Shown here: positions 1-62,104 of the stretch, one piece after another | Layout of the letters: each line of letters starts with the position of its first letter | Numbering within the stretch: the first letter of the stretch is position 1 | From: Deltaproteobacteria bacterium | Lineage (GTDB): Bacteria > Myxococcota_A > Polyangia > Polyangiales > JADZFZ01 | NCBI GenBank assembly: GCA_020854145.1 | Contig: JADZFZ010001081.1 | Location: 1 to 62,104 of the forward strand | Length of the DNA stretch: 62,104 nucleotides | Direction: 5' to 3' | Notes under the pieces: generated by a model | The model's database searches: none | What the model was told of the DNA's origin: nothing | The model's input: only the letters and a program-made list of their open reading frames with translations | Position numbers and translations under genes: made by a program

Positions 1-10
1 CACCTCGCGC

Positions 11-39
11 TTGACGCCTCGCGACCCTCCGGCCACGAT
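11..39 (+). promoter_or_regulatory. sigma70-type promoter for tRNA-Phe
   Basis: TTGACG (11-16), 17-nt spacer, CACGAT (34-39), 14 nt upstream of the tRNA. Confidence 0.6.
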
Positions 40-53
40 GACGCCCCCTACCC

Positions 54-1231
<1,178 letters not shown>

Positions 1232-1492
1232 GCGTCACTCCTCACGGTCCGTGTGGCGATCCACGCATCGAGGGCCTCCTCCGACACGCGGATGCACCGG
1301 CGTCCAAGATACACGGCGCCCGGCATCGCGCTCATCACCTCGTACGCGTACGAACGCGACACACCGAGCCGCGCTGCGACGTCCTTCGCGGTGAGCAACC
1401 GAGCACGCACCGGTCGACCCTGCGCGCCCTCGACCTTGCGCGAATGGGACGAACGGCGATTCTCCCGAGGGCATTTGTCCCCGAGCCCGGCG

Positions 1493-2227
1493 TCAACGCG
1501 ACTTGCGGCTCGAACGCGCGCGACTCGTGGTCGCATCCGATGCGGCCTTCGCCGTCTTGCGAGACGCTCGCTTGCGTCGTTGCGCGGCGCGCTCCCGTCG
1601 CGTCTCGTCCGCCACGGCAGGATCCGTGATGACCCTGCCCTGCCTGTCCCTCGGTGGTGCCTCCACGCCCAGGAGCTCGCCCAATCGCACCACCACGCTA
1701 TCGAGCTCGCCCGCCGCCACGCGGTCCGCGATCGGCGCGAGATGACGCGTGAGGAGCTCGGCGATCCCAGACCGCTCCTTCTTCGGAAGCTCGTCCGCGT
1801 CACCCACCAGCGCAGCCGACAGCGCCTCGACCGCCTTGCGGAATCTCGGCGCGACTCGACGCTCGAACGCGACGTCACCGACCAGATGCTGGGTCGTCCA
1901 CATCGCGAGCCGCAGGTGAAACGCGATGTGATCGAGCGGGGCGACGTCGGGGCTCGGCTCGGCAGCATCGAGCATGCCGTCGCCCGTCGGCGGTGCAAAC
2001 ACCGAAGCCACGAGATCGCCCCGGTACGACGCCGGGTCGTCCAGCCCGCGCGCCACCATCGACCACGCGATCTCCCTCGCGATCTCCGGGGTCATCGGCT
2101 GCATCACGCCGCCGTCTCGGCCTCGCACCGCCCGCGCCAGATCCGGCTCTGCAAGCAACCTCTCTGCAAGGCGCTCCGCGCGACGTCGCTGCTCCTCCTC
2201 GAGCCCCGCGTCGAGCACTGTTTCCAT
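1493..2227 (-). CDS. hypothetical protein (helical, basic C-terminus)
   Basis: Protein-like composition, co-oriented with xis/int; start may be 2227, 2245 or 2302. Confidence 0.6.
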   Translation of the reverse strand: METVLDAGLEEEQRRRAERLAERLLAEPDLARAVRGRDGGVMQPMTPEIAREIAWSMVARGLDDPASYRGDLVASVFAPPTGDGMLDAAEPSPDVAPLDHIAFHLRLAMWTTQHLVGDVAFERRVAPRFRKAVEALSAALVGDADELPKKERSGIAELLTRHLAPIADRVAAGELDSVVVRLGELLGVEAPPRDRQGRVITDPAVADETRRERAAQRRKRASRKTAKAASDATTSRARSSRKSR

Positions 2228-2300
2228 GTCACGTTCTCGAAACATCGATCTTGATCGTCGCATGAGGTGAATCCCCGAGCATGTGTTCGAGGGAAGCGAC

Positions 2301-2390
2301 AATCTAGATTCTCAGCATTCTCGTGGGGTCAACCAAACGCGGCATTCTCGCAGGGTCATTGACCCTCGCGCGCGCGTATCGCGCGCGCGA
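2301..2390. repeat. cluster of palindromes and direct repeats (putative operator or recombination site)
   Basis: AATCTAGATT (2301-2310); GCATTCTCGnnGGGTCA at 2315-2331 and 2342-2358; AGGGTCA-T-TGACCCT (2352-2366); 11-bp stem TCGCGCGCGCG-TAT-CGCGCGCGCGA (2366-2390). Confidence 0.6.
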
Positions 2391-2423
2391 AGCCGTCCAA
2401 CACGTCGACCACAGATGCAGTCG

Positions 2424-3341
2424 TCAGCGCGACGAGCCCTCGAGATATCGCATCGTCGTGCGACGCCGGGAGTGCCCTGCCAGGCGCCGGGCCTCTTCGA
2501 CATCCTTGCCCCGAACCCTGCTCGCCAGCGATCGCTTCCGCAGCTCGTCAGGCAGCACATGGACCCGGGCACGTCGCGCTCGTCTGCGCACGACATCCGT
2601 GATCGTCTCGGGTCGGAGCGGCCCGATGCGGACCTTGCCCGTCCCATGCACCGGCACGAAGAGCGGCCCCGCGCATCTCCCGCGAACGAGCAGCCAGTCC
2701 TCCATGATCTGCCCGTGTGCATCGGGCAGCACGATGCGTCGGGGGCGCTTCCCTCCGACGCGGATCGCGAGTGCCCGCTTGAACGACCACCACGCGTGGA
2801 GCTCGAGCTCCACCAAGTGCGCGCGCGACACCCCGGCAGCCAACGTCGCGATCAGCGCCGCGTCCCGTTTCCCGAGCGTCGAGCCGTCGCGGCAAGCGGC
2901 GAACAGACGCTCGAGCAGCCCCTCTTCGAGCGGCTTGATCATCCCAGGTCGCGCCGGAAGACCACGCGCCGCGGCGAGCGCGCCGTCGCGATCGGCGGTG
3001 GTCATCAACGCCGCATCGGCGCACGTCTTCAAGATCGCACGAAGAGCCGAGAGCAGGCGGTTTGCCGTCGTCTCGGACCGCACCGTCGTCGCGAGCCGAG
3101 CGCGAATCACCTCGACGTGCCGTGCTCGCAGCACCCACCACGGGCAGCTCCACTCGTTCAGCGCGTCTTTGCTCGCAACCTCGGCCACCCGCCGCAGCGC
3201 CCCCACCATCGCGCGTCGGCTGTCCCCTTCCGCCCATCGCGTTGCGCAGATGGAGACCGGATGCGTCTCCGCGGAGAACCTCCGCGGATCGGCCGCAGCG
3301 AGGAGCTCCGCGGCGACTTGGTCGATCGTCATCTGGTCCAT
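2424..3341 (-). CDS. tyrosine recombinase-like protein, degenerate active site
   Basis: PWWVLR..HV..IRARL, TANRLLSALRAILK, RDAALIATL, WLLVRG..AGPLF, LAGHS...TTMRY; GxR box reads GVSR and HxxR reads DELR. Confidence 0.85.
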   Translation of the reverse strand: MDQMTIDQVAAELLAAADPRRFSAETHPVSICATRWAEGDSRRAMVGALRRVAEVASKDALNEWSCPWWVLRARHVEVIRARLATTVRSETTANRLLSALRAILKTCADAALMTTADRDGALAAARGLPARPGMIKPLEEGLLERLFAACRDGSTLGKRDAALIATLAAGVSRAHLVELELHAWWSFKRALAIRVGGKRPRRIVLPDAHGQIMEDWLLVRGRCAGPLFVPVHGTGKVRIGPLRPETITDVVRRRARRARVHVLPDELRKRSLASRVRGKDVEEARRLAGHSRRRTTMRYLEGSSR

Positions 3342-3462
3342 GGCATCTGCGGCGCCGCGTCTCACGGCGCGCGCTACTCGAGCCTAGCGCCGCCAGCGAT
3401 GACGCCCCACGGGGTTGAGCCCGGAACAACGACGGCGTCGATCGCGGCTACGCTCGCCTCCG

Positions 3463-4233
3463 ATGGGTATCGACGTGCTCGTTGGCTCCCTCTCGGGCCT
3501 GTGGCAGCGCGAGACACGCGAACGGCTCGCGGTGTTCGTCGAAGCCACTCAGCACATGACCGACGACCCCGCGGCGTTCTCGTCGTCCGCGTGGCGGAAG
3601 CGGCTCGCCAAAGCGCCGTCCTCCGAGGGCACCGTCGACGACCTGCTTACCGCCATCTCTGCCAGCAAAGGAGCCAACATCGTCGCCACCGTAAACGCGA
3701 TGGACGCCGAGCGGCAGCGGCACCGTGCAACGGAAGCGGAGGTGCGCGCGGCGGTGGAGAGAGTCGTCAGCGCGCTTCGCGCCAAGCTCGGCAGCTCTGC
3801 GTCCTGGCGAGAGGACTCCAGCGCTGAGCCCACCCTCGTCGGGAACCTCGCGCCGAACGGGATGCTCGCTCTGCGGACCGTAGCGACCGACCTCGCGACG
3901 CAGTCGGCCCCGGAGCCTCGAGGACGGCTCGACCGCCTCTGGAGGGTGCTTCGACGCCAGGCCTGGCGCGAAAGTGTGCTGCGCCGACGGTTCCCTCAGA
4001 TCGCGTGCCTCGAAATCGACAACGCCTATCTGCCTGACGAGTTCGATCGCGTGCTCGGAAGCTTCCCTTTCCACGTCGGTTCGGCACCCGCCTTGGGCCG
4101 AGAGCTCGAAGAGCTGTCGAGGCGTGCTGCCTCGCGGCTTCGCGACGACTCCGTTCAGCACAACTTGGAACTCCTCGGCATTGCGACGGCGAAGGCCTCC
4201 GCCCGGGGTGTTCCCATGTTCGTATTGGGCTGA
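3463..4233 (+). CDS. hypothetical protein
   Basis: 256-aa protein-like ORF between the two recombinase-like genes; no motif recognised. Confidence 0.65.
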   Translation: MGIDVLVGSLSGLWQRETRERLAVFVEATQHMTDDPAAFSSSAWRKRLAKAPSSEGTVDDLLTAISASKGANIVATVNAMDAERQRHRATEAEVRAAVERVVSALRAKLGSSASWREDSSAEPTLVGNLAPNGMLALRTVATDLATQSAPEPRGRLDRLWRVLRRQAWRESVLRRRFPQIACLEIDNAYLPDEFDRVLGSFPFHVGSAPALGRELEELSRRAASRLRDDSVQHNLELLGIATAKASARGVPMFVLG

Positions 4234-4358
4234 TCGTGCCGGCGGGCTCCGGCACCCAAGCGAAAGGGAACCTGCCTCTCAACCCGGGCTTGCCGCCACT
4301 CGGTACACTACACTGCTCTGTGCGGTCTCCGGTACCGGAGTCGTACAGATCGCTGACC

Positions 4359-5366
4359 GTGGCACCCATCCATCGAGCAACGATTCCCCGCCTCTCGCCC
4401 GTCGCTCCCGTCGGTCTGGCAATCCCGCGGGCACGGGGCGCCGACACCTATTATCTCGAGACCGTCGCCACCGAGCTGCTCTCCCATCCCGTGGACGGCG
4501 CGCTCGCCGCCAGCATCGTCTCGTCCCATCTCGATTCGATCGCATCGCCCCGCGATCGACGCACCCTCGCGAACGCGCTCGACCTGTTCGCTAACGTCGC
4601 GAGCGGAGGCAAGTGCGCCGCCGCTGCGCTCCCCTGGTGGCGGCTGCAACCATTCATGGTCGTCGTCGTTCGGCGTGAGATCGCCGACCAAAGCTGCGCG
4701 CCTTCCACCCTTCGCCGCGTGCTCTCCTCTTGCCGAGAGGTCTTCCGCCGCTGTCACCAACGTGGCCTCATCAATGACGCCACCCTCCGTGATCTCGTCG
4801 ACGCCTCTCGTCATCCCGAGCCACCCCGTGCGGCAACGGTCTTGTCGGCGGATCAGTGCGCTGCGCTCCTCGCAACTTGTGCTGGACCAGACATGGTCGA
4901 TCTGCGCGATGGCGCCGTGTTGGCCCTTCTCTTGGCCAAGCTGAAGCCGGCAGAGGTCATCGCGCTGAACCTGCAGGACTGGGACGGGTCACGTCGTACG
5001 CTGCGAGTGCAAGGATCCCGCGCTCGCACGATCACCCCCAGCGGGCATCATGCGGACTTCCTATATGCGTGGGTTGCGCGCCGTGGGCCGCTGCCTGGCC
5101 CTCTGATCCTGCCGCTCCTCCGCGGTGGCCGACCCGCCAAGCCCCGACGGATGAGTCAGGACACCCTTCGATCGATCGTCCACACCCGCTGCCTTCGAGC
5201 CGGTCTGCCTCGCCTGTCGCCGCGTGACCTCCGCCGAACCGCCCTCGCGCGCGCAGTCGCGGACGGCTGGAGCCCCACCGAAGTGGCCGCGTCGGCAGGC
5301 CTTTATGACGCGAAGGGCCTGCGCGCGCATCGACGACACGACCGGGATCGCAAAACCCAGGGGTGA
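4359..5366 (+). CDS. tyrosine recombinase-like protein, probably catalytically dead
   Basis: LPWWRLQ, APSTLRRVL, LRDGAVLALL, WVARRGPLPGPL, SPRDLRRT; GxR reads KLKP, AGH reads AGL, no terminal Tyr; start may be 4236 or 4359. Confidence 0.8.
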   Translation: MAPIHRATIPRLSPVAPVGLAIPRARGADTYYLETVATELLSHPVDGALAASIVSSHLDSIASPRDRRTLANALDLFANVASGGKCAAAALPWWRLQPFMVVVVRREIADQSCAPSTLRRVLSSCREVFRRCHQRGLINDATLRDLVDASRHPEPPRAATVLSADQCAALLATCAGPDMVDLRDGAVLALLLAKLKPAEVIALNLQDWDGSRRTLRVQGSRARTITPSGHHADFLYAWVARRGPLPGPLILPLLRGGRPAKPRRMSQDTLRSIVHTRCLRAGLPRLSPRDLRRTALARAVADGWSPTEVAASAGLYDAKGLRAHRRHDRDRKTQG

Positions 5367-5497
5367 TCACCTGGGCTCAATCCCCGGTTTCAATCGCGGG
5401 GCCGCCCGCTCACGCGAGCAGCGTCATCCACCACATCGTTCCCGGAAGCACCGTCCGGCGAGTCCTCCGGCTGCTCGCTCGCGCCGCGGGATAGCCA

Positions 5498-6577
5498 ATG
5501 ACCGCTGCCATTCTCTGCGATCTTCACGCGTCCCGAAGCGACGCGGAGTCACCCGTGTCGTTCAACCGGCGCGTGCGAGCGGCCTACGAACAGATTGATC
5601 GCGACTCGGCCCGCCGGCTGGCTGAAGCAGCGATAACGCTCGAGGACCAGAGGTTCCGCGGCTGTGTCTTGGTTCATCTCGCGTGCCTCGTTCCAGGCTC
5701 CCTCGTCACGGTCCAGAGCCGCTTGGTCGACATTGGCATCGACTACCCGGGAGAGCTTTTCTGGAACTCCACGGAGGAAGCACGCAACGGCATTCTCGCA
5801 GCGCTCGGCCACCGCGACCTGGAAGCGCTGCGAGTCAGCCATCTTCTCACCTGCCTTGCGTGGATTGGGGACGCCACGGTCGTGGACACGTTTGCGACTT
5901 GGCGTGCGTCTCCGCCTCCCTGGAGCGCGGCGCTCGGAGTTCCCCCTCACGTGTACGCCCTGAGCGCGGGCTGGGAGCTGACGCCTGACGGGGGTCGTCG
6001 CGACCTCTGCTCCGAGGCTGCCTACAGGCTCGATCCGACACCGAGCGCCGCCGCGTCGCCCATCGTGGTCGCGGCCCCTTCGACAGACCGAAGCCCCTGG
6101 TTGGACCGACCCCTGACCATACTGTTCGACCTTCCGACGGCGCTCGCCCCGCTCGACTGGCTTCGTCTCGATACCGGCCGACTGGTCATCTGCACGGACG
6201 ACCAGGCCACCTGCTTCACCTTCGTCCATTCCACGTTCGATGGTCGATGGGCGAATGTCGACGCGCGCCCCGACTACCTCGGCGGCGACGAGTCGTGGCC
6301 CGCGTTGGCTCAGGCGACGCTCCACCTGTCGCCCCATTCGCGAAGCCCGTTGTCAGCCGCATGGCAGGTGTGCGAGGAGGGCATGAGCCAGCTCGGTGGC
6401 TTTCCAACGTGGTGGTCCGCCGCGGCGTACCCGACGTGTCCGGGTTGCCGGCGCCACATGCGATTCGTCGGACAGCTCGAGACGTCGGAGCTCCTGGGCG
6501 AACCGGCCGAGGGCCTCTACTACGCGTTCGTCTGTGCGGACTGTCGGTTCGCCGCAACTGGGTACCAGCAGACCTGA
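5498..6577 (+). CDS. YwqG/DUF1963-like protein (toxin-locus accessory or immunity candidate)
   Basis: C-terminus SQLGGFPTW...YPTCPGC...MRFVGQL...GLYYAFVCADC...YQQT resembles DUF1963-type proteins. Confidence 0.55.
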   Translation: MTAAILCDLHASRSDAESPVSFNRRVRAAYEQIDRDSARRLAEAAITLEDQRFRGCVLVHLACLVPGSLVTVQSRLVDIGIDYPGELFWNSTEEARNGILAALGHRDLEALRVSHLLTCLAWIGDATVVDTFATWRASPPPWSAALGVPPHVYALSAGWELTPDGGRRDLCSEAAYRLDPTPSAAASPIVVAAPSTDRSPWLDRPLTILFDLPTALAPLDWLRLDTGRLVICTDDQATCFTFVHSTFDGRWANVDARPDYLGGDESWPALAQATLHLSPHSRSPLSAAWQVCEEGMSQLGGFPTWWSAAAYPTCPGCRRHMRFVGQLETSELLGEPAEGLYYAFVCADCRFAATGYQQT

Positions 6578-6618
6578 GCGATCACGATTTGCCGTGTGGC
6601 TTGCGGCCGTGCCAGTCC

Positions 6619-7011
6619 TCACGAGCTGCCGCCCTCGGCGTCGAGGTTCTCTTCTTCGAGTGCCAGCCGCCTCCGGATCGCTTCGGGCGGCAGCTCGACG
6701 AGGCGCAGATCCACGTCGTTGAGCTCCTCGTCGGCTTCGAGCCCGTAGTAGTGCACGGCACACCCGAAGCGCTCGGCTTCGTCCAGCAGCTCGCGTATCC
6801 GATCGAACTGCACCCGCGGGTCGTGGAGCGCCTCACCCTCGCGGCTGAAGATGTCGAGCTCGAGCACAGGCTGGCCCTCATCGATCCGGCGCCTCACCTC
6901 CGCCAGCGACTGCCCGGTGAAGCGGTGCAGGTGGCCGAGCGTGCGGACGGGGACGGGAGGCACGAGCTTGACGGCGATCCGTGGAGAACGCGGAGGTTGT
7001 CCCTGGGGCAT
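6619..7011 (-). CDS. small acidic hypothetical protein (orphan immunity candidate)
   Basis: 130-aa ORF downstream of and co-oriented with the Rhs/immunity pair. Confidence 0.55.
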   Translation of the reverse strand: MPQGQPPRSPRIAVKLVPPVPVRTLGHLHRFTGQSLAEVRRRIDEGQPVLELDIFSREGEALHDPRVQFDRIRELLDEAERFGCAVHYYGLEADEELNDVDLRLVELPPEAIRRRLALEEENLDAEGGSS

Positions 7012-7083
7012 GGCCGACGCTCCTCAACAGGTCTGCCTGAAACGCATCCGCCGGCTTCTGCGTCGGGCGGCTGGCGACATCGT

Positions 7084-7905
7084 CTACGACGTCGCTCCTT
7101 CCGATCTCGGCAGGGCCGAAAGAACGGCGTCGATCTCGCGGACAACCCGCGCTGTCTCGGAGTCATGCCGAAAGACTGGAAGCAACGCAATCTTGCCGAC
7201 GTGGCGGACCAGCTTGTCGGCCAGGGCACGCTCGACCAGCACGTGGCGATTGCGGCGCGCAGGACCTGACTCCAGCGTGTCGACGACGACCGGAACTGGC
7301 ATCGAGGCGTCAGCAAGCGCATACCAGACACCCAGGGTCCGCCAATACTCTTCTCCGCGCGCGTCCTTGGATTCTCGGACACAACTCGGATCGAGCACAG
7401 ATTCCTCGGCTGCGGGCGTGAACGTGAACCACCCTGGAACCGGCTCGCCTTTGTAGATGACGGGACCGCGCCGATCGCTCGTAGCGCCCGGCAACAGAGC
7501 CAACAGCTTCGCGGAATAGGCAGTGGTCCCGGCAATCCCGCACACGCTGCCGCGAGGTCGCTGCGCGGCTTGCGGTGGAAGTTCGACGTAGTCGGGATCC
7601 TTGAGCGAGTTGGCGCTCGGTACGGTCTCGTCCGCCTTCAGCTCCGCTGCGACGAGCTCGTCGAAGTTCTTCCAGTCCGTCCCCGGCGCCGCGAGCTCCC
7701 TCGTGTGAAAAGACCACGATCGCACAGCCGCGGCTTCCGCCAGCCGCGAGACCTGCCGTACGACGTGTCCGGTCGCGGCTGCACTATTGACGTGAAACGC
7801 CACTGCTCGCGGCGAATCGATCGAACCGTACAGTCTGATCTGAGGGTCGGTGCCGAAACGGCTGATGTCTCCACCAAAGCCGACCGATAGGTAGATGCGT
7901 TGCAT
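7084..7905 (-). CDS. putative cognate immunity protein of the Rhs toxin
   Basis: ATG 2 nt after the Rhs stop, same strand, which is the classic toxin-immunity position. Confidence 0.7.
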   Translation of the reverse strand: MQRIYLSVGFGGDISRFGTDPQIRLYGSIDSPRAVAFHVNSAAATGHVVRQVSRLAEAAAVRSWSFHTRELAAPGTDWKNFDELVAAELKADETVPSANSLKDPDYVELPPQAAQRPRGSVCGIAGTTAYSAKLLALLPGATSDRRGPVIYKGEPVPGWFTFTPAAEESVLDPSCVRESKDARGEEYWRTLGVWYALADASMPVPVVVDTLESGPARRNRHVLVERALADKLVRHVGKIALLPVFRHDSETARVVREIDAVLSALPRSEGATS

Positions 7906-7907
7906 CG

Positions 7908-10900
7908 CTAAATCCCCAGCCGGCTTCGCATGGACGCGATGTTGGCGAGCGCGTCGGGAAGACCTTCTTCATCGGCGAGCACGGTTCTAGTGGTTTGCTC
8001 GAGGCGATCCATGATGCTGCTCGGAGCGTAACGTTCGTCGCCCGACCTGATGAGGTCCCCGACTCGCTGCGACGCACCCTCGCCACGCGCGAGCTCGGGA
8101 TATCGGGTGTCCCAAATCTCGTGAAGCTGACGGTGCGAGCTGGTCGGCAACGGAACCAACCGTTGTGCTCGAAGATGCCCAGCGGCGGTGGTCGCACCCG
8201 GGACCTGCCCGGAATTGCGGAAGGCGCGAAGCAACATCCTGAAGACGGAGTGATGCCGTTCACGTCCCATCCACTCGTGGATCTGCGCTGCGGTCAGTTC
8301 GGTTAGCTCGTCGGCATCGCAGCTCGTGAGCCCGAGGGGGTCGATCCACGCGAGAGGGTTATGGGCATAGCCGAATGCGCGAAGGCCCGCCGAAAGCCGC
8401 AGCGGATCGCTGCTGATGAATGCCCCAGTCAGCGAATCGTAGTAGCGGAAGTTGTTGTAGTAGAGCCCTGTCTCCTCGTCCTCGTACTGGCCCGGCCAGC
8501 GCCAGGGGCACGCTGTCTCATCGACGTCGATCTGCGGCACGCCGAAGAGGTCGAGCTGCGCGCGCCAGGCGATCTTGCCCGCCTCGTCGACGAGCACGTT
8601 CGGAGCGCCCACCTGGTCGGGGATGACGGCGAATCGGCGGTCGCCCTCGAGCTTGGCGAGGGGAGTGAACGTCTCGGGCTCGAAGATCCACGTCGTGGGA
8701 GGTGAGGCGAGCAGGGGTGCGCTCCCAGCCACGTCGGCACCGCTCGCACGTCGGGTCGTCCATTCGTGCACAGGCGTGTCGCCGTCCCAGAGCCAGCGCG
8801 TCGTGCGCTCGGTTTCTCGGGTCGTCACGGTCTTCCGTATGCGCCTCGCAAGGGCGTCGTAGGCGAAGGTGACGATCGCGCCATTGGGGCGCTCGACCTT
8901 CGTGAGCAAACCGTGGCCGTTCCAGGCGTACTTCCACGTCCCGCCGTCGGGCCCTTCGGCGGGGCTCAGGGCAGGCTCGATCTTCTCGATCAGGTTCCCG
9001 TCTTTGTCGTGGACGTAGCGAGTGCGTGGGCTCGGGGCGTGGGGCTCCTTCGGGTTGATGGCGCCGATCGTCTCGGCTTCGAGAAGCACGCCGCCTGGGC
9101 CGTACACGCGGTCGGTGCGGTCGCGGGTCTTGAAGAGATTGCCCGCGGCATCGGGGCGCCGGAAGTGCCAGACGTCGGGTCGGTTCGGGTCGCGATCGTT
9201 CGTCAGGCGGAGGCGCGCGTCGTAGCCGTAGCGGATGGCGCCGTGTGCGGTGTCGGTGACGCCCAGGAGCACGCCGAGCTGGTCGTCCCAGTCGAAGGTC
9301 GTCTCTTGGAGCACGGCGTTCGGGGCATCGATCCGCCGCTGGTCGGGCAGCCCGAGAAGCGGATCGCGCTCCCAGTGCGCGGCCACACCTCCAGGAAGAC
9401 GTCGTGCGACCTCGAGACCGTCCTGATCACGCTCGAAGGTGGCGCGCCAGACGACGTCACCCGGCCGCACGCTCCGCGCGTGCGCGAAGGGTGTGTTGGG
9501 CGGCGGCTTGGGTCTCGCCGACGGCGGGAGCGGGGTCAGGCCCAGATCCAGCGCGAGCGCGCGACCCACCTCGACGGACGCGACATCGCCGATCGCGTCG
9601 CGGCGGATGAAGAGGTCGAGCCCGAGGGAGGTCTCGACGCGTTGGCGGTCGCCTGCGAGGTCGAAGGTCGACCGAGCCCAGCACGGCGTCTCGGGATCGT
9701 CGTGCGCGACAGTCTCCTCACGCACGACGCGCCCACAGAGGTCGCGCTCGAAGCGGACGATGGCGCTCTCGTTCTCGATCGAGACGATGGCGCCCGCCAA
9801 ATCGTACGCGTAGCGGAGGGCGGTGCCGTCGGAGTGGACGACCCGCGAGACACGGCCCGCGTCGTCGAAGTCGTAGACGGACTTACGCCCCTTCGGATCC
9901 CAACGAGGCTCGGGTCTTCCGGTGATCCCGCTCGGGGTCGTGTCGCGGCAGCTCGGCAACCAGATCTGCTCGAGCTCGTTCGTCCGGCTGTTGCGGACGT
10001 AGCGCCGGACACCTCCGTCGAAGCCGACCTCGCCCACGACTTCGCCGCGCGGGTCGAGGAGAAAGCGGTACAGCTCGCCGAGCTCGTTGCGCACGCCGAC
10101 GAGGCGCCCTTCGGTGTCGTGGAGGAGCTCGACGCGCGCACGCGGCTCGGGATCTCCGAAGCGGTCCGCGCCCACGACCGTCTCGCGGGCGGCGAGGAAC
10201 CCCGCGGGCGCGTACTCGTAGCGGATGTCGTGGTGGAGCGAGTGCTCGCGGACGAGCTTGCCGTCTGCGTCGAAGTCGTAGTGGCGGACGACTCCGTCGA
10301 AGCCGGTCTCTTGCACCAGCTCACCGGTCTTTGCGTGATAGACGAGGACGGCGTCGCCAGGCAGGCGCCCGTCGATCGGCTTCTGCTTCTCGCGCGGGTT
10401 CCGGACGCGCACCACGCGCCCCAGCACGTCGTGAAAGACGCGCCGCTCGCGTCCATTCGGCGCGCGCGCGACGTGGAGCATCTTGCCTTCGTAGCCGTGC
10501 TCGGAGCGCGCGCCGCCGGGCATGACGACGGCGCGGAGGAGCCCGTGCTCCCACTCGAAGCGGGTGACCTCATCGCAGGCGTTCGTGCGCTCGACGAGCT
10601 GGTCCTGCGCGTCGAAGCGTGAGCGCCACACGCCGCCGCGTGGATCGGTGACCTCGACCGCGTGGTGGCGTTCGTCCCAGACGATCTCGGTCGTGGCACC
10701 TCCGGGAGCGACGGTGCGCACGACGTCGCCGCGCTCGTTCCAGGTGAAGCGCGTGGTCCGTCCAGCGAGGTCGGTGTGCTCGGTGCGGCGCGCGTGCTCG
10801 TCGTACGCGAATCGTTCCTCGCCGCCCAAGGAGTCCGCGATCTTCGTGACGAGGAGGCGCTCGTCGAAGAAGTACTTGCGCGAGGCACCGAGGCTGTTCG

Positions 10901-12509
10901 TCACGTACGCCCAGCGGTTCGCCTTGTCGTAGACGATCTTGTGGTCGTACACGCCGCCGTCGCCCCACGTGCGCGTGCACCACGCGTCCTGCGTCGAGCC
11001 GTCGTACGCGAACGAGTACGAGAAGCCGGTGCGGTTCACTTCGCGCACGAGGAGGTGCGCTTCGTACTCGTAGCGGAAGGCGCGGTTCGCGGGGTCGTAC
11101 ACGGCGACGAGGTCTCCGCGATCGCTGTACTCGTAGCGACGCCACTCGCGGTAGCCGGAGGCCGTCCGGGAATCGGGGACGAGCTGTTTGCCCCCCTGAG
11201 GGGGGCGCGGGGGGGTGACCTTGGAGCGCGTGCCCGTGTCGGGGACGAGGAGCCGGGTCAACCGTCCGTGCTCGTCGTGCTCGAACACGATGCGCCGGCC
11301 GCACGAGTCGACGACGAGGTCGAGGAGGGCGCGCCGGTCGTACCGCAGGTCGACCACGTGGCCGTTGCGGGTCCGGATGCGGCGGAGCATCGAGCGAGTC
11401 GGGCTCGCGTCGCCTGGGACCGGCGCGAAGTCGAGGATGCGGTTGTCGGCGAGCTCCACCTCGAAGTGGAGCGGGGCCGTGCAGCGGAGCGTCAGGCGGT
11501 TGTGTGGATCGACGAGCTCCTGTCCGGGACGGATCACCGCGTCGGAGAGGCCCGTCGTCGGCAGCTCGATCTCGCGGCCGTCCTCGGCCTTGTAGACGAG
11601 CTGGTCGAGCTCGAGCCACACGGACTGGTCGAGCGAGTGGCTCCAGCCGTGGCCGAGCACGCCATCGCGGTACGAAAGAGACGAGCTGTACTGCCGCTCG
11701 AAGGTGAGCGGGATCGGTCCCGGCAGCTCGAGGTCGGTGTCCCACGTCACGAGCTTCCCCGTCGCCACGTCCACCGGGTGCCCGGTCAGGACGCACGCGG
11801 CGCGATGCAGCCGGTCGCGCACGCGGTCGCCCGAGAGCCGCGCGAAGCGCGCGCTCATCGAGTCCGCGACGGCATCACCCGCCGCGTGGGCACCGCGCGC
11901 GACCCGCGCCCACACGCGCGAGCTCTTCTGCCAGCTGCGGATGCCGCGAAGTGCGGCGCCCCCGGCCGCGCCCGCGATCTCGCCGACGATGGCGCCACCC
12001 ATCGCGAAGGCGACCGCCGCCGCATCGACGGCCGGCGGACCACCCGTGAGCACGGGCCGCCCTTTCGGGATGGCGATCACGGCACCGGTCGGAAGCGGGA
12101 TCGGGTCGTGGTCGGTGAGCGTGATGTCGCCCATCCGCACGGCCTGCGCTCCGCGCATGCGCACGGTCTTCGATCCCATGATGAGATCGGCATCCCCCGA
12201 AGGCAGCGGCACCGTCGGCGCGCACCAGCTCACCCCCGGAGGGATCGGGATGACGTGGAGCACGCCGGGCACGTGCGTGCCGCTCATGCCCGTCGTCGCG
12301 ACGGGTACGCCATTCACATGGACGGGTGCCGGAGAGCCTCCGCCGGTGAGCGCCCCGATCGCGGCGCCCATCGCTTCGCCCATGAAGTCCGTCACGAGCC
12401 CGATGTACGGGTGCGGGAACGGGCACGGCGACGACACGGGCGGCGGAAGCATCTCCCAGTGGATGCAGAGGCCGATCACCAGATCGAACCACGTCGCCTG
12501 GAGCGCCAT
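7908..12509 (-). CDS. rhs: PAAR-Rhs polymorphic toxin with C-terminal putative HNH-fold nuclease
   Basis: PAAR-like GSKTVRMRGAQAVRMGD; GHPVDVATG (DUF6531-like); many YD repeats; core end PWRWPGQYEDEETGLYYNNFRYYD...NPLAWIDPLGL; tip (7908-8327) with RHH...LPTSSHRQLH. Confidence 0.95.
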   Translation of the reverse strand: MALQATWFDLVIGLCIHWEMLPPPVSSPCPFPHPYIGLVTDFMGEAMGAAIGALTGGGSPAPVHVNGVPVATTGMSGTHVPGVLHVIPIPPGVSWCAPTVPLPSGDADLIMGSKTVRMRGAQAVRMGDITLTDHDPIPLPTGAVIAIPKGRPVLTGGPPAVDAAAVAFAMGGAIVGEIAGAAGGAALRGIRSWQKSSRVWARVARGAHAAGDAVADSMSARFARLSGDRVRDRLHRAACVLTGHPVDVATGKLVTWDTDLELPGPIPLTFERQYSSSLSYRDGVLGHGWSHSLDQSVWLELDQLVYKAEDGREIELPTTGLSDAVIRPGQELVDPHNRLTLRCTAPLHFEVELADNRILDFAPVPGDASPTRSMLRRIRTRNGHVVDLRYDRRALLDLVVDSCGRRIVFEHDEHGRLTRLLVPDTGTRSKVTPPRPPQGGKQLVPDSRTASGYREWRRYEYSDRGDLVAVYDPANRAFRYEYEAHLLVREVNRTGFSYSFAYDGSTQDAWCTRTWGDGGVYDHKIVYDKANRWAYVTNSLGASRKYFFDERLLVTKIADSLGGEERFAYDEHARRTEHTDLAGRTTRFTWNERGDVVRTVAPGGATTEIVWDERHHAVEVTDPRGGVWRSRFDAQDQLVERTNACDEVTRFEWEHGLLRAVVMPGGARSEHGYEGKMLHVARAPNGRERRVFHDVLGRVVRVRNPREKQKPIDGRLPGDAVLVYHAKTGELVQETGFDGVVRHYDFDADGKLVREHSLHHDIRYEYAPAGFLAARETVVGADRFGDPEPRARVELLHDTEGRLVGVRNELGELYRFLLDPRGEVVGEVGFDGGVRRYVRNSRTNELEQIWLPSCRDTTPSGITGRPEPRWDPKGRKSVYDFDDAGRVSRVVHSDGTALRYAYDLAGAIVSIENESAIVRFERDLCGRVVREETVAHDDPETPCWARSTFDLAGDRQRVETSLGLDLFIRRDAIGDVASVEVGRALALDLGLTPLPPSARPKPPPNTPFAHARSVRPGDVVWRATFERDQDGLEVARRLPGGVAAHWERDPLLGLPDQRRIDAPNAVLQETTFDWDDQLGVLLGVTDTAHGAIRYGYDARLRLTNDRDPNRPDVWHFRRPDAAGNLFKTRDRTDRVYGPGGVLLEAETIGAINPKEPHAPSPRTRYVHDKDGNLIEKIEPALSPAEGPDGGTWKYAWNGHGLLTKVERPNGAIVTFAYDALARRIRKTVTTRETERTTRWLWDGDTPVHEWTTRRASGADVAGSAPLLASPPTTWIFEPETFTPLAKLEGDRRFAVIPDQVGAPNVLVDEAGKIAWRAQLDLFGVPQIDVDETACPWRWPGQYEDEETGLYYNNFRYYDSLTGAFISSDPLRLSAGLRAFGYAHNPLAWIDPLGLTSCDADELTELTAAQIHEWMGRERHHSVFRMLLRAFRNSGQVPGATTAAGHLRAQRLVPLPTSSHRQLHEIWDTRYPELARGEGASQRVGDLIRSGDERYAPSSIMDRLEQTTRTVLADEEGLPDALANIASMRSRLGI

Positions 12510-14140
12510 CAGGCATCCTCGTCGTGAGCGAGCACGGGGTCACCCAAGAGGCGCACGGTGCCCTTGAGCTCCGCAGGTACGCGGTTCCGAGGCACGTCGG
12601 CGATGGACACCTCGCGGAACGCGGGCGTCGTCGGCGGGGTCGCGCCCTGCGGGGTGGGCGTGAAGGCGAGCATCGAAAGCGCGGTCGCTTCGGAGCTGGC
12701 CGCCGGTGCAGCGCGGTTGCTGGCAAGAGGCTCCGACTGCGGAGGCGTTTCGGTCGTCGCTCCGCGCAGCATCTCCGCCCGCGCGCGAAGCGAGGCAGCC
12801 TGGCTGACCAAACCGTGTGCGTCACACACGAGAGCGAGCCGCTCGGCTACCTCTGCGGTCGTGGGCGACAGCGCGGGATCGTTCTCCTCACCCGCGACGG
12901 CGAGAGCACGCGCCCACGCTTCGGCGGCTTGCGGCTCGAGCCCTGCGGCAAGCGCGGCTTCGCCCGAGAGCCGGTACCCCTCGAGCGCGAGCAGCGGGAG
13001 CCGTGCAGCCTCGGCATAGCTGCCTGCGTCTGCGAACGCGGCGGACGCGCGCGGGAGGTCGGGCACGGCGGCAAGCGCGCTCGCGCGTGCGAGCTCGGCT
13101 TGGCAGGCGAGCGCGGGAAGCTCCGCCTCGTGGGCACGCGTGCGCGCGTCGCCGTAAATCTGGATCGCCTGTCCCGGTGCGCCGGCTGCCGCGACGTAGC
13201 TCGCGAGCATGATCTCGAGCCGGATGCCGTCTTCGTCACGGCCATGGAGGAAGCACAAGTCGCGTGCCTCACGGATCGGCGGCAACGGGGTCGTGAAGCT
13301 CCCGCGCGCGGAAGCCGCCGCAGCGCGGAGCACGAGCACGCGAACGCGCTCGAAGAGCGTGGGCTCGTTCGGCTCCGCGTTCTTCGACGCTCGAGACGGT
13401 GTCGCGGGAAGCTCGCTCCGTTCGGGATGGAGCGGATCGGTCGCCTTCCACGTTCGTCGCAGAGGCGGGCCGACGCGCGGTGATGCCGCGCCCACACGCG
13501 TTGCACCGACGGCGTCTGCGTCCGCGCCCGCGGCGCGGTCGAGGTCGTCGGCTAGCCGCACGGCGCTCTCTTGCGCATCTCCGACCGCGTCTACCGTAAG
13601 CGCCGCACGCCCTCCGAGGCGGAAGGCGAGGTCGCCGAGCGCAGGTGCGTGCGCGACCACGACCCATCGCGCGCGAGCGAGCGCGGGACCGGCGACGAGG
13701 AGCGCGACGCTCTCTGCCATCGCGCGTGCGTCCTCGATGAACGCGGGCGCGAGGACCACGACGATGCCTTCGAGAGCACGCGGCAAGGCATCGAGAAGAT
13801 CGCCGATCTCGCGCACGAATCGGTCCCCCGCCGACAGGGATCCCTCGGCCGTCGGTGGCTCGCGCTCGGGCAGGACGACACCCGCTCGTCGCGCCACATC
13901 GGCAAGCTCATCGCGACGCAACACGAGCTCGTCCGCACGAAGCCCGAAGCCGCCGTCCGCCGTCCACGGTGACTCGAGCACGACCTGCGGCAGCGCGCCC
14001 TCGTGCTCGGCGAGCGCGACGAACGCGAGCGCGTCTTCGCGCGACTCGGGCGAGACGACGACCTCGACGAGACGCCGGTCGGAACGCGCGCCGAGCCAAC
14101 GCAGCGCCGACCCGATCCGCTCCCGTGCCACTCGGTCCAC
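12509..14140 (-). CDS. hypothetical protein with TPR-like C-terminal half between vgrG and PAAR-Rhs (adaptor candidate)
   Basis: Stop overlaps the Rhs ATG by 1 nt; Ala-rich helical repeats; start uncertain (GTG 14140 or TTG 14185). Confidence 0.7.
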   Translation of the reverse strand: MDRVARERIGSALRWLGARSDRRLVEVVVSPESREDALAFVALAEHEGALPQVVLESPWTADGGFGLRADELVLRRDELADVARRAGVVLPEREPPTAEGSLSAGDRFVREIGDLLDALPRALEGIVVVLAPAFIEDARAMAESVALLVAGPALARARWVVVAHAPALGDLAFRLGGRAALTVDAVGDAQESAVRLADDLDRAAGADADAVGATRVGAASPRVGPPLRRTWKATDPLHPERSELPATPSRASKNAEPNEPTLFERVRVLVLRAAAASARGSFTTPLPPIREARDLCFLHGRDEDGIRLEIMLASYVAAAGAPGQAIQIYGDARTRAHEAELPALACQAELARASALAAVPDLPRASAAFADAGSYAEAARLPLLALEGYRLSGEAALAAGLEPQAAEAWARALAVAGEENDPALSPTTAEVAERLALVCDAHGLVSQAASLRARAEMLRGATTETPPQSEPLASNRAAPAASSEATALSMLAFTPTPQGATPPTTPAFREVSIADVPRNRVPAELKGTVRLLGDPVLAHDEDA

Positions 14141-14156
14141 GCCGTCCCCGCCAGGC

Positions 14157-16934
14157 TCAGTTGATCTCGACGGGCGAGCCGCCAATCACGTGACCGCCGC
14201 TCGCCGTCGAGGAGATCGCCCCGGCTGACGACTCGATGCCGCCGGGAGTCAGGCTCACGGAGCTGCCACCGCTCTCGACCTTCACGTTGGAAGCGCCGAC
14301 CACCTCGATGTTGCCGTCGGTCAGCTTGATCTCGGAGCCGCCCACCTTGATCGAGACGGACGCCGCAGCCTCGATCGCGAGCTCGCCTCCCGATATCTTC
14401 AGGCTGCACCCGGGGTTCTTGATCTCGACATTGCCCGCGGCATCCACCGTCACGTTCGTGCCGGCCATCGTGATCGTCGTCGGGCCTTGGCGGAGCTGGA
14501 GCTGCACGTCGGCCTTGCCGAGCCAGCTCGTCGTCACCGTGTCGATGCGCTCGCCGACGGTCGAGTGGTGGCTTCGTCCGGTGACCTTACGGCGGTGGCC
14601 CGCCTTGTACGTTTCGGTGACTTGCCCCGTGACGTCGACACCCCGCGTGCCTCCGACGGTGAGCGTGTCGTTCGACGAGATGGTCGCGGTCCGGTTCGCA
14701 GACAGCGTGTGCGTCTGATCGCCCGTGACCGATACGCCGCGCGTACCGCCGACCGAGACCGACTGCCCGCCGGACACCGACTCCGAGTGGCTGCCCGACA
14801 CGCTTGTAGACCGGTCACCCGTCACCGCGTTCGACTGGTTCGCGCCGACCGTCGTCGCGTGGTCGTTCTGCACCTCTTCGCGGAGGTTCTTCTGGGCGAA
14901 GAGGTACACCTCCTCGTTGCCCGCCGCGTCCTCGAACGACAGCTCGTTGTGGCCGGCGCTCGGGCCCCCTGGCGTCGTCGCCGTGCGGATGACCGAACGC
15001 GTCTTCTCGCCGGGCAGGTCGCGCGGGTGCGGGTTCACTCCGTTGTGCACGCAGCCGACGACGATCGGACGGTCCGGGTTGCCGTCCACGAACGCGACGA
15101 TGACCTCCATCCCGATCCGCGGGATGAACGTGAATCCCCACGCGGCACCACCCCACGTCTGCGCCACGCGGATCCAACAGGACGAGCGCTCGTTGCGCTC
15201 GCCTTCGCGGTCCCAATGGAACTGCACCTTGATGCGGCCGTGCGGGTCGGTGTGGATCTCTTCGCCCTCGGGACCCACGACGATCGCCGTTTGCACGCCG
15301 TACACGCGCGGTCGCGCACGACGCTTCGGCCGGAACGCGACCTCCGCGGGCATGCACTCGAAGCTCATGCGATAGCGATCGCGTTCAGCGGTCACGCCGT
15401 CCTGGTCGGTGATGACGACCTCGGGGCAGGCGCCTTCGTGCACGACCGAGGTCACGAGGTAGCGCGCGTCGCGTTCGCCGCGCGCGTGGCCCTTCAGCTC
15501 GAACGTGCGTCCCGGGAGGAATCCCGTGACGTCGCCCGTGCCACGGAAGCGCGGTGACACCTTCGCGCGGGCTTCCCTCGCGAGGCGCGCCTGAGGGCCC
15601 ACGTCGTTGCGCCCGTAGGTGCGCTGACCTTCCGAGTACGCGAAGAAGCTCGCGCCGCCGTACTCGTACGCCTCGAGGTCGCGGTCGCGCGGGTCACGTC
15701 CCCGGCTCTCGCCCGTCACGTCGAGGCCGGGCGCGGTCCAGTCGTAGTCGCGGGTGACGACCGACGTCGTACCCGTCGCCGTGACGACGTCGAACGTGCG
15801 CACACTCTCGACGCGCAGCTCTGCTCCCGCGGGCGCGAGCTGGACCGCAGATCCGTCCATCGTCTCCACCGGCTCGAACGGCTCCGGGGCATCCACGAGC
15901 ACGACCTCTTCGCGCTCGGTCGTGGGATCGAAGAAGAACGTGATGCCTTCCTCGGCGAGCAGCCGCGTGCAGAAGTCGTAGTCGCTCTCGCCGAGCTGCA
16001 CCGTGTACTCGCGCTTCGGGTACTCGCGTGTGAGCGCGAGCCGGACCGTGCGCTCATACGACTCGAGCCCCTCGGCCATCACCTGTTTCACGATCTCGGG
16101 GACCGACTTCTCCTGGAAGATCCGGAAGTCGAACCGATGCGTGAGCGCTTCGAGCGCTGGCGCGACGCGCACGTCCACGAGCTGGTGGCCGTTCGCGAGA
16201 CCGATCTGCGCGACGCGCGTGATGATCCCCGCGACCCGCTGGGTCAGCACCTCACGCTCGACGATGAGCTCGCACGACGCACCGAGGAGCTCCTCGGGAT
16301 TCACGATCAGGTCATGCACCGCGAGCCCGAGCTGCAGCTCGTAGAGCGATGAGAGCGCTTGCGTGCAGCGCACGCTCCGCACCTTCCACTCCACGTCTGC
16401 GTGGTCGTCCGGATAGAACGTGTAACGGACCGTCGGCAGCGCCGGTTCGGAGGCGCCCGCAATCGCGCCCGCGATCGCTTCGATGCCTGCCACGGCGAGC
16501 GATCCGATCGCGGCGGCCGTCTGCACCGCGCCGAGCACTCCAGCGGCACCCGGCACGAGCGCGCCGACGGCTCCACTGCCCAGCGCAGCCGCGCCTGCGG
16601 CCGACGGTGCCGACGGCGTGGAAGGCGCGCTCGGCACGCTGGGCAGCTCGGGTGCCTCTGGGCTCGGCGGTGCGAAGGCAGCCTGGGACGGCGCCGTCGT
16701 CTCGGACAGGTCTGGAGCCTCGGGTGCGCTCGGTGGCGCGAACGCGGGCCGCATGGGCACCGTCATCTCGGAGAAGTCCGGCGCCTCAGTGGACGGCGCC
16801 TCGATTCGGCCGACGGACGAGACGTCGGGCTCGGCCGGCGTCGAGCGGGGTCGGATGGGGATCGTCTCCTCGTGCCAGGAATCGGCCACCGTCTCTGCCG
16901 CAGCTTCTCCTGCTCGGTCGCTACGATCCGTCAT
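14157..16934 (-). CDS. vgrG: T6SS spike protein VgrG/TssI with N-terminal low-complexity extension
   Basis: REYTVQLGESDYDFCTRLLAEEGITFFF, RPRVYGVQTAIVVGP..EEIHTDPHGRIKVQFHWDR, IPRIGMEVIVAFVDGNPDRP, NELSFED; GGAGG RBS before ATG 16934. Confidence 0.95.
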   Translation of the reverse strand: MTDRSDRAGEAAAETVADSWHEETIPIRPRSTPAEPDVSSVGRIEAPSTEAPDFSEMTVPMRPAFAPPSAPEAPDLSETTAPSQAAFAPPSPEAPELPSVPSAPSTPSAPSAAGAAALGSGAVGALVPGAAGVLGAVQTAAAIGSLAVAGIEAIAGAIAGASEPALPTVRYTFYPDDHADVEWKVRSVRCTQALSSLYELQLGLAVHDLIVNPEELLGASCELIVEREVLTQRVAGIITRVAQIGLANGHQLVDVRVAPALEALTHRFDFRIFQEKSVPEIVKQVMAEGLESYERTVRLALTREYPKREYTVQLGESDYDFCTRLLAEEGITFFFDPTTEREEVVLVDAPEPFEPVETMDGSAVQLAPAGAELRVESVRTFDVVTATGTTSVVTRDYDWTAPGLDVTGESRGRDPRDRDLEAYEYGGASFFAYSEGQRTYGRNDVGPQARLAREARAKVSPRFRGTGDVTGFLPGRTFELKGHARGERDARYLVTSVVHEGACPEVVITDQDGVTAERDRYRMSFECMPAEVAFRPKRRARPRVYGVQTAIVVGPEGEEIHTDPHGRIKVQFHWDREGERNERSSCWIRVAQTWGGAAWGFTFIPRIGMEVIVAFVDGNPDRPIVVGCVHNGVNPHPRDLPGEKTRSVIRTATTPGGPSAGHNELSFEDAAGNEEVYLFAQKNLREEVQNDHATTVGANQSNAVTGDRSTSVSGSHSESVSGGQSVSVGGTRGVSVTGDQTHTLSANRTATISSNDTLTVGGTRGVDVTGQVTETYKAGHRRKVTGRSHHSTVGERIDTVTTSWLGKADVQLQLRQGPTTITMAGTNVTVDAAGNVEIKNPGCSLKISGGELAIEAAASVSIKVGGSEIKLTDGNIEVVGASNVKVESGGSSVSLTPGGIESSAGAISSTASGGHVIGGSPVEIN
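16638..16787 (-). repeat. in-frame tandem repeat in the VgrG N-terminus
   Basis: EAPDFSEMTVPMRPAFAPPSAP / EAPDLSETTAPSQAAFAPPSP / EAPELPS (66 nt, 63 nt, partial). Confidence 0.75.
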
Positions 16935-17193
16935 CTCACCCCTCCGACTACCGACGCTCCCAGTATCGATCCGATCCGCCCGCAGTTGCGTGATCAACGT
17001 GAACTGGTGCAGAGACGGGCGCGAGCATGAGCACTACGGCTCGCATGGAGTCCACTTGGGAGATCGTCGAGATCGAGAGGGAGGACGACCGACTTCTCCG
17101 CACCACGGGCTCCACTTGCGCCGCGGCAATCGCGTCGGCTCACGCCTTCTCGGACCCATCACGGACACGATAGCTTCCAGTCCGGCCACGGCG

Positions 17194-17418
17194 ATGCGCA
17201 CCAACCTCTCGCGATCACGCGGACCGAGCGACGACGCGACCCTCGTCCGCAGTCAGATCGGCCCGTTCACCATCGATGCCGTTCTCGGCAGCGGAGCGAT
17301 GGGAGCCGCCACGCGACCTCCAGCCGACCGCGTTTTCCGTGCCGGCGCCCGCCGGCGTGGTCGACGAACCATAGTCACCTCACGGGTCGCCGAGCCTCCT
17401 CATGCACGACGGCACTGA
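17194..17418 (+). pseudogene. N-terminal remnant of a Ser/Thr protein kinase
   Basis: IGPFTIDAVLGSGAMG (kinase subdomain I, GxGxxG), then non-kinase sequence and a stop after 74 aa. Confidence 0.55.
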
Positions 17419-19231
17419 GCTACTGCTCGACTACCATCTCGAGCCCCACGGCCGCATCCTTCGCGCGGAGCTTCGCCGGGCGCTGGACTGGGCGGGGATT
17501 CGGCGCCTACGGCGCTTCTGGAAGCGAACGGATGACGAGGTCGCGCGCTGGCTGATGGGCCTCGGTCAGACGACCCAGAACCGTGAACTGCAGGGCTTCG
17601 AGCACTACTGCGCCCTCGCCTCGGCGACCCTCCAGAGCGCGACATCGATGTCTCCGGGGAAGGTCGTCGCCGAGGTAGCCACCAGGCGGGTGTCCCTTTC
17701 CGTGATCGGACGCGAGGTGCTGGCGGAGGTCGTCCGTGGTGGGCCCTGGAGCGCTACCGACGCAACGGAGATCCTTCAGGTGCTCGTGCGCGTGGCGAAG
17801 CTCCCTGACGGCGAGTCGATCTACTGGGACACGGCGCGCCGCCGCCTCGAGCGTGCCGACGAAGACCTGGCCAGCGGCTTCGTGCGCGGCTTCTACCAGA
17901 ACCTCTACTACTGCTGGCGTCTCATCCTCGAGATGCTCGCCCTGCGTCGAGGCCCTTGGGCCCGCCCGCGTCATCCAACTACGGATTACCTCTCCTCTCG
18001 ACAGAGCGCAGACCCAACGATCGAGGCGGCACTCACCCAAGCGGCATCGCGACAGTTCGTCACGGGGAAGCACAAAGACTTTGCCAATGTCCTCGCCCTT
18101 CTGGCTGAGGCAGCCCTCGACATACCGGAAGCAGCCATCGAGCCCAAGAGCGTTCATCGGGGAGTCCTGATGAACCTCCGGCGCCTACACCGATCAGCTG
18201 CCACCGAGATTTCCCCGGCGGTCCGACGGCTCGTCCGAAGAGGTCGTCTGCCCCGCGATGTCCTCTGGCTCGAAGCCCTGCTCGTGCGGCTCTACCAAGC
18301 GCGGGAGCACGCCGATTATTGGCATTGCTTCGAGTCGCGTCTCTTGTCGTCCGATCGCTCCGAGGTCCGCGACGCCACGAGGTTGCTCCTCCGCGTCACC
18401 GAGAAGGATGGCATGAGCCGCGAGCTTCTCGAGGTCGTCCCGCTGCACCCGCCGATGAAGGCGGGACCCGATCATGCCGTGAACGGTTGGATCGAGACTC
18501 CCGACTTCGAGCTCGAGAACGTCTGCCAGGCCCTCACCGGATCGCTGGGGGACCGTCTTTCCGGGCCGGGCCGACGCCGAGCCACCGTCCGTCTTCAAGG
18601 CAGCCACATCGAGATCCGATCTGGTGGCAACCGCGTGCAGTTCCACGTTGCCACGGACGGATTCTTCGAACTCTCTCTCCAGCATGCCAAGGACGAGCAT
18701 GCCGCTTTGACGCTGCTCCGAGACGTGTTCATCGGTGTCGTCCTCGAGCTGCAGCGGAGGCTTCCGTCGGCGACGATCCGCTGGGGTGAGCTGCGGGGCT
18801 GGAGCGCGGACATCGACGACCGCGTGTACGCCGAGGTCGGGCGCGCCAGTGCCAAGATGCTCGACACCGTCCTCATCGGGGACGGCTTCGCATCGCTCTA
18901 TCGCGATCCCGAGGGTCAAGTGCACGCCTGGCAGCGCCCAGACGGTGTGACGCTCATCCTCCAGATTGGTGAGGCGGGACCGAAGCCGCTCCGCATCGTG
19001 CCCTCGAAGGCACGCGCCACCAAGACGCTTTGGTTCGGCCTGGAGCACAGCGAATGGCAACTGGCGCAACGCCCCTATTGGTTCGAGGCGCGACTGCACC
19101 ATTACGCCTCGCTTCATCGTCTTGTGGCGTCGTGCCACGAGGAGACCGAACGGGCGCGGCTGATCCAGGAGCTTCGCGCGAAGCTGGCACGGCTCGGAGG
19201 GACGGTCCGTCGCGCCAAGCGGGCGCCGTAA
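17402..19231 (+). CDS. HEPN-domain protein (UPF0332-like motif) with unknown N- and C-terminal domains
   Basis: ARRRLERADEDLASG..YQNLYY..., KSVHRGV, LYQAREHADY (18302-18319) follow the classic HEPN helix pattern. Confidence 0.6.
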   Translation: MHDGTELLLDYHLEPHGRILRAELRRALDWAGIRRLRRFWKRTDDEVARWLMGLGQTTQNRELQGFEHYCALASATLQSATSMSPGKVVAEVATRRVSLSVIGREVLAEVVRGGPWSATDATEILQVLVRVAKLPDGESIYWDTARRRLERADEDLASGFVRGFYQNLYYCWRLILEMLALRRGPWARPRHPTTDYLSSRQSADPTIEAALTQAASRQFVTGKHKDFANVLALLAEAALDIPEAAIEPKSVHRGVLMNLRRLHRSAATEISPAVRRLVRRGRLPRDVLWLEALLVRLYQAREHADYWHCFESRLLSSDRSEVRDATRLLLRVTEKDGMSRELLEVVPLHPPMKAGPDHAVNGWIETPDFELENVCQALTGSLGDRLSGPGRRRATVRLQGSHIEIRSGGNRVQFHVATDGFFELSLQHAKDEHAALTLLRDVFIGVVLELQRRLPSATIRWGELRGWSADIDDRVYAEVGRASAKMLDTVLIGDGFASLYRDPEGQVHAWQRPDGVTLILQIGEAGPKPLRIVPSKARATKTLWFGLEHSEWQLAQRPYWFEARLHHYASLHRLVASCHEETERARLIQELRAKLARLGGTVRRAKRAP

Positions 19232-19265
19232 CGCGCGGACAGCCGTGGAGATCACGGCTGCGCTG

Positions 19266-20570
19266 TCATTCGCAGCGCTGCCAAGGGCCAAGAGCGGACG
19301 TCTCCGGCCGAGGCTCGCTGCATTGCCACCACGCTGCCACGACCCGCTCCAACGACGAACCGGGTGCATGCGACTCGGCGCCTACGAAGACCACCTCGTC
19401 ACCCGGCCGAGCGGGACTCAGCCCTTGAGCTGGGCACATGACGACCGCTTTCGGGATCGACCCAGCGAACGCGTGCGGTCGATCCGCGATGTACCCGCGC
19501 ATCTTGTGGTGCGCATCGGCGAGATAGCTCGGTCGCGTCGAACGTTTCGCATCGACGATCAGCTCGCGACGCGTGTCGCCACGAGCGAGCACGAGGCGGA
19601 GATCAGGGCGGAGTGGCTGGAAGCGGCCGAAGTAGTGGCTCATCACGTCGGCGTGAACGCCCCTGTCCGCGGCTTGGTCGTAGTGCAACGTCAACGAGAA
19701 GTCCGCGCCCTTCCACCGCACAACGGCGTCACGTTGCGGCTCGATGAGAGAGTCGCGTCGGTCTACGGGACCGATTACGCGCTCGATGCAGTCGACGAGG
19801 GCGAGCATGGAGAAGATCTGAAAGCGAATGTCCTCGTTGAGCGGCACGAGTGCGTGTCGCGCGAGCGCGTCAGCGAGCCGCTCGTCGACGGGTTCGGGCA
19901 AGAGCTCGTCGTGCACGTCGAGAATGCTCGCGGCGCGTCGAACGGCGTCGTCGTAGCTGGCGCGTGCCGCGGAGCGTTCGGCGTTGTCGGGACGGCGGAG
20001 GGGAACATCGCGGACCAACGTGTGCGCCGCGAGAGCAGCGGCAGCACCAGCCATGTCAGTGATCGTGGTGGTCCAGCCCTCTACCCGCGCAGCGGCTGGA
20101 CGGAGGACGGTGTTCGCCGCTGCTCGCACACGATCCACGGCGTAGCGAACCGTGAGCAGTTCCGGGGTCTCGAGCGTCCGGTGCAGCGAGCGCGACAGGA
20201 ACCAGCTGGAGTCCTGCGTCGCTCTTTGCATCGCCAACGTCCGCGGCCAGTCGACCGACCCGCGGACGGAGCCGCGTCGCTGCTCGACGTGCGTCTCGGA
20301 ACGCACGCGGATGCGCCGGAGGTAACTGGGGACCTCCTCGAGGAGCCAGGCTCGTATCCGCTCCTTCGGATCGAGCAAGAATGCGACGGCGGCGAGTCGG
20401 GAGAGCGCATCCGGCTCGCGCGAGAGGCGGGCCAGAGCCCGCTCGACATCGGCGACGGGCCGAGGTTTTCCATCGGCGCCCTTGAGCAGGTACGCGAGAA
20501 ATCGTTCCGCGAGCCAAGGCTCCCATGGGCCCGCTGTCAGCTCCTCATCGCTGTCGGTCGAGTCAAGCAC
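19266..20570 (-). CDS. McrC-like PD-(D/E)xK endonuclease subunit
   Basis: VRGSVDWPRT, LRPDLRL...IVDAKRS...Y...KMRGYIAD; GTG start overlaps the McrB-like stop (GTGCTTGA). Confidence 0.8.
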   Translation of the reverse strand: MLDSTDSDEELTAGPWEPWLAERFLAYLLKGADGKPRPVADVERALARLSREPDALSRLAAVAFLLDPKERIRAWLLEEVPSYLRRIRVRSETHVEQRRGSVRGSVDWPRTLAMQRATQDSSWFLSRSLHRTLETPELLTVRYAVDRVRAAANTVLRPAAARVEGWTTTITDMAGAAAALAAHTLVRDVPLRRPDNAERSAARASYDDAVRRAASILDVHDELLPEPVDERLADALARHALVPLNEDIRFQIFSMLALVDCIERVIGPVDRRDSLIEPQRDAVVRWKGADFSLTLHYDQAADRGVHADVMSHYFGRFQPLRPDLRLVLARGDTRRELIVDAKRSTRPSYLADAHHKMRGYIADRPHAFAGSIPKAVVMCPAQGLSPARPGDEVVFVGAESHAPGSSLERVVAAWWQCSEPRPETSALGPWQRCE

Positions 20571-22806
20571 CGAAGCGGACGTGCGGATAATACGCCGCAA
20601 ACCGGCGGAGCGCGTGGTCCAGCGCTGGCGCATCCCCGGCGAAGAGCGATGCAAGCGTGGAGTGCGCACGTTTCGCGTCGCCAGCCTCCAGCCCCTCGAG
20701 TTGGGGAAGAACGAACAGTTCGAGTCCCTCGGATACGGCCAGCCTCGAAGGGCCTCTCTGCTTCACGTACGAGAGCACGTCGCGGAGCATGGACGGTCCG
20801 AGCGGAACGATCTGCCCAAGGCCGCCATCTCGCACGAAGAGGGCTGCGGCCAACTCGGCGATGTGCAGGTCGATCCCAAGACGCTTCGCATCGGTATTCG
20901 CGATCGCCTTCAGTGTCGAGTCGTCCGGGACCGGGACCTCGATGACGGCGAATCGCCGAAGCAGAGCGTACGAGAGTCGGAACAGTGTGGTCTTGTCGCG
21001 GACGTTCATGGTCGCGATGAGTCGGAACCAGCCACCCGGGTCGTAAGGAGAGTCGGGCCCAATACGCACGACAGTATCGTCGTCATGCGTGAAAGCGGTC
21101 TCGGCCTCGCCGCCGGCAAGCACGGTGAACATCTCCCCGAGGCACTTATCGATGTCAGCGCGATTCAGCTCGTCGAGCACCAACCAGCGCTTGTCCCTCA
21201 GCGCTCGTGTGAGCACCCCGGGACGGAACGTGAGCCTTCCGCTATCGGAGCGCTGCGTCCAGCCACCGATCGTGTCGTAGGCGGTCCAATCCGCCGAGGC
21301 CGTGGCGAGCATCGGAGCACCAAGGCCGAACACGTCCGCGGCGTGCTGCGCGAGCGCCTTTCCGACCGCAGACTTCGCGGTTCCGGGCGGACCGATCAAC
21401 AGCAGATGTTTTCCCGCGTTGAGCGCAGCGCAGCACCTCGCGATGAGGGTCTCGGCGAGCTGCAGGTCGCCGAGTGGGACGTCGTCCGGGCTCAGCCGCG
21501 CAGGCTGAACGACGCTGTCGTCGTTCCCATGGTCCTCGATGGCATCGTCTCCTTGGGGGAGGTCGCGCTTGAACCCGTCGGGGAGTCGCTCGAATACGTG
21601 CCGGCCCGCTGCGCTCAGGCTCCACGCGCCGCGCTCTCCAACGAGCATGCCCATCGATCGCAGCCAGTGCGCGCGGCGGATCGGTTGCGCGGTCACCGCC
21701 CAGCTCATGCCGAGCCGACGGTTGAGGTCGGCGAGAAGATCCGCGGCGTTGCCTTCGGGGTGCCGCCCGTAGAATGCGAGCGTCTCTTCGAAACCGACGT
21801 AGTGCGCGACGAATGCCCGATACAGCACGTCCGCCGACTCACTCTCGAGCAACTCCGCGCCGGCCTCGGTGAGCGACCATCGGTCGGTGCTGTCGTCGCG
21901 GCGCGCGAGACCCAGCTGCAGCAGCGGGCGCGTGTAGATGTCGAGTCGCTTGTGAATGAGCTCCCCCTGCTGGCGGGCCCAAGCTTCGAGGTCTGCCGTG
22001 GTCGGGGTCTCATCGACGATGAACCGCAACGCCTCGCGCACGCCGTTCACCTGCTGGCTCCCCGGTCCGAACCATAGGTGCACTCCAGTGAGGCGCTCCC
22101 CGGCTGAGATCCCGTCGGGCCTCGGGTGGGTCCAGGTCTGTCCGCCTGTGCGGATCGGAAACGGAGCCTCTCCCTGGATCAACACGCCACGTTCCCGGTC
22201 GCGAAGCACGGTCTTGATGAGCCCGACGGTGAGCAGACGTCCGAGGACCACGGTTGGATCGGGCTTCCACGTCCGCGCCTCGAGGTCGTAGGTGCCGAGG
22301 TTCACCCGCGTGTCGCTCCCGAGCCCGCTCCGCTCGCACAATTCCCTTGCCCGACGACCCAGGTCGGCATTGCCGATGCCGGTTTTCTCCTCGGCGGCGC
22401 CGCGCTCGTAGAACGCGTTGCCGAGCGTGACCTCGACATTGGATCGGCCCTCGCGAATCGCGTCGCGGACGAGCCACTCGAGGCACGTCCACGCCATCTC
22501 CCGGCCGCCGTCCTCGCTCCAGACTTGGAGACTCTGGCCATGTCCGTGGTCCTCGGGCTTTGCCCGCTCGGTCGACGCAGCGACCATCCCGACGCGCAAT
22601 CGAGCCGATCCACGCGGCCACGACATGGTCACCTGGGCGCGCATTCCGCGCAGCTCGCCTTCGATGCCGATGGGTCGACCGTCGATCTGGAGAGCCGTCG
22701 GCATCGGCCCCGCAACGAGGCTCGCGATCGCCGTCCTCGTGATCTCCGCCGAGTCGTCGAGTCGCGGAAGGCCCGATTTCTCCGCGGTGGCATCGATGTC
22801 CGACAT
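20563..22806 (-). CDS. McrB-like AAA+ NTPase with N-terminal unknown and tandem winged-helix domains
   Basis: GPPGTAKS, DTIGG, LVLDELNRAD, ATMNVRD (McrB NxxD), ALLRRF; frame is open upstream to 23199/23274. Confidence 0.85.
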   Translation of the reverse strand: MSDIDATAEKSGLPRLDDSAEITRTAIASLVAGPMPTALQIDGRPIGIEGELRGMRAQVTMSWPRGSARLRVGMVAASTERAKPEDHGHGQSLQVWSEDGGREMAWTCLEWLVRDAIREGRSNVEVTLGNAFYERGAAEEKTGIGNADLGRRARELCERSGLGSDTRVNLGTYDLEARTWKPDPTVVLGRLLTVGLIKTVLRDRERGVLIQGEAPFPIRTGGQTWTHPRPDGISAGERLTGVHLWFGPGSQQVNGVREALRFIVDETPTTADLEAWARQQGELIHKRLDIYTRPLLQLGLARRDDSTDRWSLTEAGAELLESESADVLYRAFVAHYVGFEETLAFYGRHPEGNAADLLADLNRRLGMSWAVTAQPIRRAHWLRSMGMLVGERGAWSLSAAGRHVFERLPDGFKRDLPQGDDAIEDHGNDDSVVQPARLSPDDVPLGDLQLAETLIARCCAALNAGKHLLLIGPPGTAKSAVGKALAQHAADVFGLGAPMLATASADWTAYDTIGGWTQRSDSGRLTFRPGVLTRALRDKRWLVLDELNRADIDKCLGEMFTVLAGGEAETAFTHDDDTVVRIGPDSPYDPGGWFRLIATMNVRDKTTLFRLSYALLRRFAVIEVPVPDDSTLKAIANTDAKRLGIDLHIAELAAALFVRDGGLGQIVPLGPSMLRDVLSYVKQRGPSRLAVSEGLELFVLPQLEGLEAGDAKRAHSTLASLFAGDAPALDHALRRFAAYYPHVRFGA

Positions 22807-23199
22807 GTTGGAGAGCGTACACGTCAACGAAGGCGGCGACCGCATCGTGTCGGGCTGGTGCGACGGGGACCGGGTTGCTCCTGCGGGGGCGGTGGTAGCT
22901 TCGCGTTGATGCATCTGGTCAGCGGAGGGCGACGCGAGAGCGGCGGGAAGCTCCACTTGCTGTGGGTGCCGGGAGTCGGGCCGATTCCCGTCGTTCCGGT
23001 CGTAGCCGGTCACCACCTCGACCTCCGTCGGCCGTCCACGACATCGATCACAACGCGCCCCTGCCCGCTGCCAGAGGCGGTGGCGGCTGACGCAGCTGCG
23101 GCGCCACGGCCGCGCAGGCGGCGGAGGGTGGGAGACGCACGCCGAGAAGAGGAGCGCGGTCATCACGAGGGCGGGCAACGTGCGTCGAATCGATGGCAT
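22807..23199 (-). pseudogene. probable decayed lipoprotein gene, in frame with the McrB-like gene
   Basis: GGAGG RBS 8 nt before ATG 23199; MPSIRRTLPALVMTALLFSAC signal peptide with lipobox-like end; following sequence looks frameshifted (GQGRVVIDVVDG lies in another frame). Confidence 0.4.
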
Positions 23200-23421
23200 C
23201 CGGCGGTCCTCCGGCGTGGACGCCGCCTTCTCGGCCCAGCGTCGCGTCGGTTCACTCCGTCGGCGTCCGGCCATCGTTCGCGTCGTGCACGGCGCCGACG
23301 CTCACAGCCGACGACCACGCCGATTCTTGAGCAATCGTGTCCGTTCTTCGCCCGGGCCTGCTCCGGGTACCGCCTCGCCGCTGCCCGTCTTGCCCGTCGC
23401 CCGAGCACGTCCCGATGTGAT

Positions 23422-24768
23422 ATGGCGACGACCATGGAGAGGCCCTTCGTGTCGGCTGCCACGGCTGTCGCGCCGCACCTGTTCAAGGGCGGGTTGGCGA
23501 CGGACTACGTGGCACGGGTCAACGCCCAAACGGGAGTGTTGAACACCCTGCACATCCCTTCCGGGGCGTCCGTCCAGAGCGTGGTCCAGAAGGCTGCCGA
23601 TGCCGCGGGGAGTCTGGTCACCGGGTTGACCATCGCGAACACCGTGATCGGCGCGATCAACTTGGGCGTCAGCGTCTACACGGCCTACCAGGTCACCAAG
23701 ATTCGGCGCGCGGTCGATGACGTGGCGCAGGAGACACGGCAAGTCCGACTCGACGTCTCGCAGCTGCATCGGTTCGTCGAGCAGTCGTTCACGGACGTGC
23801 AGGATGCCCTTCGCGTCCAATCGATCGCCCTGGGAATCCTCCAGATTCAGCAGATGAGCACTCAGGAGCGCATCGGTCTCCTGCGCGAGGAACTGGTGGG
23901 CGGTCTCCGTGACGTGCATCAACATCTATTGGATGACGAAGCAGGTCGAGAGCGACTGCAGCTCGACCAACACCTGCGGACCACGCTGCGGCACTACCGG
24001 GCACTGGTGGACATCGTCGGGGACGGAAACACGCCCGACGCGGGTTCCGTGCGGTCGGTCATCGACAGCGCCACGGCGCTCACTTCGTGGACCGAAACGC
24101 TCCTGGCTCGTCTCACGCTTGGCGAACCAGCCCGCCTGCCGCTGCTGTCCGTCAAAAGGGGAGCCCTGCGTATGCTGCGCGACGCACGAAGTTTCGAGAC
24201 GGGGGGCGGGACCGTGGCATCGCGCGAGGAGATGGAATTGGCCGCGGAGATCGGCGCGCAGGCGCGCGCCTTCTGCGACGGTCGGAACCTCTACGAGCTC
24301 GGTGTGGAGCGCGAGCCTCTGCTGCGCGAGCACATACAGCTTCGTCGATCTCTGCGGTACCGACCAGACCTCGCGGTAGACGAGACCGGGACGGCGATCT
24401 CTCTGTGGCCCGTCGAAGCTGTGCACTGGGAGGACGGCCTGGAACCCCTGCGCAGGCTCCAGTCCGATCCTACCGGAGAAGCCACCGAGACAATCAGCGA
24501 ACTCCCCATCCGGACCCTAGCAGACCGCCAGTGGCTCTGCGATTGGCACGGTGTCTCGACACAGGAGTACTCCTATGTGGCACGGGACAAGGTCGCGGTC
24601 AGCGAGGTTCTGAGCTCCCTTGGCGTACCGCATGCCGAGAGGGTGCGCGTGACCAACGAGATCCTCGCCGAGCTCAAGCTGTTGGCAGTTGAATCGTCTC
24701 GGGAGACGGTCGCCGAGCATCTTGCCGAAGAGCTCGACGTCGCCGCCCCCAAGCTCGTCAAGGGGTGA
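23422..24768 (+). CDS. hypothetical protein with Gly/Ala hydrophobic helix and coiled coil (dynamin-operon gene 1)
   Basis: AAGSLVTGLTIANTVIGAINLGVSVYTAY followed by a heptad-like region; 4 nt upstream of the dynamin gene. Confidence 0.75.
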   Translation: MATTMERPFVSAATAVAPHLFKGGLATDYVARVNAQTGVLNTLHIPSGASVQSVVQKAADAAGSLVTGLTIANTVIGAINLGVSVYTAYQVTKIRRAVDDVAQETRQVRLDVSQLHRFVEQSFTDVQDALRVQSIALGILQIQQMSTQERIGLLREELVGGLRDVHQHLLDDEAGRERLQLDQHLRTTLRHYRALVDIVGDGNTPDAGSVRSVIDSATALTSWTETLLARLTLGEPARLPLLSVKRGALRMLRDARSFETGGGTVASREEMELAAEIGAQARAFCDGRNLYELGVEREPLLREHIQLRRSLRYRPDLAVDETGTAISLWPVEAVHWEDGLEPLRRLQSDPTGEATETISELPIRTLADRQWLCDWHGVSTQEYSYVARDKVAVSEVLSSLGVPHAERVRVTNEILAELKLLAVESSRETVAEHLAEELDVAAPKLVKG

Positions 24769-24772
24769 GCCG

Positions 24773-27172
24773 ATGGCCGCACGCGGAATTGGAGCAAAGC
24801 GCGATGCACCGCTCGCCGACCAGATGCGGGCGACATTGCGTTGCGCGGAGGATCGTGTGCATGCTTGGGATCTCCTCACCGCACGCGCCTGTGAGCTGCT
24901 GCGGAGCGAGGAAGCCACGGCCGTGCATGCCCAAACGCTCGACGGGGCGCAGCAGGCTGTCGACGCGCTTCGAGATGCCGTCGAGCGACCCACGGTGATC
25001 ATCGCCACGACCGGGACGACGAGCAGCGGTAAGAGCACGCTCGTCAACTTCCTGTGTGGAGCTCGCCTGCTGCCGGCTGCGGTGCAGGAGAAGAGCGCCG
25101 GCACCGTGATCATCGAGCATGACTCGATCGCTCGACAGCTGGTCGTCGAGCCGACTTCCGGCGCAACGTGGGAGTTAGGAGAGTTCGAAGTTGCGAGCGC
25201 GGATGAACTGCGCGCGCGACTCGAGAGGGTGATGAATCGCTCCCGAGAGATGCGTGAGGCCGGGGTGGCCGGCGAGCCGCCGCGCTTCACCGTCCGCTGG
25301 CCGACACGCATCGGAGCGGACGCGCTGCGATTTGGGCTTCCGCCCGGCGTGCGGGTGACCCTCCTCGACCTTCCCGGTTTGCGTTACGTGGGTGACGACG
25401 CGAACGCGCGCCTGATTCGCGAGAATGTCCGCAAGGCACTGTGCCTCGTCACGTACAGCGCCGAGGACACCGACCCACGCAGACAGGAGATGCTGCTCGG
25501 GCAGGTCGTGAATCAAGTCCGAGAGCTCCGAGGATCTCCCGCTCGCATGCTCTTCGTCCTGAACCGCATCGACTCCTTCCGCAAGGACGACGGCTGGCCC
25601 GAGAGTGAGCACAAATTCATCGACCGGTTGACCGGCGAGATTCGGCGTCGAGTTGCGGCTGAGCTCGAAGAGTATTCGACCGTTGCTGCCAATCTTCGCG
25701 TCCTGCCGCTGAGCAGCGAGCCTGCGATGGCGGCGCAGTTGCTCCGCTCGGAAAGCCTGGAGACCCGTAACTGGGCGCTGCAACGTATCCTCGACCACTA
25801 TGGCAGCCTGGTTCCTCGCGATCTCATGGACGAGCTTCCACGACGAACGGAGGCCATATCCGACCACCTCCGTGTTCTTGTTCGGGACGCCGTCCTGAAG
25901 CAGTCGCACGGAGCGGCCTTCGACGAGGCCCTGACCGCACATCTGCGCGAGAACCTGCCGGCTCTCCTCCTACCCCAACACGCGGCCGCAGTGGAGGATT
26001 CTCTCCGTGCGGGGGCGGGGGCGCTCGACGAGCACCTGCACGCTGCAACCAACGCCAGCGCGGAGCGCTGCGACCTCGAGCTGAAGCGCCTCGAGGAGAT
26101 CGCCTCCAAGCTCGATGCGGCCCGTGACGATCTCGCGGAACGACTGGCACCGTTGACGGAGCTGATCGGAGGCGACGATCTCCAGTTGGACTCGGCAAAG
26201 GCTCGAAGTGTCCTGCAGAATGCGGCTCGAACTCTGGGCTTGGAAGAGACCGCGCTCGTCTCTTTCGTTGACTGGAGCTCGGCGATAGGAAAAGCCATCG
26301 ATGGCTTCCTCGAGCCGCTACGCGCGCGCTTCGAAACGGCGACCCCGTTCGGGGGTACGATCGTCGGCTTGAGCTCCGAAAAATCAACACGCTTGACCGA
26401 GGCGGCCAACCGGCTTTGGGAGCTTGGATATGACGAGACCTTGTCCCGCACCGGTGCCACCCAGGAAGCCCGAACGGAGGCCGAGCGCGAGCGCCTTCGC
26501 AACCTGAACGACGGATTCAACGAGCTCGCCCGCGCCCTCGCGCCCGCGCTCGCCGACATCGTTCGTGCCGTGGCTCTCCGAGAAGGGGAACGACTCCACG
26601 ACGCTATGGAGAGCATTCTGGGCGCACAGCTGCGGGAGCTCGAGAGGCGCGCGACCGAGTTGAGCCCCGATCTGCTCTCTCTGCGCCTTCCATCGCACTC
26701 GCTTGCAAGGGTGAACACACAAGTCGAATGGAAGCCGGAGTTGACGGCGGGATTCCCGATTCGGCAGGAGCAGCGCCGCGAACACGTTGGCTCGCGCAGG
26801 GAGTCGTATTACGTCGAGCGGTCGTTCCGGAACCTGTGGGGCCTCTTGAACCGCGAGAAATTTCGCGAGGTGCCCGTCCACGAGCTCCGGTCGGTGACTC
26901 GGGCGGACATTCCGAAGATTCACGAGCTGCTCTCCAGCTTTGTCAATCAACTGACCGCGCAACGCCCCGAAGACGCCGTCCGGCGGTGGCTGTCGATCTC
27001 CCTCGAAGACTTCGGCGCGCGGATTCGCGAATTCCACAAGTCGCGGATTAATCACTACCAAACCAAGTTGTTGGCGGAGCGTGCACGCGCAAGGGACCGA
27101 GCACGCAGCGAGAAGGAGGGCCTCGCCAGGATGCGAGCCGAACTCGCGGCGTTTGCGTCACAACGAGCCTGA
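24773..27172 (+). CDS. dynamin-like GTPase (long form)
   Basis: G1 GTTSSGKSTLVNFL, G3 DLPG, G4 LNRID, long C-terminal helical stalk. Confidence 0.85.
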   Translation: MAARGIGAKRDAPLADQMRATLRCAEDRVHAWDLLTARACELLRSEEATAVHAQTLDGAQQAVDALRDAVERPTVIIATTGTTSSGKSTLVNFLCGARLLPAAVQEKSAGTVIIEHDSIARQLVVEPTSGATWELGEFEVASADELRARLERVMNRSREMREAGVAGEPPRFTVRWPTRIGADALRFGLPPGVRVTLLDLPGLRYVGDDANARLIRENVRKALCLVTYSAEDTDPRRQEMLLGQVVNQVRELRGSPARMLFVLNRIDSFRKDDGWPESEHKFIDRLTGEIRRRVAAELEEYSTVAANLRVLPLSSEPAMAAQLLRSESLETRNWALQRILDHYGSLVPRDLMDELPRRTEAISDHLRVLVRDAVLKQSHGAAFDEALTAHLRENLPALLLPQHAAAVEDSLRAGAGALDEHLHAATNASAERCDLELKRLEEIASKLDAARDDLAERLAPLTELIGGDDLQLDSAKARSVLQNAARTLGLEETALVSFVDWSSAIGKAIDGFLEPLRARFETATPFGGTIVGLSSEKSTRLTEAANRLWELGYDETLSRTGATQEARTEAERERLRNLNDGFNELARALAPALADIVRAVALREGERLHDAMESILGAQLRELERRATELSPDLLSLRLPSHSLARVNTQVEWKPELTAGFPIRQEQRREHVGSRRESYYVERSFRNLWGLLNREKFREVPVHELRSVTRADIPKIHELLSSFVNQLTAQRPEDAVRRWLSISLEDFGARIREFHKSRINHYQTKLLAERARARDRARSEKEGLARMRAELAAFASQRA

Positions 27173-27173
27173 C

Positions 27174-27905
27174 ATGGGAGACGACGTCAAGAAGTGGACT
27201 GAGAAGCTGCAGAAGCATTGGGGGAAGGAGGGCTATCTCGCCCAGGCGATCGACCTGGTGTGTGGGACCGACCGGGAGCGCGCGGAGCGCGTGAAGGGGA
27301 GGTTCGACATCGGCGACTCGGACGACGACCGCCACGATCGCCGAATCATCAAGGAGCTGCTCGACGCGGAACCAGACGCTCGTCGCGACTGGATTCCACC
27401 TGATTACAAGAAGACAATCTCGAACCAACGAGTTCGGGCAGCCCTCGCATTGGTCGGATTGGACCAAGTCAGCGGCCCGCGTGAGGTGGAAGTGATCCCG
27501 GCGGCTCGGCCACGTCCGCCGGCCGCTGCACGGGACGCCTTCCAAGAGTACTCACTGCTTCTCGCGGTAGCGGCGGCGAACTGGGCGCGAATCGCCGGGA
27601 TCGACGACGCTCGAGAGCAGGCATGTGCCGCGCTCTCTGAAAGCGACTACTGGGTCTGTCTGGCTGAGTACGGTGTGCACAACGTGCAGGAGAGGATCGA
27701 GTGTCGTCCCTACGATCCCGGGGATCGCTCTGCTCTGGTGCTCGTCAGGTTCGACGTGAAATCACCGGAGTCCGATCTGGCGGAGATCGGCTTCGTGGGG
27801 AGCCTCGCCGATCGGCTCCGCAAGGCCGACGTCACTCCGCTCGAGCCGCGCGGTAACGTGACCTCGAGCCGAAATTTCGTCGACCTCGGCTTTCGGAGAA
27901 GATAG
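27174..27905 (+). CDS. hypothetical two-domain protein (dynamin-operon gene 3)
   Basis: Starts 1 nt after the upstream stop; its stop overlaps the next GTG; helical N-domain, PAARPRPPAA linker, alpha/beta C-domain. Confidence 0.7.
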   Translation: MGDDVKKWTEKLQKHWGKEGYLAQAIDLVCGTDRERAERVKGRFDIGDSDDDRHDRRIIKELLDAEPDARRDWIPPDYKKTISNQRVRAALALVGLDQVSGPREVEVIPAARPRPPAAARDAFQEYSLLLAVAAANWARIAGIDDAREQACAALSESDYWVCLAEYGVHNVQERIECRPYDPGDRSALVLVRFDVKSPESDLAEIGFVGSLADRLRKADVTPLEPRGNVTSSRNFVDLGFRRR

Positions 27906-28957
27906 TGCGCCGAACCCCGAGCGCGGACGTGGCTGCGCCTGCTCGCCACGTCCGGATTGTCGTCATCGGAACGACTTCGGCGGGTAAGAGCACGCTCACG
28001 AATGCACTTCTGGGAAGATGGCTGTTGCCGTCGGGCGTGCAGGAGGTGACGCGTGCGGCGGTTCGGGTGCGCCACTCGCGGCGCGCGGACTTGCGCAAGA
28101 TGAGGACCGCTCGTGGCACCCCGCGATTCTTCTCGTCGGATGCCGCGGTGCGGCGGGCTCTGGGGGCGACGCTGCAGGCACCAGGGAGCGCGATCTCGCT
28201 GGATGTCTTCATCGTACGCGTCCCAGTGTGCGACGGGCGCACGGGCGACGATGCCGTTCGCCACGCGATCGTGACCCGCCCGGGCGCTTCAGTCGCATTG
28301 GTCGACTGTCCGGGACTGAGGAGCGCCTCGGACGCAGTGCGGCTGGCCGAGCTTCGGCGCGCGTGTCGGGCCGGACACGTCGTTGTGCTTCTGCTCAGCG
28401 CCGAGGAGACCGACCCGACCAAGGATCGGTTGCTAATCGAGGCGGTGCTGCGTCCCATCGCAGATGGCGCCTTGAGCGCACGGCGGGCGATCTTCGTGCT
28501 GAGCCGATTTGATGCATTCGAGCGAGATGACGATCCCATGCGCGCGGTGGAGACTGCGGAGATGGACCGCGTGCGTGAGATAAGGCGCATGGCGGCCTCG
28601 CTCCGGCCAGGATGGCGGTTGGGTCGTCTGGACGTTCTCGGAGTGGCACCGCGTGCGGCCCTGATTGCCGAGGCGCTCGGCGTGGGCGCGCCGTGGCTCG
28701 ACCACGCCGACCGTGCTGCCCTCGAGGAGGAGCTCGAGACGGTGGCAATGCGTTTCGTGCCTTGGGTCCGCGACCTTCCTCGAAGGTGCTCGCGCTGGAG
28801 CACCGAGAGTTACGCGCAGGTTATCCGCGACCTCCGCGTCGCGTCGGGAATGGCGGACCTCCTGAACGCCATCCGGCGAGCAGTGCGGGACGTCGAACGG
28901 CCGCCGGCCCGGCGATTGTACAGGCAGAAGCCGGTCTCTGGGGCTGGCTCAAGGTGA
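27905..28957 (+). CDS. dynamin-like GTPase (short form, G domain only)
   Basis: GTTSAGKSTLTNALLG..LLPSGVQEVT, DCPG, VLSRFD. Confidence 0.8.
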   Translation: MRRTPSADVAAPARHVRIVVIGTTSAGKSTLTNALLGRWLLPSGVQEVTRAAVRVRHSRRADLRKMRTARGTPRFFSSDAAVRRALGATLQAPGSAISLDVFIVRVPVCDGRTGDDAVRHAIVTRPGASVALVDCPGLRSASDAVRLAELRRACRAGHVVVLLLSAEETDPTKDRLLIEAVLRPIADGALSARRAIFVLSRFDAFERDDDPMRAVETAEMDRVREIRRMAASLRPGWRLGRLDVLGVAPRAALIAEALGVGAPWLDHADRAALEEELETVAMRFVPWVRDLPRRCSRWSTESYAQVIRDLRVASGMADLLNAIRRAVRDVERPPARRLYRQKPVSGAGSR

Positions 28958-29049
28958 TGCCGGCTCCTCCAGTCGTGTTGAATGGGCCGAGGGCTCTGGC
29001 TCCGCCCGCCATCGGCGTCAGCGGTACGCTCGACCTCTGGACCTGACCG

Positions 29050-30948
29050 ATGGACACAACCCACATGGGCACGATGGGCTTCTGGTCGCAGATGCCGCTT
29101 CCGGTGGCGGAGCTCGGCGTCGACCTCGATCCGCGTGGAACGAAGTACCTCGACCAATGGTTGCGTGTGCTCGATGCCGGGTTGCGGGTCGGCCTGGCGA
29201 TCGGTCTCGCGAGAGCCTGTCAGATTGGTGCGCTGTCGGCGGTCTGCCAGTCGCTGCTACCGCTGCTTGTCAAACCCAGCCTGGGCAAACGCGCCGACGC
29301 CATCGCGGTGCTCGAGGCCGCTGTTCCCGGCTCGACAGGGTGGAATCTCGACGAGCGGGCGGACGATCTCACCGAGCTCGCAGAGGCACTCGAGGAACGC
29401 CCTCGGAAGAGCGCTCCGAAGCTGCGCGAGGGTCTCAAGCATCTGGCGCGGGTGCGCAACGACGAGAAGCATTGGACGTTGACGCCGCAGCGCGAGGTGG
29501 AGGTGCGAGGTCCGCTGGAGTCGGCGGTACTCTGTCTCCTTCGGTCGAACACCGAGCTCGCACGCGGGCACATGCTGATTCTCCGCAGTATGAAACGCAC
29601 GCAGCCGGGCGAATTCGAATGCGAGGCGTGGTCGCTCCGCGGAGGGAAGTCCGCGGTCCTGCAACACTCCAAGCCCCTGCGGTTCCCGGATCCGATCCAG
29701 GGCCACGTGTATTGGCGGTGCGAGGACGAGACGATCCTTCCTCTCGCGCCTTTTGTGGTGGCACCACCGTTTCAGGACGATCGCGAGTCGGCCAATGATC
29801 AGCACGTATTCCTATTGGACAGCATCGAACGCCGCACCGTCGTCCGGCGCCGTCCGCTCACGCGCGAGACACTCGAACCGCACGATAGCGGGGAGCTCGA
29901 CGCATCGCTGCCTGGATGGCGCAACGCATACGCGCAGGCTGGCGGCCTGCCTGCACCCTCGGAGGCGCCGGACTCCCCCGGGCGAGTGCAGTCGAGTGGG
30001 AGTCAGAGCGCGTGGGAAGTCGCCGAGGTCGACGCACCGATAGCGGCCGGAGTGCCATCCGAACCGCCCATACTGCTCCCCCGCGCGCGTTTGCCGATGC
30101 CGTGGCTGGCGGCGGCCGTCGGCGCACTCGCCCTTACGGCGGCCGCGATAGCGGGCTGGTGGTGGATGTCTGGGGCACCGTCGGGGGGTGCCGTGGTGGC
30201 GAGCTCCGAGGAGACACAGCGTGCGGCGGCGACCCGCAATTGTCCCGCGCGCTGGACCTGGCTCGCGGGCGTCTCGAATCCCGCGTGCTGGCAAACCTTC
30301 GAGGCGACGTGGAGCGACGTTCGGGCGTGTGCGGACTGCTCGGTCCCCACGGCGGAGAATCGGCTGGTGGAGCTGAGCCGCCGTGCCGAGCTGTGTACGG
30401 ATGGGGAGGACGAGCCTGCCAATTGTCTCTCTCCCGGTAGCGCCGAGCGTGTCTGCAGAGCGCTGGGGCTGCGCGACTTCGGTGTCGGCACCGGGCGGCT
30501 TCCGACGGCCGCCGAATGGAAGAATGCCGCGCAGTGGCCCGACCTCGACGCGCCGTCGCTCGTTCTCGCGCGAGCCAACGAGGGCGCGTTCAACCTCTGC
30601 GATAGTACGTTCGTCGCTGCATTCCCGTCGGAGAGGTGCGTGCGACCGACGCTGCTGGACGGCGGTGCTCGCGTGGATCCCCAACACCCGGATAGCTGGG
30701 CTCGCGTCGCACCGGGTGGTCGATTCCCGGCTGATCGTGTGAACGGGCTCTTCGACGTTTACGGGAACGTGTCCGAGTTCGTCAGTCTCGGCAGCGACCG
30801 GTGGGGCGCCGGGGGCCGCTCGTTTCTCTCCGGGATCGCCGAGCGCTCGGGGGCTCTCGTCGTCGGGCCACAGTCGCGGAACCAGCTCGCGGCGGACGAC
30901 TTCGGTGCCCAGTACGGGTTCCGCTGCATCGTGCCGCTGGCGCCCTGA
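29050..30948 (+). CDS. HEPN-like domain, TM helix and FGE/sulfatase-modifying-factor domain
   Basis: RNDEKH (29455-29472); TM WLAAAVGALALTAAAIAGWWW; RLPTAAEWKNAA, NGLFDVYGNVSEF, YGFRC. Confidence 0.8.
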   Translation: MDTTHMGTMGFWSQMPLPVAELGVDLDPRGTKYLDQWLRVLDAGLRVGLAIGLARACQIGALSAVCQSLLPLLVKPSLGKRADAIAVLEAAVPGSTGWNLDERADDLTELAEALEERPRKSAPKLREGLKHLARVRNDEKHWTLTPQREVEVRGPLESAVLCLLRSNTELARGHMLILRSMKRTQPGEFECEAWSLRGGKSAVLQHSKPLRFPDPIQGHVYWRCEDETILPLAPFVVAPPFQDDRESANDQHVFLLDSIERRTVVRRRPLTRETLEPHDSGELDASLPGWRNAYAQAGGLPAPSEAPDSPGRVQSSGSQSAWEVAEVDAPIAAGVPSEPPILLPRARLPMPWLAAAVGALALTAAAIAGWWWMSGAPSGGAVVASSEETQRAAATRNCPARWTWLAGVSNPACWQTFEATWSDVRACADCSVPTAENRLVELSRRAELCTDGEDEPANCLSPGSAERVCRALGLRDFGVGTGRLPTAAEWKNAAQWPDLDAPSLVLARANEGAFNLCDSTFVAAFPSERCVRPTLLDGGARVDPQHPDSWARVAPGGRFPADRVNGLFDVYGNVSEFVSLGSDRWGAGGRSFLSGIAERSGALVVGPQSRNQLAADDFGAQYGFRCIVPLAP

Positions 30949-30954
30949 GGCCGA

Positions 30955-31197
30955 CTACCGGCTGCAGTCGTAGCAGCTGGTCTCGCCCGGAATGGCGATC
31001 GCGCCGCATCGGCACCGCACGTGACCGCCCGAGTGTCGGACCGGCTCGGAGTCGTCCTCGCGCCTGGCGATCGGCGGCGGCGATGACGGACGCTCGGCGA
31101 CCAGGAGCGCGACGTGCGCACGAGCGCGCAAGAGCACGAGCGTGTGGGGCGAAGGGGCGCGGCGACGCAGGACGCTCGGGAGAGGTCGCGCCATCAT
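30955..31197 (-). CDS. small protein with C-terminal CxC..CxxC putative zinc ribbon
   Basis: ATGA overlap with the glutaredoxin stop; ends CRCGAIAIPGETSCYDCSR. Confidence 0.35.
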   Translation of the reverse strand: MMARPLPSVLRRRAPSPHTLVLLRARAHVALLVAERPSSPPPIARREDDSEPVRHSGGHVRCRCGAIAIPGETSCYDCSR

Positions 31198-31442
31198 CCG
31201 TGGCGCTCCAGGGCGGCGCGCACCCTTCGGGGCGTCGGGTCGGTGACCCGGTGGTACTCGTCGTCGTCGCCGAGGACGAAGACGGCCGGGATACCGCGCA
31301 CGCGGAGTCGGTCGGCGAGCCGGCTGCCCGCGGGGGTGTCCACGTCCATCACCCGATAGCGGATGCCCTGGCGGCGAAGCGCGGTCTTGATGGGCTTGCA
31401 GTACACACACCAGTCCGCGGAGAACACGACGACCTGACTCAT
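31194..31442 (-). CDS. glutaredoxin/thioredoxin-fold protein
   Basis: VVVFSADWCVYCK (CxxC), YRVMDVD, RGIPAV (cis-Pro); GGAGG RBS. Confidence 0.8.
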   Translation of the reverse strand: MSQVVVFSADWCVYCKPIKTALRRQGIRYRVMDVDTPAGSRLADRLRVRGIPAVFVLGDDDEYHRVTDPTPRRVRAALERHG

Positions 31443-31703
31443 GGTTCCTCCCTACGCGGCGTCGGCGCCGCCGTTCGCTGGAAGGACGCGTGAGGCGCCG
31501 CATTTCTGACGGAATCGAACTCCGCTCGCCAAACTACGTGGGTCGGAGGAGCCACGTCCTTTCGCGCGCCGAGGTGTCAGAGGACGGGGCTCTGGCGCAT
31601 CTATGCGAACGATGTGTGTCTCGCGACGACGAGGTCCGATTCGGTGTAGTCCCCGACGCGCGCGGTCGATACTCTCGCGGGCCGTGGATGGGGAGGGCAC
31701 GAG

Positions 31704-34700
31704 ATGATGGACGTCTTCGCCCTACGAGAGCACGTCGTCGGCGAGTACCACCGCTACGTGCGGAGCTTCTTCGAAGTCCGCGACCCACGCATCCGTGAGC
31801 TCGTCGACCAGCAGCTCCAGCGTGGCGTGTTCTGGCCCGACCCGCTGGTTCAGCTCAATCCCACCTTCGAGCCCGGTCCGCCGCTTCTCGAGCTCGTGCG
31901 CGAGGGCCTGCTGCACCCGGAGTGCGAGAAGATCTTCGCCGACAAGGACGTGGATGGGACCGTTCGTTCCCCATTTCGTTTCCACAAGCACCAGGTGGAC
32001 GCGTTCCGCGCGGCGCGCGCCGGCAAGCACTACGTCCTGACGACTGGCACGGGCTCGGGCAAGAGCCTCTCGTACATCGTACCGATCGTCGACCACGTGC
32101 TCCGACGCGGGTCGGGTCGCGGCATCCAGGCGATCGTCGTCTATCCGATGAACGCGCTCGCGAACAGCCAGATCGGCGAGCTCACGAAGTTCCTCGAGCA
32201 CGGGTATCCGGCCGGGCATCCTCCCGTGACGTTCAAGCGCTACACGGGGCAGGAGCGCGACGAAGAACGGCGAGAGATCATCGGCAACCCGCCGGACATC
32301 CTCCTCACCAACTACGTGATGCTCGAGCTCCTGCTCACGCGACCGTGGGAGCACCAGCTCGTCGCGGCCGCCGAAGCGCTTCGCTTCCTCGTGCTCGACG
32401 AGCTCCACACCTATCGCGGTCGACAAGGCGCAGACGTCGCGATGCTCGTTCGGCGCGTCCGCGAGGCGTGCCGCGCCCACGACCTGCTCCACGTCGGGAC
32501 ATCGGCGACCCTCTCCGGTGCTGGCTCGTGGGACGCGCAGCGTGCAGAGGTCGCCGAGGTCGCGAGCCGTATCTTCGGTGTGAACGTGGGTAAGGACGAG
32601 ATCGTCGGCGAGACGCTTCGCCGCGTCACGCCGCGCCGCGAGCTCGAGCCCGAGTTCGACGTCCACTTGCGCGAGGTCATCGAGCGCGGAGACACGCCGC
32701 CGACCGACTCCATCGATGCCTTCGTGAATCACCCACTGTCGGTGTGGATCGAGACGAACCTCGGCCTCGAAGAAAAGGGGGGCCGATGGGTGCGCTGCAC
32801 GCCGCGACCCATCTCCGGCGACGATGGCGCGGGACAGGACCTCGCGGACCGCCTCCAGCTCCCGATCGACTTCGCCTTGGGCGCAATCATGCGAACGCTT
32901 CTAGCCGGCTATCGCGTTCGTGATAGCCATCGGCGCCCGCTGTTTGCTTTTCGCCTGCACCAGCTCGTCTCGAAAGGCGACGCCGTTTACGCGTCTCCCG
33001 AGGCCGAGGCCGATCGGCACCTCACTCTCGATGCGCAACAGTTCGTTCCCGGATCGGATCGCGCACGTGTGTTGCTCCCGATCGCGTTCTGCCGTGAGTG
33101 CGGACAAGAGTACTACCTCGTACGAAAGGCCCGAGACGGCCAGGGGCGAACGAGCTACCTGCCGCGCGACATCGGAGACCGCACCACCGACGACGATGGC
33201 GAGCCAGGATTCCTGCACATTCGCGCGCTCGAGCCGTGGCCCGACGGCGGAACCGAGATTCTCCAGCGACTTCCCGACAGTTGGGTCGAGCTCGACAAAC
33301 AGGGCCAGCTCGTCGTTCGGCAGAGTCGTCGCGCGCAAGTGCCGCGCACCGTCTTCCTCGGCCCCGACGGCGTCGAAGGATCCGGCGACGTCCGGGCGCA
33401 ATGGTTACCGGCGCCCTTCCTCTTCTGCCTGTGCTGCGGTGTGTCCTACGGCGCGCACCAGGCCTCCGATTACGGAAAGCTCGGCACACTCGGTTCCGAG
33501 GGACGAAGCACCGCGACGACCATCATGTCGCTTTCGACCATGCGGAGCCTTCGAGCCGAGACCGATCTTCCTCCGGATGCACGGAAGCTGCTGAGCTTCA
33601 CCGACAATCGACAAGACGCCTCCCTGCAGGCAGGGCACTTCAACGACTTCGTAGAGCTCGTCCTCCTTCGCTCCGGGCTCGCCGCGGCGGTACGCAACGC
33701 CGGTTCCTCTGGCATTCGACACGACGAGCTCACCCATCGCGTCTTCGATGCTCTCGGACTCTCCCTCTCGCTCTATGCCTCGAATCCCAATGTCGAGTTC
33801 CTCCAGCGCGAGGAGACCGAACGCGCGCTTCGGGCGGTGCTCGGTTACTACCTCTATCGCGATCTCCGGCGCGGCTGGCGAATCACGTCACCGAACCTGG
33901 AGCAATGCGGCCTGCTGGCGATCGACTACCTGTCGCTCCGACAGTTCTGTGCCGCCAACGACCGATGGGCTTCTCTCCATCCGGTGCTCGCGGGTGCGTC
34001 GCCGGACGAGCGCGAGCGCGCTTGCCGGGTGCTGCTCGACTACATGCGGCGCGAGCTCGCAATTCGGGTCGACTACCTGTCGGCCGCGCACCAAGAGACG
34101 ATCGAGCAGCAGTCTCGGCAATACCTGGTCCCCCCCTGGTCGCTCGACGACATGTCGTCGATGGAGCGTTCGACCATCGTGGTGCCCGGCTCGCGGAGCC
34201 GCGACGCGGATCCCACCGATCGCCTTCTCTTCCTGTCGCCGCGCGGCGGCTACGGTGCCTTCCTCCGAAGGCACGCTACCTTCGCCAGCTGGGCCGGCGA
34301 GCGCCTCCGGATCGACGACACCGACGTGCTCATTCGGGAGCTGCTCACGGCGCTCACGGTGCCCGGTATCGTTCAGCGCGTGCTGGAGCCCCGCGGCGAC
34401 CTCGCAGCGGGCTACCAGGTGAACGCGTCCGCATTGGTCTGGCGCGCCGGCGACGGCGGCCAGGCCTTTCACGATCCGGTTCGAGTCCCGAGCGCTCCCG
34501 AGAGCGGTCTCCGCGCGAACCCTTTCTTCGTGGACTACTACCGTGCCGACACCTCCGTGCTCAAGGCGATGGAGGCCCGCGAGCACACCGCGCAAGTCCC
34601 GAGCAGCGTCCGCGAGGACCGCGAGCAGCGTTTCCGCGATGCCCGCCTGCCGGTCCTCTATTGCTCTCCGACGATGGAGCTCGGTGTCGACATCGCGTCG

Positions 34701-37232
34701 CTGAACGTCGTCAACATGCGGAACGTCCCGCCAACTCCCGCCAACTACGCGCAGCGGAGTGGTCGCGCCGGCCGAAGCGGACAACCCGCCTTCGTTCTCA
34801 CGTATTGCTCGGCAGGGAGTCCCCACGACCAGTACTTCTTCCGGCGCCCCGACCGAATGGTGTCCGGAGCCGTCACCGCTCCCCGGCTCGATCTCGCCAA
34901 CGAGGATCTCTTGCGGGCTCACGTCCACGCGGTCTGGCTGGGTGTCGCGAAGCTCGGTTTGGGCCACTCCCTCGCCGAGGTCCTGGATGTCGGGGGAGAC
35001 GAGCCGACCCTGGAGCTGCAACCGAAGCTCAAAGCCGCTCTGGACGACCGGCGGTTCCGCGATCTCGCACGTGAGCGTGCGACCGACGCCTTGGGTGAAG
35101 CCGTCACCGCCGTGCTCGCACCTTCGGAGACCGTGCACGGTTGGATGACGCGTGTTCTCGATCAGCTCCCGCGATCATTCGACGACGCCTGCGAACGCTG
35201 GCGCTCGCTCTACAGGGCAGCCCTCACGCAATCGAAGCGCCAGCAGCGGCGGGTGCTCGACGCGTCGCTCCATCCACGCGACCGTGAGGCCGCCGCGCGC
35301 TTGCGCGCGGAGGCCGAAGCGCAGATTCGACTTCTCCTCGAAGTCGGGGAGGAGCAACACTCCGATTTCTACAGCTATCGCTATTTCGCCAGCGAAGGGT
35401 TTCTCCCCGGCTACAACTTCCCGAGATTGCCCCTCTCGGCGTTTCTCCCCGGAAGACGCGGAAGTCAGGGCCGCGACGAATTCCTGACCCGTCCCCGTTT
35501 CCTGGCGATCACCGAGTTCGGTCCGCGGAGCATCGTGTACCACGAGGGATCGCGGTACGTGATCAACAAGGTCATCGTCCCCGTCGATGCCGATGGCGCG
35601 AGCATCAATCGCCGAGGCGTGCAGTGTACGAGCTGCGGGTATCTGCATCCCCTCGGAGACGAGCCGGCGCCCGACCTCTGCGAGCACTGCGGCGCGGCGC
35701 TGCCCGGGGCGAGCGACAATCTCTTTCGAATGCAGAACGTCTCCACCCGACGCCGTGATCGGATCAATTCCGACGAGGAGGAGCGCTTTCGTCTCGGTTA
35801 CGAGATGAAGACGGGTCTGCGATTCGCCACACGCGGCGGAGTCGTCTCCGCACAGGAGGCCGAGCTCGCCAGCGCGGATGGGATTCCGCTCGCACGATTG
35901 GTGTACGGAAATGCCGCGACCCTCTGGCGCATCAATCTGGGTTGGCGCCGCCGCCAGAATCGCGATCAGACCGGCTTCTTGCTCGATCTCGATCGCGGCT
36001 ACTGGGCGAAGAACCAGGAGGTGGAGGACGACCCGGACGACGACGTCTCCAGACGGCTCGCTCGGGTCGTGCCCTTCGTGGAGGACCAGAGGAATTGCCT
36101 GCTCGTCGTCCCGTCGACCACGCTGCCCGCCCCCGTGATGGCGAGTCTGCAGTCGGCGCTGAAGAGTGCCGTCCAGATCGTCTATCAGCTCGAAGATCGA
36201 GAGCTCGCTGCCGAGCCACTGCCGAGTGACGACGTCCGCTCGCGGATTCTGCTGTACGAGGCCTCCGAAGGCGGCGCAGGCGTCTTGAGGCGGCTCGTGG
36301 AGGATCCCGGTGCTGCCGCCGTCGTCGCCCGGGCTGCACTCGATCTCTGCCACTTCGACGCAGACACGCTTCGTGATCGCCGACCACCCGACGCGGCCGG
36401 CAACGGCTGCGAGGCAGCCTGCTACGACTGCCTGCTCTCGTACTACAACCAGCGCGAGCACCGACTCCTCGACCGCAAGCTCCTTCCGGAGCTGCTTCGT
36501 ACCTGGATGTTGGGAAAGGTCCGGACTTCACCTCGCCCGGAGCCGCGACAGGAGCACGTCGCTCGGCTCAAGCGTCTGGCGCAGTCCGACCTCGAGCGGA
36601 GTTGGATCGACCTGGTGGATCGACAGGGGCTCAAGCTGCCGTCCGACGGTCAGGTGTTCATCGACGCCGCGAACGCTCGGCCGGACTTCCTGTATCGCCA
36701 GGAGGGCGCGGCCATCTTCGTGGATGGGCCGGTCCACGACGACGAACGCCAACGCGGCTCCGACCGCGAGCAACAAGACGCGTTGGAGGATGCGGGCTTC
36801 GCGGTCATCCGCTTCCACCACGCCGTCGATTGGCTCGGGGTCATTCGCGGCTACCCGAGCGTCTTCGGAACCGTGGCATCGATCCCGCCGCCCGGGACCC
36901 ATCCGCCGGGTCCCCAGGTCGAGGGCGTCGATCTCGAGGATTTCGATCCGCAGTGGCAGTCGCTCGTCGTCGCGCTCGCCGGCGATCCGGGAGCTCTGAT
37001 TCGCGCCGTCGGCGACATCGCGGATCCGTCGGGACGCGTGGTTGGATCGTGCCCGGCCGAGGTCGTGGCGGGTGCGAAGTCCGTATTCGTGGTGGACCTG
37101 ACCAGCCCCGATGTCGAGCGCGTCGAGGCGGCTCTGCTCGCCGAGGGTCGTGTCGTCGTGCGCGTCGATCCGGCTGCAGGCGATGCGGCCGAGCGCGTCC
37201 GCGCAGCACTTCGGAACGCGGTGCCGTCGTGA
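31704..37232 (+). CDS. SF2 DEAD/DEAH helicase with DUF1998 (MZB) and DUF559-like nuclease (fused DrmA/DrmB-like)
   Basis: TTGTGSGKS, PMNALANSQ, LDELHTYRG, TSAT, TMELGVDI, QRSGRAGR; C-x..CEAACYDCL; ARPDFLY..AIFVDGPVH..D...L..AGFAVIRF. Confidence 0.92.
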   Translation: MMDVFALREHVVGEYHRYVRSFFEVRDPRIRELVDQQLQRGVFWPDPLVQLNPTFEPGPPLLELVREGLLHPECEKIFADKDVDGTVRSPFRFHKHQVDAFRAARAGKHYVLTTGTGSGKSLSYIVPIVDHVLRRGSGRGIQAIVVYPMNALANSQIGELTKFLEHGYPAGHPPVTFKRYTGQERDEERREIIGNPPDILLTNYVMLELLLTRPWEHQLVAAAEALRFLVLDELHTYRGRQGADVAMLVRRVREACRAHDLLHVGTSATLSGAGSWDAQRAEVAEVASRIFGVNVGKDEIVGETLRRVTPRRELEPEFDVHLREVIERGDTPPTDSIDAFVNHPLSVWIETNLGLEEKGGRWVRCTPRPISGDDGAGQDLADRLQLPIDFALGAIMRTLLAGYRVRDSHRRPLFAFRLHQLVSKGDAVYASPEAEADRHLTLDAQQFVPGSDRARVLLPIAFCRECGQEYYLVRKARDGQGRTSYLPRDIGDRTTDDDGEPGFLHIRALEPWPDGGTEILQRLPDSWVELDKQGQLVVRQSRRAQVPRTVFLGPDGVEGSGDVRAQWLPAPFLFCLCCGVSYGAHQASDYGKLGTLGSEGRSTATTIMSLSTMRSLRAETDLPPDARKLLSFTDNRQDASLQAGHFNDFVELVLLRSGLAAAVRNAGSSGIRHDELTHRVFDALGLSLSLYASNPNVEFLQREETERALRAVLGYYLYRDLRRGWRITSPNLEQCGLLAIDYLSLRQFCAANDRWASLHPVLAGASPDERERACRVLLDYMRRELAIRVDYLSAAHQETIEQQSRQYLVPPWSLDDMSSMERSTIVVPGSRSRDADPTDRLLFLSPRGGYGAFLRRHATFASWAGERLRIDDTDVLIRELLTALTVPGIVQRVLEPRGDLAAGYQVNASALVWRAGDGGQAFHDPVRVPSAPESGLRANPFFVDYYRADTSVLKAMEAREHTAQVPSSVREDREQRFRDARLPVLYCSPTMELGVDIASLNVVNMRNVPPTPANYAQRSGRAGRSGQPAFVLTYCSAGSPHDQYFFRRPDRMVSGAVTAPRLDLANEDLLRAHVHAVWLGVAKLGLGHSLAEVLDVGGDEPTLELQPKLKAALDDRRFRDLARERATDALGEAVTAVLAPSETVHGWMTRVLDQLPRSFDDACERWRSLYRAALTQSKRQQRRVLDASLHPRDREAAARLRAEAEAQIRLLLEVGEEQHSDFYSYRYFASEGFLPGYNFPRLPLSAFLPGRRGSQGRDEFLTRPRFLAITEFGPRSIVYHEGSRYVINKVIVPVDADGASINRRGVQCTSCGYLHPLGDEPAPDLCEHCGAALPGASDNLFRMQNVSTRRRDRINSDEEERFRLGYEMKTGLRFATRGGVVSAQEAELASADGIPLARLVYGNAATLWRINLGWRRRQNRDQTGFLLDLDRGYWAKNQEVEDDPDDDVSRRLARVVPFVEDQRNCLLVVPSTTLPAPVMASLQSALKSAVQIVYQLEDRELAAEPLPSDDVRSRILLYEASEGGAGVLRRLVEDPGAAAVVARAALDLCHFDADTLRDRRPPDAAGNGCEAACYDCLLSYYNQREHRLLDRKLLPELLRTWMLGKVRTSPRPEPRQEHVARLKRLAQSDLERSWIDLVDRQGLKLPSDGQVFIDAANARPDFLYRQEGAAIFVDGPVHDDERQRGSDREQQDALEDAGFAVIRFHHAVDWLGVIRGYPSVFGTVASIPPPGTHPPGPQVEGVDLEDFDPQWQSLVVALAGDPGALIRAVGDIADPSGRVVGSCPAEVVAGAKSVFVVDLTSPDVERVEAALLAEGRVVVRVDPAAGDAAERVRAALRNAVPS

Positions 37233-39301
37233 CGACGCTGCTGTCGGAGTCCTTTCTCGAATCGGTCGGCCGGCTGTCCGCGGGCGCGAAAGCTCGCGTC
37301 TTGGACTTCATCGCCGCGTTCCAGAAGAACCCTGCATCTCCGGCCGTGAGTCTGGAGCGCGTGACGGGGGCACGTTCGTCTCAGGTGTGGGCCGGTCGGA
37401 TCTCGAACGAGCTGCGCGCCATCCTCCACAAGGACGGCGACACGTGGGTCGTCCTGCACGCCGACCATCACGACCCGGCTTACCGTTGGGCGGGACGCCA
37501 CGAGGTCGGCCGGCACGCGGTGACCGGGGCGCTCCAGGTGGTGGAGGTCGTCGAGCGCGTCGAGGAGCCCGTCGTCGCACGTTCGCGCGCGGCACCCGTG
37601 CCCGCCGGCCTGTTCGGTGGGCGAACGGACGATTACCTCGTGAGCCTGGGCGTTCCCGAGACGTGGCTCCCCGTCTTGCGATCGGTGACGAACGACGACC
37701 AGCTCCTCGACGTCTGCGTGAAGCTGCCGTCCGACGTGGCGGAACGCCTGCTCTCGGTCGCGGGCGGCGAGCTCGTCACTCCCCCTGCGCCCATCCCGCT
37801 CGATGCGCCGCTGACGGCCAGCCCCGACCTGCAGCGCCGGTTCTACGTGGTCGATGACCGCTCGGACCTCGAGGCGGTGCTCGATGCACCGATGGCGCGA
37901 TGGATTGCCTTTCTCCATCCGAGCCAGCGCCAGCTCGTGGAGAAGGACTTCCACGGTCCGGCGAAGATCACGGGCTCTGCCGGAACCGGCAAGACGACCG
38001 TCGCCATGCACCGTGCACGGCGTCTCGCGCGCGCCGGCCGACGTGTCTTCCTGACCACCTATGGCCGCACGCTCGCCGAGAACCTCCTTCGCCAGCTTCG
38101 GGTCTTCTGCACACCCGAGGATCTCGAGCGCATCACCGTTTCGACAGTGCACGCACGCGCGCTCGCAGTGGCGCGCACCCGCGACAGTCGAGTCGACATC
38201 GCAGGGACCAACGAAGTCCGCACCCTCCTCGACGCGATGCGCCTGCGGCATGCCCCTTCGCTCGATCCGGCGTTCGTACGCGCGGAGTGGGAGTCCGTCG
38301 CGCAACTGCACGGTCTCGAATCGTGGGCCGAATACCGCGGAGCTCGGCGGACCGGCCGCGGCAAGCCACTGAGCGTCGCGGATCGCAAGCAAGTCTGGCA
38401 GGTCTTCGAGGCGGTGCTCGAGACGTTGCGCGGCAGGCGTCACTACGACTGGTCCGGCCTCTGCCGTTTTGCCTGCGCGGAGCTGTCTTCGGGTCGAGCT
38501 GCGAGCCCGTTCGACGCCGTGCTCGTGGACGAAGTGCAGGACCTCAAGCCGCCGGAGCTGCGATTCCTGCGAGCGCTCGTCGGGACTGCGGGCGAGCTCG
38601 TCCTCTTCGGCGACGCGGGTCAGCGCATCTATCCCGGCGGGTTCAGCTTGGGTGCGCTCGGCATCGACGTGCGCGGCCGCTCGACGATCCTCCGATTGAA
38701 CTATCGGACCACGGAGCAGATACGGCGTGCCGCCGACCGCGTGCTGGGCACCGAATCGGACGACCTCGATGAAGGTCGGGAGTCGCGGCGCGGCACGCGG
38801 AGTCTCTTGCGCGGGCCGGAGCCCCAACTCCGCGGCTATGAGCTCGGCGAGTCCGAGACCGATGCCGCCGTCCGACGAATCCGACAGTGGCTCTCCTCCG
38901 GTTTGCAGCCCTCCGGCATCGCGGTATTCGCGCGCACCAACCGGCGGGCCGAGCAGATGGTCGGCGCATTCACGGCAGCGGATGTGCCCGCCGTGCTGCT
39001 CGCGGACGGAGACGAGCGCGCGACCGACGCCGTTCACGTCGGGACCATGCACCGCGCCAAGGGCCTCGAGTTCCGCGCGGTGCTCGTCGCGGATTGCTCT
39101 GCCGGCGTCGTTCCGCTCGCGACGATGCTGGATGCCCAGGTCGATCCTCAGGACCGCGAGACTGCCGAAGAGCGCGAGAAGCAATTGCTGTATGTCGCAA
39201 TGACTCGCGCGCGCGACGAGCTGGCCATCACGTGGACGGGGCAGCCCAGTCCGTTCCTCGCGCCGCTGCTCGGCGGCTCGCACGTCGGAGAATCCCCATG
39301 A
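37229..39301 (+). CDS. UvrD-like SF1 helicase with N-terminal RelE-like domain
   Basis: GTGA overlap; GSAGTGKT, VDEVQD, FGDAGQRIY, LNYRTT, TMHRAKGLEF, LLYVAMTRAR; N-terminus WAGRISNELRAIL...HADHHDPAY. Confidence 0.88.
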   Translation: MTTLLSESFLESVGRLSAGAKARVLDFIAAFQKNPASPAVSLERVTGARSSQVWAGRISNELRAILHKDGDTWVVLHADHHDPAYRWAGRHEVGRHAVTGALQVVEVVERVEEPVVARSRAAPVPAGLFGGRTDDYLVSLGVPETWLPVLRSVTNDDQLLDVCVKLPSDVAERLLSVAGGELVTPPAPIPLDAPLTASPDLQRRFYVVDDRSDLEAVLDAPMARWIAFLHPSQRQLVEKDFHGPAKITGSAGTGKTTVAMHRARRLARAGRRVFLTTYGRTLAENLLRQLRVFCTPEDLERITVSTVHARALAVARTRDSRVDIAGTNEVRTLLDAMRLRHAPSLDPAFVRAEWESVAQLHGLESWAEYRGARRTGRGKPLSVADRKQVWQVFEAVLETLRGRRHYDWSGLCRFACAELSSGRAASPFDAVLVDEVQDLKPPELRFLRALVGTAGELVLFGDAGQRIYPGGFSLGALGIDVRGRSTILRLNYRTTEQIRRAADRVLGTESDDLDEGRESRRGTRSLLRGPEPQLRGYELGESETDAAVRRIRQWLSSGLQPSGIAVFARTNRRAEQMVGAFTAADVPAVLLADGDERATDAVHVGTMHRAKGLEFRAVLVADCSAGVVPLATMLDAQVDPQDRETAEEREKQLLYVAMTRARDELAITWTGQPSPFLAPLLGGSHVGESP

Positions 39302-42153
39302 GGTTCGAGATCGGCTCGCTGGTGAAGGCCCGCGGTCGCGAATGGGTCGTGCTGCCCGAGACCGCTCGAGAGACCGACACGCTGGTCGTGCGTCCACTCG
39401 GTGGCACGGACGACGAGGTGACCGGGATTTACCTGCCGCTCGAGACCGTCGAATCGGCGCAATTCCTGCCGCCCGATCCGCGCGAGGCGCTCGGCAATCA
39501 CCAATCGTGTGCGCTCCTGCGCGATGCGGTGCAGCTGGGCTTCCGATCGGCGGCTGGTCCTTTTCGCTCGCTCGCGCGCATCGCGGTGGAGCCGCGCCCC
39601 TATCAGCTCGTGCCGCTGTTGATGGCACTGAAACAGGACCCCGTTCGGCTCCTCATCGCGGACGACGTGGGAGTCGGCAAGACCATCGAAGCGCTGCTCG
39701 TCGCACGCGAGCTCCTCGACCGCGGGGAGGTTCGACGCATGGCGGTGTTGTGCCCGCCTCACCTGGCGGAGCAATGGCAGCGCGCGATGAAGCAACAATT
39801 CCACCTCGACGCCGCGTTGGTCCTCGCGAGCACCGCAGGCAGGCTCGAGCGCGATTGTGGCCCCGGGGAATCGCTTTTCGACCGGCATCCGCTGGTCATC
39901 GTCTCTCTCGACTACATCAAGTCGGACAAGCGTTGCGACACGTTCGTGCGCGCGTGCCCCGAGCTGGTCATCGTCGACGAGGCCCACACCTGCACCGATG
40001 CAGGCGCTGCTCGCTCCATCGGTCAGCGGCGGCACGCTCTGCTCCGGCGATTGGTGGATCCGCACGGGGTTGGCGCCGATCGCCATCTCTTGCTCGTGAC
40101 GGCGACGCCCCACAGCGGCAATCCCGAGAGCTTCCGTTCGATGTTGTCGCTCCTCGATCCGTCCTTCGCGACGTTACCCGAAGACCTGGGCGGCGAGGTC
40201 AATCGCAAGCACCGCGAACGACTCGCGCTCCACGTGGCGCAACGTAGCCGTGGCGACGTGACGAACTACCCCGTGGGCGAAGACACCTCCACGCCGTTTC
40301 CGACGCGGAAGACCGCAGACACGAGCTACCTCCTGTCCGACGCCTACGCGGCCTTCTTCAAGAAGGTCGTTCTCTTCTGCCGGTCTCGTGTGCTCGACGA
40401 GTCCCTCGGGAAGCAGCGGCAGCGGGTCCGCTGGTGGTCGGCGTTGGCGCTGTTGCGATCGGTCGGCTCGTCTCCGGCGGCTGCGGCCGCGACGCTGCGG
40501 AATCGAGCGCAGACCGATACCGCCGAGTCGCCCGAAGAGGTCGACGAGCTCGGCCGGCGCTCGGTCCTCGACCTCGACGACGAGGGCACGGAGGGGATCG
40601 ACGTCGTGCACGGAACCCAGGAGGGCGACGATTCCGATTCCGACGACACGCGTGCGTTGCGGAAGCTCGCGAAAGAAGCCGACGCCCTTCGCGGCGAGCC
40701 CGACGCCAAGCTGCGCAAGGCGATCGACCTGATTCACCAGCTCGTTCGCGATGGGTCGTCGCCCATCGTGTTCTGCCGCTTCATCCCCACCGTGGAGTAC
40801 CTCGTCGAGGCATTGCGGGCGCGATTCAAGGACAAGATTGCCGTCGAGGGCGTGACCGGTGATCTCCCTCCGGAAGACCGCGAGGAGCGCGTCGAGTCCC
40901 TCGCGAAGAGACCGCATCGCGTGTTGGTGTGTACCGATTGCCTGAGCGAAGGCATCAATCTGCAACACGCATTCGACGCCGTATTCCACTACGACCTCTC
41001 GTGGAACCCGACGCGCCACGAGCAACGCGAGGGTCGAGTGGACCGCTTCGGACAGGAGAAGCGCGAAGTCCACACGGTCACCTACTACGGCGAAGACAGT
41101 CCGATCGACACGTTGGTCCGAAAGAAGCTGCTCGAGAAGCATCGGACCATTCTCAAGCAGCTCGGCGTCTACGTGCCCGTGCCGCAGGAGTCCGATCGTC
41201 TGGTCGAGGCGCTCGTTCGCGAGGTGTTCTTCGGCTCGAATGATCCGACCAACCCGAGGCAGCTGAACCTGGCGCTGCAGCAGGACGTCCCGCTCCTGAA
41301 GGAAGTCGAGCTCCGTTGGGACCGTGCGGTGGAGCGCGAGAAGCGGAGCCGCCAGCTCTTCGCGCAGCATGCCATCAAGACCGAGGACGTCGCGACGGAG
41401 GTCGCTGAGGCCCGACGTGCGCTCGGCGGTGAGTCCGACGTGCAACGATTCGTGCTGACGGCTGCTTCGTGTCTCGGCGCCACCGTTTCGTCGTCCGGTC
41501 CGCCATTCCAGATCGATCTCCGCGAGACGCCCGCGGCACTTCGCGACGCGATCGTGGACGACGAGACCTCCGTGCGCGTGGCGTTCCGCGGGATGGAGCG
41601 GGACGGCATCTGGGTCCTCGGGCGCACCCATCCATTCGTGGCGGGATTGGCGGCCTACGTTCTGGAGACCGCCCTCGACGCCAAAGGCGACGGGCCCGCG
41701 CGCCGTTGTGGAGTGGTGCGTACGAACGACGTGGCCAAGCGCACGACGGTGCTCGTCGCTCGGGCGCGTTACCACCTCGTGACCGTCAAGCCGGAGCAGC
41801 CGGAGCAGGCGCTCTTGGCGGAGGACGTCTTCCTGGCAGCCTTCGAAGGAAGTCCGGACGAGCCCGAGTGGCTCGACGAGTCCGCGGTGGCGCGGGTGCT
41901 GGCGGCGAAGCCGAGCCAGAACGTCGCGGTCGATTTGGCGCGCACGCAGCTCGGCCGAATCGTCGAACGGCTGAGTGTTGCGCGAGCGAAGCTCGATGCG
42001 CTCGCGAAGGAGCGCGGAAAGGCGCTGCTCGCGTCACACCGGCGAGTTCGCGAAGCCGCCAAGGCGCGAACGAAGACGGTGCGGGTCGAGCCGCACCTGC
42101 CCGCGGACGTCCTGGGCGTCTTCGTCTATCTCCCGGCCGGAGGCGCGTCGTGA
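39298..42153 (+). CDS. SNF2-family helicase (DrmD-like)
   Basis: ATGA overlap; ADDVGVGKT, VDEAH, VTATPH, CTDCLSEGINL, WNPTRHEQREGRVDRFGQ. Confidence 0.92.
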   Translation: MRFEIGSLVKARGREWVVLPETARETDTLVVRPLGGTDDEVTGIYLPLETVESAQFLPPDPREALGNHQSCALLRDAVQLGFRSAAGPFRSLARIAVEPRPYQLVPLLMALKQDPVRLLIADDVGVGKTIEALLVARELLDRGEVRRMAVLCPPHLAEQWQRAMKQQFHLDAALVLASTAGRLERDCGPGESLFDRHPLVIVSLDYIKSDKRCDTFVRACPELVIVDEAHTCTDAGAARSIGQRRHALLRRLVDPHGVGADRHLLLVTATPHSGNPESFRSMLSLLDPSFATLPEDLGGEVNRKHRERLALHVAQRSRGDVTNYPVGEDTSTPFPTRKTADTSYLLSDAYAAFFKKVVLFCRSRVLDESLGKQRQRVRWWSALALLRSVGSSPAAAAATLRNRAQTDTAESPEEVDELGRRSVLDLDDEGTEGIDVVHGTQEGDDSDSDDTRALRKLAKEADALRGEPDAKLRKAIDLIHQLVRDGSSPIVFCRFIPTVEYLVEALRARFKDKIAVEGVTGDLPPEDREERVESLAKRPHRVLVCTDCLSEGINLQHAFDAVFHYDLSWNPTRHEQREGRVDRFGQEKREVHTVTYYGEDSPIDTLVRKKLLEKHRTILKQLGVYVPVPQESDRLVEALVREVFFGSNDPTNPRQLNLALQQDVPLLKEVELRWDRAVEREKRSRQLFAQHAIKTEDVATEVAEARRALGGESDVQRFVLTAASCLGATVSSSGPPFQIDLRETPAALRDAIVDDETSVRVAFRGMERDGIWVLGRTHPFVAGLAAYVLETALDAKGDGPARRCGVVRTNDVAKRTTVLVARARYHLVTVKPEQPEQALLAEDVFLAAFEGSPDEPEWLDESAVARVLAAKPSQNVAVDLARTQLGRIVERLSVARAKLDALAKERGKALLASHRRVREAAKARTKTVRVEPHLPADVLGVFVYLPAGGAS

Positions 42154-45100
42154 GTCGCGTGTCCGACAGGGGTGCTCTCGAGGGCGTGAAGACCGAAGGC
42201 GGGCTCCTTCCTCCGGACCTGCTGCAGCGAATTGCCGCGGCCGACGCGAAGGTCGGGGGCCTGTCGGTGGACGACTACCACCTGGCCAAGAACGAGACGC
42301 TCGCCGAAGCGATCACCCGCTCGTGGAATCGTCTCCTCGCTGCCTGGGTGTCGTTCCGCGATGCGCGCGCCAGGCTGCCGGAGGGCGACAAGGCGATCGG
42401 GCCTACCCGCGACAAGTGGCTGTTGCCGCTCTTCCAGGAGCTCGGCTACGGGCGTCTCGCGAAAGCAGGACCCGAAAAATTCCGTGTCGGCGATCAGAGC
42501 TACGCAATCTCGCACTGTTGCCAGCATCCTTCGCCGATTCACCTTCTCGGCGCGGGCGTTCCGCTCCACACGAAGACGCCGGGCGTCGCCGGCGCAGCGA
42601 CCGCTTCGCCGCACGGCCTGCTGCAAGACTTCCTGAATCGGTCCGACGGGCACCTGTGGGGCTTCGTCTCGAACGGTCTGCTGCTACGCGTTCTGCGAGA
42701 CCACCGGAGCCTGACACGCTCGGCGTACGTGGAGTTCGATCTCGAATCGATCTTCGAGGGCGAGCTGTTCCACGCATTCCGATTGCTTTGGCTCGTGTGC
42801 CACCAGAGTCGCGTCGAGGCCGAGAAGCCCGAGGACTGCTGGCTCGAGAAGTGGCACGAGCTCGTCCGCGAGGAAGGAATCAACGCGCTCGACGATCTGC
42901 ATCGCGCGGTTCGCGAGGCGATCACGGTCTTCGGTCGGGGCTTCCTGCGGCACCCCACGAACGTCGCGCTCCGGGATGCGCTGACTTCGGGCGCGCTGGA
43001 CAAGCAGGACTATTACCGGGAGCTGCTCCGGTTGGTCTATCGGCTCATCTTCCTCTTCGTCACGGAGGACCGAGGCGTGTTGCTCGATCCCGGCGCGTCG
43101 GAGGATGCCCGGAGTCGCTACCTACGTTTCTACTCGACCAAGCGCCTCCGGGACCTCGCGCGCAAACGCCGCGGGAGCGCACATTCCGATTCGTGGCACG
43201 CGCTCCGCGTCGTGATGCGCGGCCTGGACGACGGTCTTCCGGCGCTGGGTCTCCCGGCGCTCGGGAGCTTCCTCTGGAGCCCGACCTGCATTGCGCACCT
43301 GGAGCCCGACGAGATCAGCAACGAAGATCTCCTCGCTGCAATCCGGGAGCTCTCCACGACCGTCGACAAGCGCAAGCAGCGTTTCCCGGTGAGCTGGCGG
43401 AACATCGGCTCCGAGGAGCTCGGGAGCGTCTACGAGCGGTTGTTGGAGCAACACCCCGAGGTGAACAAGACCGCCAGCACGTTCGAGCTCCGCACGGCGG
43501 CCGGCCACGAGCGCAAGACCACAGGCAGCTATTACACGCCGGCGTCGCTCGTCGAATGTCTCCTCGACACGGCACTCGAGCCCGTGGTCGACGACGCGCT
43601 GAAAGGCAAGTCCGGCAAAGCCGCCGAGGACGCGGTTCTCGCATTGACCGTGTGCGACCCCGCGTGCGGCTCGGGGCACTTCCTATTGGCCGCCGGTCGT
43701 CGATTGGCTCGCCGACTCGCCCGCGTCCGTTCGGGCGACGAGGAGCCGAGCCCCGAGGCGCAGCGTCACGCGTTGCGCGACGTCGTGGGGCGGTGTTTGT
43801 ACGGGGTGGACCTCAACGAGATGGCGGCCGAGCTCTGCAAGGTCAGCCTGTGGCTCGAGGCCATCGAGCCAGGGCGACCGCTGAGCTTCCTGGACGGGCA
43901 CATCCAGGTGGGCAATTCGCTGCTCGGCACGACCCCCGAGCTCATGGCGAAGGGCATCCCCGACGACGCGTGGACGGCCATCGAAGGCGACGACAAGGAA
44001 GTCGCGAAGTCGCTGAAGCGGCGCAACAAGCTGGAAGCGAAGGGGCAGCGGACGCTGGGAGGACTGTTCGACAAAGACCCGGCGGAGGAGGCGAATCAGA
44101 TTCTCGCCAAGACACAGAGCATCGAGGCTGTGAACGACGAAGACCGTGGCGGGCTGCGCCGGAAAGAGTCGGCCTGGGAAGCGCTGAGGAACTCGCCAGA
44201 GTACCGACACGCGACATTGGTGGCGGATGCATGGTGCGCCGCGTTCGTGTGGCCGAAGCAGCGCGGCGCGATGTCGGACGCAGCGCCGACGAACGGAACC
44301 TGGAGGACGCTGCGCGATCAGCCGGACCGGGCGTTGGCGAAGACGGTGGAGATCGTCGGGAAACTCGCGCGAGAGTACGCGTTCTTTCACTGGCGGATCC
44401 GGTTCCCCCAGGTCTTCGGGCGGGGAGGGTTCGATGCGGTGGCAGGGAACCCGCCGTGGGAGCGCATCAAACTGCAAGAAAAGGAGTACTTCGCTGGGCA
44501 TCACCAAATCGACGGCGCGGCCAATGCCGCCGCTCGGAAGGCGCTCATCTCCGGGCTCCAGCTCACCGACGAGGCACTCTGGGTCCGGTGGATATCTGCT
44601 CGACGGCTGGCCGACGGAGAAATGGCGCTTGTTCGATTGTCTCAACTCTACCGACTGTGCGCCGGAGGCGACATCAATGCCTATGCTCTCTTTGTGGAAC
44701 TCGCCCGGTCGCTACTTCGGTCGAGCGGGTACGTAGGCATGATAGTCCCTCCTGGCCTGCTGACGGACGACTCGCGGAAGGCGTTCGCCCGTGATGTCAT
44801 CGAGGGGCGCCGGCTCGCGTGCTTCTACGAATTCACCAATCGCGGATACCTCTTCAGCACTACCGAAAGCACAACCACTTTCGCCTTGGTAACCCTAACG
44901 GGCCACTCCAGAACTGCGAGGATCCGCTGTGCGGCGCATCTTTGGTCGGTTGCCGATCTCCGCAATACCGAGCGCACATACGAGCTGTCGTCCGAGGACG
45001 TAATCCGGCTTAATCCCAACACGCGGACCATGCCGGTTTTCGAGTCCGCCCGGAGCGCCGACATCACTGCCCGAATGTACGCGGCAACGCGAGTCCTGAT

Positions 45101-46454
45101 TTGCGAGGGCCAGCCGGACGGTGACCCGTGGCAACTGCAGCTCACAACCATGTTCCACATGGCGGCCGACTCAGCGAATTTTCGAACAGAATCAGAGCTC
45201 AAATCGGACGGCTATGTGCCGACTGCAAACGTCTACCGGCGGGGCGCGGACACGTACCGGCCGCTATACGAATCGAAACTTGCCTATGCGTACAACCATC
45301 GTGCCGGCTCCTTTGCTGGCGTCCCGCAGGACGAGATCCTTGGCCCGCGAGCACGAACGATCTCTGCGAGCGAGGTGGCGTTAGCCGATCCGGCCTGGCA
45401 GATAACCCCCAGATACTGGCTGCTTGAGGACCACATCGACACCGAGCTCGCTACTCGGGGATGGCAGGCAGGCTTCCGCGACGTTGTGAATGCGGTCGCG
45501 GATGCCAGGTGTGTTTCCGCGGCGATCCTTCCAGTGGCCCCCGTCGGACACACCATCACATTGCTCCGGACTGGGGGTGGCGCACGAACAACCGCTCTAT
45601 TGCTGGGCGTCCTAAATAGCTTCGCGTGCGACTACGCCGCGAGGCAGAAGATCTCCGGGTCGCATTTGAGCGCGTACATCGTCCGACAGCTACCGGCTCC
45701 TCCGCCTCAAGAGTTCGCGCGATCGTGCGTATGGGACGCCGGAGTGAGTCTCGGCGACTGGATAATACCGCGAGTCGTCGAACTGTCGTACACGGCGTGG
45801 GACATCGAGCAATTTGCCCGCGACTGTGGCTTCGCTTCTTCGCCCTTCCGATATGACGATGAACGGCGCCTCGTCATGAGGTCGGAGCTTGACTCTGCGC
45901 TTGCCCATGCGTTCAGGCTCAGCCGCAGTGACTGTGAGTACCTTCTTGAGTCGTTTCCGGTGGTTCGGCGAAGCGATGAGCGCCGCTACGGCGAGTACCG
46001 CACGAAGCGCCTCATCCTCGAGTGCTACGACGCCATGGCCGAAGCAGCCTCGAAGGGCACTACCTACCAGACACGCCTCGACCCGCCGCCGGCCAACCCC
46101 GGCGTGGCGCACGGACCGACGCCGTGGCGGCAGGTGGTCCGGTCGGATCGGGGAGCGCAGTCGGTCTCGGCGTTCGAGGTGCGCTACTGCGGCGGCGATG
46201 TCGTCGAGGTGCGCGGTCAGGACGCGAGCGAACCCGAGCTGCGCACGGCGACGGCGCACTTCGGGGAGCCGGAGTACGAGACCATCGAGGGCGGGGACGC
46301 TGACGGTAGTCGCGGCGACCGACGGCGGCTCAAGCTGCGCGGGTACTTCGAGTGGTTGACTCGGCTGGACAGTCTGCCGGCTCCGTTTCGAGCGCGCCCA
46401 CTCCCAGCCCAGGAGCCACACGCGGCCTCGGCTGGCTCGGAGGACTCCCAATGA
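42150..46454 (+). CDS. large N6-adenine DNA methyltransferase (type IIG/Eco57I- or DrmMI-like) with TRD
   Basis: GTGA overlap; ELGSVYERLL, RKTTGSYYTP, DPACGSGHFL (motif I), GVDLN, GNPPW (motif IV). Confidence 0.92.
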   Translation: MSRVSDRGALEGVKTEGGLLPPDLLQRIAAADAKVGGLSVDDYHLAKNETLAEAITRSWNRLLAAWVSFRDARARLPEGDKAIGPTRDKWLLPLFQELGYGRLAKAGPEKFRVGDQSYAISHCCQHPSPIHLLGAGVPLHTKTPGVAGAATASPHGLLQDFLNRSDGHLWGFVSNGLLLRVLRDHRSLTRSAYVEFDLESIFEGELFHAFRLLWLVCHQSRVEAEKPEDCWLEKWHELVREEGINALDDLHRAVREAITVFGRGFLRHPTNVALRDALTSGALDKQDYYRELLRLVYRLIFLFVTEDRGVLLDPGASEDARSRYLRFYSTKRLRDLARKRRGSAHSDSWHALRVVMRGLDDGLPALGLPALGSFLWSPTCIAHLEPDEISNEDLLAAIRELSTTVDKRKQRFPVSWRNIGSEELGSVYERLLEQHPEVNKTASTFELRTAAGHERKTTGSYYTPASLVECLLDTALEPVVDDALKGKSGKAAEDAVLALTVCDPACGSGHFLLAAGRRLARRLARVRSGDEEPSPEAQRHALRDVVGRCLYGVDLNEMAAELCKVSLWLEAIEPGRPLSFLDGHIQVGNSLLGTTPELMAKGIPDDAWTAIEGDDKEVAKSLKRRNKLEAKGQRTLGGLFDKDPAEEANQILAKTQSIEAVNDEDRGGLRRKESAWEALRNSPEYRHATLVADAWCAAFVWPKQRGAMSDAAPTNGTWRTLRDQPDRALAKTVEIVGKLAREYAFFHWRIRFPQVFGRGGFDAVAGNPPWERIKLQEKEYFAGHHQIDGAANAAARKALISGLQLTDEALWVRWISARRLADGEMALVRLSQLYRLCAGGDINAYALFVELARSLLRSSGYVGMIVPPGLLTDDSRKAFARDVIEGRRLACFYEFTNRGYLFSTTESTTTFALVTLTGHSRTARIRCAAHLWSVADLRNTERTYELSSEDVIRLNPNTRTMPVFESARSADITARMYAATRVLICEGQPDGDPWQLQLTTMFHMAADSANFRTESELKSDGYVPTANVYRRGADTYRPLYESKLAYAYNHRAGSFAGVPQDEILGPRARTISASEVALADPAWQITPRYWLLEDHIDTELATRGWQAGFRDVVNAVADARCVSAAILPVAPVGHTITLLRTGGGARTTALLLGVLNSFACDYAARQKISGSHLSAYIVRQLPAPPPQEFARSCVWDAGVSLGDWIIPRVVELSYTAWDIEQFARDCGFASSPFRYDDERRLVMRSELDSALAHAFRLSRSDCEYLLESFPVVRRSDERRYGEYRTKRLILECYDAMAEAASKGTTYQTRLDPPPANPGVAHGPTPWRQVVRSDRGAQSVSAFEVRYCGGDVVEVRGQDASEPELRTATAHFGEPEYETIEGGDADGSRGDRRRLKLRGYFEWLTRLDSLPAPFRARPLPAQEPHAASAGSEDSQ

Positions 46455-49036
46455 CGTTCACCCCGGTGCAGCGGATGTTGGAGCGAGTCGACCTCGCCCG
46501 AGCTGATTCGGACACAAGCCTGTTCTTCGATCTGCTGGGGTTGGCGGAGTTGGTCGCGAAGATCCTCACCGCGTCTGTCGTCGCTGCCATCGCCGACGAC
46601 AAGGATCGCACGCGGTATGGCCAACTCCACCGTCTCGTTCGGGCGGACGGAATCGGCGAATGGGCTGCCGTTCTGGACGAGACTGTCAGCGGTCCCCCTT
46701 CCCAGGGAATTCTACCCGAAGCACGGCCACTCCTGCGCGAGTTGAGCGAGAAGTGCCCGGCTGGCACGTGGCAGTTTGAGGCCGTGAGCCGCATGCACGA
46801 GTGCCTGCTCGTGGTGGGCGCAAGTCCAGAGGCACTCCCGGCCAAGCCCCAACTGAAAACGTGGTTCGCCAAGTTCGCCACCCTCCGCAACAAGACTCGC
46901 GGCCACGGTGCGTGCCCTAGTCGAGTACTCGCCGACGCCTGCGTACCTCTCGAGGCGTCGGTCCGCAGGATTATCGACAACTCGGCGGCGTTTTCGGCGT
47001 CGTGGGCCTACCTCCATCGTAATCTCAACGGCAAGTATCGGGTCACGCCGCTCACAGATGTGGCCGCTGCTTTCGGCAACTTGAAAAGCACTACGCAGCA
47101 CAATTTTCCTGACGGGGTGTATGTTCATCTGGGTCGCCCCGTTCGGGTGGACTTGGTTGACTCCGACGTAGACGCCTCCGACTTCGTTGTGGCGAACGGA
47201 GGGTTCGGCGGCGACCGCTACGAGATGCTGTCGTACGCTACCGGCCAAACGCGCTTTGCGGAGTCGTCCGCATTTCGGCTGCCGCCGACGCAACTTCCGA
47301 GCAGCGAGACGGCAGGCCTCGGCGAGTTGGACGCGGTTGGCGCCTGCTTCACCAACTTGCCGAAAACGCCCGTTGACTACATCCAGCGACCCGTCAGTGA
47401 GGCCGCGCTGCGCGAGTTTCTGCATGACGACTATCGCCGGATTGTCACACTCATCGGCCGGGGAGGAATCGGCAAGACCAGCCTCGCATTAGCGTGCCTC
47501 GACCGCATCGCGAGGGAAGGCGGCCGATTCGAGGTCATCGTTTGGCTGAGCGCGCGTGACCTCGATCTCCTGCCGCAGGGGCCCAAGCGCGTTCGGCCCG
47601 ACGTGATCGATCACAACGATATCGCTCGGGAGTACGCGCGTCTGCTGCAGCCGGACGAGGCGGGGCTGAAGAGTTTTCGAGCCACGGACTTCCTCGCACG
47701 TGAACTGGGCGAGGCAGCGGCTGGACCTACGCTATTCGTCCTCGATAACTTCGAGACGGTGAGTAGCCCGCCCGTTCTCTATCAGTGGATCGATAGTCAC
47801 ATTCGCCCCCCGAACAAGGTCTTGATCACTACGAGGCATCGGGATTTCAGTGGCGACTATCCAATCGAAGTCGGTGGAATGTCCGACTCCGAGTGCGAGA
47901 GGCTGATCGAATCTGTCGCTCGTCGCCTGCGCATTCAGGAACTGCTGACTTCGGACTACATTGAAGACGTCATTCGAGAGTCCGAGGGCCATCCTTATGT
48001 CATGAAAATTCTCCTCGGGGAGGTCGCGAAAACCGGAATGCTTCGGAAGGTCGAGCGCATCGTGGCGGAGTCGGACGCAATCCTCGATGCGTTGTTCGAA
48101 CGAACGTTCTTGGCACTGTCGCCTGCGGCACAGAGAGTGTTCTTGACAGTGTGCGGTTGGCGCTCCGCAGTTCCACGAGTTGGGCTCGAGGCGATCTTGC
48201 TGCGCGCCGCAAACGAGAGGATCGCGGCCAGGGATGCGATCGAGGAGCTTCAGCGAAGCTCCTTCATCGAGTCACTGGAGTCTTCTGAGGATGGGCAGAT
48301 GTTCATTGCTGCTCCCCTAGTCGCCCGACTGTTCGGGCAGCGAAAGCTGTTGGTGAGTCCCATGAAGACCGCCATTCAGGCTGACGTTGATTTGCTCCGG
48401 GCATTCGGGCCAACTACCCGGCCGGAGACGCGGCAAGGATTTGCCCCGCGACTCAGGCAAATGGTCCGGCATGTGGCCCGGAAAGGTGCCGGTGAGTTCG
48501 AGCAGTATATTCCCATCCTCGAGTTTATCGCGTGCAGTTACCCTGGTGCGTGGTTGGAGCTCGCTACGATGTATGAAGAGAGTTCTCAGCCCGACGGGAT
48601 GGACCGGGCCATCTATGCTCTGCGGCGGTACTTGGAGAGTGGCACGCAGGAGTATGCTGGCGAGGTTTGGACTCGGTTGGCCGAGATTTGTCGGCGGACG
48701 GGTGACACTGTTGGGGAGTTGCAGGCTCTGATCGAGGCGGCAGAGTGCACTGGGGCAAGCCTCGAGGCGGTCTCGGCTGCGGCGAATCGCGTCAACAACC
48801 TGTTTCGTGTCGCCGCCGTCGACTCGAGTGAAAAGCACATTCTCGTGCGCCGACTTGTCGACGCCATGGCGGCGAACATCGGACGCGGCACCGCGACGGA
48901 CTACTCGCGACTGGCTTGGTTGTGCCTGCATCTCAAGGACGCCGTGCGCGCTAGGAAGTACGTGGCCGCGGGACTTCAGTTGGACCCGACGAACGAACAC
49001 TGCGTACGGCTCGAGGAGCGTCTCAGTGCCGGCTGA
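46451..49036 (+). CDS. STAND/NB-ARC-type NTPase with N-terminal HEPN-like domain and C-terminal TPR-like repeats
   Basis: ATGA overlap; LRNKTRGHG (46886-46906); GRGGIGKTSLA, LFVLDNFETV, VLITTR, GHP; helical repeats. Confidence 0.82.
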   Translation: MTFTPVQRMLERVDLARADSDTSLFFDLLGLAELVAKILTASVVAAIADDKDRTRYGQLHRLVRADGIGEWAAVLDETVSGPPSQGILPEARPLLRELSEKCPAGTWQFEAVSRMHECLLVVGASPEALPAKPQLKTWFAKFATLRNKTRGHGACPSRVLADACVPLEASVRRIIDNSAAFSASWAYLHRNLNGKYRVTPLTDVAAAFGNLKSTTQHNFPDGVYVHLGRPVRVDLVDSDVDASDFVVANGGFGGDRYEMLSYATGQTRFAESSAFRLPPTQLPSSETAGLGELDAVGACFTNLPKTPVDYIQRPVSEAALREFLHDDYRRIVTLIGRGGIGKTSLALACLDRIAREGGRFEVIVWLSARDLDLLPQGPKRVRPDVIDHNDIAREYARLLQPDEAGLKSFRATDFLARELGEAAAGPTLFVLDNFETVSSPPVLYQWIDSHIRPPNKVLITTRHRDFSGDYPIEVGGMSDSECERLIESVARRLRIQELLTSDYIEDVIRESEGHPYVMKILLGEVAKTGMLRKVERIVAESDAILDALFERTFLALSPAAQRVFLTVCGWRSAVPRVGLEAILLRAANERIAARDAIEELQRSSFIESLESSEDGQMFIAAPLVARLFGQRKLLVSPMKTAIQADVDLLRAFGPTTRPETRQGFAPRLRQMVRHVARKGAGEFEQYIPILEFIACSYPGAWLELATMYEESSQPDGMDRAIYALRRYLESGTQEYAGEVWTRLAEICRRTGDTVGELQALIEAAECTGASLEAVSAAANRVNNLFRVAAVDSSEKHILVRRLVDAMAANIGRGTATDYSRLAWLCLHLKDAVRARKYVAAGLQLDPTNEHCVRLEERLSAG

Positions 49037-49305
49037 TCTCGGGCGCGTCGCAGGGCTTCGCGTCCCGCGGGGAGATGCTCGCCAGTCGGGCCGCTCTGGC
49101 GTCATGTGGCTCGTGTGACTTCAAGGGCGCGCGCTGCCGCTGAGGGTATCACCCCTCTCCGGGAGCCTGGGACCGCGTACCCCCCGGAGTGGTGTGCCGG
49201 CACGCGGGAGACCGCGCGGCCGCCGGAGGTGCGCATCGGTGAGGCGCTGGCCGGGTTCGCCCGCGCACGATTGCGGGAGCGTGGCCCTCGAATGCAGGTG
49301 AGTCG

Positions 49306-50949
49306 ATGACGCTCACGGGCGGTTGGCTCCTTCCTCCCACGCCGATCCGAGGCCTCGACCACCTCGGCGTCCAGGCGCCTTGCATCGCGCTGTATGCGCA
49401 GCTCCTGCCCGGGATCACCAACGTCACGGACCGCGCCCGCTACTACAGCTTCTATCCCTGGTTCCTCTGGTCCTTCGACCAACGCGCCACCGATCGCTCG
49501 GAAGAGTCCTTCGTCCGCGAGCTCCGCCGCGCCGAATGCTTGCTCACGCTCATCGCGAATCGACACTGCCAGGTCAGCGGCGAACCGCAGGTGCTCCACG
49601 ACAGCGCGATGACCGGCAATCAGAAGCTGGGCCCTGCCGTCCGCGCGCTGGAGGCGGGAGCTGCGCTCGACCTCGAATCGTTTGCGGCATTCGAGGGGGA
49701 CCGCCGGTACTTCAAGTCCAAGTGGGGCGGGTTCGGCCAGTACTACTGGGGATCCCTCCGCGACCTGCGAATCGTCGACTCCACCCCGAGCGGAGTGCCG
49801 GGGTACGACCAGACGCGTGGGGTCGCGCTCGCGCGGGCCTTCGAGGGAGGCGTCTCCTCCGATGCATTCTTCGAGGTGCTCGCCCGCGGCAGCGTCTCGC
49901 TCGATGAGCTCGACCGACTCTCACCGTTCTGCCCGTGCGGGTTGCGCGCGAACGCACCCGAGCTCGAGGCGTTGCTCGACGTGTTCCTCGCGCGGACCGC
50001 CGAGTATCTCGAAGATGGCGGTGACGCTCGCCGCGAGTCCCTCGCGCTCCTGCTCTCCATTGCCGACGCCTCCGGCGATGGCGTCGACGAGTGGCGGCTT
50101 CGCGTGGCTGCGTACTCGGGATGTTTGCTCTCGGGCCAGACTTGGGAGCTGCCCGCTCGTCTCCAGGCAATCTGCTCGCGGTGGGCAATCTACGAGCGCA
50201 ACGAGCTCCTCTCCATCGCCATACAAGGACTCTTCTGGGCCGTCCTGCAGGCGATCGACGTCCATCGGCGGGGCCGCCTCCGCGGCGTGGCCGAGGCGGG
50301 CGACGTGCTCGTGGCGCTCGCGGCGGAAACCGATTGGGTAGGCCGGCTCGACGGGACGGTCGCAGCCGCCGTCGATCAGGTCGCGTCGTCTCTGCCCGCG
50401 CGCGGAAGCTGGGATGACGAGCGGCACGAGGAGCGCCTCGCCACGAAGGTCCAGGAGATTGCCGGGCGATTCGATTGCCAGGCTGCCGACTTGCCTGGGG
50501 TTGTCGATCGCGCCCTCTCGATTCTCGCCGCTCTGATGATTCGGCAGGCTGCCGAGGCCGACGGCTACCCATATGCCGGCTTCGACTTCGCGGCGGATCA
50601 CTTCGGCGGCACCGAGATCGATCTCGCCTCTTTCCGGGTTCAATCGCCGCGCTGGCGAGGGCTCACGGTTCGCCATTGGCTGAGCTGGCTCGCCACCACG
50701 TGGGGAGTCGAACGTCATCTCCGCGTTGCCCTCCGGAAGCTCCGCGCGCAGAGCCAGGACACGTTTCGCATTCGCCCGCTGGACGACCGCCTCCAGGTGG
50801 TCGAGGTGGCCCCGGCGGGATTCACGGGGCCTCGGGTACGGCAGGCCCTCCAGATTCTCCTCGATCTCGGGCTCCTCACGCGTACCGAAACGGGCGCCAT
50901 GGTGTCGAGCCAACGCGGACGTGCGGAGCTGGAGAAGATCCTTGGGTGA
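49306..50949 (+). CDS. DUF6361-like hypothetical defence protein with C-terminal winged helix
   Basis: GLDHLG...LLPGITNVTDRARYYSFYPW; ends PRVRQALQILLDLGLL...G. Confidence 0.65.
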   Translation: MTLTGGWLLPPTPIRGLDHLGVQAPCIALYAQLLPGITNVTDRARYYSFYPWFLWSFDQRATDRSEESFVRELRRAECLLTLIANRHCQVSGEPQVLHDSAMTGNQKLGPAVRALEAGAALDLESFAAFEGDRRYFKSKWGGFGQYYWGSLRDLRIVDSTPSGVPGYDQTRGVALARAFEGGVSSDAFFEVLARGSVSLDELDRLSPFCPCGLRANAPELEALLDVFLARTAEYLEDGGDARRESLALLLSIADASGDGVDEWRLRVAAYSGCLLSGQTWELPARLQAICSRWAIYERNELLSIAIQGLFWAVLQAIDVHRRGRLRGVAEAGDVLVALAAETDWVGRLDGTVAAAVDQVASSLPARGSWDDERHEERLATKVQEIAGRFDCQAADLPGVVDRALSILAALMIRQAAEADGYPYAGFDFAADHFGGTEIDLASFRVQSPRWRGLTVRHWLSWLATTWGVERHLRVALRKLRAQSQDTFRIRPLDDRLQVVEVAPAGFTGPRVRQALQILLDLGLLTRTETGAMVSSQRGRAELEKILG

Positions 50950-53518
50950 TCTGGCGCTCCTCGACCGGCTGTCCGATGCCGGCTTCTCGGCGAGCATCGC
51001 CACCACGTACAACGTCTACCTCCCGTTCTACGAGCAACTCGTCCTCCGACGCCTGCGCGCCGCGGGTTGCCAACACAACGTGCTCCTCGTGGACGCGAGC
51101 CAGCTTGCGGCCTCCATCGCGGACGAGCACCAGCGTCCCCGGCTCGCTGGCATCGATTACACCCTCGTGCCGGTGAGCGCCGGAGGCGCCTTCCACCCGA
51201 AGGTGCTGCTCCGCCTCGGCAAGCGGAAAGGCTCGCTCTACGTCGGCAGCCACAATCTCACCCTCGCGGGGACGGGCCACAATCACGAGCTCACGACCGC
51301 GGTTCGTTACGACGGAACGGGCTCACGCGAGGCCGTCGTCCATTTCCGCGAGGTGATCGCCGAGCTTCGCGGCTACCTCGAAACCTCGCTTCCTGGTGTG
51401 CGCGAAGCCTTCGAGGCCGCCGTGCGCACGGCACCGTGGTTGTCGGGTCCCGCGCCGGTCTCGCCCGACACCGTCGTCGTCGGGAGCCACCGCGATGTGG
51501 CGACGCTCTGGACTCGCGTACGCAAGCTGGTTCGCGGCGCCGCGCGTCGCGTCCTGGTCGTGGGGCCTTTCTTCGACGAAGAGCTCTCTCTGCTTCGCGC
51601 GATTGCTCGGGATCTCCTGCCGACCGAGGGGATCTTCGTCGCCATCGACCCGGAGACGGTGTCCATCGATCCGACCGTCGCGGCCGCGGCGCCGTTTCGG
51701 TTCGTCGATGCGTCGGGGCAGCTCCCGCGGGAGAGGCGTCGGGACGGCGAGCGTGGCTATCTCCACGCCAAGGCGCTCTGGTTCCAGACCGATGAAGGGG
51801 AGTTGCTCGTCCTCGGAAGCGCGAATCCCACCGCGGCTGCGTTCCTCCTCGATCTCGCGAATCGTAACGCGGAGATCGTCGTCGCGCGCTGGTCCGAGGC
51901 GACGACTACCGAGCTCCTCGGCGAGGCGGGGCTCGGGCCGCTGCTCGAGGCGCCTCCCGTCACCGAGACCCAATGGGCCGCGCTGCACGCACGCAACGAC
52001 GCCGACGGTGAGTCGGGTGACGCCCCCGCAACCGACCGAGCAGGCGTTCTTCTCGCGGAGACGGTCGAGGATGGGTTTCTCGTCGGCGGCGTGATCGCCG
52101 ATCGCGTGGTCGCGCTCGACGACGACGGCACCGAGCTCGAGACGCTGCAACCCGATCCTCCGGCGGATTCCAAGACCCATGTTCCCGCGTCGGCCGAGAC
52201 GCGCGACCGCGCGAGGTGGCTGCGCTCGACGACCGACCAGGGGTCCGTGGTCCTCGTTCACCACACGACGCGCGTCGCCGAGCTCTACGTGTCCAGTGCA
52301 CGTCGCGAGCTCCGGGCTGCGCTCGGCCGGCTCGACGAGGATCCGTCGCAACTCGAGACGCTGCTTCAATTGACCGAGAAGGCGATCTTCGATTCGGGCG
52401 ACATCACGCGTCCAGCGGTACGCGGTGACCACGGGAGCCCGGACGGGGTCACGGCGACGCCCGTCTCGGAGGCCAGCTCACTCGCAATCGACGCCCAAGG
52501 ACGCCCGTCTGCTCGGCGCAAACGGAGGCAGATCGCCAGCGGAGACCTCGCCGTGCTCCTCGACGCGCTCATTCATCGATTGGGACAGGGCCTATTGTCG
52601 GTTGCGACGGGTGACGAGGGCAGAAGCGAGGAGGAGTTGGTCGGTTCGGACGACGACGAGCCGCCCATCGCCACGCCGCCGCTCGATCTCGACCTGTCCG
52701 CACTCGCGGAGAAGTGTCGGCGGAAGGTGAAGCTGCTCGTCAAACGGATGCTGGCGCAGCTCGACAAGGCCAAGGCTGCCCCCGACGACGCCGAGCCCTC
52801 GCGTCGTGCCGTCGTGCAGCTCGCCGCAGTCCTTGCCATCATTCGCGCGCTCCGCGCCTACGAGCGCCGATCCGAATGGCGGCGCGCGGGATTGCGCCTG
52901 CTCGACGACAAGGCCCTCGTCCAGCTCTTCGATTCAGCCAACGCGTCTCTCGTCCCTCCGGAGGATGGGATTCTCGCGCGTGCCCTCGTTGCCAACTACG
53001 ACGAGCCGTTCGAGGAGCATCACCTCGTGATTGGCCTCCTCGTGTGGTTGGCGTGGGAGACCGGCATCGACCTCGAGCACCCGCTCTCCGCCACCCTGTC
53101 CGTCGAGCTCGACGCCGACCCGTGGCCGCCGCTGCAGTGGCTGCTCTTCCTGGCTCCATGGATCGACGACCACGTTACGAGGACGATCGAGGACGCCGTG
53201 CGCGCCACGCCGCGCCGCGGACATGATCCCGAACGCTGGCTTCGAGCCCACCTTCCGTGGCTCCAATTCGTTGCCAGCATCGAGCGCTCGCCCGACCCCT
53301 CGGCGACCCTCGGCGGACGCTTCGCGCGCGGGGACCTCGTGTGCCTGGCCGCGAGTCAGCGCCCGCGCGTCCGCCTCGTTCTCCGCGTCGACGACGGAAC
53401 CCAGGGCGCGAAGCTCCAGCTGATGCGCCCCGACGGGACTCTGATGTGGATGCTCGCGTCGCGCGTCGCGCGAGTGCCCACCGAACCCAACGTGCATGCC
53501 GCAGTCGGAGCCCGGTGA
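50942..53518 (+). CDS. phospholipase D-family nuclease with two HxK motifs
   Basis: FHPKVLL..LYVGSHNLT and LHAKAL..LVLGSANPT; TTG start overlaps the upstream stop by 8 nt. Confidence 0.82.
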   Translation: MGDLALLDRLSDAGFSASIATTYNVYLPFYEQLVLRRLRAAGCQHNVLLVDASQLAASIADEHQRPRLAGIDYTLVPVSAGGAFHPKVLLRLGKRKGSLYVGSHNLTLAGTGHNHELTTAVRYDGTGSREAVVHFREVIAELRGYLETSLPGVREAFEAAVRTAPWLSGPAPVSPDTVVVGSHRDVATLWTRVRKLVRGAARRVLVVGPFFDEELSLLRAIARDLLPTEGIFVAIDPETVSIDPTVAAAAPFRFVDASGQLPRERRRDGERGYLHAKALWFQTDEGELLVLGSANPTAAAFLLDLANRNAEIVVARWSEATTTELLGEAGLGPLLEAPPVTETQWAALHARNDADGESGDAPATDRAGVLLAETVEDGFLVGGVIADRVVALDDDGTELETLQPDPPADSKTHVPASAETRDRARWLRSTTDQGSVVLVHHTTRVAELYVSSARRELRAALGRLDEDPSQLETLLQLTEKAIFDSGDITRPAVRGDHGSPDGVTATPVSEASSLAIDAQGRPSARRKRRQIASGDLAVLLDALIHRLGQGLLSVATGDEGRSEEELVGSDDDEPPIATPPLDLDLSALAEKCRRKVKLLVKRMLAQLDKAKAAPDDAEPSRRAVVQLAAVLAIIRALRAYERRSEWRRAGLRLLDDKALVQLFDSANASLVPPEDGILARALVANYDEPFEEHHLVIGLLVWLAWETGIDLEHPLSATLSVELDADPWPPLQWLLFLAPWIDDHVTRTIEDAVRATPRRGHDPERWLRAHLPWLQFVASIERSPDPSATLGGRFARGDLVCLAASQRPRVRLVLRVDDGTQGAKLQLMRPDGTLMWMLASRVARVPTEPNVHAAVGAR

Positions 53519-55722
53519 TGACGGTCGACGGTGACGCGAGCGCGTTCCTCGCGCGGCTCTGGGCCCACCTTCTCGGGGGTGCGCCGGATCTCGCGGTCGT
53601 CGTGCGGCCCATGGACGGCGGCGAGCGCAGGGCGTCGGGCGAATGGCGAGTGCCCGCTTTCGCGCCGGAGCAGATCAGCATCGGCCCCGACGAGCTGCCG
53701 TCGTTCGTCGCAGGGCTGGGAACCCGGAGGCGGCAGCGACTGCTCGTCGTGGCACTCGGATACCCCGGGGCTGATAGGTCGGATGTAACCGATCCGGTCG
53801 GAGAGGCCCTGGCCGATCTGCCCGCGGACATTCGGTGCGCGATCTGGCTACCCGCAACTGCCCTGGAGAGTCGGAGAACCGCCGCGATGCGCAGCGCGTT
53901 GAGGGGCAGAGCACGGTGGATTGTCTGGCTCCGCGACCTCGTGAATCCGCTCTTCGACATCCACGCGCTCTTCGACTCCGCACTCGTGGTGACCGGCGGA
54001 GCCGACGACGGGTGTATTCGCCTGGTCGACCTCCGTCGTGCCCGGACCCACGACGACGCTATCGATGCAGTCGCGCGCTGCGGTGTTCGGGGCGGTGGCG
54101 AGGTCGAGAACACGATCGTCCTGCGCAAGGACACCGTCGCGCTGGACGACGCTCCCTGGACGTTCCTCCGCTTCTCACGGGTCCTCTCCGATTCGCTCGC
54201 GGACACACGGGCGCTCGGTCCCACCGTCACGCTCGGCGACGTCGCCGATATCGCCCGTGCTGTACATCGATTCGAGCGCGCTCGAGGAGGAGCCGCGGGT
54301 CGTCCGGGATTGCACCGGGCATACGACGCGCGGTCGCTCCGAGAAGATGGTTCGCTGGGGGATGACATCGGCAGCCTTTCACCCGAGAAGATGCGGCCCG
54401 CCGCAGCCCTGCGCGCTTGTGACGTCCTGGTTCGTACGATCCGCCGCACCGGCGAGCCGCTTCGCGCCGCTGTCGTCACCGATGCGAACCTCCCCGCCGT
54501 GGCTGTCGGCAACCTCGTGCGGGTTCGATTTCGCGAGCCGCCGCGCTGGCTCGATCTGCTCACGTCCTACTTGGGATCGGAAAGAGTCACCAAGCGTCTC
54601 GACGCGGCGAGCTCCGGCTCCCACGTGCACGTTGCCGTCCTCCGGGAACTGCCGATCCCGGTCCCGAATCCGGAGGTGCTCGATGCCCTCGATCGCCTCC
54701 AACGAGACGAGCGACACCACCTTCGTTGGGCGGCGGAGCTTCAAGAAGCTCGACGGGGCCTGTTCCAATCGCGCTCGTACCGTGACGACGTCCCTCGCCT
54801 GCTTGCAGTCGCCCGCGAATCGGCCGACCGCGTCGAAGCCGCGCACTTCGCAGGAACCCTCGAGGCTCTGATTCGGGATCGGTTTCCCCATCCCTTCGCG
54901 CTGAGGTGGGATGTGCTCGCGACGCTCCCGCACGGGGAGAAGCGCTTCGGCAAGACGCTGGAATGCGCAGAGCACTGGTTCACGTACCTCGCCATCCTGG
55001 CGACTACCGTGCGGGTCCAGCTCGGCAAGTCACCCCTTGTTCAACCCAGCTGGGTCGACAGAGGCAATCGACTGACCTTCGACTTCGGCAAAGTCGTAGA
55101 CATCGTGCGGAGCACGGCGGCCCTCTGTTCCAAGCACCCCGACCCGCTGGAGCTCGCAGTCCCCGAGCTCGCGCGCCTGCACGAGGCGTTCTGCGACACC
55201 GACGGCAAGTGGACCCACGCCGTCCGCGACTTGATGGACGTGCGAAACAAGCAGGCGCACCTCACCCGCCTGCCGCCGGGCGAACTGGCCGACCTCTGTC
55301 GGCGCATGTCGGCCGACCTCGCAGTCGTGTTCGACGCGTGCCGCTTCGTGACCGCCACGCCGCTGGTTCACGTGCTCGACTACCGCCTGGACCCGATGAC
55401 GGGCGGGAGGCTGGCGACCTACGAACGTCTCGTCGGGATCAGTGCCGCCGCACGTCGAGAGACTGCGTTGGTGCAGCGCGAGCTTCCTCGTGGCGGCGTC
55501 GGGATCCTCGACAGGAAGGGTCAGTTCCACTCGCTCGCGCCGTGGCTCCTGCGCGAAGCGTGTGAGTCCTGCAAGCGACCGGAGACGTTCGTCTTCAGCA
55601 AGATGGACGGTGAGGACGTTTCCTGGGTCGCCTTCGAGACGGGCCATCCGCGCTTGCGCTCGGACATGGCTGCTCGTGTTCGCGCCGCGATAGGCTCGAA
55701 CGACTCGGATGGCAGCCGATGA
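53518..55722 (+). CDS. degenerate N6-MTase, TRD (HsdS-like) and HEPN-like fusion
   Basis: TGATG overlap; AIWLPATAL...MRSAL..WIVWL..LF resembles MTase C-half without FxGxG/NPPY; LGDVADI, DVLV, L..YLGS, LRELPIPVP (TRD); RNKQAH (55243-55260). Confidence 0.65.
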   Translation: MTVDGDASAFLARLWAHLLGGAPDLAVVVRPMDGGERRASGEWRVPAFAPEQISIGPDELPSFVAGLGTRRRQRLLVVALGYPGADRSDVTDPVGEALADLPADIRCAIWLPATALESRRTAAMRSALRGRARWIVWLRDLVNPLFDIHALFDSALVVTGGADDGCIRLVDLRRARTHDDAIDAVARCGVRGGGEVENTIVLRKDTVALDDAPWTFLRFSRVLSDSLADTRALGPTVTLGDVADIARAVHRFERARGGAAGRPGLHRAYDARSLREDGSLGDDIGSLSPEKMRPAAALRACDVLVRTIRRTGEPLRAAVVTDANLPAVAVGNLVRVRFREPPRWLDLLTSYLGSERVTKRLDAASSGSHVHVAVLRELPIPVPNPEVLDALDRLQRDERHHLRWAAELQEARRGLFQSRSYRDDVPRLLAVARESADRVEAAHFAGTLEALIRDRFPHPFALRWDVLATLPHGEKRFGKTLECAEHWFTYLAILATTVRVQLGKSPLVQPSWVDRGNRLTFDFGKVVDIVRSTAALCSKHPDPLELAVPELARLHEAFCDTDGKWTHAVRDLMDVRNKQAHLTRLPPGELADLCRRMSADLAVVFDACRFVTATPLVHVLDYRLDPMTGGRLATYERLVGISAAARRETALVQRELPRGGVGILDRKGQFHSLAPWLLREACESCKRPETFVFSKMDGEDVSWVAFETGHPRLRSDMAARVRAAIGSNDSDGSR

Positions 55723-55789
55723 TGCCCCGTCACCACTCTCTCCTTCGGACGCGTGAAACCTCGACCCGTCGTTGGTACGTGGAGGTCGC

Positions 55790-58147
55790 GTGACTCAGGA
55801 CAAACCATCCAGTCGTCCGGCTGAGCCTGAAGCTATACCCGGGACGCGCCCCGGGATGCGCACTCTCCCCGAGCGCCGCAATCCCAGCGAGCTGACCGAC
55901 CCGTTGGACACGACGATTCGCCTGGGAAGTGGTCGGCCTTCAACCGTTCTGCCGGTCGGCACGCGTGGTCATGTCGGTGGGGCCGCTTGCTTGGTGCCAG
56001 ACGATCCCTCCGGGCAACGCTTCCTGCTGCTCGACGGGACACCGCGTAGCGTGGGCCGCTCGCACGACAACGATCTCGTGAGCAACGACCCCTCCATGTC
56101 TCGGCGCCATTTTCAGGTCTATCTCGTCCGAGACACCCTGCGCGACGGCTCACCGGACAACCGCTGGCTCGTCGAAGACCTCGGCGCGACCAACGGAACC
56201 TTCCTCGGAAGCGAGAAGCTCAGCCGCGAGGCTCCTCGCCCGCTGCCAGACGGCAGCGTCATCCGGGCCGGCGACCGACGGTTTAGGTTCTACCGAGCGG
56301 ACGGCGAGCATCGGCCCGCCGTTCGTCGATTCCTCGAGGACCCCGACTCGCAGGTCTTCAACGCGGAAACCGTCAAGCTAGAGATCGAGCGCCTCGCGCG
56401 CCGGGGTGGCGGATCGCATTTGGCCTTGGTCGGCATCGACGACTACTCCTGGTTTGCCGAACGACTCGACGAGGTTCGGCGGCAGCGATTGCTTCAACAC
56501 GTCGGGAGTCAGTTGCTGGCCGCGCTCCACGCGCACGAAGGCGGCGCCTGTCTGCTGGGCGTGGTGGAGCCGGGCACCTTCTCGTTCTTCCCCGCCGGCG
56601 CGCTGGCAGTAATCCACTCCGCGCTACGGGAATCGTTGGATCAAACCGAGTCTGTCCTGCGGGACATGGCAATCGGCGGCTCGATCAGGGTGTCAGCATC
56701 GCTGGTCCCTGTACCTCCCGACGCGTCTGCCACCGATGTGATCCAGCGCGGACTCGACAAGGTGAGACAAGCGACTCACGCCGGCGGCAACCGCGTCACC
56801 ACCACGGATATTCGACCGCTGTGGGACAAGCGAAGACGGGACCTGTGGTTGGCGAGGCTTCCGACGATGAGCTCGGTCGCCCTGGCGAGCGCCGGCTCGA
56901 CGGGAGGCACGCTCGGCAGTGACGTGGTTCTCCGATGGGTGGCGACTGCAATCGACGGCCTCCCGAGTGGCACGGAGGTCGCGATATGTCTCAGCGCGTT
57001 GCCGGCGTCGTGGCTGATCGCCGCCTCGTGCAGTACCGAAGAGCTCCGGCGAGTTCTCGCCAAGACCCCCGACGTCCGGATCCGCATGGCGGATTCGGGG
57101 CCGACGGCGAGCCGTTGGGTCGAACACGTCGAGTCGGGCTTCGTCGGCGCAGCCGCGCCGGGCCGTCGGCCACTGTGGCTGTTCTCGCAGCTCGAGGCCG
57201 ACTACCGATCATCGTCCGAGGGTGAACGCTTGTTGAAGGCGATTCAGGGATTCGAAGGCATGCTCCGGTTCGTGGGCAACCTGACGATCGCATGTCTCGC
57301 GCATGCGCGAATTCAGTCCACGGAAGCATCCCGCGCGACTTTGCGGTCGGCGACGCTCCGCAGTCTGGCGCTCTCGAAGGCAGAGAGGTTCCCCGCCTCC
57401 GGGGAGTGGCTGCAGATTGCTGTGGAAATCGGCGAGGTCCTCGACGCGAGCGCCGTTCCGGCCGCATTGCGGGCACTACTGACGGATTCGAGCTGGATTG
57501 CAAGGTGTGGGAAAGCCGCCGCGCTTAGGGGGGAGCATGTCCACGGGCCCACTGGGCCCCGGGAGGCGACCGCCGAGCTGTGGGCGTGTGTGAAGCGGTG
57601 CATGAGCCTCTTCGTCGAGGACGAGCTTCGCATCGTCAAGGTCGACTCCGTGGAGGCGCGGCGGGGCCGACGCGATCGGTGGCGTGTTCATTATCGTCGG
57701 CTCGCATCGGCCGGGCCGTTGGGGGATGTGGAGGAGAAGGAGATCGAGGGCACTGCCGTGTCCCGCGGTCTATGGGCAATCGAAGGCAACACGTGGATTC
57801 CCCTGTCGCCGCTGCTGGAGCTGGAGCGGTGCCCCGACTGCAATCGATTCGACCTCTTCGCTGCGAAGGCATTCCCCCGAAAGGAGCACGCCTTCGGCAT
57901 GGTGGGCCTGGTGGACCCACATCCGTGGAGAAGTCGAGTGTCCGAGGACGAGCCGGAGCTGTGGCTGCTGCTGGGGGCCCTCGCCGAGCCATCGACTGCC
58001 CCACCGGCGCCCCGAGATTGCGAGATTACGGGCCAGTTCAATCTCGCGCGTATCGTGGCGCTCGAGGAGTCCCACGGAGCCAACGCCGATCCGCGCGACA
58101 CATTGCCCCTGGACCAGCGACGAGATCGGGGGCGGGACGATGACTGA
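55790..58147 (+). CDS. FHA, degenerate GGDEF and HEPN-like fusion protein
   Basis: GGAGG RBS; GRSHDNDL..DPSMSRRH, EDLGATNGTF (FHA); DPDSQVFN..LALVGIDDY with no GG(D/E)EF; LRGEHVHG (57527-57544), LSPLL..CPDC. Confidence 0.75.
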   Translation: MTQDKPSSRPAEPEAIPGTRPGMRTLPERRNPSELTDPLDTTIRLGSGRPSTVLPVGTRGHVGGAACLVPDDPSGQRFLLLDGTPRSVGRSHDNDLVSNDPSMSRRHFQVYLVRDTLRDGSPDNRWLVEDLGATNGTFLGSEKLSREAPRPLPDGSVIRAGDRRFRFYRADGEHRPAVRRFLEDPDSQVFNAETVKLEIERLARRGGGSHLALVGIDDYSWFAERLDEVRRQRLLQHVGSQLLAALHAHEGGACLLGVVEPGTFSFFPAGALAVIHSALRESLDQTESVLRDMAIGGSIRVSASLVPVPPDASATDVIQRGLDKVRQATHAGGNRVTTTDIRPLWDKRRRDLWLARLPTMSSVALASAGSTGGTLGSDVVLRWVATAIDGLPSGTEVAICLSALPASWLIAASCSTEELRRVLAKTPDVRIRMADSGPTASRWVEHVESGFVGAAAPGRRPLWLFSQLEADYRSSSEGERLLKAIQGFEGMLRFVGNLTIACLAHARIQSTEASRATLRSATLRSLALSKAERFPASGEWLQIAVEIGEVLDASAVPAALRALLTDSSWIARCGKAAALRGEHVHGPTGPREATAELWACVKRCMSLFVEDELRIVKVDSVEARRGRRDRWRVHYRRLASAGPLGDVEEKEIEGTAVSRGLWAIEGNTWIPLSPLLELERCPDCNRFDLFAAKAFPRKEHAFGMVGLVDPHPWRSRVSEDEPELWLLLGALAEPSTAPPAPRDCEITGQFNLARIVALEESHGANADPRDTLPLDQRRDRGRDDD

Positions 58148-58267
58148 CGGGCCGGTGGGCTTCGGCGGGAGAGGTCAGGAGGCCGTCGGTCGGTTCTCGC
58201 AGGTCGTCCGAGAAGGTGCGGCGCGGTTCGATCGGAACGGCGTCGGGCGCAGAGGAACGGTGACGCC

Positions 58268-59998
58268 ATGTACCTCCGCAACGTCAAGGTCAGGAACTTC
58301 CGGAGCTTCTGGAGCGAATCGGCCAAACCGGCCGTCGACATCGAGCTCGCGCGAGGCGTCAATTACATTGCGGGTCCCAACAACGTCGGGAAGTCGAACC
58401 TGCTCCGTGCGCTCGCAATGGCATTGGATCCTCGCGCTTACCCGTACGACGCCAATCTCGATCGCCCGATGGGCTGGCGCGCCGATACCCAGTCGACCGT
58501 GGTGCTCGAGTTCCGCACGCAGCCCGATACCAGAGGTCCGATCGGGACGCTGCTGAAGTACGTGGCCGCCTACGAGGAGACCGTGTCCGGCTTCAAGGCG
58601 CCGTCGGCCGCCTCACAGGGGAGGATCACGTTCTACGTCGAGCACGTGAAGGACACGCGCAAGGAGCTGTTCCTCGCGAACGGTGCCGGCGCAATCAAAG
58701 GCGACGCCCGGGCACTCGAGAAGGCACTCGCGCAGTTCCGTCGCGTCGTTCGATTCGTGGACATTCGCAGCGGCGAAGACCTCCGCAGCCTGCTGCAGCG
58801 CGGCTTCAAGGAGATCCTGGGCAGTGTCATCGGCGAGGAGCACGGCCCGGCGATGGTCGAGGCGGGTAAGTGTCGCGACGCGTACGTGACGGCGCTCGGT
58901 CATGTGCTGCGTCCCGTCGCGCGCCACGTGCAGGAGCGAATCGCCAAGTACGTCCGAGACGTTCAGGACGTCGATCTCCGGCCGGACGTGCCGAGCGTCG
59001 AGGACGCGATTGCAGGCGCGCGCGTCCACGTGCAAGACGCCGTGTGGACCGCCCTCGATCAGAAAGGCACGGGAGTTCGCGGAGCCACGTTGCTGATGCT
59101 GCTGTCCTTCATCGCGGAGAGCTCGCGGAAGGCCGTCGTCTTCGCCATCGAGGAGCCCGAGTCTTTCCTCCACCCGGAAGCCCACCGCGAGCTCGGCCAC
59201 GGGCTCGAGGAATTCACCAAGCGCACCGACGTCAGCCTGGTCGTCACCACGCATTCTCCGTTCCTGTTCCGCGCCGACGGGCGCGGCCGGAACAAGCTCT
59301 TCACGGTCCGAAAGGTGACCGAGGGTCGCTCCAGCGTCGGCGAAGAGCGACCGGAGGTCGCTCGCACGGAGCTCCTCGGCTCGCAGGTCTTCGCCAGATT
59401 CCTCCAGCGGGCCGACGAGCTCTCGGGCAAGGCCCGTCTCGTCCTCGTGGTCGAGGGGCACACCGACCGCCAATACCTGCAGCTCGCCGCCGAGAAGACC
59501 GGACTGAGCTTGGCGGGAATCGACATCCTCCCCTGCGAGGGCGCGATGGATGCCGCGTTCCAGGCCGTGACGTTGCGCGGACTGATTGATCCCTCGACAT
59601 CCGTCTCGGCACTCTTCGACGGCGACGAGAACGGCGACAAGTCCGCGAGGCTCCTGACGAGCAAAGGCTGGCAGAACAAGTCGCAGGTGCTGTGTTACCG
59701 GCAGTGGGTCGATCCCCACAACCAGCCGGTCGAAGCCGAGGACATGTTCCCCACTGCCGTGCTCGAGCGCTTCCTGGCCGAAGTCGGCGAGTCGGGCCAC
59801 CTGAGCGGCAAGAACCAAAGAGGCAAGACGACCGAGTGGCACGTCGAGCTGACGGCACTCGGAAAGGACGCGTTCCTCGCGTGGCTCGGCCGAAACGCGG
59901 ACGCGGACGCATTCACGCGCTGGAGCGCACTCATCGGCAAGCTGCGAGAGCTCGCTGCCCGTGCGGGGGAGGCGGGATCGCAGCGAACAGGCGACTGA
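58268..59998 (+). CDS. OLD-family ATP-dependent nuclease (ABC ATPase plus TOPRIM)
   Basis: GPNNVGKSNLL, QKGTG, IEEPESFLHP, TTHSP, VEGHTD, LFDGD. Confidence 0.88.
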   Translation: MYLRNVKVRNFRSFWSESAKPAVDIELARGVNYIAGPNNVGKSNLLRALAMALDPRAYPYDANLDRPMGWRADTQSTVVLEFRTQPDTRGPIGTLLKYVAAYEETVSGFKAPSAASQGRITFYVEHVKDTRKELFLANGAGAIKGDARALEKALAQFRRVVRFVDIRSGEDLRSLLQRGFKEILGSVIGEEHGPAMVEAGKCRDAYVTALGHVLRPVARHVQERIAKYVRDVQDVDLRPDVPSVEDAIAGARVHVQDAVWTALDQKGTGVRGATLLMLLSFIAESSRKAVVFAIEEPESFLHPEAHRELGHGLEEFTKRTDVSLVVTTHSPFLFRADGRGRNKLFTVRKVTEGRSSVGEERPEVARTELLGSQVFARFLQRADELSGKARLVLVVEGHTDRQYLQLAAEKTGLSLAGIDILPCEGAMDAAFQAVTLRGLIDPSTSVSALFDGDENGDKSARLLTSKGWQNKSQVLCYRQWVDPHNQPVEAEDMFPTAVLERFLAEVGESGHLSGKNQRGKTTEWHVELTALGKDAFLAWLGRNADADAFTRWSALIGKLRELAARAGEAGSQRTGD

Positions 59999-60063
59999 CC
60001 CGACCACAGCTGCTGGCGACCGCGACGTTGTCAGATGGCGGCTCGCTCGTACGTCGTGAGGGT

Positions 60064-61047
60064 ATGCCTATCTCCTCGATCACCCCCATGAGCGTTACCG
60101 GCGTCCAACACCTCGTCGAGCGGGCCTACCGCGAAAGCGGCGAGCTCCAGTACCTCCGCGAGCTCGTCGTCAACGCCATGGAAGCCGGCGCCACGCACAT
60201 CGAGATCGGCCCCGAGTGGTCCGCCGTCGAGCGCGAGGGCGTCTATCGCCTCATGGTCGCCGACGACGGCAAGGGCATGGGGCGCGAAGAGCTGCTCAAG
60301 TTCCTCAACACGTTCGGGGGTGGAGGCAAGCCCATCGGCGACGCGCACGAGAACTTCGGCGTCGGGGCGAAGACCTCGCTACTCCCCTGGAACCATCACG
60401 GCGTGGTCGTCATCTCGTGGACGCCCGAACACCCCGACGGCGCCATGGTCGTGCTCCGGCGCGACGCCGCCACCGGCGAGTACGGCGCGCACAAGTTCGA
60501 GACGGCCGAGGGCGAGGTCGACGAAGTAGTCGTGCCCGGGGAGGAGTGGGCCGCCACACGGCCCGAGTGGATCCGCGAACACGGCACCGTCGTCGTCTGC
60601 CTCGGCAACACCGGACGCGAGGACACCTTCGTCGGAAAGGCCGGCGATGGGGACATCAAGGGCATTTCGGCCTACCTCAACAAACGTCTCTGGACGATCC
60701 CGGAAGGCGTCGAGATCTACGTCCAGGAGCTTCGCACCGAAAAGCGCACCGAATGGGCGCGGAGCTTCGCCGAGGCGAGCGGATCGGGCGAGCGACGCTG
60801 GAATCGCCGTCAGATTCGCGGAGCTGCCCACTTCGTGGCGTCCGTGCAGAGTGACAAAGGCAAGCTCGACGCCCACCACACGATGGTGCTCGAGGACGGC
60901 ACCGAGCTCGACTGGTACCTGTGGAAGGGCGAGCGTCCGAACGTGCACTCCTACGCGCACAAAAACGGCTTCATCGCCGCGCTCTACAAGAACGAGCTCT
61001 ACGACACGTACAGTCACGCCGCCCGCTACCGGAGCTTCGGCATCACC
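60064..61047 (+). pseudogene. GHKL (MORC/Hsp90-like) ATPase gene truncated by IS21 insertion
   Basis: LRELVVNAMEA, DDGKGM, NFGVGAK; frame runs into the IS end at 61048 and stops at 61200 inside the IS. Confidence 0.8.
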
Positions 61048-61120
61048 TGCGTATTTCGCGCGATGTGGACGCTCATCTCGCCGTCATGTGGACACGCGTT
61101 TCGCCGTCACGTGGACACCG
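61048..61120. repeat. IS21 terminal region with internal repeats
   Basis: TGCGT ATTTCGCGCGATGTGGACGCTC / ATCTCGCCGTCATGTGGACACGC / GTTTCGCCGTCACGTGGACACCG. Confidence 0.85.
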
Positions 61121-61310
61121 AGCGCGTAGTGCTTGACCGGAGCGAAGCGACGTCTGTCTTCGCAGCCTTCTTCAGTGGATTGTCCGGTTCTCCTTCTTGA
61201 TCCGTTATGGCGGCTGGATCGATCGTCGGGGCGGGCCATGCCGCTGCGAAGCGCTCCCGATCGTCACCAGCTCGTCCCTCCCGGCCACCGCCATGGCGGC
61301 AAGGGAGGCA

Positions 61311-62048
61311 TCAGTCTTTGTCCTTGGGCTTGCGCTTCGAGGCCCCTTGGAGGGCGATCTTGTAAGCGTTGTGGACCAGGCGGTCCAGGATCGCATCGGC
61401 GACCGTCGGCTCTCCGATCCAGTCGTGCCATTTGGCGATGGGCATCTGGCTCGTGACGATGGTGGAGACTCGGCCGTAGCGGTCCTCGAGCACCTCGAGC
61501 AGATCGTGGCGCTGCCGTTCGCCGAGCGTGCCGAGCCCGAGGTCGTCGAGGATCAGCAGATCAGCTCTGGCGCATTGTCCGAGACGCCTGGCATAGGTGC
61601 CGTCGGCGCGGCCGAGCCCGAGCTCGTCGAGCAGCCGCGGCATTCGGCGGTAGAGCACGCGTCGGCCCTTCCTGCACGCGACCTGCCCGAGGGCGCAGGC
61701 AATGTGACTCTTGCCGACACCGGTCGGCCCGGTGATCAGGACGTTGAGGTGCTCGGTGATCCATCCGCACGTGCCGAGCTGGCGCATGAGCGCGCGATCG
61801 ACGCCGCGACCCCCCGACGTCTCGACGTCCTCGGGACATGCGGAGGGGATCCGCAGCTCGGCGTCTTTGAGCAATCGGGCAATCTTCCGATTCTCGCGAG
61901 AGCCGTGCTCGGCCTCGACCAGCAATGCGAATCGCTCGTCGAAGCCGAGCGCGGAGATCGCGGCCTCCTTCTGTTGCGCGCGCCACGCGTCGGCCATCGC
62001 GGTCAGCCGCAGCGCCTGGAGCTTCTCGATCGTCGGTTCGTTCAACAC
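61311..62048 (-). CDS. istB: IS21 helper AAA+ ATPase IstB
   Basis: GFDERFALLVEAE, NVLITGPTGVGKS, LLILDDLG, IVTSQ, ADAILDRLVHNA. Confidence 0.95.
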   Translation of the reverse strand: MLNEPTIEKLQALRLTAMADAWRAQQKEAAISALGFDERFALLVEAEHGSRENRKIARLLKDAELRIPSACPEDVETSGGRGVDRALMRQLGTCGWITEHLNVLITGPTGVGKSHIACALGQVACRKGRRVLYRRMPRLLDELGLGRADGTYARRLGQCARADLLILDDLGLGTLGERQRHDLLEVLEDRYGRVSTIVTSQMPIAKWHDWIGEPTVADAILDRLVHNAYKIALQGASKRKPKDKD

Positions 62049-62060
62049 GGTTCCTCCTCG

Positions 62061-62104
62061 TCAGTGGTAGTAGTCGGGGCCGCGCACGTTCTCGTGCTGG
62101 ATCG
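62061..62104 (-). CDS. istA: IS21 transposase IstA, C-terminal fragment
   Basis: ...IQHENVRGPDYYH* typical IstA terminus 12 nt upstream of istB. Confidence 0.8.
   Translation of the reverse strand, partial: IQHENVRGPDYYH

What the first reader, a model, noticed from the sequence alone, without database searches (positions are those of the whole stretch)
29050..58147. One HEPN-like effector module reused four times on four unrelated sensor domains
Seen: four proteins share a helical domain with a G-x-W/K turn and an R-x4/5-H motif: RNDEKH (29455, fused to TM-FGE), RNKTRGH (46886, fused to STAND-TPR), RNKQAH (55243, fused to dead MTase-TRD), RGEHVH (57527, fused to FHA-dead GGDEF). Three also have a beta-rich tail ending L-x-P-(F/W/L)-(V/L), and two of these are followed by CxxC. 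Known: R-x4-6-H is the HEPN RNase motif and HEPNs act as dimers. Inference: a modular sensor-swap immune network covering periplasm, phage proteins, DNA mimics and phosphosignals, with a common effector that could even heterodimerise. This is the best candidate here for an undescribed system.
Basis: partly seen in the sequence, partly recalled or inferred. Interest (0 to 1): 0.88.

Follow-up and report, generated by a model that had tools for sequence, protein, structure and literature searches.

The report
Shared HEPN-like module on four sensors
Four differently built proteins in one myxobacterial defence island really do carry the same uncatalogued ~280-residue domain, most likely an RNA-cutting (HEPN-type) output module. 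They look like four independent sensor-effector proteins, not one interacting network.

Summary
The four motifs are at the stated coordinates. The R-x4-6-H motif alone is common by chance, so it proves little. Profile comparison, however, links all four domains to one family ("X"). Against a hub profile built only from 20 sequences of other genomes, hhalign gives P0001-N 99.6%, P0003-C 99.8%, P0004-C 97.3% and P0002-N 80% (90% with the larger profile). Reversed and shuffled controls give no signal.

X has a helical part followed by a beta-rich part. In two confident AlphaFold models (pLDDT 89 and 94) the RN..H motif lies at the end of a helix and the start of the next loop. A conserved E-x3-K/R lies in helix 2, and there is a helical insert between. 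These are the published HEPN hallmarks. X also gives weak but specific profile hits to HEPN_Swt1 and HEPN_RiboL-PSP. No PDB fold match was found. Pfam, NCBIfam and PADLOC have no model for X.

Elsewhere X is fused to Ser/Thr receptor kinases, NACHT, cNMP-binding and FHA-GGDEF domains.

The "network/heterodimer" reading is not supported. Homologues occur singly, and a syntenic relative lacks the block that includes P0002 and P0003. The P0002 family is a stand-alone gene found across many phyla. RNase activity is untested.

The parts
29050..30948 (+). P0001 (632 aa): X domain, one TM helix, then an FGE-sulfatase-like extracytoplasmic domain
   Evidence: ORF and translation. FGE-sulfatase aa 442-579, E 1e-6. 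TM helix aa 350-368. 27 representative clusters share the N-domain.
29050..29904 (+). X domain of P0001. RNDEKH is at 29455-29472, D-x3-R lies in helix 2, and LAPFVV is near the end.
   Evidence: R136, N137 and H141 are invariant in 26 family members. hhalign 99.6% to the hub profile.
46451..49036 (+). P0002 (861 aa from the ATG that overlaps the MTase stop): X domain, NB-ARC, TPR
   Evidence: 387+ homologues of about 870 aa.
46451..47353 (+). X domain of P0002. E33-x3-K37 is at 46547-46561, G-x-W at aa 68-70, and RNKTRGH at 46886-46906.
   Evidence: AlphaFold pLDDT 88.8, pTM 0.84. R146 and N147 end helix 137-149 and H152 is in the following loop. E33, K37, R146, N147 and H152 are invariant in 21 sequences. 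hhalign 90.3% / 80.3% to the family.
53518..55722 (+). P0003 (734 aa): N-terminal region with a weak TRD-like match, then the X domain
   Evidence: Only 7 homologues found, all in or beside R-M-like, BREX or other defence-type genes.
54835..55719 (+). X domain of P0003. RNKQAH is at 55243-55260 and CESC at 55561-55572, followed by a conserved G-H.
   Evidence: AlphaFold pLDDT 93.6, pTM 0.91. R, N, H, CxxC and GH are invariant in the family.
55772..58147 (+). P0004 (791 aa, start codon uncertain): FHA, degenerate GGDEF-like region, X domain
   Evidence: FHA E 7e-16. Weak LapD-like match at aa 215-344. One homologue at 58% identity. L042 in another genome is FHA, intact GGDEF, then X.
57167..58006 (+). 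X domain of P0004. It has E-G-M-L-R in helix 2. RGEHVH is at 57527-57544 (the N after R is lost). LSPLLE is followed by CPDC at 57830-57841.
   Evidence: hhalign 97.3%, E 2e-11. Genome-wide HMM E 7e-6. R586 and H591 are kept in the homologue.
31704..46454 (+). Context: a DruE-like DEAD/MZB helicase, a UvrD-like helicase, a DpdE/DrmD-like SNF2 helicase and an Eco57I/DrmMI-like methyltransferase. Genes for X proteins follow this R-M-like system.
   Evidence: Pfam and PADLOC. The same system precedes the P0004 homologue (L055) and a P0003 homologue (L056).

Best explanation
The four proteins share one uncatalogued domain of about 280 residues, here called X. X is a divergent HEPN-type helical core. 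An N-terminal helix pair carries a conserved acidic residue, usually as E-x3-K/R. A helical insert carries the G-x-W turn. A third core helix ends in the invariant R-N, the invariant H lies in the following loop, and a fourth helix follows. Behind this core come small beta-barrels that weakly resemble the RNA-binding domain of ribosomal protein uL2. In some members these barrels carry a CxxC...GH site that probably binds zinc.

X is most likely a metal-independent RNase that serves as the output of single-protein sensor-effector switches. The partner domain senses a signal and brings two X domains together, as other HEPN RNases need. The partners are TPR-NB-ARC, a TRD-like region, FHA plus a dead GGDEF, and a periplasmic FGE-like domain.

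The four genes work independently. They lie together because the island collects defence cassettes. The P0003 and P0004 types repeatedly occupy the 3' end of R-M-like systems, probably as backup or guard effectors.

What is shown: homology, motif conservation, motif placement in the models, architectures and gene contexts. What is inferred: RNase activity, dimer activation and an immune role.
For: Homology of the four domains:
- hhalign results, with negative controls.
- HMM rank in the window's own genome.

- Both models show this order of elements.
- In 30 aligned X domains R and H are 30/30 and N is 29/30. E/D in helix 2 is present in 26 of the 29 with a residue there, and K/R four residues later in 16 of those 29.
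- P0002 has invariant E33-x3-K37.

Profile links to HEPN families:
- X helical part against HEPN_Swt1 sequences: 66% probability, P 5.5e-5 over the motif region.
- In a Pfam scan of 30 X domains at E <= 10, the only family hit by more than one sequence is HEPN_RiboL-PSP (3 sequences, best E 0.0036). One more sequence hits HEPN_MAE_28990.

Output role: in cNMP-binding-X (C1108 and C454), X-TM-FGE (P0001) and X-NB-ARC-TPR, X is the only domain left to act as output. In NLR-like proteins it also holds the canonical N-terminal effector position.

Other support:
- The beta part repeatedly hits the uL2 RNA-binding domain (Foldseek prob 0.8-0.95, E 0.07-0.3).
- A protein next to a P0003-like gene has two X-like helical repeats in one chain, which fits a need for pairing.
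- All P0003 homologues examined lie in or beside R-M-like, BREX or other defence-type genes.
Against: - No RNase or toxicity data exist.
- Foldseek found no HEPN structure, and no PDB hit at E <= 0.001, for either confident model.
- The profile links to HEPN families are sub-threshold and cover only about 28 confidently aligned columns.
- P0004 has G instead of the polar residue after R.
- The P0003 family lacks the K/R of E-x3-[KR].
- I could not inspect 3D coordinates, so the closeness of E, R and H and their exposure are not verified.
- Many X proteins are receptor Ser/Thr kinases with no visible defence context, so an immune role does not hold for the whole family.
- The uL2 similarity is not statistically significant.
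Confidence: 0.55

Rival explanations
1. X is a non-catalytic adaptor or oligomerisation module, like the effector-associated or Death-like domains of bacterial conflict systems. The four proteins would then assemble through X-X contacts into one signalling complex.
For: Four of about seven X proteins in a 10-Mb genome lie within 29 kb. One other locus has two X proteins side by side (L063). HEPN domains in general act as dimers.
Against: The four copies share only 13-20% identity. The residues kept across all of them are R, N, H, an acidic residue, G and P, not a surface patch. Homologues occur singly. A syntenic relative lacks P0002 and P0003. P0002 homologues are stand-alone genes in more than 12 phyla.
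Confidence: 0.1
2. X is a catalytic or ligand-binding domain of another kind, for example a DNase, a nucleotide-modifying enzyme or a small-molecule or RNA sensor. It would only mimic the HEPN motif, and its fold would be new.
For: Two confident models have no PDB analogue. No PDB sequence relative was found. The links to HEPN profiles are sub-threshold. In X-kinase receptors the kinase could be the output and X a regulator.
Against: The motif, its position at a helix end plus loop, the helix-2 E-x3-K/R and the inter-helix insert all match the HEPN definition. The only Pfam family hit by more than one of 30 X domains is a HEPN family.
Confidence: 0.25
3. Only three of the four domains are related. 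The N-domain of P0002 would be a separate helical effector family that happens to carry an RN...H-like motif.
For: P0002-N against the hub reaches only 80-90% probability and HMM E 0.42. It has no significant direct match to P0003-C or P0004-C. It lacks the L-x-P tail motif.
Against: The alignment spans 187-195 columns with all anchor motifs in register. Controls score far lower. The two AlphaFold models have the same order of elements. P0002 ranks 8th of 64,848 ORFs. A second P0002-family member also hits the hub HMM (L057).
Confidence: 0.1

Closest known systems
HEPN superfamily RNases (Anantharaman et al. 2013, PMC3710099), especially the Swt1 / MAE_28990 / RiboL-PSP-like families that carry RNxxAH
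   Same: An R-N-x3-5-H motif with a small residue before H, placed at a helix end and the following loop. An acidic E-x3-K/R in helix 2. A helical insert between the core helices. Fusion to STAND NTPases and residence next to R-M systems.
   Different: X matches no Pfam HEPN model above threshold. It has a much larger helical insert with a conserved G-x-W. It is always followed by a beta-barrel part of about 110 residues, often with CxxC...GH. Foldseek finds no HEPN structure.
PrrC / RloC anticodon nucleases embedded in type I R-M loci
   Same: A HEPN-type effector encoded inside or right after R-M-like systems. The P0003 family sits after HsdR, BREX or helicase-MTase systems, and its N-terminal part weakly resembles an HsdS target-recognition domain.
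   Different: There is no ABC-ATPase domain. No interaction with an R-M complex and no activation by a phage anti-restriction factor have been shown.
Avs / bNACHT / NLR-like STAND defence proteins with N-terminal effectors
   Same: P0002 has the layout effector, NB-ARC, TPR. It is a single gene spread by horizontal transfer over many phyla and found in variable regions.
   Different: No PADLOC Avs model matches. The effector is not a known nuclease, SIR2 or TIR domain. The trigger is unknown and defence is untested.
Ire1 and RNase L (kinase or pseudokinase plus KEN/HEPN RNase)
   Same: Many X proteins have the order X, Ser/Thr kinase, TM helix, extracytoplasmic sensor. This combines a membrane receptor, a kinase and a HEPN-like domain with an RNxxxH motif, as in Ire1.
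   Different: The domain order is reversed (X is N-terminal). The kinase is of the bacterial Hanks type. X is not the circularly permuted KEN version. None of the four window proteins has the kinase.

Membership tests
HEPN superfamily | Conserved Rx4-6H motif with a polar residue (N/D/H) right after R | tested here: met
   R and H are 30/30 and N is 29/30 in alignment A6. They are invariant within the P0001, P0002 and P0003 families. P0004 keeps R and H but has G or A after R.
HEPN superfamily | Motif placed at the end of core helix 3 and the start of the loop to helix 4 | tested here: met
   P0002 model: helix 137-149 ends in R146-N147, H152 is in the loop, and the next helix is 157-177. P0003 model: helix 125-140 carries R137-N138, H142 is in the loop, and the next helix is 148-168. 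These are predicted models only.
HEPN superfamily | Conserved acidic residue in helix 2, typically E-x3-[KR], close to the motif | tested here: inconclusive
   E/D is present in 26 of 29 sequences and K/R at +4 in 16 of 29. P0002 has invariant E33 and K37. P0004 has EGMLR and P0001 has DAGLR. The P0003 family has E only. Spatial closeness could not be checked because no coordinates were available.
HEPN superfamily | Four-helix up-down bundle, recognisable by structure comparison with solved HEPN domains | tested here: not met
   Foldseek against the PDB gave no hit at E <= 0.001, and no HEPN protein appears among the top 50 for either model. The order of helices is compatible with the fold. 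Foldseek is weak on short all-alpha cores, so this is a failed detection and not a demonstrated difference.
HEPN superfamily | Significant profile match to an established HEPN family | tested here: inconclusive
   hhalign against a HEPN_Swt1 set: 66%, P 5.5e-5, 28 columns. Against a partly contaminated RiboL-PSP set: 13%. HMMER gives sub-threshold hits to HEPN_RiboL-PSP for 3 of 30 sequences (best E 0.0036) and to HEPN_MAE_28990 for 1 of 30, and no other family recurs. As a calibration, Swt1 against RiboL-PSP scored only 1.4% in the same set-up.
HEPN superfamily | Metal-independent RNase activity that depends on R and H | not testable with these tools
   This needs biochemistry.
Avs / NLR-like anti-phage STAND proteins (for P0002) | Tripartite layout: N-terminal effector, STAND NTPase, C-terminal repeat sensor | tested here: met
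   X at aa 1-301, NB-ARC (E 2e-10), TPR.
Avs / NLR-like anti-phage STAND proteins (for P0002) | Match to a catalogued Avs or bNACHT family model | tested here: not met
   No PADLOC hit at E <= 0.1. NCBIfam gives only a weak hit to the NTPase region.
Avs / NLR-like anti-phage STAND proteins (for P0002) | Protection against phage, triggered by a phage protein | not testable with these tools
   Only context is available: stand-alone genes among transposases and reverse transcriptases, with wide horizontal spread.

The most novel reading that the evidence does not exclude
X defines a large, undescribed HEPN clade that serves as a universal RNase output. It can be gated by NLR-type NTPases, cyclic nucleotides, FHA/GGDEF modules, R-M-mimicking TRD modules and, above all, membrane receptor Ser/Thr kinases. 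The layout X-kinase-TM-periplasmic sensor would be a bacterial mirror image of Ire1 and RNase L: envelope or infection signals would be turned into regulated RNA cleavage through kinase-driven pairing of HEPN domains. In this island, kinase-less versions would have been recruited as backup suicide RNases guarding a DISARM/Druantia-like restriction system.
Probability: 0.3. Interest if true: 0.8.

Novelty: new variant of a known kind. Interest (0 to 1): 0.62.

Why it matters
If X is an RNase, three things follow. First, a HEPN-type effector family that the searched catalogues (Pfam-A 2025, NCBIfam 2026, PADLOC 2023) do not cover would be added to the defence toolbox. This includes a STAND family present in at least 222 species-level genomes across more than 12 phyla. 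Second, there would be new candidates for guard-type effectors that watch restriction, BREX and DISARM-like systems, as PrrC does. Third, bacteria would have receptor-kinase-plus-HEPN proteins that follow the logic of eukaryotic Ire1 and RNase L. An HMM for X would allow these genes to be annotated instead of appearing as "hypothetical" N- or C-terminal extensions.

Tried and rejected
- Pairwise BLASTP and phmmer between the four domains: nothing significant. Direct hhalign of P0002-N against P0003-C or P0004-C also failed. The link appears only through the larger family.
- Pfam, PADLOC and NCBIfam scans of the four proteins found no model covering X.
- A PDB sequence-profile search found nothing.
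- Foldseek against PDB and BFVD gave no significant hit. The MyTH4-FERM, bleomycin hydrolase and aquaporin hits are noise.
- The search for related loci with the broad alignments failed because no stretch was conserved enough.
- My RiboL-PSP control alignment contained some wrong-frame sequences, so its 13% figure is only rough. A first Swt1 alignment had the same fault and was cleaned before the quoted result.
- I considered that the helicase-MTase system always travels with X. This was rejected for the family as a whole: only one of 20 phylum loci has a related SNF2 gene nearby.
- I considered that P0002 is hard-wired to the MTase. This was rejected: homologues are stand-alone and the syntenic relative lacks it.
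- I considered that P0001 belongs to the dynamin operon. This is not supported in the one relative seen: there is no dynamin homologue and the upstream gene is on the other strand.
- Literature searches found no description of this domain. That is not proof that none exists.


Full report
**Setting.** The window is contig C1081 of a fragmented 10-Mb, 67% GC genome. From about 24.6 kb onward nearly all genes are on the + strand and form a defence-type island. In order, the genes are:
- two dynamin-like GTPases (LeoBC/LeoA-like);
- P0001 (29050-30948);
- a 1842-aa DruE-like DEAD/MZB/DUF559 helicase;
- a UvrD/GajB-like helicase;
- a DpdE/DrmD-like SNF2 helicase (PADLOC E 1e-240);
- an Eco57I/DrmMI-like methyltransferase;
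- P0002 (46451-49036; its ATG overlaps the MTase stop);
- a 547-aa protein of unknown function;
- a 930-aa PLD/ZacB-like protein;
- P0003 (53518-55722);
- P0004 (55772-58147);
- an OLD/GajA-like ATPase-TOPRIM protein;
- a GHKL (HATPase_c_3) protein.

**Checking the observation.**
- The partner domains are as described. P0001 has a TM helix and an FGE-sulfatase match. P0002 has NB-ARC and TPR. P0004 has FHA. P0003 has a weak TRD-like match. P0004 has a degenerate GGDEF-like stretch.
- The motif alone is not evidence, because each protein has 5-7 R-x4-6-H matches.
- Pairwise BLASTP and phmmer show nothing significant.

I therefore collected relatives of each domain:
- P0003: 7 homologues.
- P0002: more than 387 homologues of about 870 aa from many phyla.
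- P0004: one homologue at 58% identity.
- P0001: 27 representative clusters in an exhaustive HMMER search of 1.84 billion proteins.

In every subfamily the R and H are invariant. The N is also invariant except in P0004.

**Homology.** The P0001-N profile matches the P0003-C profile over the whole domain: hhalign 96.3%, E 1.5e-9, 232 columns. A search of 401 genomes of the phylum with the P0003-C profile found the domain in 26 genomes. I fetched 20 full loci and built a broad alignment.
- Against this broad profile, P0004-C scores 97.3% (E 2e-11, 230 columns).
- P0002-N scores 90.3% (E 1.5e-6, 195 columns). The N-terminal P-x-P, the helix-2 E, the G-x-W and RN..H are all in register.
- Against a hub profile of only the 20 foreign sequences, the four score 99.6, 99.8, 97.3 and 80.3%.
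- Reversed and shuffled versions score P >= 0.065.
- An unfiltered HMM search of all 64,848 ORFs of the genome ranks P0004 6th (E 7e-6) and P0002 8th (E 0.42), behind only true members.

So the four domains are one family, which I call X. P0002 is the least certain member.

**What X looks like.** AlphaFold gave confident models for P0002-N (pLDDT 88.8, pTM 0.84) and P0003-C (pLDDT 93.6, pTM 0.91). Both have the same order of elements:
- a helix pair;
- a helical insert that holds the conserved G-x-W;
- a helix that ends in R-N, then a loop with the H;
- a long helix;
- about nine short strands.

Conservation across 30 X domains is as follows: R 30/30, H 30/30, N 29/30, the G of G-x-W in all 29 with a residue there, and the P of L-x-P 30/30. 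Of the 29 with a residue at these helix-2 columns, 26 have an acidic residue and 16 have K/R four residues later. About half have CxxC and a later G-H.

- X fits each sequence and secondary-structure feature. P0002 even has invariant E33-x3-K37.
- hhalign of the X helical part against ten HEPN_Swt1 domains (Pfam-validated hits) gives 66%, P 5.5e-5 over the motif region.
- In a Pfam scan of 30 X domains at E <= 10, the only family hit by more than one sequence was HEPN_RiboL-PSP (3 sequences, best E 0.0036). One more sequence hit HEPN_MAE_28990.
- For calibration, the two genuine HEPN families scored only 1.4% against each other in the same set-up.

Against this, Foldseek found no HEPN structure and no significant PDB or BFVD hit. 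PDB sequence profiles also found nothing. I could not inspect coordinates.

The beta part repeatedly hit the RNA-binding domain of ribosomal protein uL2 (prob 0.8-0.95, E 0.07-0.3). That is suggestive of small OB/SH3-like barrels but not significant.

My reading is that X is HEPN-like and probably a divergent member of the superfamily, but membership is not proven.

**Partner domains.** In the phylum sample X is fused to the following:
- Hanks-type Ser/Thr kinases (9 of 20). At least four have a TM helix and an extracytoplasmic FGE-sulfatase, TonB_C, Lcl_C or phosphonate-binding domain.
- NACHT NTPases (at least 5).
- FHA plus an intact GGDEF (L042, the same layout as P0004).
- Nothing (X stands alone).

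In the window's own genome there are also two cNMP-binding-X proteins (C1108, C454) and a 1759-aa X-STAND-TPR protein (C771). In cNMP-X, X-TM-FGE and X-NB-ARC-TPR, X is the only candidate output domain. This argues that X is an effector rather than a sensor.

**Context and the "network" idea.**
- The P0004 homologue lies in a syntenic island of a relative: UvrD, SNF2, MTase, an FRG-domain gene, P0004-like, OLD-like, GHKL. That island has no P0002, 547-aa gene, PLD gene or P0003.
- P0003 homologues all sit among defence-type genes. One lies directly after the same DruE/SNF2/MTase system (L056), one after a BREX system (L061) and one after type I HsdR (L063). Two more lie in a type I R-M region (L059) and between a DUF4325 gene and a NERD-UvrD gene (L062).
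- P0002 homologues are stand-alone genes among transposases and reverse transcriptases. They occur in at least 222 species-level genomes of more than 12 phyla at 40-52% identity.
- The P0001 homologue of the relative is not next to dynamin genes.
- X-kinase and X-NACHT genes of the phylum are not near this helicase-MTase system.

Four of about seven X genes of the genome within 29 kb is thus best explained by cassette accumulation in a defence island. The P0003 and P0004 types fill a recurrent 3' slot of R-M-like systems. This recalls the "auxiliary and backup effectors" described for BREX-related systems (PMC12839542) and PrrC in type I loci. With 13-20% identity between the four copies and single occurrence elsewhere, heterodimerisation is unlikely, though untested.

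One locus gives a hint that pairing matters. Next to a P0003-like gene, a protein carries two X-like helical repeats (GRNRFVHG and LRNEFAHV) in one chain.

**Verdict.**
- Observation: confirmed.
- Interpretation: partly supported. It is one module on unrelated sensors, HEPN-like and uncatalogued. It is not shown to be an interacting network, and RNase activity is inferred only.
- Novelty: a new variant of a known kind. It is a new HEPN-like family with a fixed beta-barrel appendage and several new fusion types.
- The most interesting by-product is the X-kinase-TM-sensor architecture, which mirrors Ire1 and RNase L.

Noticed in passing
G000 contigs C1108:3456-4940 (+) and C454:2-1201 (-): Two proteins with a cyclic-nucleotide-binding domain followed by an X domain (FRNEQRHG motif, CxxC). 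In design they look like cyclic-nucleotide-gated effectors of the Pycsar or CBASS type. No cyclase was seen on these short contigs.
   Followed up: partly
L035:4748-8365 (-), L046:117-3689 (+), L038:2645-5521 (+), L047:4928-8065 (-): Receptor proteins with the order X, Ser/Thr kinase, TM helix, extracytoplasmic domain (FGE-sulfatase, TonB_C, Lcl_C or phosphonate-binding). This is a mirror image of Ire1 (sensor, TM, kinase, KEN/HEPN).
   Followed up: partly
window 31704-46454, and L055, L056: A conserved four-gene R-M-like system: DruE-like DEAD/MZB helicase (with a DUF559 nuclease-like end), an optional UvrD, a DpdE/DrmD-like SNF2 helicase and an Eco57I-type methyltransferase. It mixes hallmarks of Druantia, DISARM and Dpd and matches no single PADLOC system. 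Its 3' end carries variable cargo: FRG, DUF4325/HATPase or X proteins.
   Followed up: partly
L063:6500-8095 (-): A protein convergent with a P0003-like gene carries two X-like helical repeats in one chain (GRNRFVHG and LRNEFAHV). This recalls the two-HEPN layout of Cas13 and Las1. It is cut by the contig end.
   Followed up: no
L056:8736-10004 and L062:1200-2507: A DUF4325 protein (with faint STAS/HATPase hits) lies directly upstream of P0003-family genes in two unrelated loci, once with a 4-nt overlap. It may be a partner or antitoxin-like regulator. The window has none.
   Followed up: no
window 58268-61200: An OLD/GajA-like ATPase-TOPRIM gene overlaps a GHKL (HATPase_c_3) gene. The pair is conserved after the P0004-like gene in the relative (L055). 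It could be a separate two-gene defence system.
   Followed up: partly
window 49306-53518: A 547-aa protein with no family (weak ZacA hit) and a 930-aa PLD-domain protein (ZacB-like, E 2e-20) lie between P0002 and P0003. The block is absent from the syntenic relative.
   Followed up: no
window 7908-17033 (-) and 20563-23301 (-): A type VI secretion VgrG spike gene and a 1543-aa RHS-repeat toxin gene, then a 912-aa MoxR-like AAA_5 ATPase, lie upstream of the defence island.
   Followed up: no
L036:3111-11168 (+): Two X-NACHT genes of about 1340 aa lie head to tail (4-nt gap) in another myxobacterial genome. This is a tandem duplication of an X-STAND sensor.
   Followed up: no

What the first reader, a model, noticed from the sequence alone, without database searches (positions are those of the whole stretch)
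46451..49036. NLR-like STAND protein with HEPN-like effector hard-wired to the MTase gene
Seen: effector-NTPase-TPR architecture with an ATGA overlap to the MTase stop. Known: Avs/bNACHT proteins sense phage proteins through repeats and oligomerise N-terminal effectors. Inference: a possibly new Avs-like type that guards the R-M-like complex or senses a conserved phage protein.
Basis: partly seen in the sequence, partly recalled or inferred. Interest (0 to 1): 0.65.

Follow-up and report, generated by a model that had tools for sequence, protein, structure and literature searches.

The report
Avs-like STAND ATPase appended to DISARM-like operon
This gene encodes an uncharacterised but widespread NLR-type (STAND) ATPase that is probably a stand-alone anti-phage sensor with a possible RNase killing domain; its tight join to the methyltransferase gene is a local, probably recent insertion and not a conserved partnership.

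Summary
Window 46451-49036 (+) encodes an intact 861-aa protein whose ATG overlaps the methyltransferase stop (ATGA) behind a GGAGGA site. It has an NB-ARC-type STAND NTPase, a TPR-like C-terminus and a 310-aa N-terminal module. That module carries an invariant R146-N147-x4-H152 motif placed where HEPN RNases carry theirs. It matches no Pfam family, no solved structure and no viral model, so "HEPN-like" stays a motif-and-topology inference.

The protein belongs to one uniform family: about 775 clusters at 50% identity, at least 17 phyla, no PADLOC match. The link to the methyltransferase is not a family trait. Only 1 of 80 other loci has a DISARM-type methyltransferase upstream, and it lies in a distant clade. 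None of about 25 homologous helicase-SNF2-methyltransferase cassettes has this gene downstream; that slot holds varied defence genes. The gene's GC3 is 0.72 against 0.79-0.83 for the operon.

The family is strongly enriched next to restriction-modification genes (at least 14 of 80 loci). One clade sits between hsdS and hsdR, as PrrC does.

Verdict: a new member of the Avs-like kind that most likely acts on its own. The guard reading is a minority possibility.

The parts
46451..49036 (+). STAND NTPase gene, 861 aa plus stop (protein P0001)
   Evidence: Open frame. Full-length homologues at about 50% identity begin at the same residue.
46439..46454 (+). GGAGGA ribosome-binding site (46439-46444) and ATGA start/stop overlap (46451-46454) with the methyltransferase gene
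   Evidence: Read directly from the sequence; junction table.
46451..46999 (+). N-terminal all-helical domain, residues 1-183: putative HEPN-like effector
   Evidence: AF2 model pLDDT 92. Helices 4-17 and 21-45 (E33 and K37 invariant), an insert at 54-122, then helices 136-150 and 157-177. No Pfam, PDB or BFVD match.
46886..46909 (+). Motif R146-N147-K-T-R-G-H152-G153 (Rx5H)
   Evidence: R146, N147 and H152 are invariant in 118 sequences and in 80 genome loci. The motif sits at the end of a helix and the start of the next loop, which is the canonical HEPN position (PMC3710099).
47000..47380 (+). Beta-rich domain and conserved linker, residues 184-310, function unknown
   Evidence: AF2 strands at 185-301. 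Invariant N249, G250, E258, S261, Y262, P283, S285, N302 and P304. No significant fold match.
47381..48070 (+). NB-ARC / AP-ATPase-type NTPase, residues 311-540: Walker A G336-T343 (GRGGIGKT), Walker B D432, LITTR 458-462, GHPY 513-516
   Evidence: Pfam NB-ARC 1.7e-10. Invariant motifs. Foldseek matches to 6mfv, CED-4, Apaf-1, NRC1 and Avs5.
48071..49033 (+). Winged-helix region (about 541-640) and TPR-like alpha-solenoid (about 641-861): putative sensor
   Evidence: AF2 secondary structure. Weak Pfam TPR_2 match. Foldseek matches to consensus-TPR proteins, OGT TPR and IFIT5. It is the least conserved region, at 44% mean pairwise identity.
42150..46454 (+). Upstream DrmMI-like / type IIG-like N6-adenine methyltransferase (context)
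   Evidence: Pfam Eco57I 1.8e-20. PADLOC DrmMI 1.6e-69.
31704..42153 (+). Rest of the operon (context): DruE-like helicase with DUF1998/MZB (31704-37232), UvrD-like helicase (37229-39301), SNF2 DrmD/DpdE-like helicase (39298-42153)
   Evidence: Pfam, PADLOC and NCBIfam matches. 4-nt overlaps at the junctions.

Best explanation
The gene encodes an autonomous, Avs-like antiviral STAND NTPase of the NB-ARC/AP-ATPase type from a large uncharacterised family. Shown here: a three-part layout with intact Walker A and B, sensor and GxP motifs; a family-specific N-terminal module with an invariant R-N-x4-H motif and an invariant glutamate in an earlier helix; a uniform architecture across about 775 clusters; and a strong association with restriction-modification and other defence genes. 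Inferred by analogy with Avs proteins, NLRs and the apoptosome: the TPR-like C-terminus binds a conserved phage-derived ligand. Binding releases autoinhibition and drives ATP-dependent oligomerisation of the NB-ARC core. Oligomerisation brings the N-terminal domains together. If those domains are HEPN-type, as their motif position suggests, pairing them would complete a composite RNase site, and RNA cleavage would stop growth and abort the infection. At this locus the gene was inserted, probably by recent horizontal transfer, at the variable 3' end of a conserved three-gene DISARM-like cassette (DruE-like helicase, SNF2, DrmMI-like methyltransferase). It is co-translated with that cassette but does not need it.
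For: Architecture and motifs. Family size and uniformity: more than 1700 hits at about 50% identity over the full length; 266 relatives in species-representative genomes from at least 17 phyla; 775 representatives at E<=1e-3, with the N-terminal module always at the start of proteins of about 865 aa or of their fragments. Defence association: HsdS lies immediately upstream in 8 of 38 co-directional neighbours, with Eco57I methyltransferases, GmrSD, Mrr and TIR also present. HsdR lies downstream in 5 of 21. At least 14 of 80 loci have an R-M-type gene within 5 kb, P = 2e-11 against the 0.0153 null of Lee et al. 2026. The window itself is a defence island. Autonomy: 79 of 80 loci lack the DISARM-like genes. 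About 25 homologous SNF2-methyltransferase pairs, including 11 extended loci, lack the STAND gene; their downstream slot holds DUF4325 with Mrr_N-AAA_5, DUF2326 with HNH, DUF1016 with AAA_21, or Schlafen-AlbA_2. The window's protein and the one other DrmMI-linked member lie in distant clades. GC3 is 0.724 against 0.79-0.825 for the operon. HEPN reading: the motif sits at the end of one helix and the start of the loop to the next, an invariant E33 lies in the second helix, and an insert separates helices 2 and 3. This is the arrangement described for HEPN domains (PMC3710099). HEPN-STAND-TPR proteins have been described in bacteria.
Against: There is no experimental evidence for any family member. 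The N-terminal module matches no Pfam HEPN model at E<=1 in any of 80 members, no PDB sequence and no PDB or BFVD fold (best E 0.4). It could therefore be a non-nuclease domain. I could not inspect the model coordinates to check that E33, R146 and H152 lie close together. Unlike typical Avs effectors, the module is never found swapped onto other scaffolds. The C-terminal region is short (about 220-320 aa) and fairly conserved (44% identity), unlike the large sensors of characterised Avs proteins. Most neighbours in other genomes are not recognisable defence genes.
Confidence: 0.6

Rival explanations
1. PrrC-like guard. The protein is held latent on the methyltransferase or specificity module of the R-M-like system. 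It fires its N-terminal nuclease when a phage anti-restriction protein disables that module.
For: The gene is translationally coupled to the methyltransferase here. It follows DrmMI independently in Draconibacterium (L076). It lies between hsdS and hsdR, often with 4-nt overlaps, in 7 loci. That is the position of prrC as I recall it from the literature; the paper read here states only that prrC is always linked to a silencing R-M locus. All 7 loci fall in one well-supported clade that spans 6 phyla.
Against: About 80-85% of family loci have no adjacent R-M genes. The window's own clade (L001-L004) has none. Homologous cassettes do without the gene. No fusion to an R-M subunit was found among the odd-length relatives. 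The NTPase is a STAND, not the ABC type of PrrC.
Confidence: 0.12
2. An antiviral STAND whose N-terminal module is not an RNase. It could be a new enzymatic, membrane-acting or adaptor domain, or part of the sensor, and the R..H motif would serve another role.
For: No sequence or fold match to any HEPN. The module has two domains (helical plus beta), is family-specific and is never shuffled.
Against: R146, N147 and H152 are strictly invariant, and the motif sits at the canonical HEPN position with a conserved acidic residue in helix 2. The hhalign control showed that recognised HEPN families also fail to detect each other at this alignment depth, so the negative results are weak.
Confidence: 0.17
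3. An integral accessory subunit of this particular DISARM-like system, for example a sensor or executioner standing in for a small DrmC.
For: It is the last gene of a five-gene operon with overlapping junctions. No small drmC lies in the operon. The same gene order occurs in L076.
Against: It is absent from every other homologous cassette, including the closest one (L112, 65% identity on three genes) and the second copy in the same genome. Its composition is foreign to the operon.
Confidence: 0.06
4. A non-defence STAND, such as a signalling or regulatory NTPase, that happens to lie in a defence island.
For: Many homologues have housekeeping neighbours such as gyrB, pheT, transketolase and carboxylases. 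The sequence is well conserved.
Against: It has no DNA-binding or other output domain typical of MalT- or AfsR-type regulators. R-M adjacency is enriched at P = 2e-11. The distribution across at least 17 phyla is patchy and looks driven by horizontal transfer.
Confidence: 0.05

Closest known systems
Avs / AVAST antiviral STAND NTPases (Avs1-5; Avs7, 8 and 10-21 of Lee et al. 2026, PMC13581612)
   Same: Single-gene layout of an N-terminal presumed effector, a central STAND NTPase and C-terminal helical repeats. Association with defence islands and R-M genes. Foldseek similarity to the Avs5 filament (9nc9, E 5e-6).
   Different: No match to any PADLOC model, which includes Avs1-5 and bNACHT. The NTPase is of the NB-ARC/AP-ATPase type. 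The post-NTPase region is about 320 aa, below the 400-aa cut-off used for sensor clustering in Lee et al.. The effector module is family-specific and is not shuffled. No trigger is known. I could not check whether the family is one of their 589 clades, because the supplementary tables are not held.
NB-ARC / AP-ATPase STANDs with solved structures: archaeal STAND-TPR protein 6mfv, CED-4, Apaf-1, Dark, plant NRC1/NRC3/MLA13
   Same: Best structural matches for the NTPase, helical and winged-helix core, and for the TPR region in 6mfv. Pfam NB-ARC match.
   Different: Sequence relationship is limited to the P-loop: a family profile finds no PDB STAND at E<=0.01. The N-terminal domain differs (no CARD, CC or TIR), and the sensor is TPR-like, not WD40 or LRR.
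Bacterial HEPN-STAND-TPR proteins predicted by Anantharaman et al. 2013 (e.g. Npun_F6454; PMC3710099)
   Same: An N-terminal domain bearing Rx4-6H, followed by a STAND NTPase and TPRs, proposed as conflict or defence proteins.
   Different: Those HEPN domains belong to recognised HEPN families. This one matches no Pfam HEPN model.
PrrC / RloC anticodon nucleases
   Same: An NTPase plus a HEPN-type nuclease in one polypeptide. Genes embedded in R-M operons; the hsdS-hsdR position of prrC is recalled from the literature, and linkage to a silencing R-M locus is stated in the paper read. One clade of this family occupies the hsdS-hsdR position.
   Different: PrrC has an ABC-type ATPase at the N-terminus and the HEPN domain at the C-terminus, with no repeats. 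prrC is always R-M-linked (PMC3458546), whereas only about 15% of this family is.
Class 1 DISARM (drmD, drmMI, drmA, drmB, drmC)
   Same: The host operon carries DrmD-like SNF2, DrmMI-like methyltransferase and a helicase with DUF1998.
   Different: A STAND NTPase is not a DISARM component. It is absent from homologous cassettes.

Membership tests
STAND NTPase, NB-ARC/AP-ATPase clade | P-loop NTPase with Walker A and B followed by helical and winged-helix (ARC) domains; match to the NB-ARC profile | tested here: met
   Pfam NB-ARC 41 bits against a 23.5-bit cut-off, residues 321-536. GRGGIGKT, D432, LITTR and GHPY are invariant. Foldseek probability 1.00 to 6mfv, CED-4, Apaf-1 and NRC1 NB-ARC.
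Avs / AVAST | Three-part single-protein layout: N-terminal effector, STAND NTPase, C-terminal repeat sensor | tested here: met
   AF2 model with pLDDT 90.4. TPR-like fold matches.
Avs / AVAST | Sequence membership in a named Avs type (profile match) | tested here: not met
   No PADLOC v2.0.0 family at E<=0.01. Avs7-21 profiles were not available.
Avs / AVAST | Statistical association with known defence genes | tested here: met
   At least 14 of 80 loci have type I R-M or DrmMI genes within 5 kb; binomial P = 2e-11 at the null of 0.0153. This is a proxy for, not a run of, DefenseFinder.
Avs / AVAST | Anti-phage activity triggered by a phage protein | not testable with these tools
   Needs plaque assays and co-expression toxicity screens.
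HEPN superfamily | Conserved Rx4-6H motif with a polar residue after R | tested here: met
   R146-N147-K-T-R-G-H152 is invariant in 118 sequences and in 80 genome loci.
HEPN superfamily | [quoted passage not shown] | tested here: inconclusive
   The order of secondary-structure elements fits: H4-17, H21-45 with E33, insert 54-122, H136-150, loop with H152, H157-177. Three-dimensional packing and residue proximity could not be inspected.
HEPN superfamily | Profile or fold similarity to a recognised HEPN family | tested here: not met
   No Pfam HEPN hit at E<=1 in 80 members. No PDB sequence hit. Foldseek best E 0.47 and no HEPN among the top hits. hhalign against HepT-like and Apea alignments gave below 1%, but the HepT-versus-Apea control gave only 2.3%, so that test had no power.
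DISARM (as a component) | Conserved co-occurrence with drmD, drmMI and drmA/B | tested here: not met
   1 of 80 family loci. None of about 25 homologous SNF2-methyltransferase loci, including 11 extended to 7 kb downstream.
PrrC/RloC | ABC-type ATPase at the N-terminus, HEPN anticodon nuclease at the C-terminus, and (for PrrC) obligatory R-M linkage | tested here: not met
   The NTPase is a STAND and the putative HEPN is N-terminal. About 15% of loci are R-M-linked.

The most novel reading that the evidence does not exclude
The family, or at least its hsdS-STAND-hsdR clade and the two independent DrmMI-linked members including this one, is a STAND-based counterpart of PrrC. In this reading it is an NLR-like guard that monitors the methyltransferase or specificity module of restriction-type systems, or senses the phage anti-restriction proteins that target it. 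It would fire a new, highly divergent HEPN-type RNase when restriction is disarmed. Repeated, translationally coupled insertion directly after the target-recognition or methylase gene would then be functional and not incidental.
Probability: 0.12. Interest if true: 0.75.

Novelty: new member of a known kind. Interest (0 to 1): 0.4.

Why it matters
If confirmed, this would add a widespread, environmentally dominant STAND family to the bacterial pattern-recognition repertoire. The family has about 775 clusters at 50% identity in at least 17 phyla and is almost absent from model organisms, plasmids and phages. Its effector module has no known fold match, and its sensor is unusually short and conserved, which points to a conserved trigger. 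The repeated embedding after hsdS or DrmMI offers a clean natural experiment on whether NLR-like proteins can act as second-line guards of restriction systems. For genome annotation, the 'hard-wired' operon position at this locus should not be read as a new DISARM subtype.

Tried and rejected
1. Pfam at E<=1 on the N-terminal 320 aa of 80 members gave no consistent family and no HEPN hit.
2. A profile search of PDB sequences with the N-terminal alignment gave nothing below E 1.4. With the full-length alignment it gave only P-loop hits.
3. Foldseek of the confident N-terminal model against PDB and BFVD gave nothing below E 0.39.
4. hhalign of the helical domain against HepT-like (33 sequences) and Apea (3 sequences) alignments built from genome hits was negative. 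The HepT-versus-Apea control also failed (2.3%), so the test had no power. The Apea genome search cost 250 genomes for 3 hits.
5. A search for stand-alone or re-fused copies of the N-terminal module found only fragments of the same family. Longer outliers were a transposase-HTH fusion, a C-terminally extended form and a chimera with a response-regulator domain. None was fused to an R-M subunit.
6. All-against-all clustering of neighbours found no universally conserved partner gene.
7. The PADLOC tally on 136 neighbours was dominated by redundant type I models and gives only a rough count.
8. The promoter and terminator scan of the 269-nt gap after the gene found nothing.
9. The Ralstonia megaplasmid record carries no annotation.
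10. Supplementary tables of Lee et al. 2026 are not held, so I could not check whether the family is already one of their clades.
11. I rejected the idea that the methyltransferase and STAND genes arrived as a conserved pair: no other locus with a homologous methyltransferase has the STAND gene.
Full report
**Observation.** Window 46451-49036 (+) is an uninterrupted 861-codon frame. Its ATG (46451-46453) overlaps the TGA (46452-46454) of the preceding 1434-aa gene, and GGAGGA lies 6 nt upstream of the ATG. Homologues from many phyla begin at the same residue, so this start is preferred to the in-frame GTG at 46352. The gene closes a five-gene operon in which every junction is a 4-nt overlap:
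- a DruE-like helicase with DEAD, Helicase_C, MZB/DUF1998 and DUF559 (31704-37232);
- a UvrD-like helicase (37229-39301);
- an SNF2 helicase (39298-42153; PADLOC DpdE model 1e-240, NCBIfam DrmD 4e-94);
- an Eco57I/DrmMI-type methyltransferase (42150-46454);
- the STAND gene.

A 269-nt gap separates the STAND stop from the next unit.

**Anatomy.** Pfam places an NB-ARC domain at residues 321-536 and a weak TPR_2 match at 817-848. An AlphaFold2 model built from 118 homologues (pLDDT 90.4) shows five parts:
- a helical domain at 1-182;
- a beta-rich domain at 185-301;
- a P-loop NTPase with ARC-type helical domains;
- a winged-helix region;
- an 11-helix solenoid running to residue 861.

Foldseek puts the core with an archaeal STAND-TPR protein (6mfv, 1.5e-10), CED-4, Apaf-1, Dark, plant NRC3/NRC1/MLA13, NLRC4 and the Avs5 filament. 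It puts the tail with TPR arrays. Walker A (GRGGIGKT, 336-343), Walker B D432, LITTR (458-462) and GHPY (513-516) are invariant. So "NLR-like STAND with TPRs" is confirmed.

**The N-terminal module.** R146, N147 and H152 in LRNKTRGHG are invariant in 118 proteins and in 80 genome-derived sequences. A separate model of residues 1-320 is confident (pLDDT 92, pTM 0.86). It gives helices 4-17 and 21-45 (with invariant E33 and K37), a helical insert at 54-122, helix 136-150 ending in R146-N147, a loop holding H152, and helix 157-177.

Anantharaman et al. describe HEPN domains as two alpha-hairpins, often with an insert between helices 2 and 3. [quoted passage not shown] The order of elements here fits that description.

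All direct similarity tests failed, however:
- no Pfam family at E<=1 in any of 80 members;
- no PDB sequence match;
- no Foldseek match in PDB or BFVD (best E 0.39-0.47).

My hhalign tests against HepT-like and Apea alignments were negative. Two accepted HEPN families also scored only 2.3% against each other, so that test carries no weight. I therefore treat "HEPN-like RNase" as a reasonable inference at roughly even odds, not as a result.

**The family.** More than 1700 cluster representatives match over the full length at about 47-54% identity. 266 relatives occur in species-representative genomes. An exhaustive HMMER search with the N-terminal profile finds 775 representatives at E<=1e-3 and 398 at E<=1e-30. 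In almost all of them the module sits at the start of a protein of about 865 aa or of a fragment of one.

A short-query search found no other architecture. The few odd-length proteins are a transposase-HTH fusion, a C-terminally extended form and a chimera with a response-regulator domain. All domains are similarly conserved, from 44% to 59% pairwise identity, and the TPR-like tail is the most variable. The family is absent from the phage collection. Among plasmids it occurs only on the Ralstonia solanacearum megaplasmid. No PADLOC model matches, and no solved STAND is a sequence relative.

**Is it wired to the methyltransferase?** No. Four lines of evidence agree.
- Family loci: among 80 family loci, only L076 (Draconibacterium) has the DruE-like, SNF2 and DrmMI genes upstream.
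- Homologous cassettes: methyltransferase homologues occur in 39 of 301 genomes of the same order. They nearly always follow the SNF2 gene. None of about 25 has the STAND gene in the 1.5 kb downstream.
- Extended loci: eleven loci extended to 7 kb show a conserved core of DruE-like helicase, SNF2 and methyltransferase, including a second copy in this genome. A variable set of genes follows: DUF4325 with Mrr_N-AAA_5, DUF2326 with HNH, DUF1016 with AAA_21, AAA_5, or Schlafen-AlbA_2. The closest cassette (L112) is 64-66% identical on the first three genes but only 46% on the methyltransferase, and it has no STAND gene.
- Composition and phylogeny: the STAND gene's GC3 is 0.724 against 0.79-0.825 for its neighbours. 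On the family tree the window's protein groups with Myxococcota, Planctomycetota and Acidobacteriota sequences that are not R-M-linked. L076 lies in a distant Bacteroidota clade.

The coupling is therefore a local and probably recent insertion at a variable operon end.

**Is it a defence gene?** Very probably.
- Immediately upstream, co-directional neighbours include HsdS (8 of 38), Eco57I-type methyltransferases (3), GmrSD (2), Mrr and TIR.
- Downstream neighbours include HsdR (5 of 21) and a DpdF-like helicase.
- At least 14 of 80 loci have an R-M-type gene within 5 kb. Against the null of 0.0153 used by Lee et al. 2026 this gives P = 2e-11.
- Seven loci have the order hsdM-hsdS-STAND-hsdR, several with 4-nt overlaps.
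- All seven fall in one strongly supported 23-member clade that spans six phyla.

Genes embedded in type I R-M, BREX and DISARM operons are known to be enriched for defence functions (bioRxiv 10.1101/2024.01.29.577857). As I recall it, prrC occupies the same hsdS-hsdR position; the paper read here confirms only its constant linkage to an R-M locus.

**Mechanism.** The most likely mechanism, by analogy with Avs proteins, NLRs and the apoptosome, runs as follows:
- the TPR-like tail binds a conserved phage ligand;
- the NB-ARC core oligomerises with ATP;
- the N-terminal domains are brought together;
- if they are HEPN-type, a composite RNase site forms and RNA cleavage aborts the infection.

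Only the architecture, the motifs and the genomic context are shown here. Every step of this mechanism is inferred.

**Rivals.** A PrrC-like guard reading is kept at about 12%. It is favoured by the recurrent position just after the methylase or specificity gene. It is weakened because most members lack an R-M neighbour. The other rivals are a non-nuclease N-terminal module, an integral DISARM accessory subunit and a non-defence STAND.

**Comparison and novelty.** The protein works like an Avs. By profile it is not a member of any catalogued Avs or bNACHT type that I could test. It fits the HEPN-STAND-TPR architecture class predicted in 2013. It may already be one of the 589 STAND clades of Lee et al. 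2026, which I could not check. Its post-NTPase region is below their 400-aa cut-off for sensor analysis. Earlier notes of this scan describe the same family in two other genomes and reach similar conclusions. I reproduced the main points independently. I rate it a new member of a known kind, of moderate interest.

Noticed in passing
window 31704-46454; loci L112-L122: The conserved unit is a three-gene cassette: a DruE-like helicase with DUF1998, an SNF2 helicase and a DrmMI-like methyltransferase. It occurs in 39 of 301 genomes of the order. It has no separate drmA, drmB or small drmC, and a variable set of defence-type genes follows it. The UvrD-like gene is shared only with the closest relative, L112.
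   Followed up: partly
own genome contig C74 (L120), 7017-19147 of the locus: This genome carries a second, diverged copy of the same three-gene cassette (39-44% identity). A Schlafen-AlbA_2/HATPase_c_4 protein lies further downstream in place of a STAND gene, and the methyltransferase homologue has one in-frame TGA.
   Followed up: partly
window 42150-46454: The methyltransferase is only 46% identical to that of L112, while the three upstream genes are 64-66% identical. GC3 drops to 0.67-0.73 in methyltransferase codons of about 800-1300. This suggests a swap of the methyltransferase or its target-recognition region by recombination, perhaps in the same event that brought in the STAND gene.
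   Followed up: partly
loci L041, L047, L050, L063, L064, L069, L073 (also L028, L043, L052): One well-supported clade of the STAND family, spanning six phyla, is repeatedly found between hsdS and hsdR of type I R-M operons, often with ATGA-type overlaps. I did not test whether the hsd genes and the STAND gene move together.
   Followed up: partly
L054:12581-16873: In a Flavobacterium locus the STAND gene is followed after 6 nt by a 1431-aa DpdF-like helicase (PADLOC 3e-67) and preceded by an HsdR-like gene.
   Followed up: no
proteins P0347, P0346, P0255: Rare odd-length relatives: a 1224-aa form with transposase-type HTH domains in front of the module, a 1266-aa form with a C-terminal extension of about 400 aa, and a 652-aa chimera ending in a response-regulator receiver domain. 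They may be gene-calling or assembly artefacts.
   Followed up: partly
window 49037-49305: A 269-nt gap follows the STAND gene before the next three-gene unit (547-aa unknown protein, PLD protein, 734-aa protein). The simple consensus scan finds no sigma-70-type promoter or intrinsic terminator there.
   Followed up: partly

What the first reader, a model, noticed from the sequence alone, without database searches (positions are those of the whole stretch)
49306..55722. DUF6361-like plus double-HxK PLD pair whose third gene is not a helicase
Seen: three overlapping genes (8-nt and 1-nt overlaps). Recalled: the Azaca system includes a DUF6361 protein and a helicase. Here the third slot holds a dead MTase-TRD-HEPN-like fusion. 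Inference: a three-gene system with a different sensing/effector subunit; the PLD might also serve as the missing DrmC for the upstream operon.
Basis: partly seen in the sequence, partly recalled or inferred. Interest (0 to 1): 0.62.

Follow-up and report, generated by a model that had tools for sequence, protein, structure and literature searches.

The report
Azaca-like nuclease pair beside ARMADA accessory gene
The three overlapping genes are real, but they are not one conserved system: the first two are a widespread, untested two-gene nuclease module distantly related to the Azaca anti-phage system, and the third elsewhere belongs to the ARMADA-type defence operon found just upstream.

Summary
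Genes A (49306-50949), B (50942-53518) and C (53518-55722) overlap by 8 nt and 1 nt.

A and B:
- B has two intact HxK...GSxN motifs. Its first ~320 residues are homologous to ZacB (hhalign 99%).
- A is not a Pfam DUF6361 member. Its N-terminal ~150 residues are remotely homologous to DUF6361 (hhalign 92%). The rest is a confident fold with no PDB match.
- A and B are adjacent in all 8 other loci examined; the 5 with intact flanks show no operonic helicase, and none has C.
- True DUF6361 loci in the same phylum carry the Azaca trio, with a ~1075-aa helicase in at least 5 of 8.

C:
- C is a catalytically dead TaqI-like methyltransferase plus TRD, then an HEPN-like domain (invariant Rx4H) and a Cys-Cys-His beta domain.
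- In 5 of 7 other full-length contexts C sits inside or at the end of a YprA-helicase/SNF2/methyltransferase operon. The literature calls this ARMADA type I, and the window carries one upstream.

So the trio is a local junction of two units. The "missing DrmC" idea is unnecessary, because the ARMADA helicase carries its own DUF559/Vsr-type nuclease domain. The novelty is moderate: an unnamed helicase-less Azaca relative and an undescribed ARMADA accessory gene.

The parts
49306..50949 (+). Gene A, 547 aa: ZacA-like partner protein of the two-gene module
   Evidence: More than 1000 homologues at 46-57% identity with no Pfam domain. PADLOC ZacA hits 46 of 46 family members, best E 9e-6, always at the N-terminal motif. 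AlphaFold model pLDDT 91.8, pTM 0.90, with no PDB fold match at E<0.4.
49354..49809 (+). A residues ~17-168: DUF6361-like N-terminal region containing the invariant LLPGITNVTDRARYYSFYPW motif
   Evidence: hhalign of the A family (A2) against 10 true DUF6361 proteins (A4): probability 92.2%, E 5.8e-7, 116 aligned columns. Direct tblastn hit of A residues 17-92 on a DUF6361 gene in L074, E 9e-5.
50758..50946 (+). A residues ~485-547: probable winged-helix domain
   Evidence: Helix-strand-strand-helix pattern in the model. Weak Mrr_N hits in 9 of 46 members, best E 0.004. Short Foldseek hits to a ribosomal-protein chain that I take to be a winged-helix protein. This is an inference.
50942..53518 (+). 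Gene B, 858 aa: two-HKD PLD-superfamily nuclease, ZacB-like, with a unique ~500-aa C-terminal extension
   Evidence: Pfam PLDc_2 1.8e-8. PADLOC ZacB 1.7e-20 and DrmC 4e-5. hhalign of B residues 10-322 against ZacB 81-415: probability 99.1%, E 1.6e-18. No similarity to the ZacC helicase. The C-terminal half has no Pfam hit.
51194..51256 (+). B HKD motif 1 (H85-P-K87 ... G102-S-H-N105)
   Evidence: Invariant in the 7-sequence B alignment.
51764..51826 (+). B HKD motif 2 (H275-A-K277 ... G292-S-A-N295)
   Evidence: K277, G292, S293 and N295 are invariant. H275 is present in 6 of 7 sequences.
53518..55722 (+). Gene C, 734 aa: pseudo-methyltransferase + TRD + HEPN-like + Zn-ribbon protein; an accessory gene of ARMADA type I operons elsewhere
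   Evidence: 447 family representatives. Model pLDDT 92.3, pTM 0.84. Genomic contexts.
53518..54222 (+). C residues ~1-235: gamma-class N6-adenine methyltransferase fold without catalytic motifs
   Evidence: Top Foldseek hits are M.TaqI, CamA, M.BseCI, BpuSI and BrxX, E 4e-10 to 3e-7. The profile gives weak hits to BsaXI, EcoKI M and BseCI methyltransferase domains. At the motif IV position, placed by eye, the window protein has G-Y-P-G and homologues have xPPR or xPxR; no glycine-rich motif I was seen by eye.
54223..54669 (+). C residues ~236-384: target recognition domain (TRD)
   Evidence: Profile hit to the M.TaqI TRD (chain residues 259-405), E 6e-7. PADLOC type I specificity subunit, E 0.003. 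Pfam Methylase_S in 3 members.
54859..55356 (+). C residues ~448-613: all-helical HEPN-like domain with invariant R576-N-K-Q-A-H581 (nt 55243-55260) and invariant E485
   Evidence: R576, H581 and E485 are invariant across 64 sequences. Helices come from the model. Pfam HEPN families reach only E ~0.14 in single members, so the assignment rests on the motif.
55363..55692 (+). C residues ~616-725: beta-rich domain with invariant C682, C685 and H710 (probable Zn ribbon)
   Evidence: Invariant columns. Weak Zn_ribbon_LapB hits in 11 of 64 members. Beta strands in the model.
31704..46454 (+). Upstream ARMADA-like operon: YprA-type helicase with MZB/DUF1998 and DUF559 nuclease (31704-37232), UvrD/GajB-like helicase (~37229-39301), SNF2 BrxHII/DrmD-like helicase (~39298-42153), PglX/DrmMI-like N6-methyltransferase (~42150-46454)
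   Evidence: PADLOC and Pfam hits. DUF559 at 21.9 bits, above the 20.6 cut-off. Orthologues at 40-64% identity stand next to C homologues in L001, L035/36 and L037. System defined in bioRxiv 10.1101/2025.09.15.676423.
46451..49036 (+). STAND (NB-ARC) NTPase gene between the methyltransferase and gene A
   Evidence: Pfam NB-ARC 1.8e-10. GC3 is 0.72 against 0.79-0.82 for its neighbours. It is absent at this position in the other ARMADA-plus-C loci.

Best explanation
The 6.4-kb stretch joins two separate defence units.

Unit 1 is genes A+B. It is one copy of a widespread, unnamed two-gene module: a ~545-aa partner protein plus a ~855-aa two-HKD PLD nuclease. The partner has a DUF6361-like N-terminal region, a fold with no PDB match and a probable winged-helix tail. 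The nuclease domain is homologous to ZacB. The module is a distant relative of the three-gene Azaca system and lacks Azaca's SF2 helicase ZacC. The likely mechanism is inferred, not shown: A binds B and DNA and licenses the PLD to cut invading DNA without a dedicated motor.

Unit 2 is gene C. Elsewhere it is an accessory gene of ARMADA type I operons (YprA helicase-nuclease, SNF2 helicase, PglX-like methyltransferase). C has a methyltransferase-plus-TRD body that has lost its catalytic motifs, fused to an HEPN-like domain and a Zn-ribbon domain. The likely mechanism is again inferred. The dead methyltransferase/TRD acts as a reader of DNA, of the ARMADA methyltransferase complex, or of phage anti-restriction proteins.

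In this genome a STAND gene and the A-B pair occupy the slot between the ARMADA methyltransferase and C. In four other loci that slot holds a HATPase/DUF4325 gene. A, B and C are therefore probably co-transcribed and translationally coupled here, but they are not a conserved three-gene system.
For: A-B is a fixed pair that occurs without C.
- A and B homologues are adjacent in L002/L003, L004, L005, L041, L047, L048, L049 and L051.
- The A/B start-stop overlap is kept in the annotated loci.
- Where flanks were read (L002, L004, L005, L047, L048), the neighbours differ from locus to locus: a his operon, a type I R-M system, BREX genes, an McrBC-like pair and a tRNA synthetase.
- None of these loci has C.

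The relation to Azaca is real but remote.
- PADLOC ZacB hits B at 1.7e-20, and hhalign of B against ZacB gives 99.1%.
- hhalign of A against DUF6361 gives 92.2% over the N-terminus only.
- True DUF6361 loci in the same phylum show a DUF6361 gene (~400 aa), a ~625-730-aa ORF and a ~1075-1200-aa helicase in at least 5 of 8; all 8 have a helicase-motif hit nearby.

C goes with ARMADA.
- The order helicase(MZB)-SNF2-MTase-HATPase/DUF4325-C is seen in L001, the JGI contig of P0129 and L035/36.
- L034 shows MTase end-HATPase/DUF4325-C.
- L037 shows helicase-SNF2-C-MTase.
- These neighbours are orthologues of the window's genes at 40-64% identity.
- In 401 genomes of the phylum, full-length C is found only in this genome, and the A family is found at high score in 5 genomes.

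C's fold and motifs are covered.

C's HEPN-like/Zn module is portable. The same genome has a cNMP-binding + module protein, and the module occurs inside other open frames of 257-2294 aa in 14 other genomes.

ARMADA does not need a DrmC. The helicase has a DUF559 domain, and the literature describes a fused Vsr-type nuclease.
Against: - The B/C junction is a 1-nt ATGA-type overlap with its own GGAG, the signature of operonic coupling. Functional cooperation in this genome therefore cannot be excluded.
- In L033 a C homologue lies directly next to an Azaca/PDC-M27-like trio, convergently transcribed. Two of 8 full-length C contexts thus touch a Zac-type PLD system, more than I would expect by chance.
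- C also occurs alone: L031/32 beside Zorya, and distant homologues on Streptomyces plasmids. It is not strictly ARMADA-bound.
- The HEPN assignment rests on a motif and helices, not on a significant family or fold match.
- The synteny samples are small (8 A-B loci and 7 other C contexts) compared with more than 1000 and 447 family members.
- There is no compositional sign of insertion for A-B: GC3 is 0.82, like its neighbours.
- No experiment exists for either unit.
Confidence: 0.72

Rival explanations
1. A, B and C form one three-component system in which C, a DNA reader plus HEPN effector, takes the place of the Azaca helicase ZacC as the sensing or effector subunit.
For: Overlaps of 8 nt and 1 nt, with ribosome-binding sites. 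All three Azaca subunits are needed for DNA cleavage in vitro, so a helicase-less pair might need a third partner. In L033 a C homologue is adjacent to an Azaca-like trio.
Against: None of 8 other A-B loci has C, and none of 7 other C contexts has the A-B family. The A-B pair stands between housekeeping or unrelated genes in L002 and L048. C lies inside ARMADA operons elsewhere, even between SNF2 and the methyltransferase in L037. In L033 the two units are on opposite strands.
Confidence: 0.1
2. A-B is a plug-in nuclease head for the ARMADA operon, a functional DrmC substitute. It would use the operon's SNF2 or YprA translocases in place of ZacC, so that the whole stretch 31704-55722 is one enlarged system.
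For: A-B is embedded on the same strand between ARMADA genes and ARMADA's usual terminal gene C. B weakly hits a DrmC model, E 4e-5. Other A-B copies sit directly after a type I R-M operon (L004) and after BREX genes with a 4-nt overlap (L005). The window's SNF2 gene weakly hits ZacC, E 2e-15.
Against: The ARMADA helicase already has a DUF559/Vsr-type nuclease. The other ARMADA-plus-C loci show no PLD gene in the DNA held. A-B occurs with no translocase system next to it in L002 and L048. A 270-bp gap and a foreign-looking STAND gene separate A from the methyltransferase.
Confidence: 0.12
3. A-B is not an immune module. It would be a DNA-repair or mobile-element maintenance pair, for example a Tdp1-like phosphodiesterase with a DNA-binding partner, and its place in a defence island is incidental.
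For: Two-HKD single-chain enzymes include non-nuclease phosphodiesterases (general knowledge of the PLD superfamily). No experiment links the pair to phage defence. In L002 the pair is next to the his operon.
Against: The PLD domain is specifically homologous to ZacB, a demonstrated defence nuclease. The pair is patchy, in about 1% of genomes in the phylum. It is usually surrounded by R-M, BREX, McrBC-like, toxin-antitoxin or integrase genes, and one copy is disrupted (L049). These are the hallmarks of accessory defence genes.
Confidence: 0.05

Closest known systems
Azaca (ZacA DUF6361 protein + ZacB PLD nuclease + ZacC SF2 helicase). The name is from Millman et al. 2022 (from memory); the biochemistry is in bioRxiv 10.1101/2025.07.10.664194.
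   Same: B's two-HKD domain is homologous to ZacB (PADLOC 1.7e-20; hhalign 99.1%). A shares the N-terminal DUF6361 motif region (hhalign 92%). The gene order is partner first, then PLD, with overlapping genes.
   Different: There is no ZacC helicase, which is essential for Azaca's DNA cleavage in vitro. A is ~150 aa longer, and outside the N-terminus it has no detectable similarity to DUF6361; the Pfam model does not detect it. B is ~200 aa longer than ZacB, with an unrelated C-terminal half.
ARMADA type I / type II (disARM-related Antiviral Defense Array; bioRxiv 10.1101/2025.09.15.676423; mBio PMC13463889)
   Same: The upstream operon has the three defining genes: a YprA-family helicase with MZB/DUF1998 and a Vsr/DUF559-type nuclease, a BrxHII/DrmD-like SNF2 helicase and a PglX/DrmMI-like methyltransferase. 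They are in type I order. C homologues sit in such operons in 5 other loci.
   Different: The ARMADA description does not mention a C-like pseudo-methyltransferase-HEPN gene or a HATPase/DUF4325 gene. The window also has a UvrD/GajB-like helicase (a type II feature) between YprA and SNF2, plus a STAND gene and the A-B pair inserted before C.
DISARM class 1 (DrmD, DrmMI, DrmA, DrmB, DrmC)
   Same: SNF2 helicase, N6-adenine methyltransferase and DUF1998-containing helicase. B is a PLD-superfamily protein, like DrmC, with a weak HMM hit at 4e-5.
   Different: DrmA and DrmB are fused here and carry a DUF559-type nuclease. B is an 858-aa ZacB-type two-HKD protein with an obligate partner A, whereas the PADLOC DrmC models it and its relatives hit are 153-269 positions long.
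PrrC anticodon nuclease with the EcoprrI type I R-M system, and other R-M-linked HEPN proteins (Anantharaman et al. 2013, PMC3710099)
   Same: An HEPN-type domain is encoded inside a modification-dependent restriction-like operon. The proposed role is a latent back-up RNase held in check by R-M components.
   Different: PrrC uses an ABC ATPase as its regulatory domain. In C the HEPN-like domain is fused to a dead methyltransferase-TRD. That paper states it did not observe this class of fusion (HEPN fused to methylases).
M.TaqI / CamA / M.BseCI gamma-class N6-adenine methyltransferases
   Same: The N-terminal ~440 residues of C have the same two-domain fold, catalytic domain plus TRD (Foldseek E 4e-10; TRD profile hit E 6e-7).
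   Different: The NPPY-type motif IV and the SAM-binding motif I are absent, and about 290 residues of HEPN-like and Zn-ribbon domains are appended.

Membership tests
Azaca | ZacA subunit is a DUF6361 (PF19888) protein | tested here: not met
   PF19888 finds nothing in this genome in six frames at E<=1. Pfam scans of A and of 46 family members give no DUF6361 hit. Only remote N-terminal homology is seen: hhalign 92%, E 5.8e-7, and PADLOC ZacA at 1.9e-4 over 47 positions.
Azaca | ZacB PLD-family nuclease with HxK motifs | tested here: met
   PADLOC ZacB 1.7e-20. hhalign against ZacB proteins from true DUF6361 loci gives 99.1%, E 1.6e-18. Both HKD motifs are intact.
Azaca | ZacC SF2 helicase encoded in the operon | tested here: not met
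   The third gene is a pseudo-methyltransferase-TRD-HEPN-like protein. B's C-terminus is unrelated to ZacC. No helicase follows A-B in the 5 loci with readable flanks. A ~1075-1200-aa helicase does follow in at least 5 of 8 true DUF6361 loci.
Azaca | Protection against phage and DNA cleavage by the complex | not testable with these tools
   This needs phage challenge and biochemistry.
ARMADA (upstream operon, to which C is assigned as an accessory) | YprA-family helicase with DUF1998/MZB and a C-terminal Vsr-type nuclease | tested here: met
   DEAD, Helicase_C and MZB domains. DruE models at up to 9e-97. DUF559 at 21.9 bits, above the cut-off, in the last 243 residues.
ARMADA (upstream operon, to which C is assigned as an accessory) | BrxHII-like SNF2 helicase and PglX-like methyltransferase in the same operon | tested here: met
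   SNF2: the best PADLOC hits are to models labelled DpdE (1e-240) and DrmD (1e-83). Methyltransferase: DrmMI 1.6e-69, with Eco57I and N6_Mtase domains.
ARMADA (upstream operon, to which C is assigned as an accessory) | Type assignment: type I is YprA-SNF2-MTase; type II is SNF2-MTase-YprA followed by RelE-GajB | tested here: inconclusive
   The order is type I, but a UvrD/GajB-like helicase is inserted after YprA. No YprA phylogeny was made.
DISARM class 1 | Separate DrmA and DrmB genes followed by a small PLD gene, DrmC | tested here: not met
   The helicase and MZB are fused in one 1842-aa protein. The only PLD is the 858-aa ZacB-like B, with an obligate partner A.
HEPN superfamily (C residues ~448-613) | Rx4-6H motif with a polar residue after the Arg, in an all-helical domain | tested here: met
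   R576-N-K-Q-A-H581. R and H are invariant in 64 sequences and are kept in the cNMP-binding paralogue. The region is helical in the model.
HEPN superfamily (C residues ~448-613) | Significant sequence or fold match to a known HEPN family | tested here: inconclusive
   The best Pfam HEPN hits are E ~0.14 in single members. The PDB profile search gives none. The Foldseek list is filled by methyltransferase hits, so the domain could not be searched alone.
Gamma-class N6-adenine DNA methyltransferase (C residues ~1-384) | Methyltransferase catalytic fold plus TRD | tested here: met
   Foldseek hits to M.TaqI, CamA, BseCI, BpuSI and BrxX at probability 1.00. TaqI TRD profile hit at E 6e-7.
Gamma-class N6-adenine DNA methyltransferase (C residues ~1-384) | Catalytic motif IV (D/N)PP(Y/F/W) and SAM-binding motif I | tested here: not met
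   At the position I placed by eye as motif IV, the window protein has L-G-Y-P-G and homologues have xPPR or xPxR. I saw no glycine-rich motif I after the first strand. The motif positions were not mapped by a structure-based alignment.

The most novel reading that the evidence does not exclude
In this genome, module shuffling may have produced a working three-part system. C's non-catalytic methyltransferase/TRD reader would supply sequence or methylation-state sensing, and an RNase back-up, to the motor-less ZacA/ZacB-like nuclease, taking the place of the ZacC helicase. The second case of a C homologue lying beside an Azaca-like trio (L033) would then reflect a recurrent functional affinity between C-family readers and Zac-type PLD nucleases.
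Probability: 0.1. Interest if true: 0.7.

Novelty: new variant of a known kind. Interest (0 to 1): 0.45.

Why it matters
- Azaca needs its helicase to cut DNA in vitro. A widespread relative with more than 1000 members that lacks any dedicated helicase raises the question of how a PLD nuclease is aimed and licensed without a motor. The A protein, whose confident predicted fold has no PDB match, is the obvious candidate for that role.
- Gene C adds an undescribed accessory to the recently defined ARMADA systems. It is a dead methyltransferase-TRD fused to an HEPN-like domain, a fusion class that the 2013 HEPN survey said it did not see. It could be a reader or decoy that turns failure of a modification-based system into an RNA-level back-up response.
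- For annotation, three translationally coupled defence genes need not be one system. Here synteny separates them cleanly.

Tried and rejected
- The search for related loci with the C alignments A1 and A3 failed, because no stretch was conserved enough to search with.
- The word-indexed homologue search found only one C relative with the single protein and the same one with the profile. The exhaustive HMMER search was needed.
- hhalign of the A family against the single 441-aa first gene of the L033 Azaca-like trio gave nothing. The test was repeated properly with a 10-sequence DUF6361 alignment.
- B was tested against ZacC to see whether its C-terminal half is a degenerate helicase. No similarity was found.
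- C was compared with the neighbouring ARMADA methyltransferase to see whether C is a recent paralogue. Only a generic TRD match appeared, E 0.004.
- I first took the wrong reading frame for the C-like paralogue on contig C1108 and corrected it.
- PDB sequence searches found nothing for B or for the helicase C-terminus, and only a noise hit (E 0.5) for the A profile.
- The promoter and terminator scan of 45500-58500 was uninformative in this 67% GC DNA.
- The taxon of the genome was not determined. The best A hits are from Myxococcota, but this was not tested.

Full report
**Observation**

The window is ~67% GC and carries three same-strand ORFs at the stated place.
- Gene A (49306-50949, 547 aa) ends at TGA 50947-50949.
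- Gene B most likely starts at TTG 50942, preceded by GGAG, which gives an 8-nt overlap. A GTG at 50921 is an alternative start.
- B ends at TGA 53516-53518, and gene C starts at ATG 53518. This is a 1-nt overlap in GTGATGACG, with GGAG 7 nt upstream.
- A 270-bp gap separates A from the upstream STAND gene.

**Surroundings**

The stretch lies in a dense defence island.
- Upstream: a 1842-aa DEAD/Helicase_C/MZB helicase (PADLOC DruE models to 9e-97), a UvrD-type helicase, an SNF2 helicase (best PADLOC hits to models labelled DpdE, 1e-240, and DrmD, 1e-83), a DrmMI/Eco57I-type N6-methyltransferase and an NB-ARC STAND NTPase.
- Downstream: an FHA protein, an OLD/GajA-like ATPase and a HATPase protein.

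Two papers define ARMADA systems as a YprA-family helicase with a fused Vsr-type nuclease, a BrxHII-like SNF2 helicase and a PglX-like methyltransferase. Type I has the order YprA-SNF2-MTase, and type II adds a RelE-GajB helicase (bioRxiv 10.1101/2025.09.15.676423; PMC13463889). The window's upstream operon fits this description. The last 243 residues of its helicase hit DUF559 above the curated cut-off.

**Genes A and B**

*Gene B*
- B hits Pfam PLDc_2 (1.8e-8), PADLOC ZacB (1.7e-20) and, weakly, DrmC.
- Both HKD motifs are intact: H85-x-K87...GSxN105 and H275-x-K277...GSxN295.
- A profile of 7 B-family proteins aligns to a profile of 8 proteins (7 taken from true DUF6361 loci, 1 from the L033 trio) at 99.1% probability, E 1.6e-18, over B residues 10-322.
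- B's C-terminal ~500 residues match neither ZacB nor the ZacC helicase and have no Pfam hit.

*Gene A*
- A has no Pfam or NCBIfam hit.
- The Pfam DUF6361 model PF19888 finds nothing in the whole genome at E<=1.
- The PADLOC ZacA model hits all 46 A-family members tested and is the only family that more than one member matches. The match is to a ~47-position N-terminal stretch, best E 9e-6.
- I collected 10 true DUF6361 proteins from 12 positive genomes among 401 of the same phylum. hhalign of the A family against them gives 92.2% probability, E 5.8e-7, over 116 columns (A 17-168).
- The shared core is visible by eye: LLPGITNVTDRARYYSFYPW in A against LFPGTSTIQTRxRYxLFVPW in DUF6361.
- The remainder of A is a confidently predicted, mainly helical fold (pLDDT 91.8, pTM 0.90) with no PDB match better than E 0.4. 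It ends in a probable winged helix.

A is therefore DUF6361-like only in a remote, N-terminal sense. It is not a member of the Pfam family.

**Synteny of A-B**

A has more than 1000 homologues at 46-57% identity, and the source records that name it call it hypothetical. In every locus examined, A is immediately followed by a B homologue.
- L002/L003: Rhodanobacteraceae, between toxin-antitoxin genes and the his operon.
- L004: Sorangium, after a type I R-M operon.
- L005: Sandaracinaceae, after BREX genes.
- L047: between an integrase gene and an McrBC-like pair.
- L048: after a tRNA synthetase gene.
- L041: a short contig that ends inside B.
- L049: A is interrupted.
- L051: a distant pair.

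None of these loci has a C homologue. In the five with intact flanks (L002, L004, L005, L047, L048), no gene adjacent to or co-oriented in an operon with the pair is a helicase.

True DUF6361 loci look different. They show a DUF6361 gene (~400 aa), a ~625-730-aa ORF and a ~1075-1200-aa helicase in at least 5 of 8 (L069, L070, L072, L073, L074), and all 8 have a helicase-motif hit nearby. This is the canonical Azaca layout.

For Azaca, ZacA, ZacB and ZacC are all required for cleavage of T4 DNA in vitro (bioRxiv 10.1101/2025.07.10.664194). A-B is thus a separate, helicase-less branch of the ZacA/ZacB lineage.

**Gene C**

C has no Pfam, NCBIfam or PDB sequence hit as a single sequence. The word-indexed search found one relative. 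The exhaustive HMMER search found 447 representatives, mostly 720-780 aa.

With a 64-sequence alignment, the model is confident (pLDDT 92.3, pTM 0.84).
- **Residues ~1-440.** Foldseek matches them to M.TaqI, CamA, M.BseCI, BpuSI and BrxX (E 4e-10 to 3e-7). The profile hits the M.TaqI TRD (E 6e-7).
- **Catalytic motifs.** At the position I placed by eye as NPPY-type motif IV, the window protein reads G-Y-P-G and homologues read xPPR or xPxR. I saw no glycine-rich motif I. The methyltransferase is therefore very probably dead. The motif positions were not mapped by a structure-based alignment.
- **Residues ~448-613.** This part is helical and carries the invariant R576-N-K-Q-A-H581, an Rx4H motif with the typical polar residue after the Arg, plus the invariant E485.
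- **Residues ~616-725.** This is a beta domain with invariant C682, C685 and H710.

Pfam HEPN models reach only E ~0.14. I rate the HEPN assignment at about 70%.

The HEPN-like/Zn module is portable. The same genome encodes a cNMP-binding domain (3.3e-20) fused to this module. The module alone also occurs in open frames of 257-2294 aa in 14 other genomes of the phylum. That pattern fits an effector placed under different sensor domains.

**Synteny of C**

- L001, the JGI contig carrying P0129 and L035/L036 all show helicase(MZB)-SNF2-MTase-HATPase/DUF4325-C with overlapping genes.
- L034 starts inside the methyltransferase and continues HATPase/DUF4325-C.
- L037 has helicase-SNF2-C-MTase.
- tblastn shows that these neighbours are orthologues of the window's ARMADA genes: helicase 44-64%, SNF2 42-56%, methyltransferase 40-49% identity.
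- The HATPase/DUF4325 protein matches the N-terminus of a PADLOC DrmA model at 9e-83. It therefore also belongs to this helicase world.
- Two contexts are not ARMADA-linked. In L031/32, C stands alone beside Zorya genes. In L033, C lies convergent to a 441-aa / 681-aa PLD / 941-aa helicase trio that hits ZacA, ZacB, ZacC and PDC-M27 models.
- More distant relatives on Streptomyces plasmids stand alone.
- Among 401 genomes of the phylum, only this genome has full-length C, and the A family is present at high score in 5.

**Conclusion on the trio**

- The most economical reading is that C is the usual 3' accessory gene of this ARMADA type I-like operon.
- In this genome, the slot between the methyltransferase and C is filled by a STAND gene and the A-B pair. 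Elsewhere that slot holds a HATPase/DUF4325 gene.
- The STAND gene has lower GC3 (0.72 against 0.79-0.82).
- A-B shows no compositional anomaly, so the age and direction of the rearrangement are open.
- The "missing DrmC" idea is not needed, because the ARMADA helicase has its own nuclease domain.

**Mechanism (inferred, not shown)**

- **A-B.** By homology with ZacB, B is a DNA-cutting PLD enzyme. A is always encoded just before B, usually with overlapping reading frames, and it shares with ZacA the motif region that is the only conserved link between the two families. A probably binds B and, through its winged helix, DNA, and so licenses cleavage. How targeting works without a translocase is unknown. 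Borrowing a neighbouring motor is possible but is not supported by the stand-alone copies.
- **C.** A non-catalytic methyltransferase/TRD body is a plausible reader of a DNA sequence or its methylation state, a partner of the ARMADA methyltransferase, or a decoy for anti-restriction proteins. The fused HEPN-like module would then act as a back-up RNase, in the manner proposed for R-M-linked HEPN proteins and shown for PrrC and EcoprrI (PMC3710099). That survey stated that R-M-linked HEPN domains fuse to nucleases, helicases and ATPases but not to methylases. C is an exception in form, although its methyltransferase is dead.

**Open points**

- The tight B/C junction and the L033 adjacency mean that a functional link between C-type readers and Zac-type PLD systems cannot be excluded. 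I give the three-part reading about 10% and the plug-in nuclease reading about 12%.
- The synteny samples are small.

**Earlier notes of this scan**

Several earlier notes describe the same helicase-less Azaca-like pair in other genomes, and others cover the STAND and DISARM-like genes in this window. They agree with what I found. I treated them as leads only and re-derived each point here.

**Verdict**

- Supported: the three gene descriptions.
- Not supported: the three-gene system and the DrmC substitution.

I class the finding as a new variant of a known kind, with moderate interest.

Noticed in passing
G000 contig C1108, L052:3612-4943 (+): The same genome encodes a 443-aa protein with a cyclic-nucleotide-binding domain (Pfam 3.3e-20) fused to a copy of gene C's HEPN-like/Zn module. 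It is 25% identical over C residues 423-710 and keeps the RNxxxH, CxxC and GH motifs. This suggests the module is a portable effector placed under different sensor domains.
   Followed up: partly
L033:334-8792: A C homologue (742 aa) lies convergent to, and 40 bp from, a 441-aa / 681-aa PLD / 941-aa SNF2 trio that hits ZacA, ZacB, ZacC and PDC-M27 models. Together with the window, this is a second adjacency of a C-family gene to a Zac-type PLD system.
   Followed up: partly
L001:8790-10004; L034:731-1951; L035:8703-10004: A ~400-430-aa HATPase/DUF4325 (STAS-like) gene precedes C in four ARMADA-type loci. It matches the N-terminus of a 1750-position PADLOC DrmA model at E 9e-83. The ARMADA paper does not mention it.
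   Followed up: partly
window 46451-49036: The STAND (NB-ARC) gene overlaps the methyltransferase stop by 4 nt but has clearly lower GC3 (0.72) than all its neighbours (0.79-0.82). It is absent at this position in the other ARMADA-plus-C loci, so it looks like a separate, probably later insertion.
   Followed up: partly
L049 (G344:C8), about 9400-12500: The A gene of this A-B copy is split in two (residues 3-342 and 355-514) by about 1.5 kb that contains a 402-aa ORF, possibly an insertion sequence. This copy of the module is probably inactivated.
   Followed up: no
L075:8797-10347 (Streptomyces sp. S501 plasmid NZ_CP038146.1) and three S. anulatus plasmids: A 516-aa protein annotated as 'restriction endonuclease' matches C residues 282-710 (TRD + HEPN-like + Zn domain) but lacks the pseudo-methyltransferase. 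It stands alone near a MobF relaxase gene.
   Followed up: no
L004:15026-20695: Downstream of the Sorangium A-B pair lies another PLD-containing set: an AAA_11/AAA_12 SF1 helicase (931 aa), an unknown 439-aa protein and a 521-aa PLDc_2 protein.
   Followed up: no
window 37229-37900: The first ~220 residues of the UvrD/GajB-like helicase have no significant Pfam hit. The ARMADA paper describes a RelE-like toxin domain at this position in type II systems. I did not test this.
   Followed up: no

What the first reader, a model, noticed from the sequence alone, without database searches (positions are those of the whole stretch)
53518..55722. Catalytically dead R-M subunit mimic fused to a HEPN-like domain: possible integrated decoy
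Seen: MTase C-half scaffold with NPP(Y/F) replaced by ALGY and no FxGxG, then one HsdS-type TRD with coiled coil, then the RNKQAH domain. Known: PrrC (HEPN) is triggered by a phage inhibitor of EcoprrI, and PARIS senses Ocr. Inference: bait for anti-restriction proteins or DNA mimics that releases an RNase.
Basis: partly seen in the sequence, partly recalled or inferred. Interest (0 to 1): 0.75.

Follow-up and report, generated by a model that had tools for sequence, protein, structure and literature searches.

The report
Dead methylase fused to HEPN-like nuclease
This gene encodes a DNA-methyltransferase look-alike that has lost its catalytic and cofactor motifs but keeps a DNA-recognition domain, fused to a probable RNase-type killing domain; it belongs to a widespread, uncatalogued protein family that normally travels with restriction-like (DISARM-type) phage-defence operons.

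Summary
Window 53518-55722 (+) is an intact 734-aa gene, its ATG overlapping the stop of the upstream PLD gene. A confident AlphaFold model (pLDDT 91.6) and a family profile both match gamma-class N6-adenine MTases plus TRD (M.TaqI, CamA, type I M). There is no Gly-rich SAM loop, and V78-A-L-G-Y-P stands where (N/D)PP(Y/F/W) should be. A two-helix HsdS-like spacer follows, then an all-alpha domain with invariant R576/H581 (RNKQAH) placed as in HEPN, then a CxxC/HGH beta domain.

It is not a one-off: about 570 clusters at 50% identity, none in Pfam, NCBIfam or PADLOC. None of 114 full-length members has motif IV; 112 keep the Rx4H motif.

Context changes the reading. In 7 of 8 close-clade loci the gene follows a GHKL-ATPase/STAS gene at the end of a DISARM-like operon, and it diverges in parallel with that operon's MTase. 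Here the GHKL partner is missing and the gene is coupled to a ZacA/ZacB-like PLD pair that occurs elsewhere without it. Relatives with an intact MTase, or with no MTase domain, also exist.

Best reading: a TRD-guided HEPN-like effector or sensor accessory to R-M-like systems. The decoy idea is neither shown nor excluded; the TRD's lack of hypervariability mildly favours a constant ligand.

The parts
53518..55722 (+). Gene C: 734-aa pseudo-MTase / TRD / coiled-coil / HEPN-like / Zn-beta protein. Its ATG overlaps the stop of gene B (ATGA).
53518..54207 (+). Residues 1-230: degenerate class-I (gamma N6-adenine) MTase fold. There is no Gly-rich SAM loop after beta1 (residues 25-29), and it is the least conserved part of the family.
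53749..53766 (+). V78-A-L-G-Y-P: the position of catalytic motif IV, (N/D)PP(Y/F/W), degenerate here and in the whole family.
54208..54672 (+). Residues 231-385: single HsdS/M.TaqI-type target recognition domain (invariant G234, D302, L352, P381).
54673..54852 (+). Residues 386-445: two long helices, equivalent to the conserved-region spacer of HsdS or a half-HsdS dimerisation helix.
54853..55362 (+). Residues 446-615: all-alpha HEPN-like domain. H2 is 474-501 with E485, an insert follows, H3 is 564-579, and H4 is 587-607.
55243..55260 (+). [quoted passage not shown] R and H are invariant.
55363..55659 (+). Residues 616-714: beta-rich domain with C682-x-x-C685 and E707-x-x-H710 (putative Zn site). 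It is the most conserved part.
49306..50949 (+). Gene A, 547 aa, weak ZacA-like match. It is the conserved partner of gene B in other genomes.
50942..53518 (+). Gene B, about 858 aa, PLD (HKD) nuclease, ZacB-like. It overlaps gene A's end and gene C's start, and elsewhere it ends its operon without a gene-C homologue.
31704..46454 (+). DISARM class-1-like operon: DEAD+MZB helicase, UvrD, SNF2 (DrmD/DpdE-like) and an Eco57I-type DrmMI MTase. Orthologous operons elsewhere end with a GHKL/STAS gene followed by a gene-C homologue.
55790..58147 (+). FHA protein whose residues about 490-726 carry a diverged copy of the same C-terminal module (RGEHVH, CxxC).

Best explanation
Gene C is an accessory effector/sensor of restriction-modification-like defence. 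It is built on the chassis 'MTase domain - one TRD - two-helix spacer - HEPN-like RNxxxH domain - Zn beta domain', and its MTase domain is a catalytically dead, SAM-blind remnant.

Shown:
- the fold, the missing motifs and the invariant Rx4H;
- the family's size;
- its habitual position as the last gene of DISARM class-1-like operons, behind a GHKL-ATPase/STAS gene;
- its divergence in parallel with that operon's MTase;
- the existence of sister architectures with a live MTase or with no MTase domain.

Inferred:
- The pseudo-MTase and TRD clamp still binds a ligend of constant nature, either DNA in a largely sequence-independent way or a protein that fits the DNA cleft.
- The half-HsdS-like helices bring two chains together, so that two HEPN-like domains form an active nuclease (most likely a metal-independent RNase). 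This would give a second-line, abortive-infection-type response alongside the DISARM-like machine.
- The GHKL/STAS partner normally gates it.

In this genome the GHKL partner is absent. A STAND NTPase and a ZacA/ZacB-like PLD pair lie between the MTase gene and gene C, and gene C has become translationally coupled to the PLD gene.
For: Fold and profile.

Dead motifs across the family.

HEPN-like features:
- Invariant R576/H581 with N at +1.
[quoted passage not shown] Conserved E485 lies in the preceding long helix, and there is an insert between H2 and H3. This matches the description of HEPN in PMC3710099.
- The same module is reused as a portable unit beside FHA, cNMP-binding, Ser/Thr kinase, FGE and TPR domains, and weakly at the N-terminus of the STAND NTPase.

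Context:
- 7 of 8 distinct close-clade loci with enough upstream DNA have the GHKL/DUF4325 gene directly upstream. Four of them show the Eco57I-type MTase and SNF2 genes before it.
- The window's MTase is 40-44% identical to those MTases and gene C is 33-36% identical to their partners, with the same branching pattern.
- The operon proteins score as DrmMI and as DrmD/DpdE. The GHKL/STAS protein matches the N-terminus of a PADLOC DrmA model.
- Distant members sit next to hsdR/hsdM or hsdM/hsdS.

Sister architectures: a live MTase version (NPPF, DPTCGMGG, RNKIRH), an SPPF version, and a 516-aa TRD-spacer-module version.

Half-HsdS proteins dimerise through the helix (PMC11754733).
Against: - No biochemical data exist for any member.
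- The HEPN assignment rests on motif, secondary-structure placement and conservation. The isolated C-terminal domain could not be fold-searched, and no profile hit to a solved or curated HEPN was obtained.
- The module's frequent fusion to kinases, FHA and cNMP-binding domains would also fit a signalling or sensor role rather than a nuclease.
- In this window the usual GHKL partner is missing from the whole assembly (91% complete), so the gene may work differently here or be a stranded remnant.
- Whether the pseudo-MTase/TRD binds DNA at all is untested.
Confidence: 0.55

Rival explanations
1. Integrated decoy. The dead MTase/TRD mimics the DNA-binding groove of the real R-M methylase. Phage anti-restriction proteins or DNA mimics (Ocr, ArdA and the like) bind it instead of, or as well as, the real enzyme. 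Binding releases or dimerises the HEPN-like RNase, as PrrC is released when Stp hits EcoprrI.
For: - The scaffold is conserved while catalysis is lost in every member examined.
- The TRD is not hypervariable, whereas the co-inherited DrmMI TRD is. This suggests a constant ligand rather than a diversifying DNA motif.
- The family is always found with R-M-like systems.
- The N-terminal pseudo-MTase is the fastest-evolving part, as expected for a surface in an arms race.
- There is a precedent for a phage protein docking in a half-HsdS DNA cleft.
- PMC3710099 proposes a PrrC-like logic for R-M-linked HEPN domains.
Against: - There is no direct evidence.
- The pseudo-MTase is not a close copy of the neighbouring DrmMI.
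- Sister proteins with an intact MTase, or with no MTase domain at all, carry the same effector module, so the chassis did not arise as a decoy.
- The conserved GHKL/STAS partner points to another mode of control.
Confidence: 0.15
2. Sequence- or methylation-state reader. The dead MTase pocket and the TRD recognise the same motif that DrmMI methylates. They fire the nuclease on unmethylated (or, conversely, on methylated) foreign DNA. This would be a type IIG-like enzyme that has handed its methylation to a separate MTase.
For: - Live-MTase relatives with the same chassis look like single-chain R-M enzymes.
- The distant clade keeps a hydrophobic-P-P-(W/F) remnant of the base-flipping motif.
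- The gene is co-inherited with an active MTase.
Against: - The TRD of gene-C homologues stays at about 50% identity. The TRD region of their partner MTases drops to 18-45% identity, against 70-90% in the rest of the protein, so the two specificities do not co-vary.
- There is no significant TRD similarity between partners.
- In gene C's own clade even the PP(W/F) remnant is gone.
Confidence: 0.15
3. Third subunit of the ZacA/ZacB-like PLD system. Gene C replaces the ZacC helicase of Azaca and targets the PLD nuclease to DNA through its TRD.
For: - Genes A, B and C overlap one another (TTGGGTGA and ATGA), which implies co-translation.
- Gene B matches ZacB at 2e-20, and gene A weakly matches ZacA.
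- Azaca needs all three proteins to cleave DNA (bioRxiv 10.1101/2025.07.10.664194).
Against: - In three other loci the A-B pair ends with a gap of 107-141 nt and an unrelated third gene (BrxE-like, DUF726, sigma54-type AAA).
- Gene C's closest homologues never sit next to a PLD gene.
- The arrangement is so far unique to this window.
Confidence: 0.1
4. Stranded remnant. After NB-ARC, A and B were inserted and the GHKL partner was lost, gene C is no longer functional in this genome.
For: - The GHKL/STAS gene is absent from the assembly.
- The arrangement is atypical.
Against: - The frame is open and full length, and it retains every family-invariant residue.
- The start codon is tightly coupled to gene B.
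- Stand-alone members without a GHKL gene exist.
Confidence: 0.05

Closest known systems
PrrC / RloC anticodon nucleases (HEPN RNases latent on type I R-M systems)
   Same: A HEPN-type Rx4-6H effector genetically tied to an R-M-like system. A regulatory or sensor N-terminal part is fused to a C-terminal nuclease. The expected role is a second-line response when restriction is challenged.
   Different: The N-terminal part here is a pseudo-methyltransferase plus TRD, not an ABC-type ATPase. No sequence similarity was detected. The association is mainly with DISARM-like operons and a GHKL/STAS gene. PMC3710099 stated that R-M-linked HEPN domains fuse to nucleases, helicases and ATPases but not to methylases.
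Gamma-class N6-adenine MTases with a fused TRD (M.TaqI, CamA, M.BseCI; type IIG/IIL and BrxX/DrmMI enzymes)
   Same: The overall fold of residues 1 to about 445: Rossmann-type domain, TRD and helical spacer.
   Different: There is no motif I and no (N/D)PP(Y/F/W). One beta-alpha unit and the helix after beta1 are missing. The C-terminal region is a HEPN-like plus Zn-beta module, not the wHTH/coiled coil described for BrxX.
DISARM class 1 (DrmD, DrmMI, DrmA, DrmB, DrmC)
   Same: Gene C's close homologues are the terminal gene of operons with DrmD-like SNF2, DrmMI-like MTase and a helicase-DUF1998 (MZB) protein. They sit where the PLD nuclease DrmC would be.
   Different: Gene C is not a described DISARM component. 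The large helicase scores better as DruE than as DrmA. A GHKL/STAS gene accompanies it. In this window the gene is detached from the operon.
Half-HsdS proteins such as Esub1 (8VSQ/8VSR)
   Same: A single TRD followed by a helix used for dimerisation. The cleft of Esub1 is bound by a phage protein. Foldseek TM on target is 0.63.
   Different: Esub1 is a 23-kDa stand-alone protein with neither a pseudo-MTase nor an effector domain.
Azaca (ZacABC)
   Same: The two upstream genes resemble ZacA and ZacB, and gene C occupies the third position.
   Different: ZacC is an SF2 helicase/NTPase, and gene C has no NTPase. The A-B pair occurs elsewhere without gene C.

Membership tests
N6-adenine DNA methyltransferase (gamma class) | Class-I Rossmann-type MTase fold followed by a TRD | tested here: met
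   Foldseek matches M.TaqI at E 3e-10 with TM on target 0.54-0.59, and also CamA, BseCI and a type I M subunit. The profile hits M.TaqI at E 6e-8.
N6-adenine DNA methyltransferase (gamma class) | Motif IV (N/D/S)PP(Y/F/W) catalytic loop | tested here: not met
   Gene C has V-A-L-G-Y-P at that position. The motif is found in 0 of 114 full-length family members.
N6-adenine DNA methyltransferase (gamma class) | Motif I (D/E)PxxGxG SAM-binding loop followed by a helix | tested here: not met
   Beta1 (residues 25-29) is followed by a low-confidence, gap-rich loop with no GxG and no helix. Actual SAM binding was not measured.
Type I HsdS-type target recognition domain | TRD fold followed by long conserved-region helices | tested here: met
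   Matches to the M.TaqI TRD and Esub1. PADLOC Specificity_I models hit many members, down to 6e-7. Helices run 385-417 and 421-445.
Type I HsdS-type target recognition domain | Hypervariability between homologues (specificity switching) | tested here: not met
   The TRD is about as conserved as the rest of the protein, unlike the TRD of the partner DrmMI.
HEPN superfamily | Conserved Rx4-6H with a polar residue (N/D/H) after R | tested here: met
   R576-N-K-Q-A-H581. R and H are invariant. 112 of 114 members have R[NDHST]xxxH.
HEPN superfamily | [quoted passage not shown] | tested here: met
   The AF2 secondary structure was compared with the description in PMC3710099. E485 lies in helix 474-501, the insert spans 502-563, helix 3 is 564-579, H581 is in the loop, and helix 4 is 587-607.
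HEPN superfamily | Four-helix up-down bundle confirmed by structure or profile comparison with known HEPN domains | tested here: inconclusive
   There were no Pfam, NCBIfam or PDB profile hits. Whole-model Foldseek output was filled by MTase hits, and the domain could not be searched on its own.
HEPN superfamily | Metal-independent RNase activity | not testable with these tools
   This needs biochemistry.
DISARM class 1 | Operon with DrmD (SNF2), DrmMI, DrmA and DrmB (DUF1998) | tested here: met
   Window 31704-46454 scores as DrmMI at 2e-69 and DrmD at 1e-83, and has a DEAD+MZB helicase (DrmA 1e-16, though DruE scores 9e-97). This applies to the neighbouring operon, not to gene C itself.
DISARM class 1 | Gene C is a described DISARM component | tested here: not met
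   No PADLOC Drm model matches gene C or any of 62 family members.
Azaca (ZacABC) | Third gene is a ZacC helicase/NTPase | tested here: not met
   Gene C has no NTPase domain and does not hit ZacC.

The most novel reading that the evidence does not exclude
The pseudo-methyltransferase/TRD is an integrated decoy. It offers phage anti-restriction proteins (DNA mimics such as Ocr or ArdA, or other MTase inhibitors) a dummy R-M DNA-binding groove. Their binding dimerises or unlocks the HEPN-like RNase, turning counter-defence into a suicide trigger. This would be a bacterial counterpart of plant NLR integrated decoys, attached to DISARM and type I systems.
Probability: 0.15. Interest if true: 0.85.

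Novelty: new variant of a known kind. Interest (0 to 1): 0.62.

Why it matters
R-M-linked HEPN effectors such as PrrC and RloC are the classic example of layered immunity, but few kinds are known. A 2013 survey concluded that HEPN domains in R-M contexts are never fused to methylases.

This family is large (about 570 clusters at 50% identity) and absent from Pfam, NCBIfam and PADLOC. It pairs a universally inactivated methylase/TRD scaffold with a universally conserved Rx4H site, and it sits at the effector end of DISARM-like operons. The restriction step of DISARM is still poorly understood.

If the protein is the nuclease, or a guard, of these systems, two things follow. It would give DISARM-type defence a testable effector. 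It would also give a clear case of an enzyme fold recycled as a sensor.

The series of live-MTase, dead-MTase and MTase-less versions on one chassis offers natural controls for experiments.

Tried and rejected
- Direct Pfam, NCBIfam and PADLOC scans of gene C gave nothing beyond a weak type I S hit.
- The word-indexed homologue search found only 2-3 relatives. The exhaustive HMMER search was needed to find the family.
- The first AF2 run, with a 2-sequence alignment, was useless (pLDDT 37).
- The genome contigs pattern scan gave only 3 loci, and the same-order and same-phylum genome searches found no full-length homologue.
- A profile of the C-terminal module against PDB sequences gave only noise. 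hhalign against an NCBI-annotated 'HEPN domain-containing protein' aligned the RNxxxH motifs but was not significant.
- The idea that gene C shares its TRD specificity with the adjacent DrmMI was rejected. There is no significant similarity and no co-variation.
- MADS was considered as the parent system and rejected on composition. The BrxX C-terminal region was considered as a homologue of the C-terminal module and rejected, because it is a wHTH plus coiled coil.
- Promoter and terminator scans around the operon were uninformative.
- Earlier notes of this scan held nothing on homologues.
Full report
**1. What is at the coordinates**

Window 53518-55722 (+) is an open frame of 734 codons. Its ATG (53518) shares its A with the TGA (53516-53518) of the upstream gene, and it stops at 55720-55722. 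The window has about 67% G+C throughout. It is a dense defence island, in this order:
- a VgrG/Rhs cassette
- an McrB-like AAA protein
- a dynamin operon
- a DISARM-like operon at 31.7-46.4 kb
- an NB-ARC STAND protein
- genes A and B
- the gene in question (gene C)
- an FHA protein
- an OLD/GajA-like ATPase
- a GHKL ATPase

**2.

Curated libraries say almost nothing about gene C. There is no Pfam or NCBIfam hit, and PADLOC gives only a weak type I S hit at E 0.003. An exhaustive HMMER search found 568 representative clusters, typically about 750 aa long.

A 62-member alignment (A2) gave two kinds of support for an MTase-like N-half:
- As a profile it hits M.TaqI at E 6e-8 in two collinear pieces: the part of the catalytic domain after NPPY, and the TRD. 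It also hits the half-HsdS protein Esub1, and weakly EcoKI M, BsaXI, BseCI and CamA.
- It supports an AlphaFold model with pLDDT 91.6 and pTM 0.84. Foldseek places residues 1 to about 440 on M.TaqI (TM on target 0.54-0.59), CamA, BseCI, a type I MTase, BpuSI and BrxX, and on viral N6-MTases.

The catalytic equipment is gone:
- After beta1 (residues 25-29) there is no GxG loop and no helix.
- At the beta4 loop gene C reads V78-A-L-G-Y-P.
- In the clade nearest gene C this position is (N/D)-hydrophobic-hydrophobic. In the distant clade it is hydrophobic-P-P-(W/F). No member has the full motif.
- A regular-expression count finds (N/D/S)PP(Y/F/W) in 0 of 114 full-length members.

Residues 231-385 are a single TRD, and helices 385-417 and 421-445 form the HsdS-like spacer.

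R576 and H581 (RNKQAH, nt 55243-55260) are among only nine invariant columns of A2. When the module from unrelated architectures is added, the only invariant columns are one Gly and this R and H.

**3. Is the C-terminal domain HEPN?**

PMC3710099 describes HEPN as follows:
- a polar residue after the R
- a conserved acidic residue in helix 2
- frequent inserts between helices 2 and 3

The model gives:
- helix 474-501 carrying near-invariant E485
- an insert at 502-563
- helix 564-579 ending in R576-N577
- H581 in the loop
- helix 587-607

This fits point by point. I could not fold-search the domain alone, and no profile hit to a known HEPN was obtained. The assignment is therefore 'HEPN-like, probable', not proven.

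A beta-rich domain follows (residues 616-714) with C682xxC685 and E707xxH710. It is the most conserved part of the protein.

**4. The module is portable**

Local HMM searches found the same C-terminal module in several other proteins of this assembly:
- the FHA protein next door (E 1e-6)
- the FGE-domain protein of the dynamin operon (E 1e-4)
- a protein on another contig (E 1e-30), which Pfam shows to carry a cNMP-binding domain

In other genomes of the phylum the module sits N-terminal to Ser/Thr kinases and TPR arrays. RNxxxH is kept in 10 of 11 such proteins. hhalign also aligns it weakly with the N-terminus of the neighbouring STAND NTPase (E 0.035).

This is how effector domains of conflict systems behave. 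A signalling role cannot be excluded, however.

**5. Context changes the picture**

Gene C's nearest relatives are 33-38% identical to it. They are the last gene of operons reading DEAD+MZB helicase, SNF2, Eco57I-type MTase, GHKL-ATPase/DUF4325 (STAS-like), family protein. The last two genes overlap.
- Seven of eight distinct close-clade loci with enough upstream sequence have the GHKL/STAS gene. The window is the exception.
- No homologue of that gene exists anywhere in this 91%-complete assembly.
- The window's own MTase (41469-46454) is 40-44% identical over about 1380 residues to those MTases. The pattern of divergence among the MTases mirrors that among the family proteins. Gene C was therefore inherited with the DISARM-like operon 7 kb upstream.
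- PADLOC calls the MTase DrmMI (2e-69) and the SNF2 protein DpdE/DrmD. The GHKL/STAS protein matches the N-terminal 360 positions of one DrmA model.

By contrast, genes A and B form a conserved pair on their own. Gene A is a weak ZacA match, and gene B is a PLD protein matching ZacB at 2e-20. Gene B has more than 200 homologues of about 850 aa. In three loci examined the pair is followed, after 107-141 nt, by unrelated genes. The A-B-C operon of this window is thus a local chimera. NB-ARC, A and B lie between the MTase and gene C, the GHKL gene is absent, and gene C has become translationally coupled to gene B.

**6. Wider family**

- Distant members lie beside hsdR/hsdM (L054).
- Some stand alone on Streptomyces plasmids.
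- A 516-aa version has only the TRD, spacer and module, and is annotated 'restriction endonuclease'.
- Two relatives keep a seemingly active MTase on the same chassis. One is a 963-aa Streptomyces plasmid protein with DPTCGMGG, NPPF and RNKIRH. The other is a metagenomic protein with DPAVGTGG and SPPF but KNDFKH, lying next to hsdM/hsdS.

The functional core is therefore TRD, spacer and RNxxxH module. The MTase domain is optional, and it is dead in the main family.

**7. Mechanism**

Two comparisons help discriminate between the readings:
- Conservation rises from the pseudo-MTase (mean pairwise identity 0.21) through the TRD (0.27) to the Zn-beta domain (0.33).
- In three loci with closely related operons, the partner MTase drops from 70-90% identity to 18-45% across its TRD. 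That is the signature of specificity switching. The family protein stays flat at about 50% across its own TRD.

Gene C's TRD therefore does not track the methylase's specificity. This argues against a reader of the same motif and for a ligand of constant nature.

Half-HsdS proteins dimerise through the helix, and a phage protein is known to dock in such a cleft (PMC11754733). HEPN nucleases generally need two domains to act; this last point is from my own knowledge.

My best reading, at about 0.55, is a TRD-guided, dimerisation-activated HEPN-like nuclease. It would act as an accessory effector or sensor of R-M-like systems, normally gated by the GHKL/STAS partner.

A role as the third subunit of the PLD pair (about 0.1) or a stranded remnant (about 0.05) is less likely.

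**8. Novelty**

No curated family, PADLOC model or paper in the searched library describes this architecture. PMC3710099 explicitly noted that R-M-associated HEPN domains fuse to nucleases, helicases and ATPases 'but not to the methylases'.

I class it as a new variant of a known kind (R-M-linked HEPN effectors). Interest is moderate to high for phage-defence specialists, mainly because it offers a candidate effector or guard for DISARM-like systems and a natural live/dead/absent MTase series.

Noticed in passing
window 49306-53518: Genes A (547 aa, weak ZacA match) and B (about 858 aa, PLD, ZacB 2e-20) form a conserved overlapping pair in other genomes, including Sorangium. There the third gene is variable and unrelated, and no helicase is present. 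This is a candidate two-gene Azaca-like system without ZacC.
   Followed up: partly
window 55790-58147: The FHA protein next door carries a diverged copy of gene C's C-terminal module (residues about 490-726; RGEHVH in place of RNxxxH, CxxC retained).
   Followed up: partly
window 29050-30948: The FGE-sulfatase-domain protein at the end of the dynamin operon also has the RNxxxH module (VRNDEKH) at residues about 60-266.
   Followed up: partly
window 46352-49036: The N-terminal about 50-220 residues of the NB-ARC STAND protein align weakly with the same alpha domain (hhalign E 0.035; RNKTRGH). This suggests the module also serves as a STAND effector.
   Followed up: partly
L075 (own genome, contig C1108) 3456-4940: A paralogue consists of a cNMP-binding domain followed by the RNxxxH/CxxC module (E 1e-30). 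It looks like a cyclic-nucleotide-gated effector.
   Followed up: partly
L065, L070, L072, L073, L074 (other genomes of the phylum): The RNxxxH module is fused N-terminally to Ser/Thr protein kinases, once together with FGE-sulfatase. This resembles the kinase-plus-HEPN (KEN) layout of Ire1/RNase L in the reverse order.
   Followed up: partly
L076 7582-10473 (Streptomyces sp. NBC_01462 plasmid): A stand-alone 963-aa 'N-6 DNA methylase' has intact motifs I and IV, a TRD and the RNxxxH/CxxC module. It is a possible single-chain R-M-like enzyme whose effector is HEPN-like.
   Followed up: partly
L061 7946-14260: A relative with an intact MTase (DPAVGTGG, SPPF) has KNDFKH instead of RNxxxH. It lies directly upstream of hsdM and hsdS.
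   Followed up: partly
L003 8790-10004 and homologues: The GHKL-ATPase/DUF4325 (STAS-like) protein that precedes gene C's homologues matches positions 35-393 of a 1750-position PADLOC DrmA model. In some DISARM systems this module is therefore fused to the helicase.
   Followed up: partly
window 31704-37232: The 1842-aa DEAD+Helicase_C+MZB protein of the DISARM-like operon scores far better against Druantia DruE models (9e-97) than against DrmA (1e-16). A UvrD-type helicase is inserted after it.
   Followed up: no
L003/L033/L039 MTase genes: The DrmMI-like MTases show a sharp identity trough across residues about 780-1240 (18-45% against 70-90% elsewhere). This is classic TRD specificity switching within a DISARM-like system.
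   Followed up: partly
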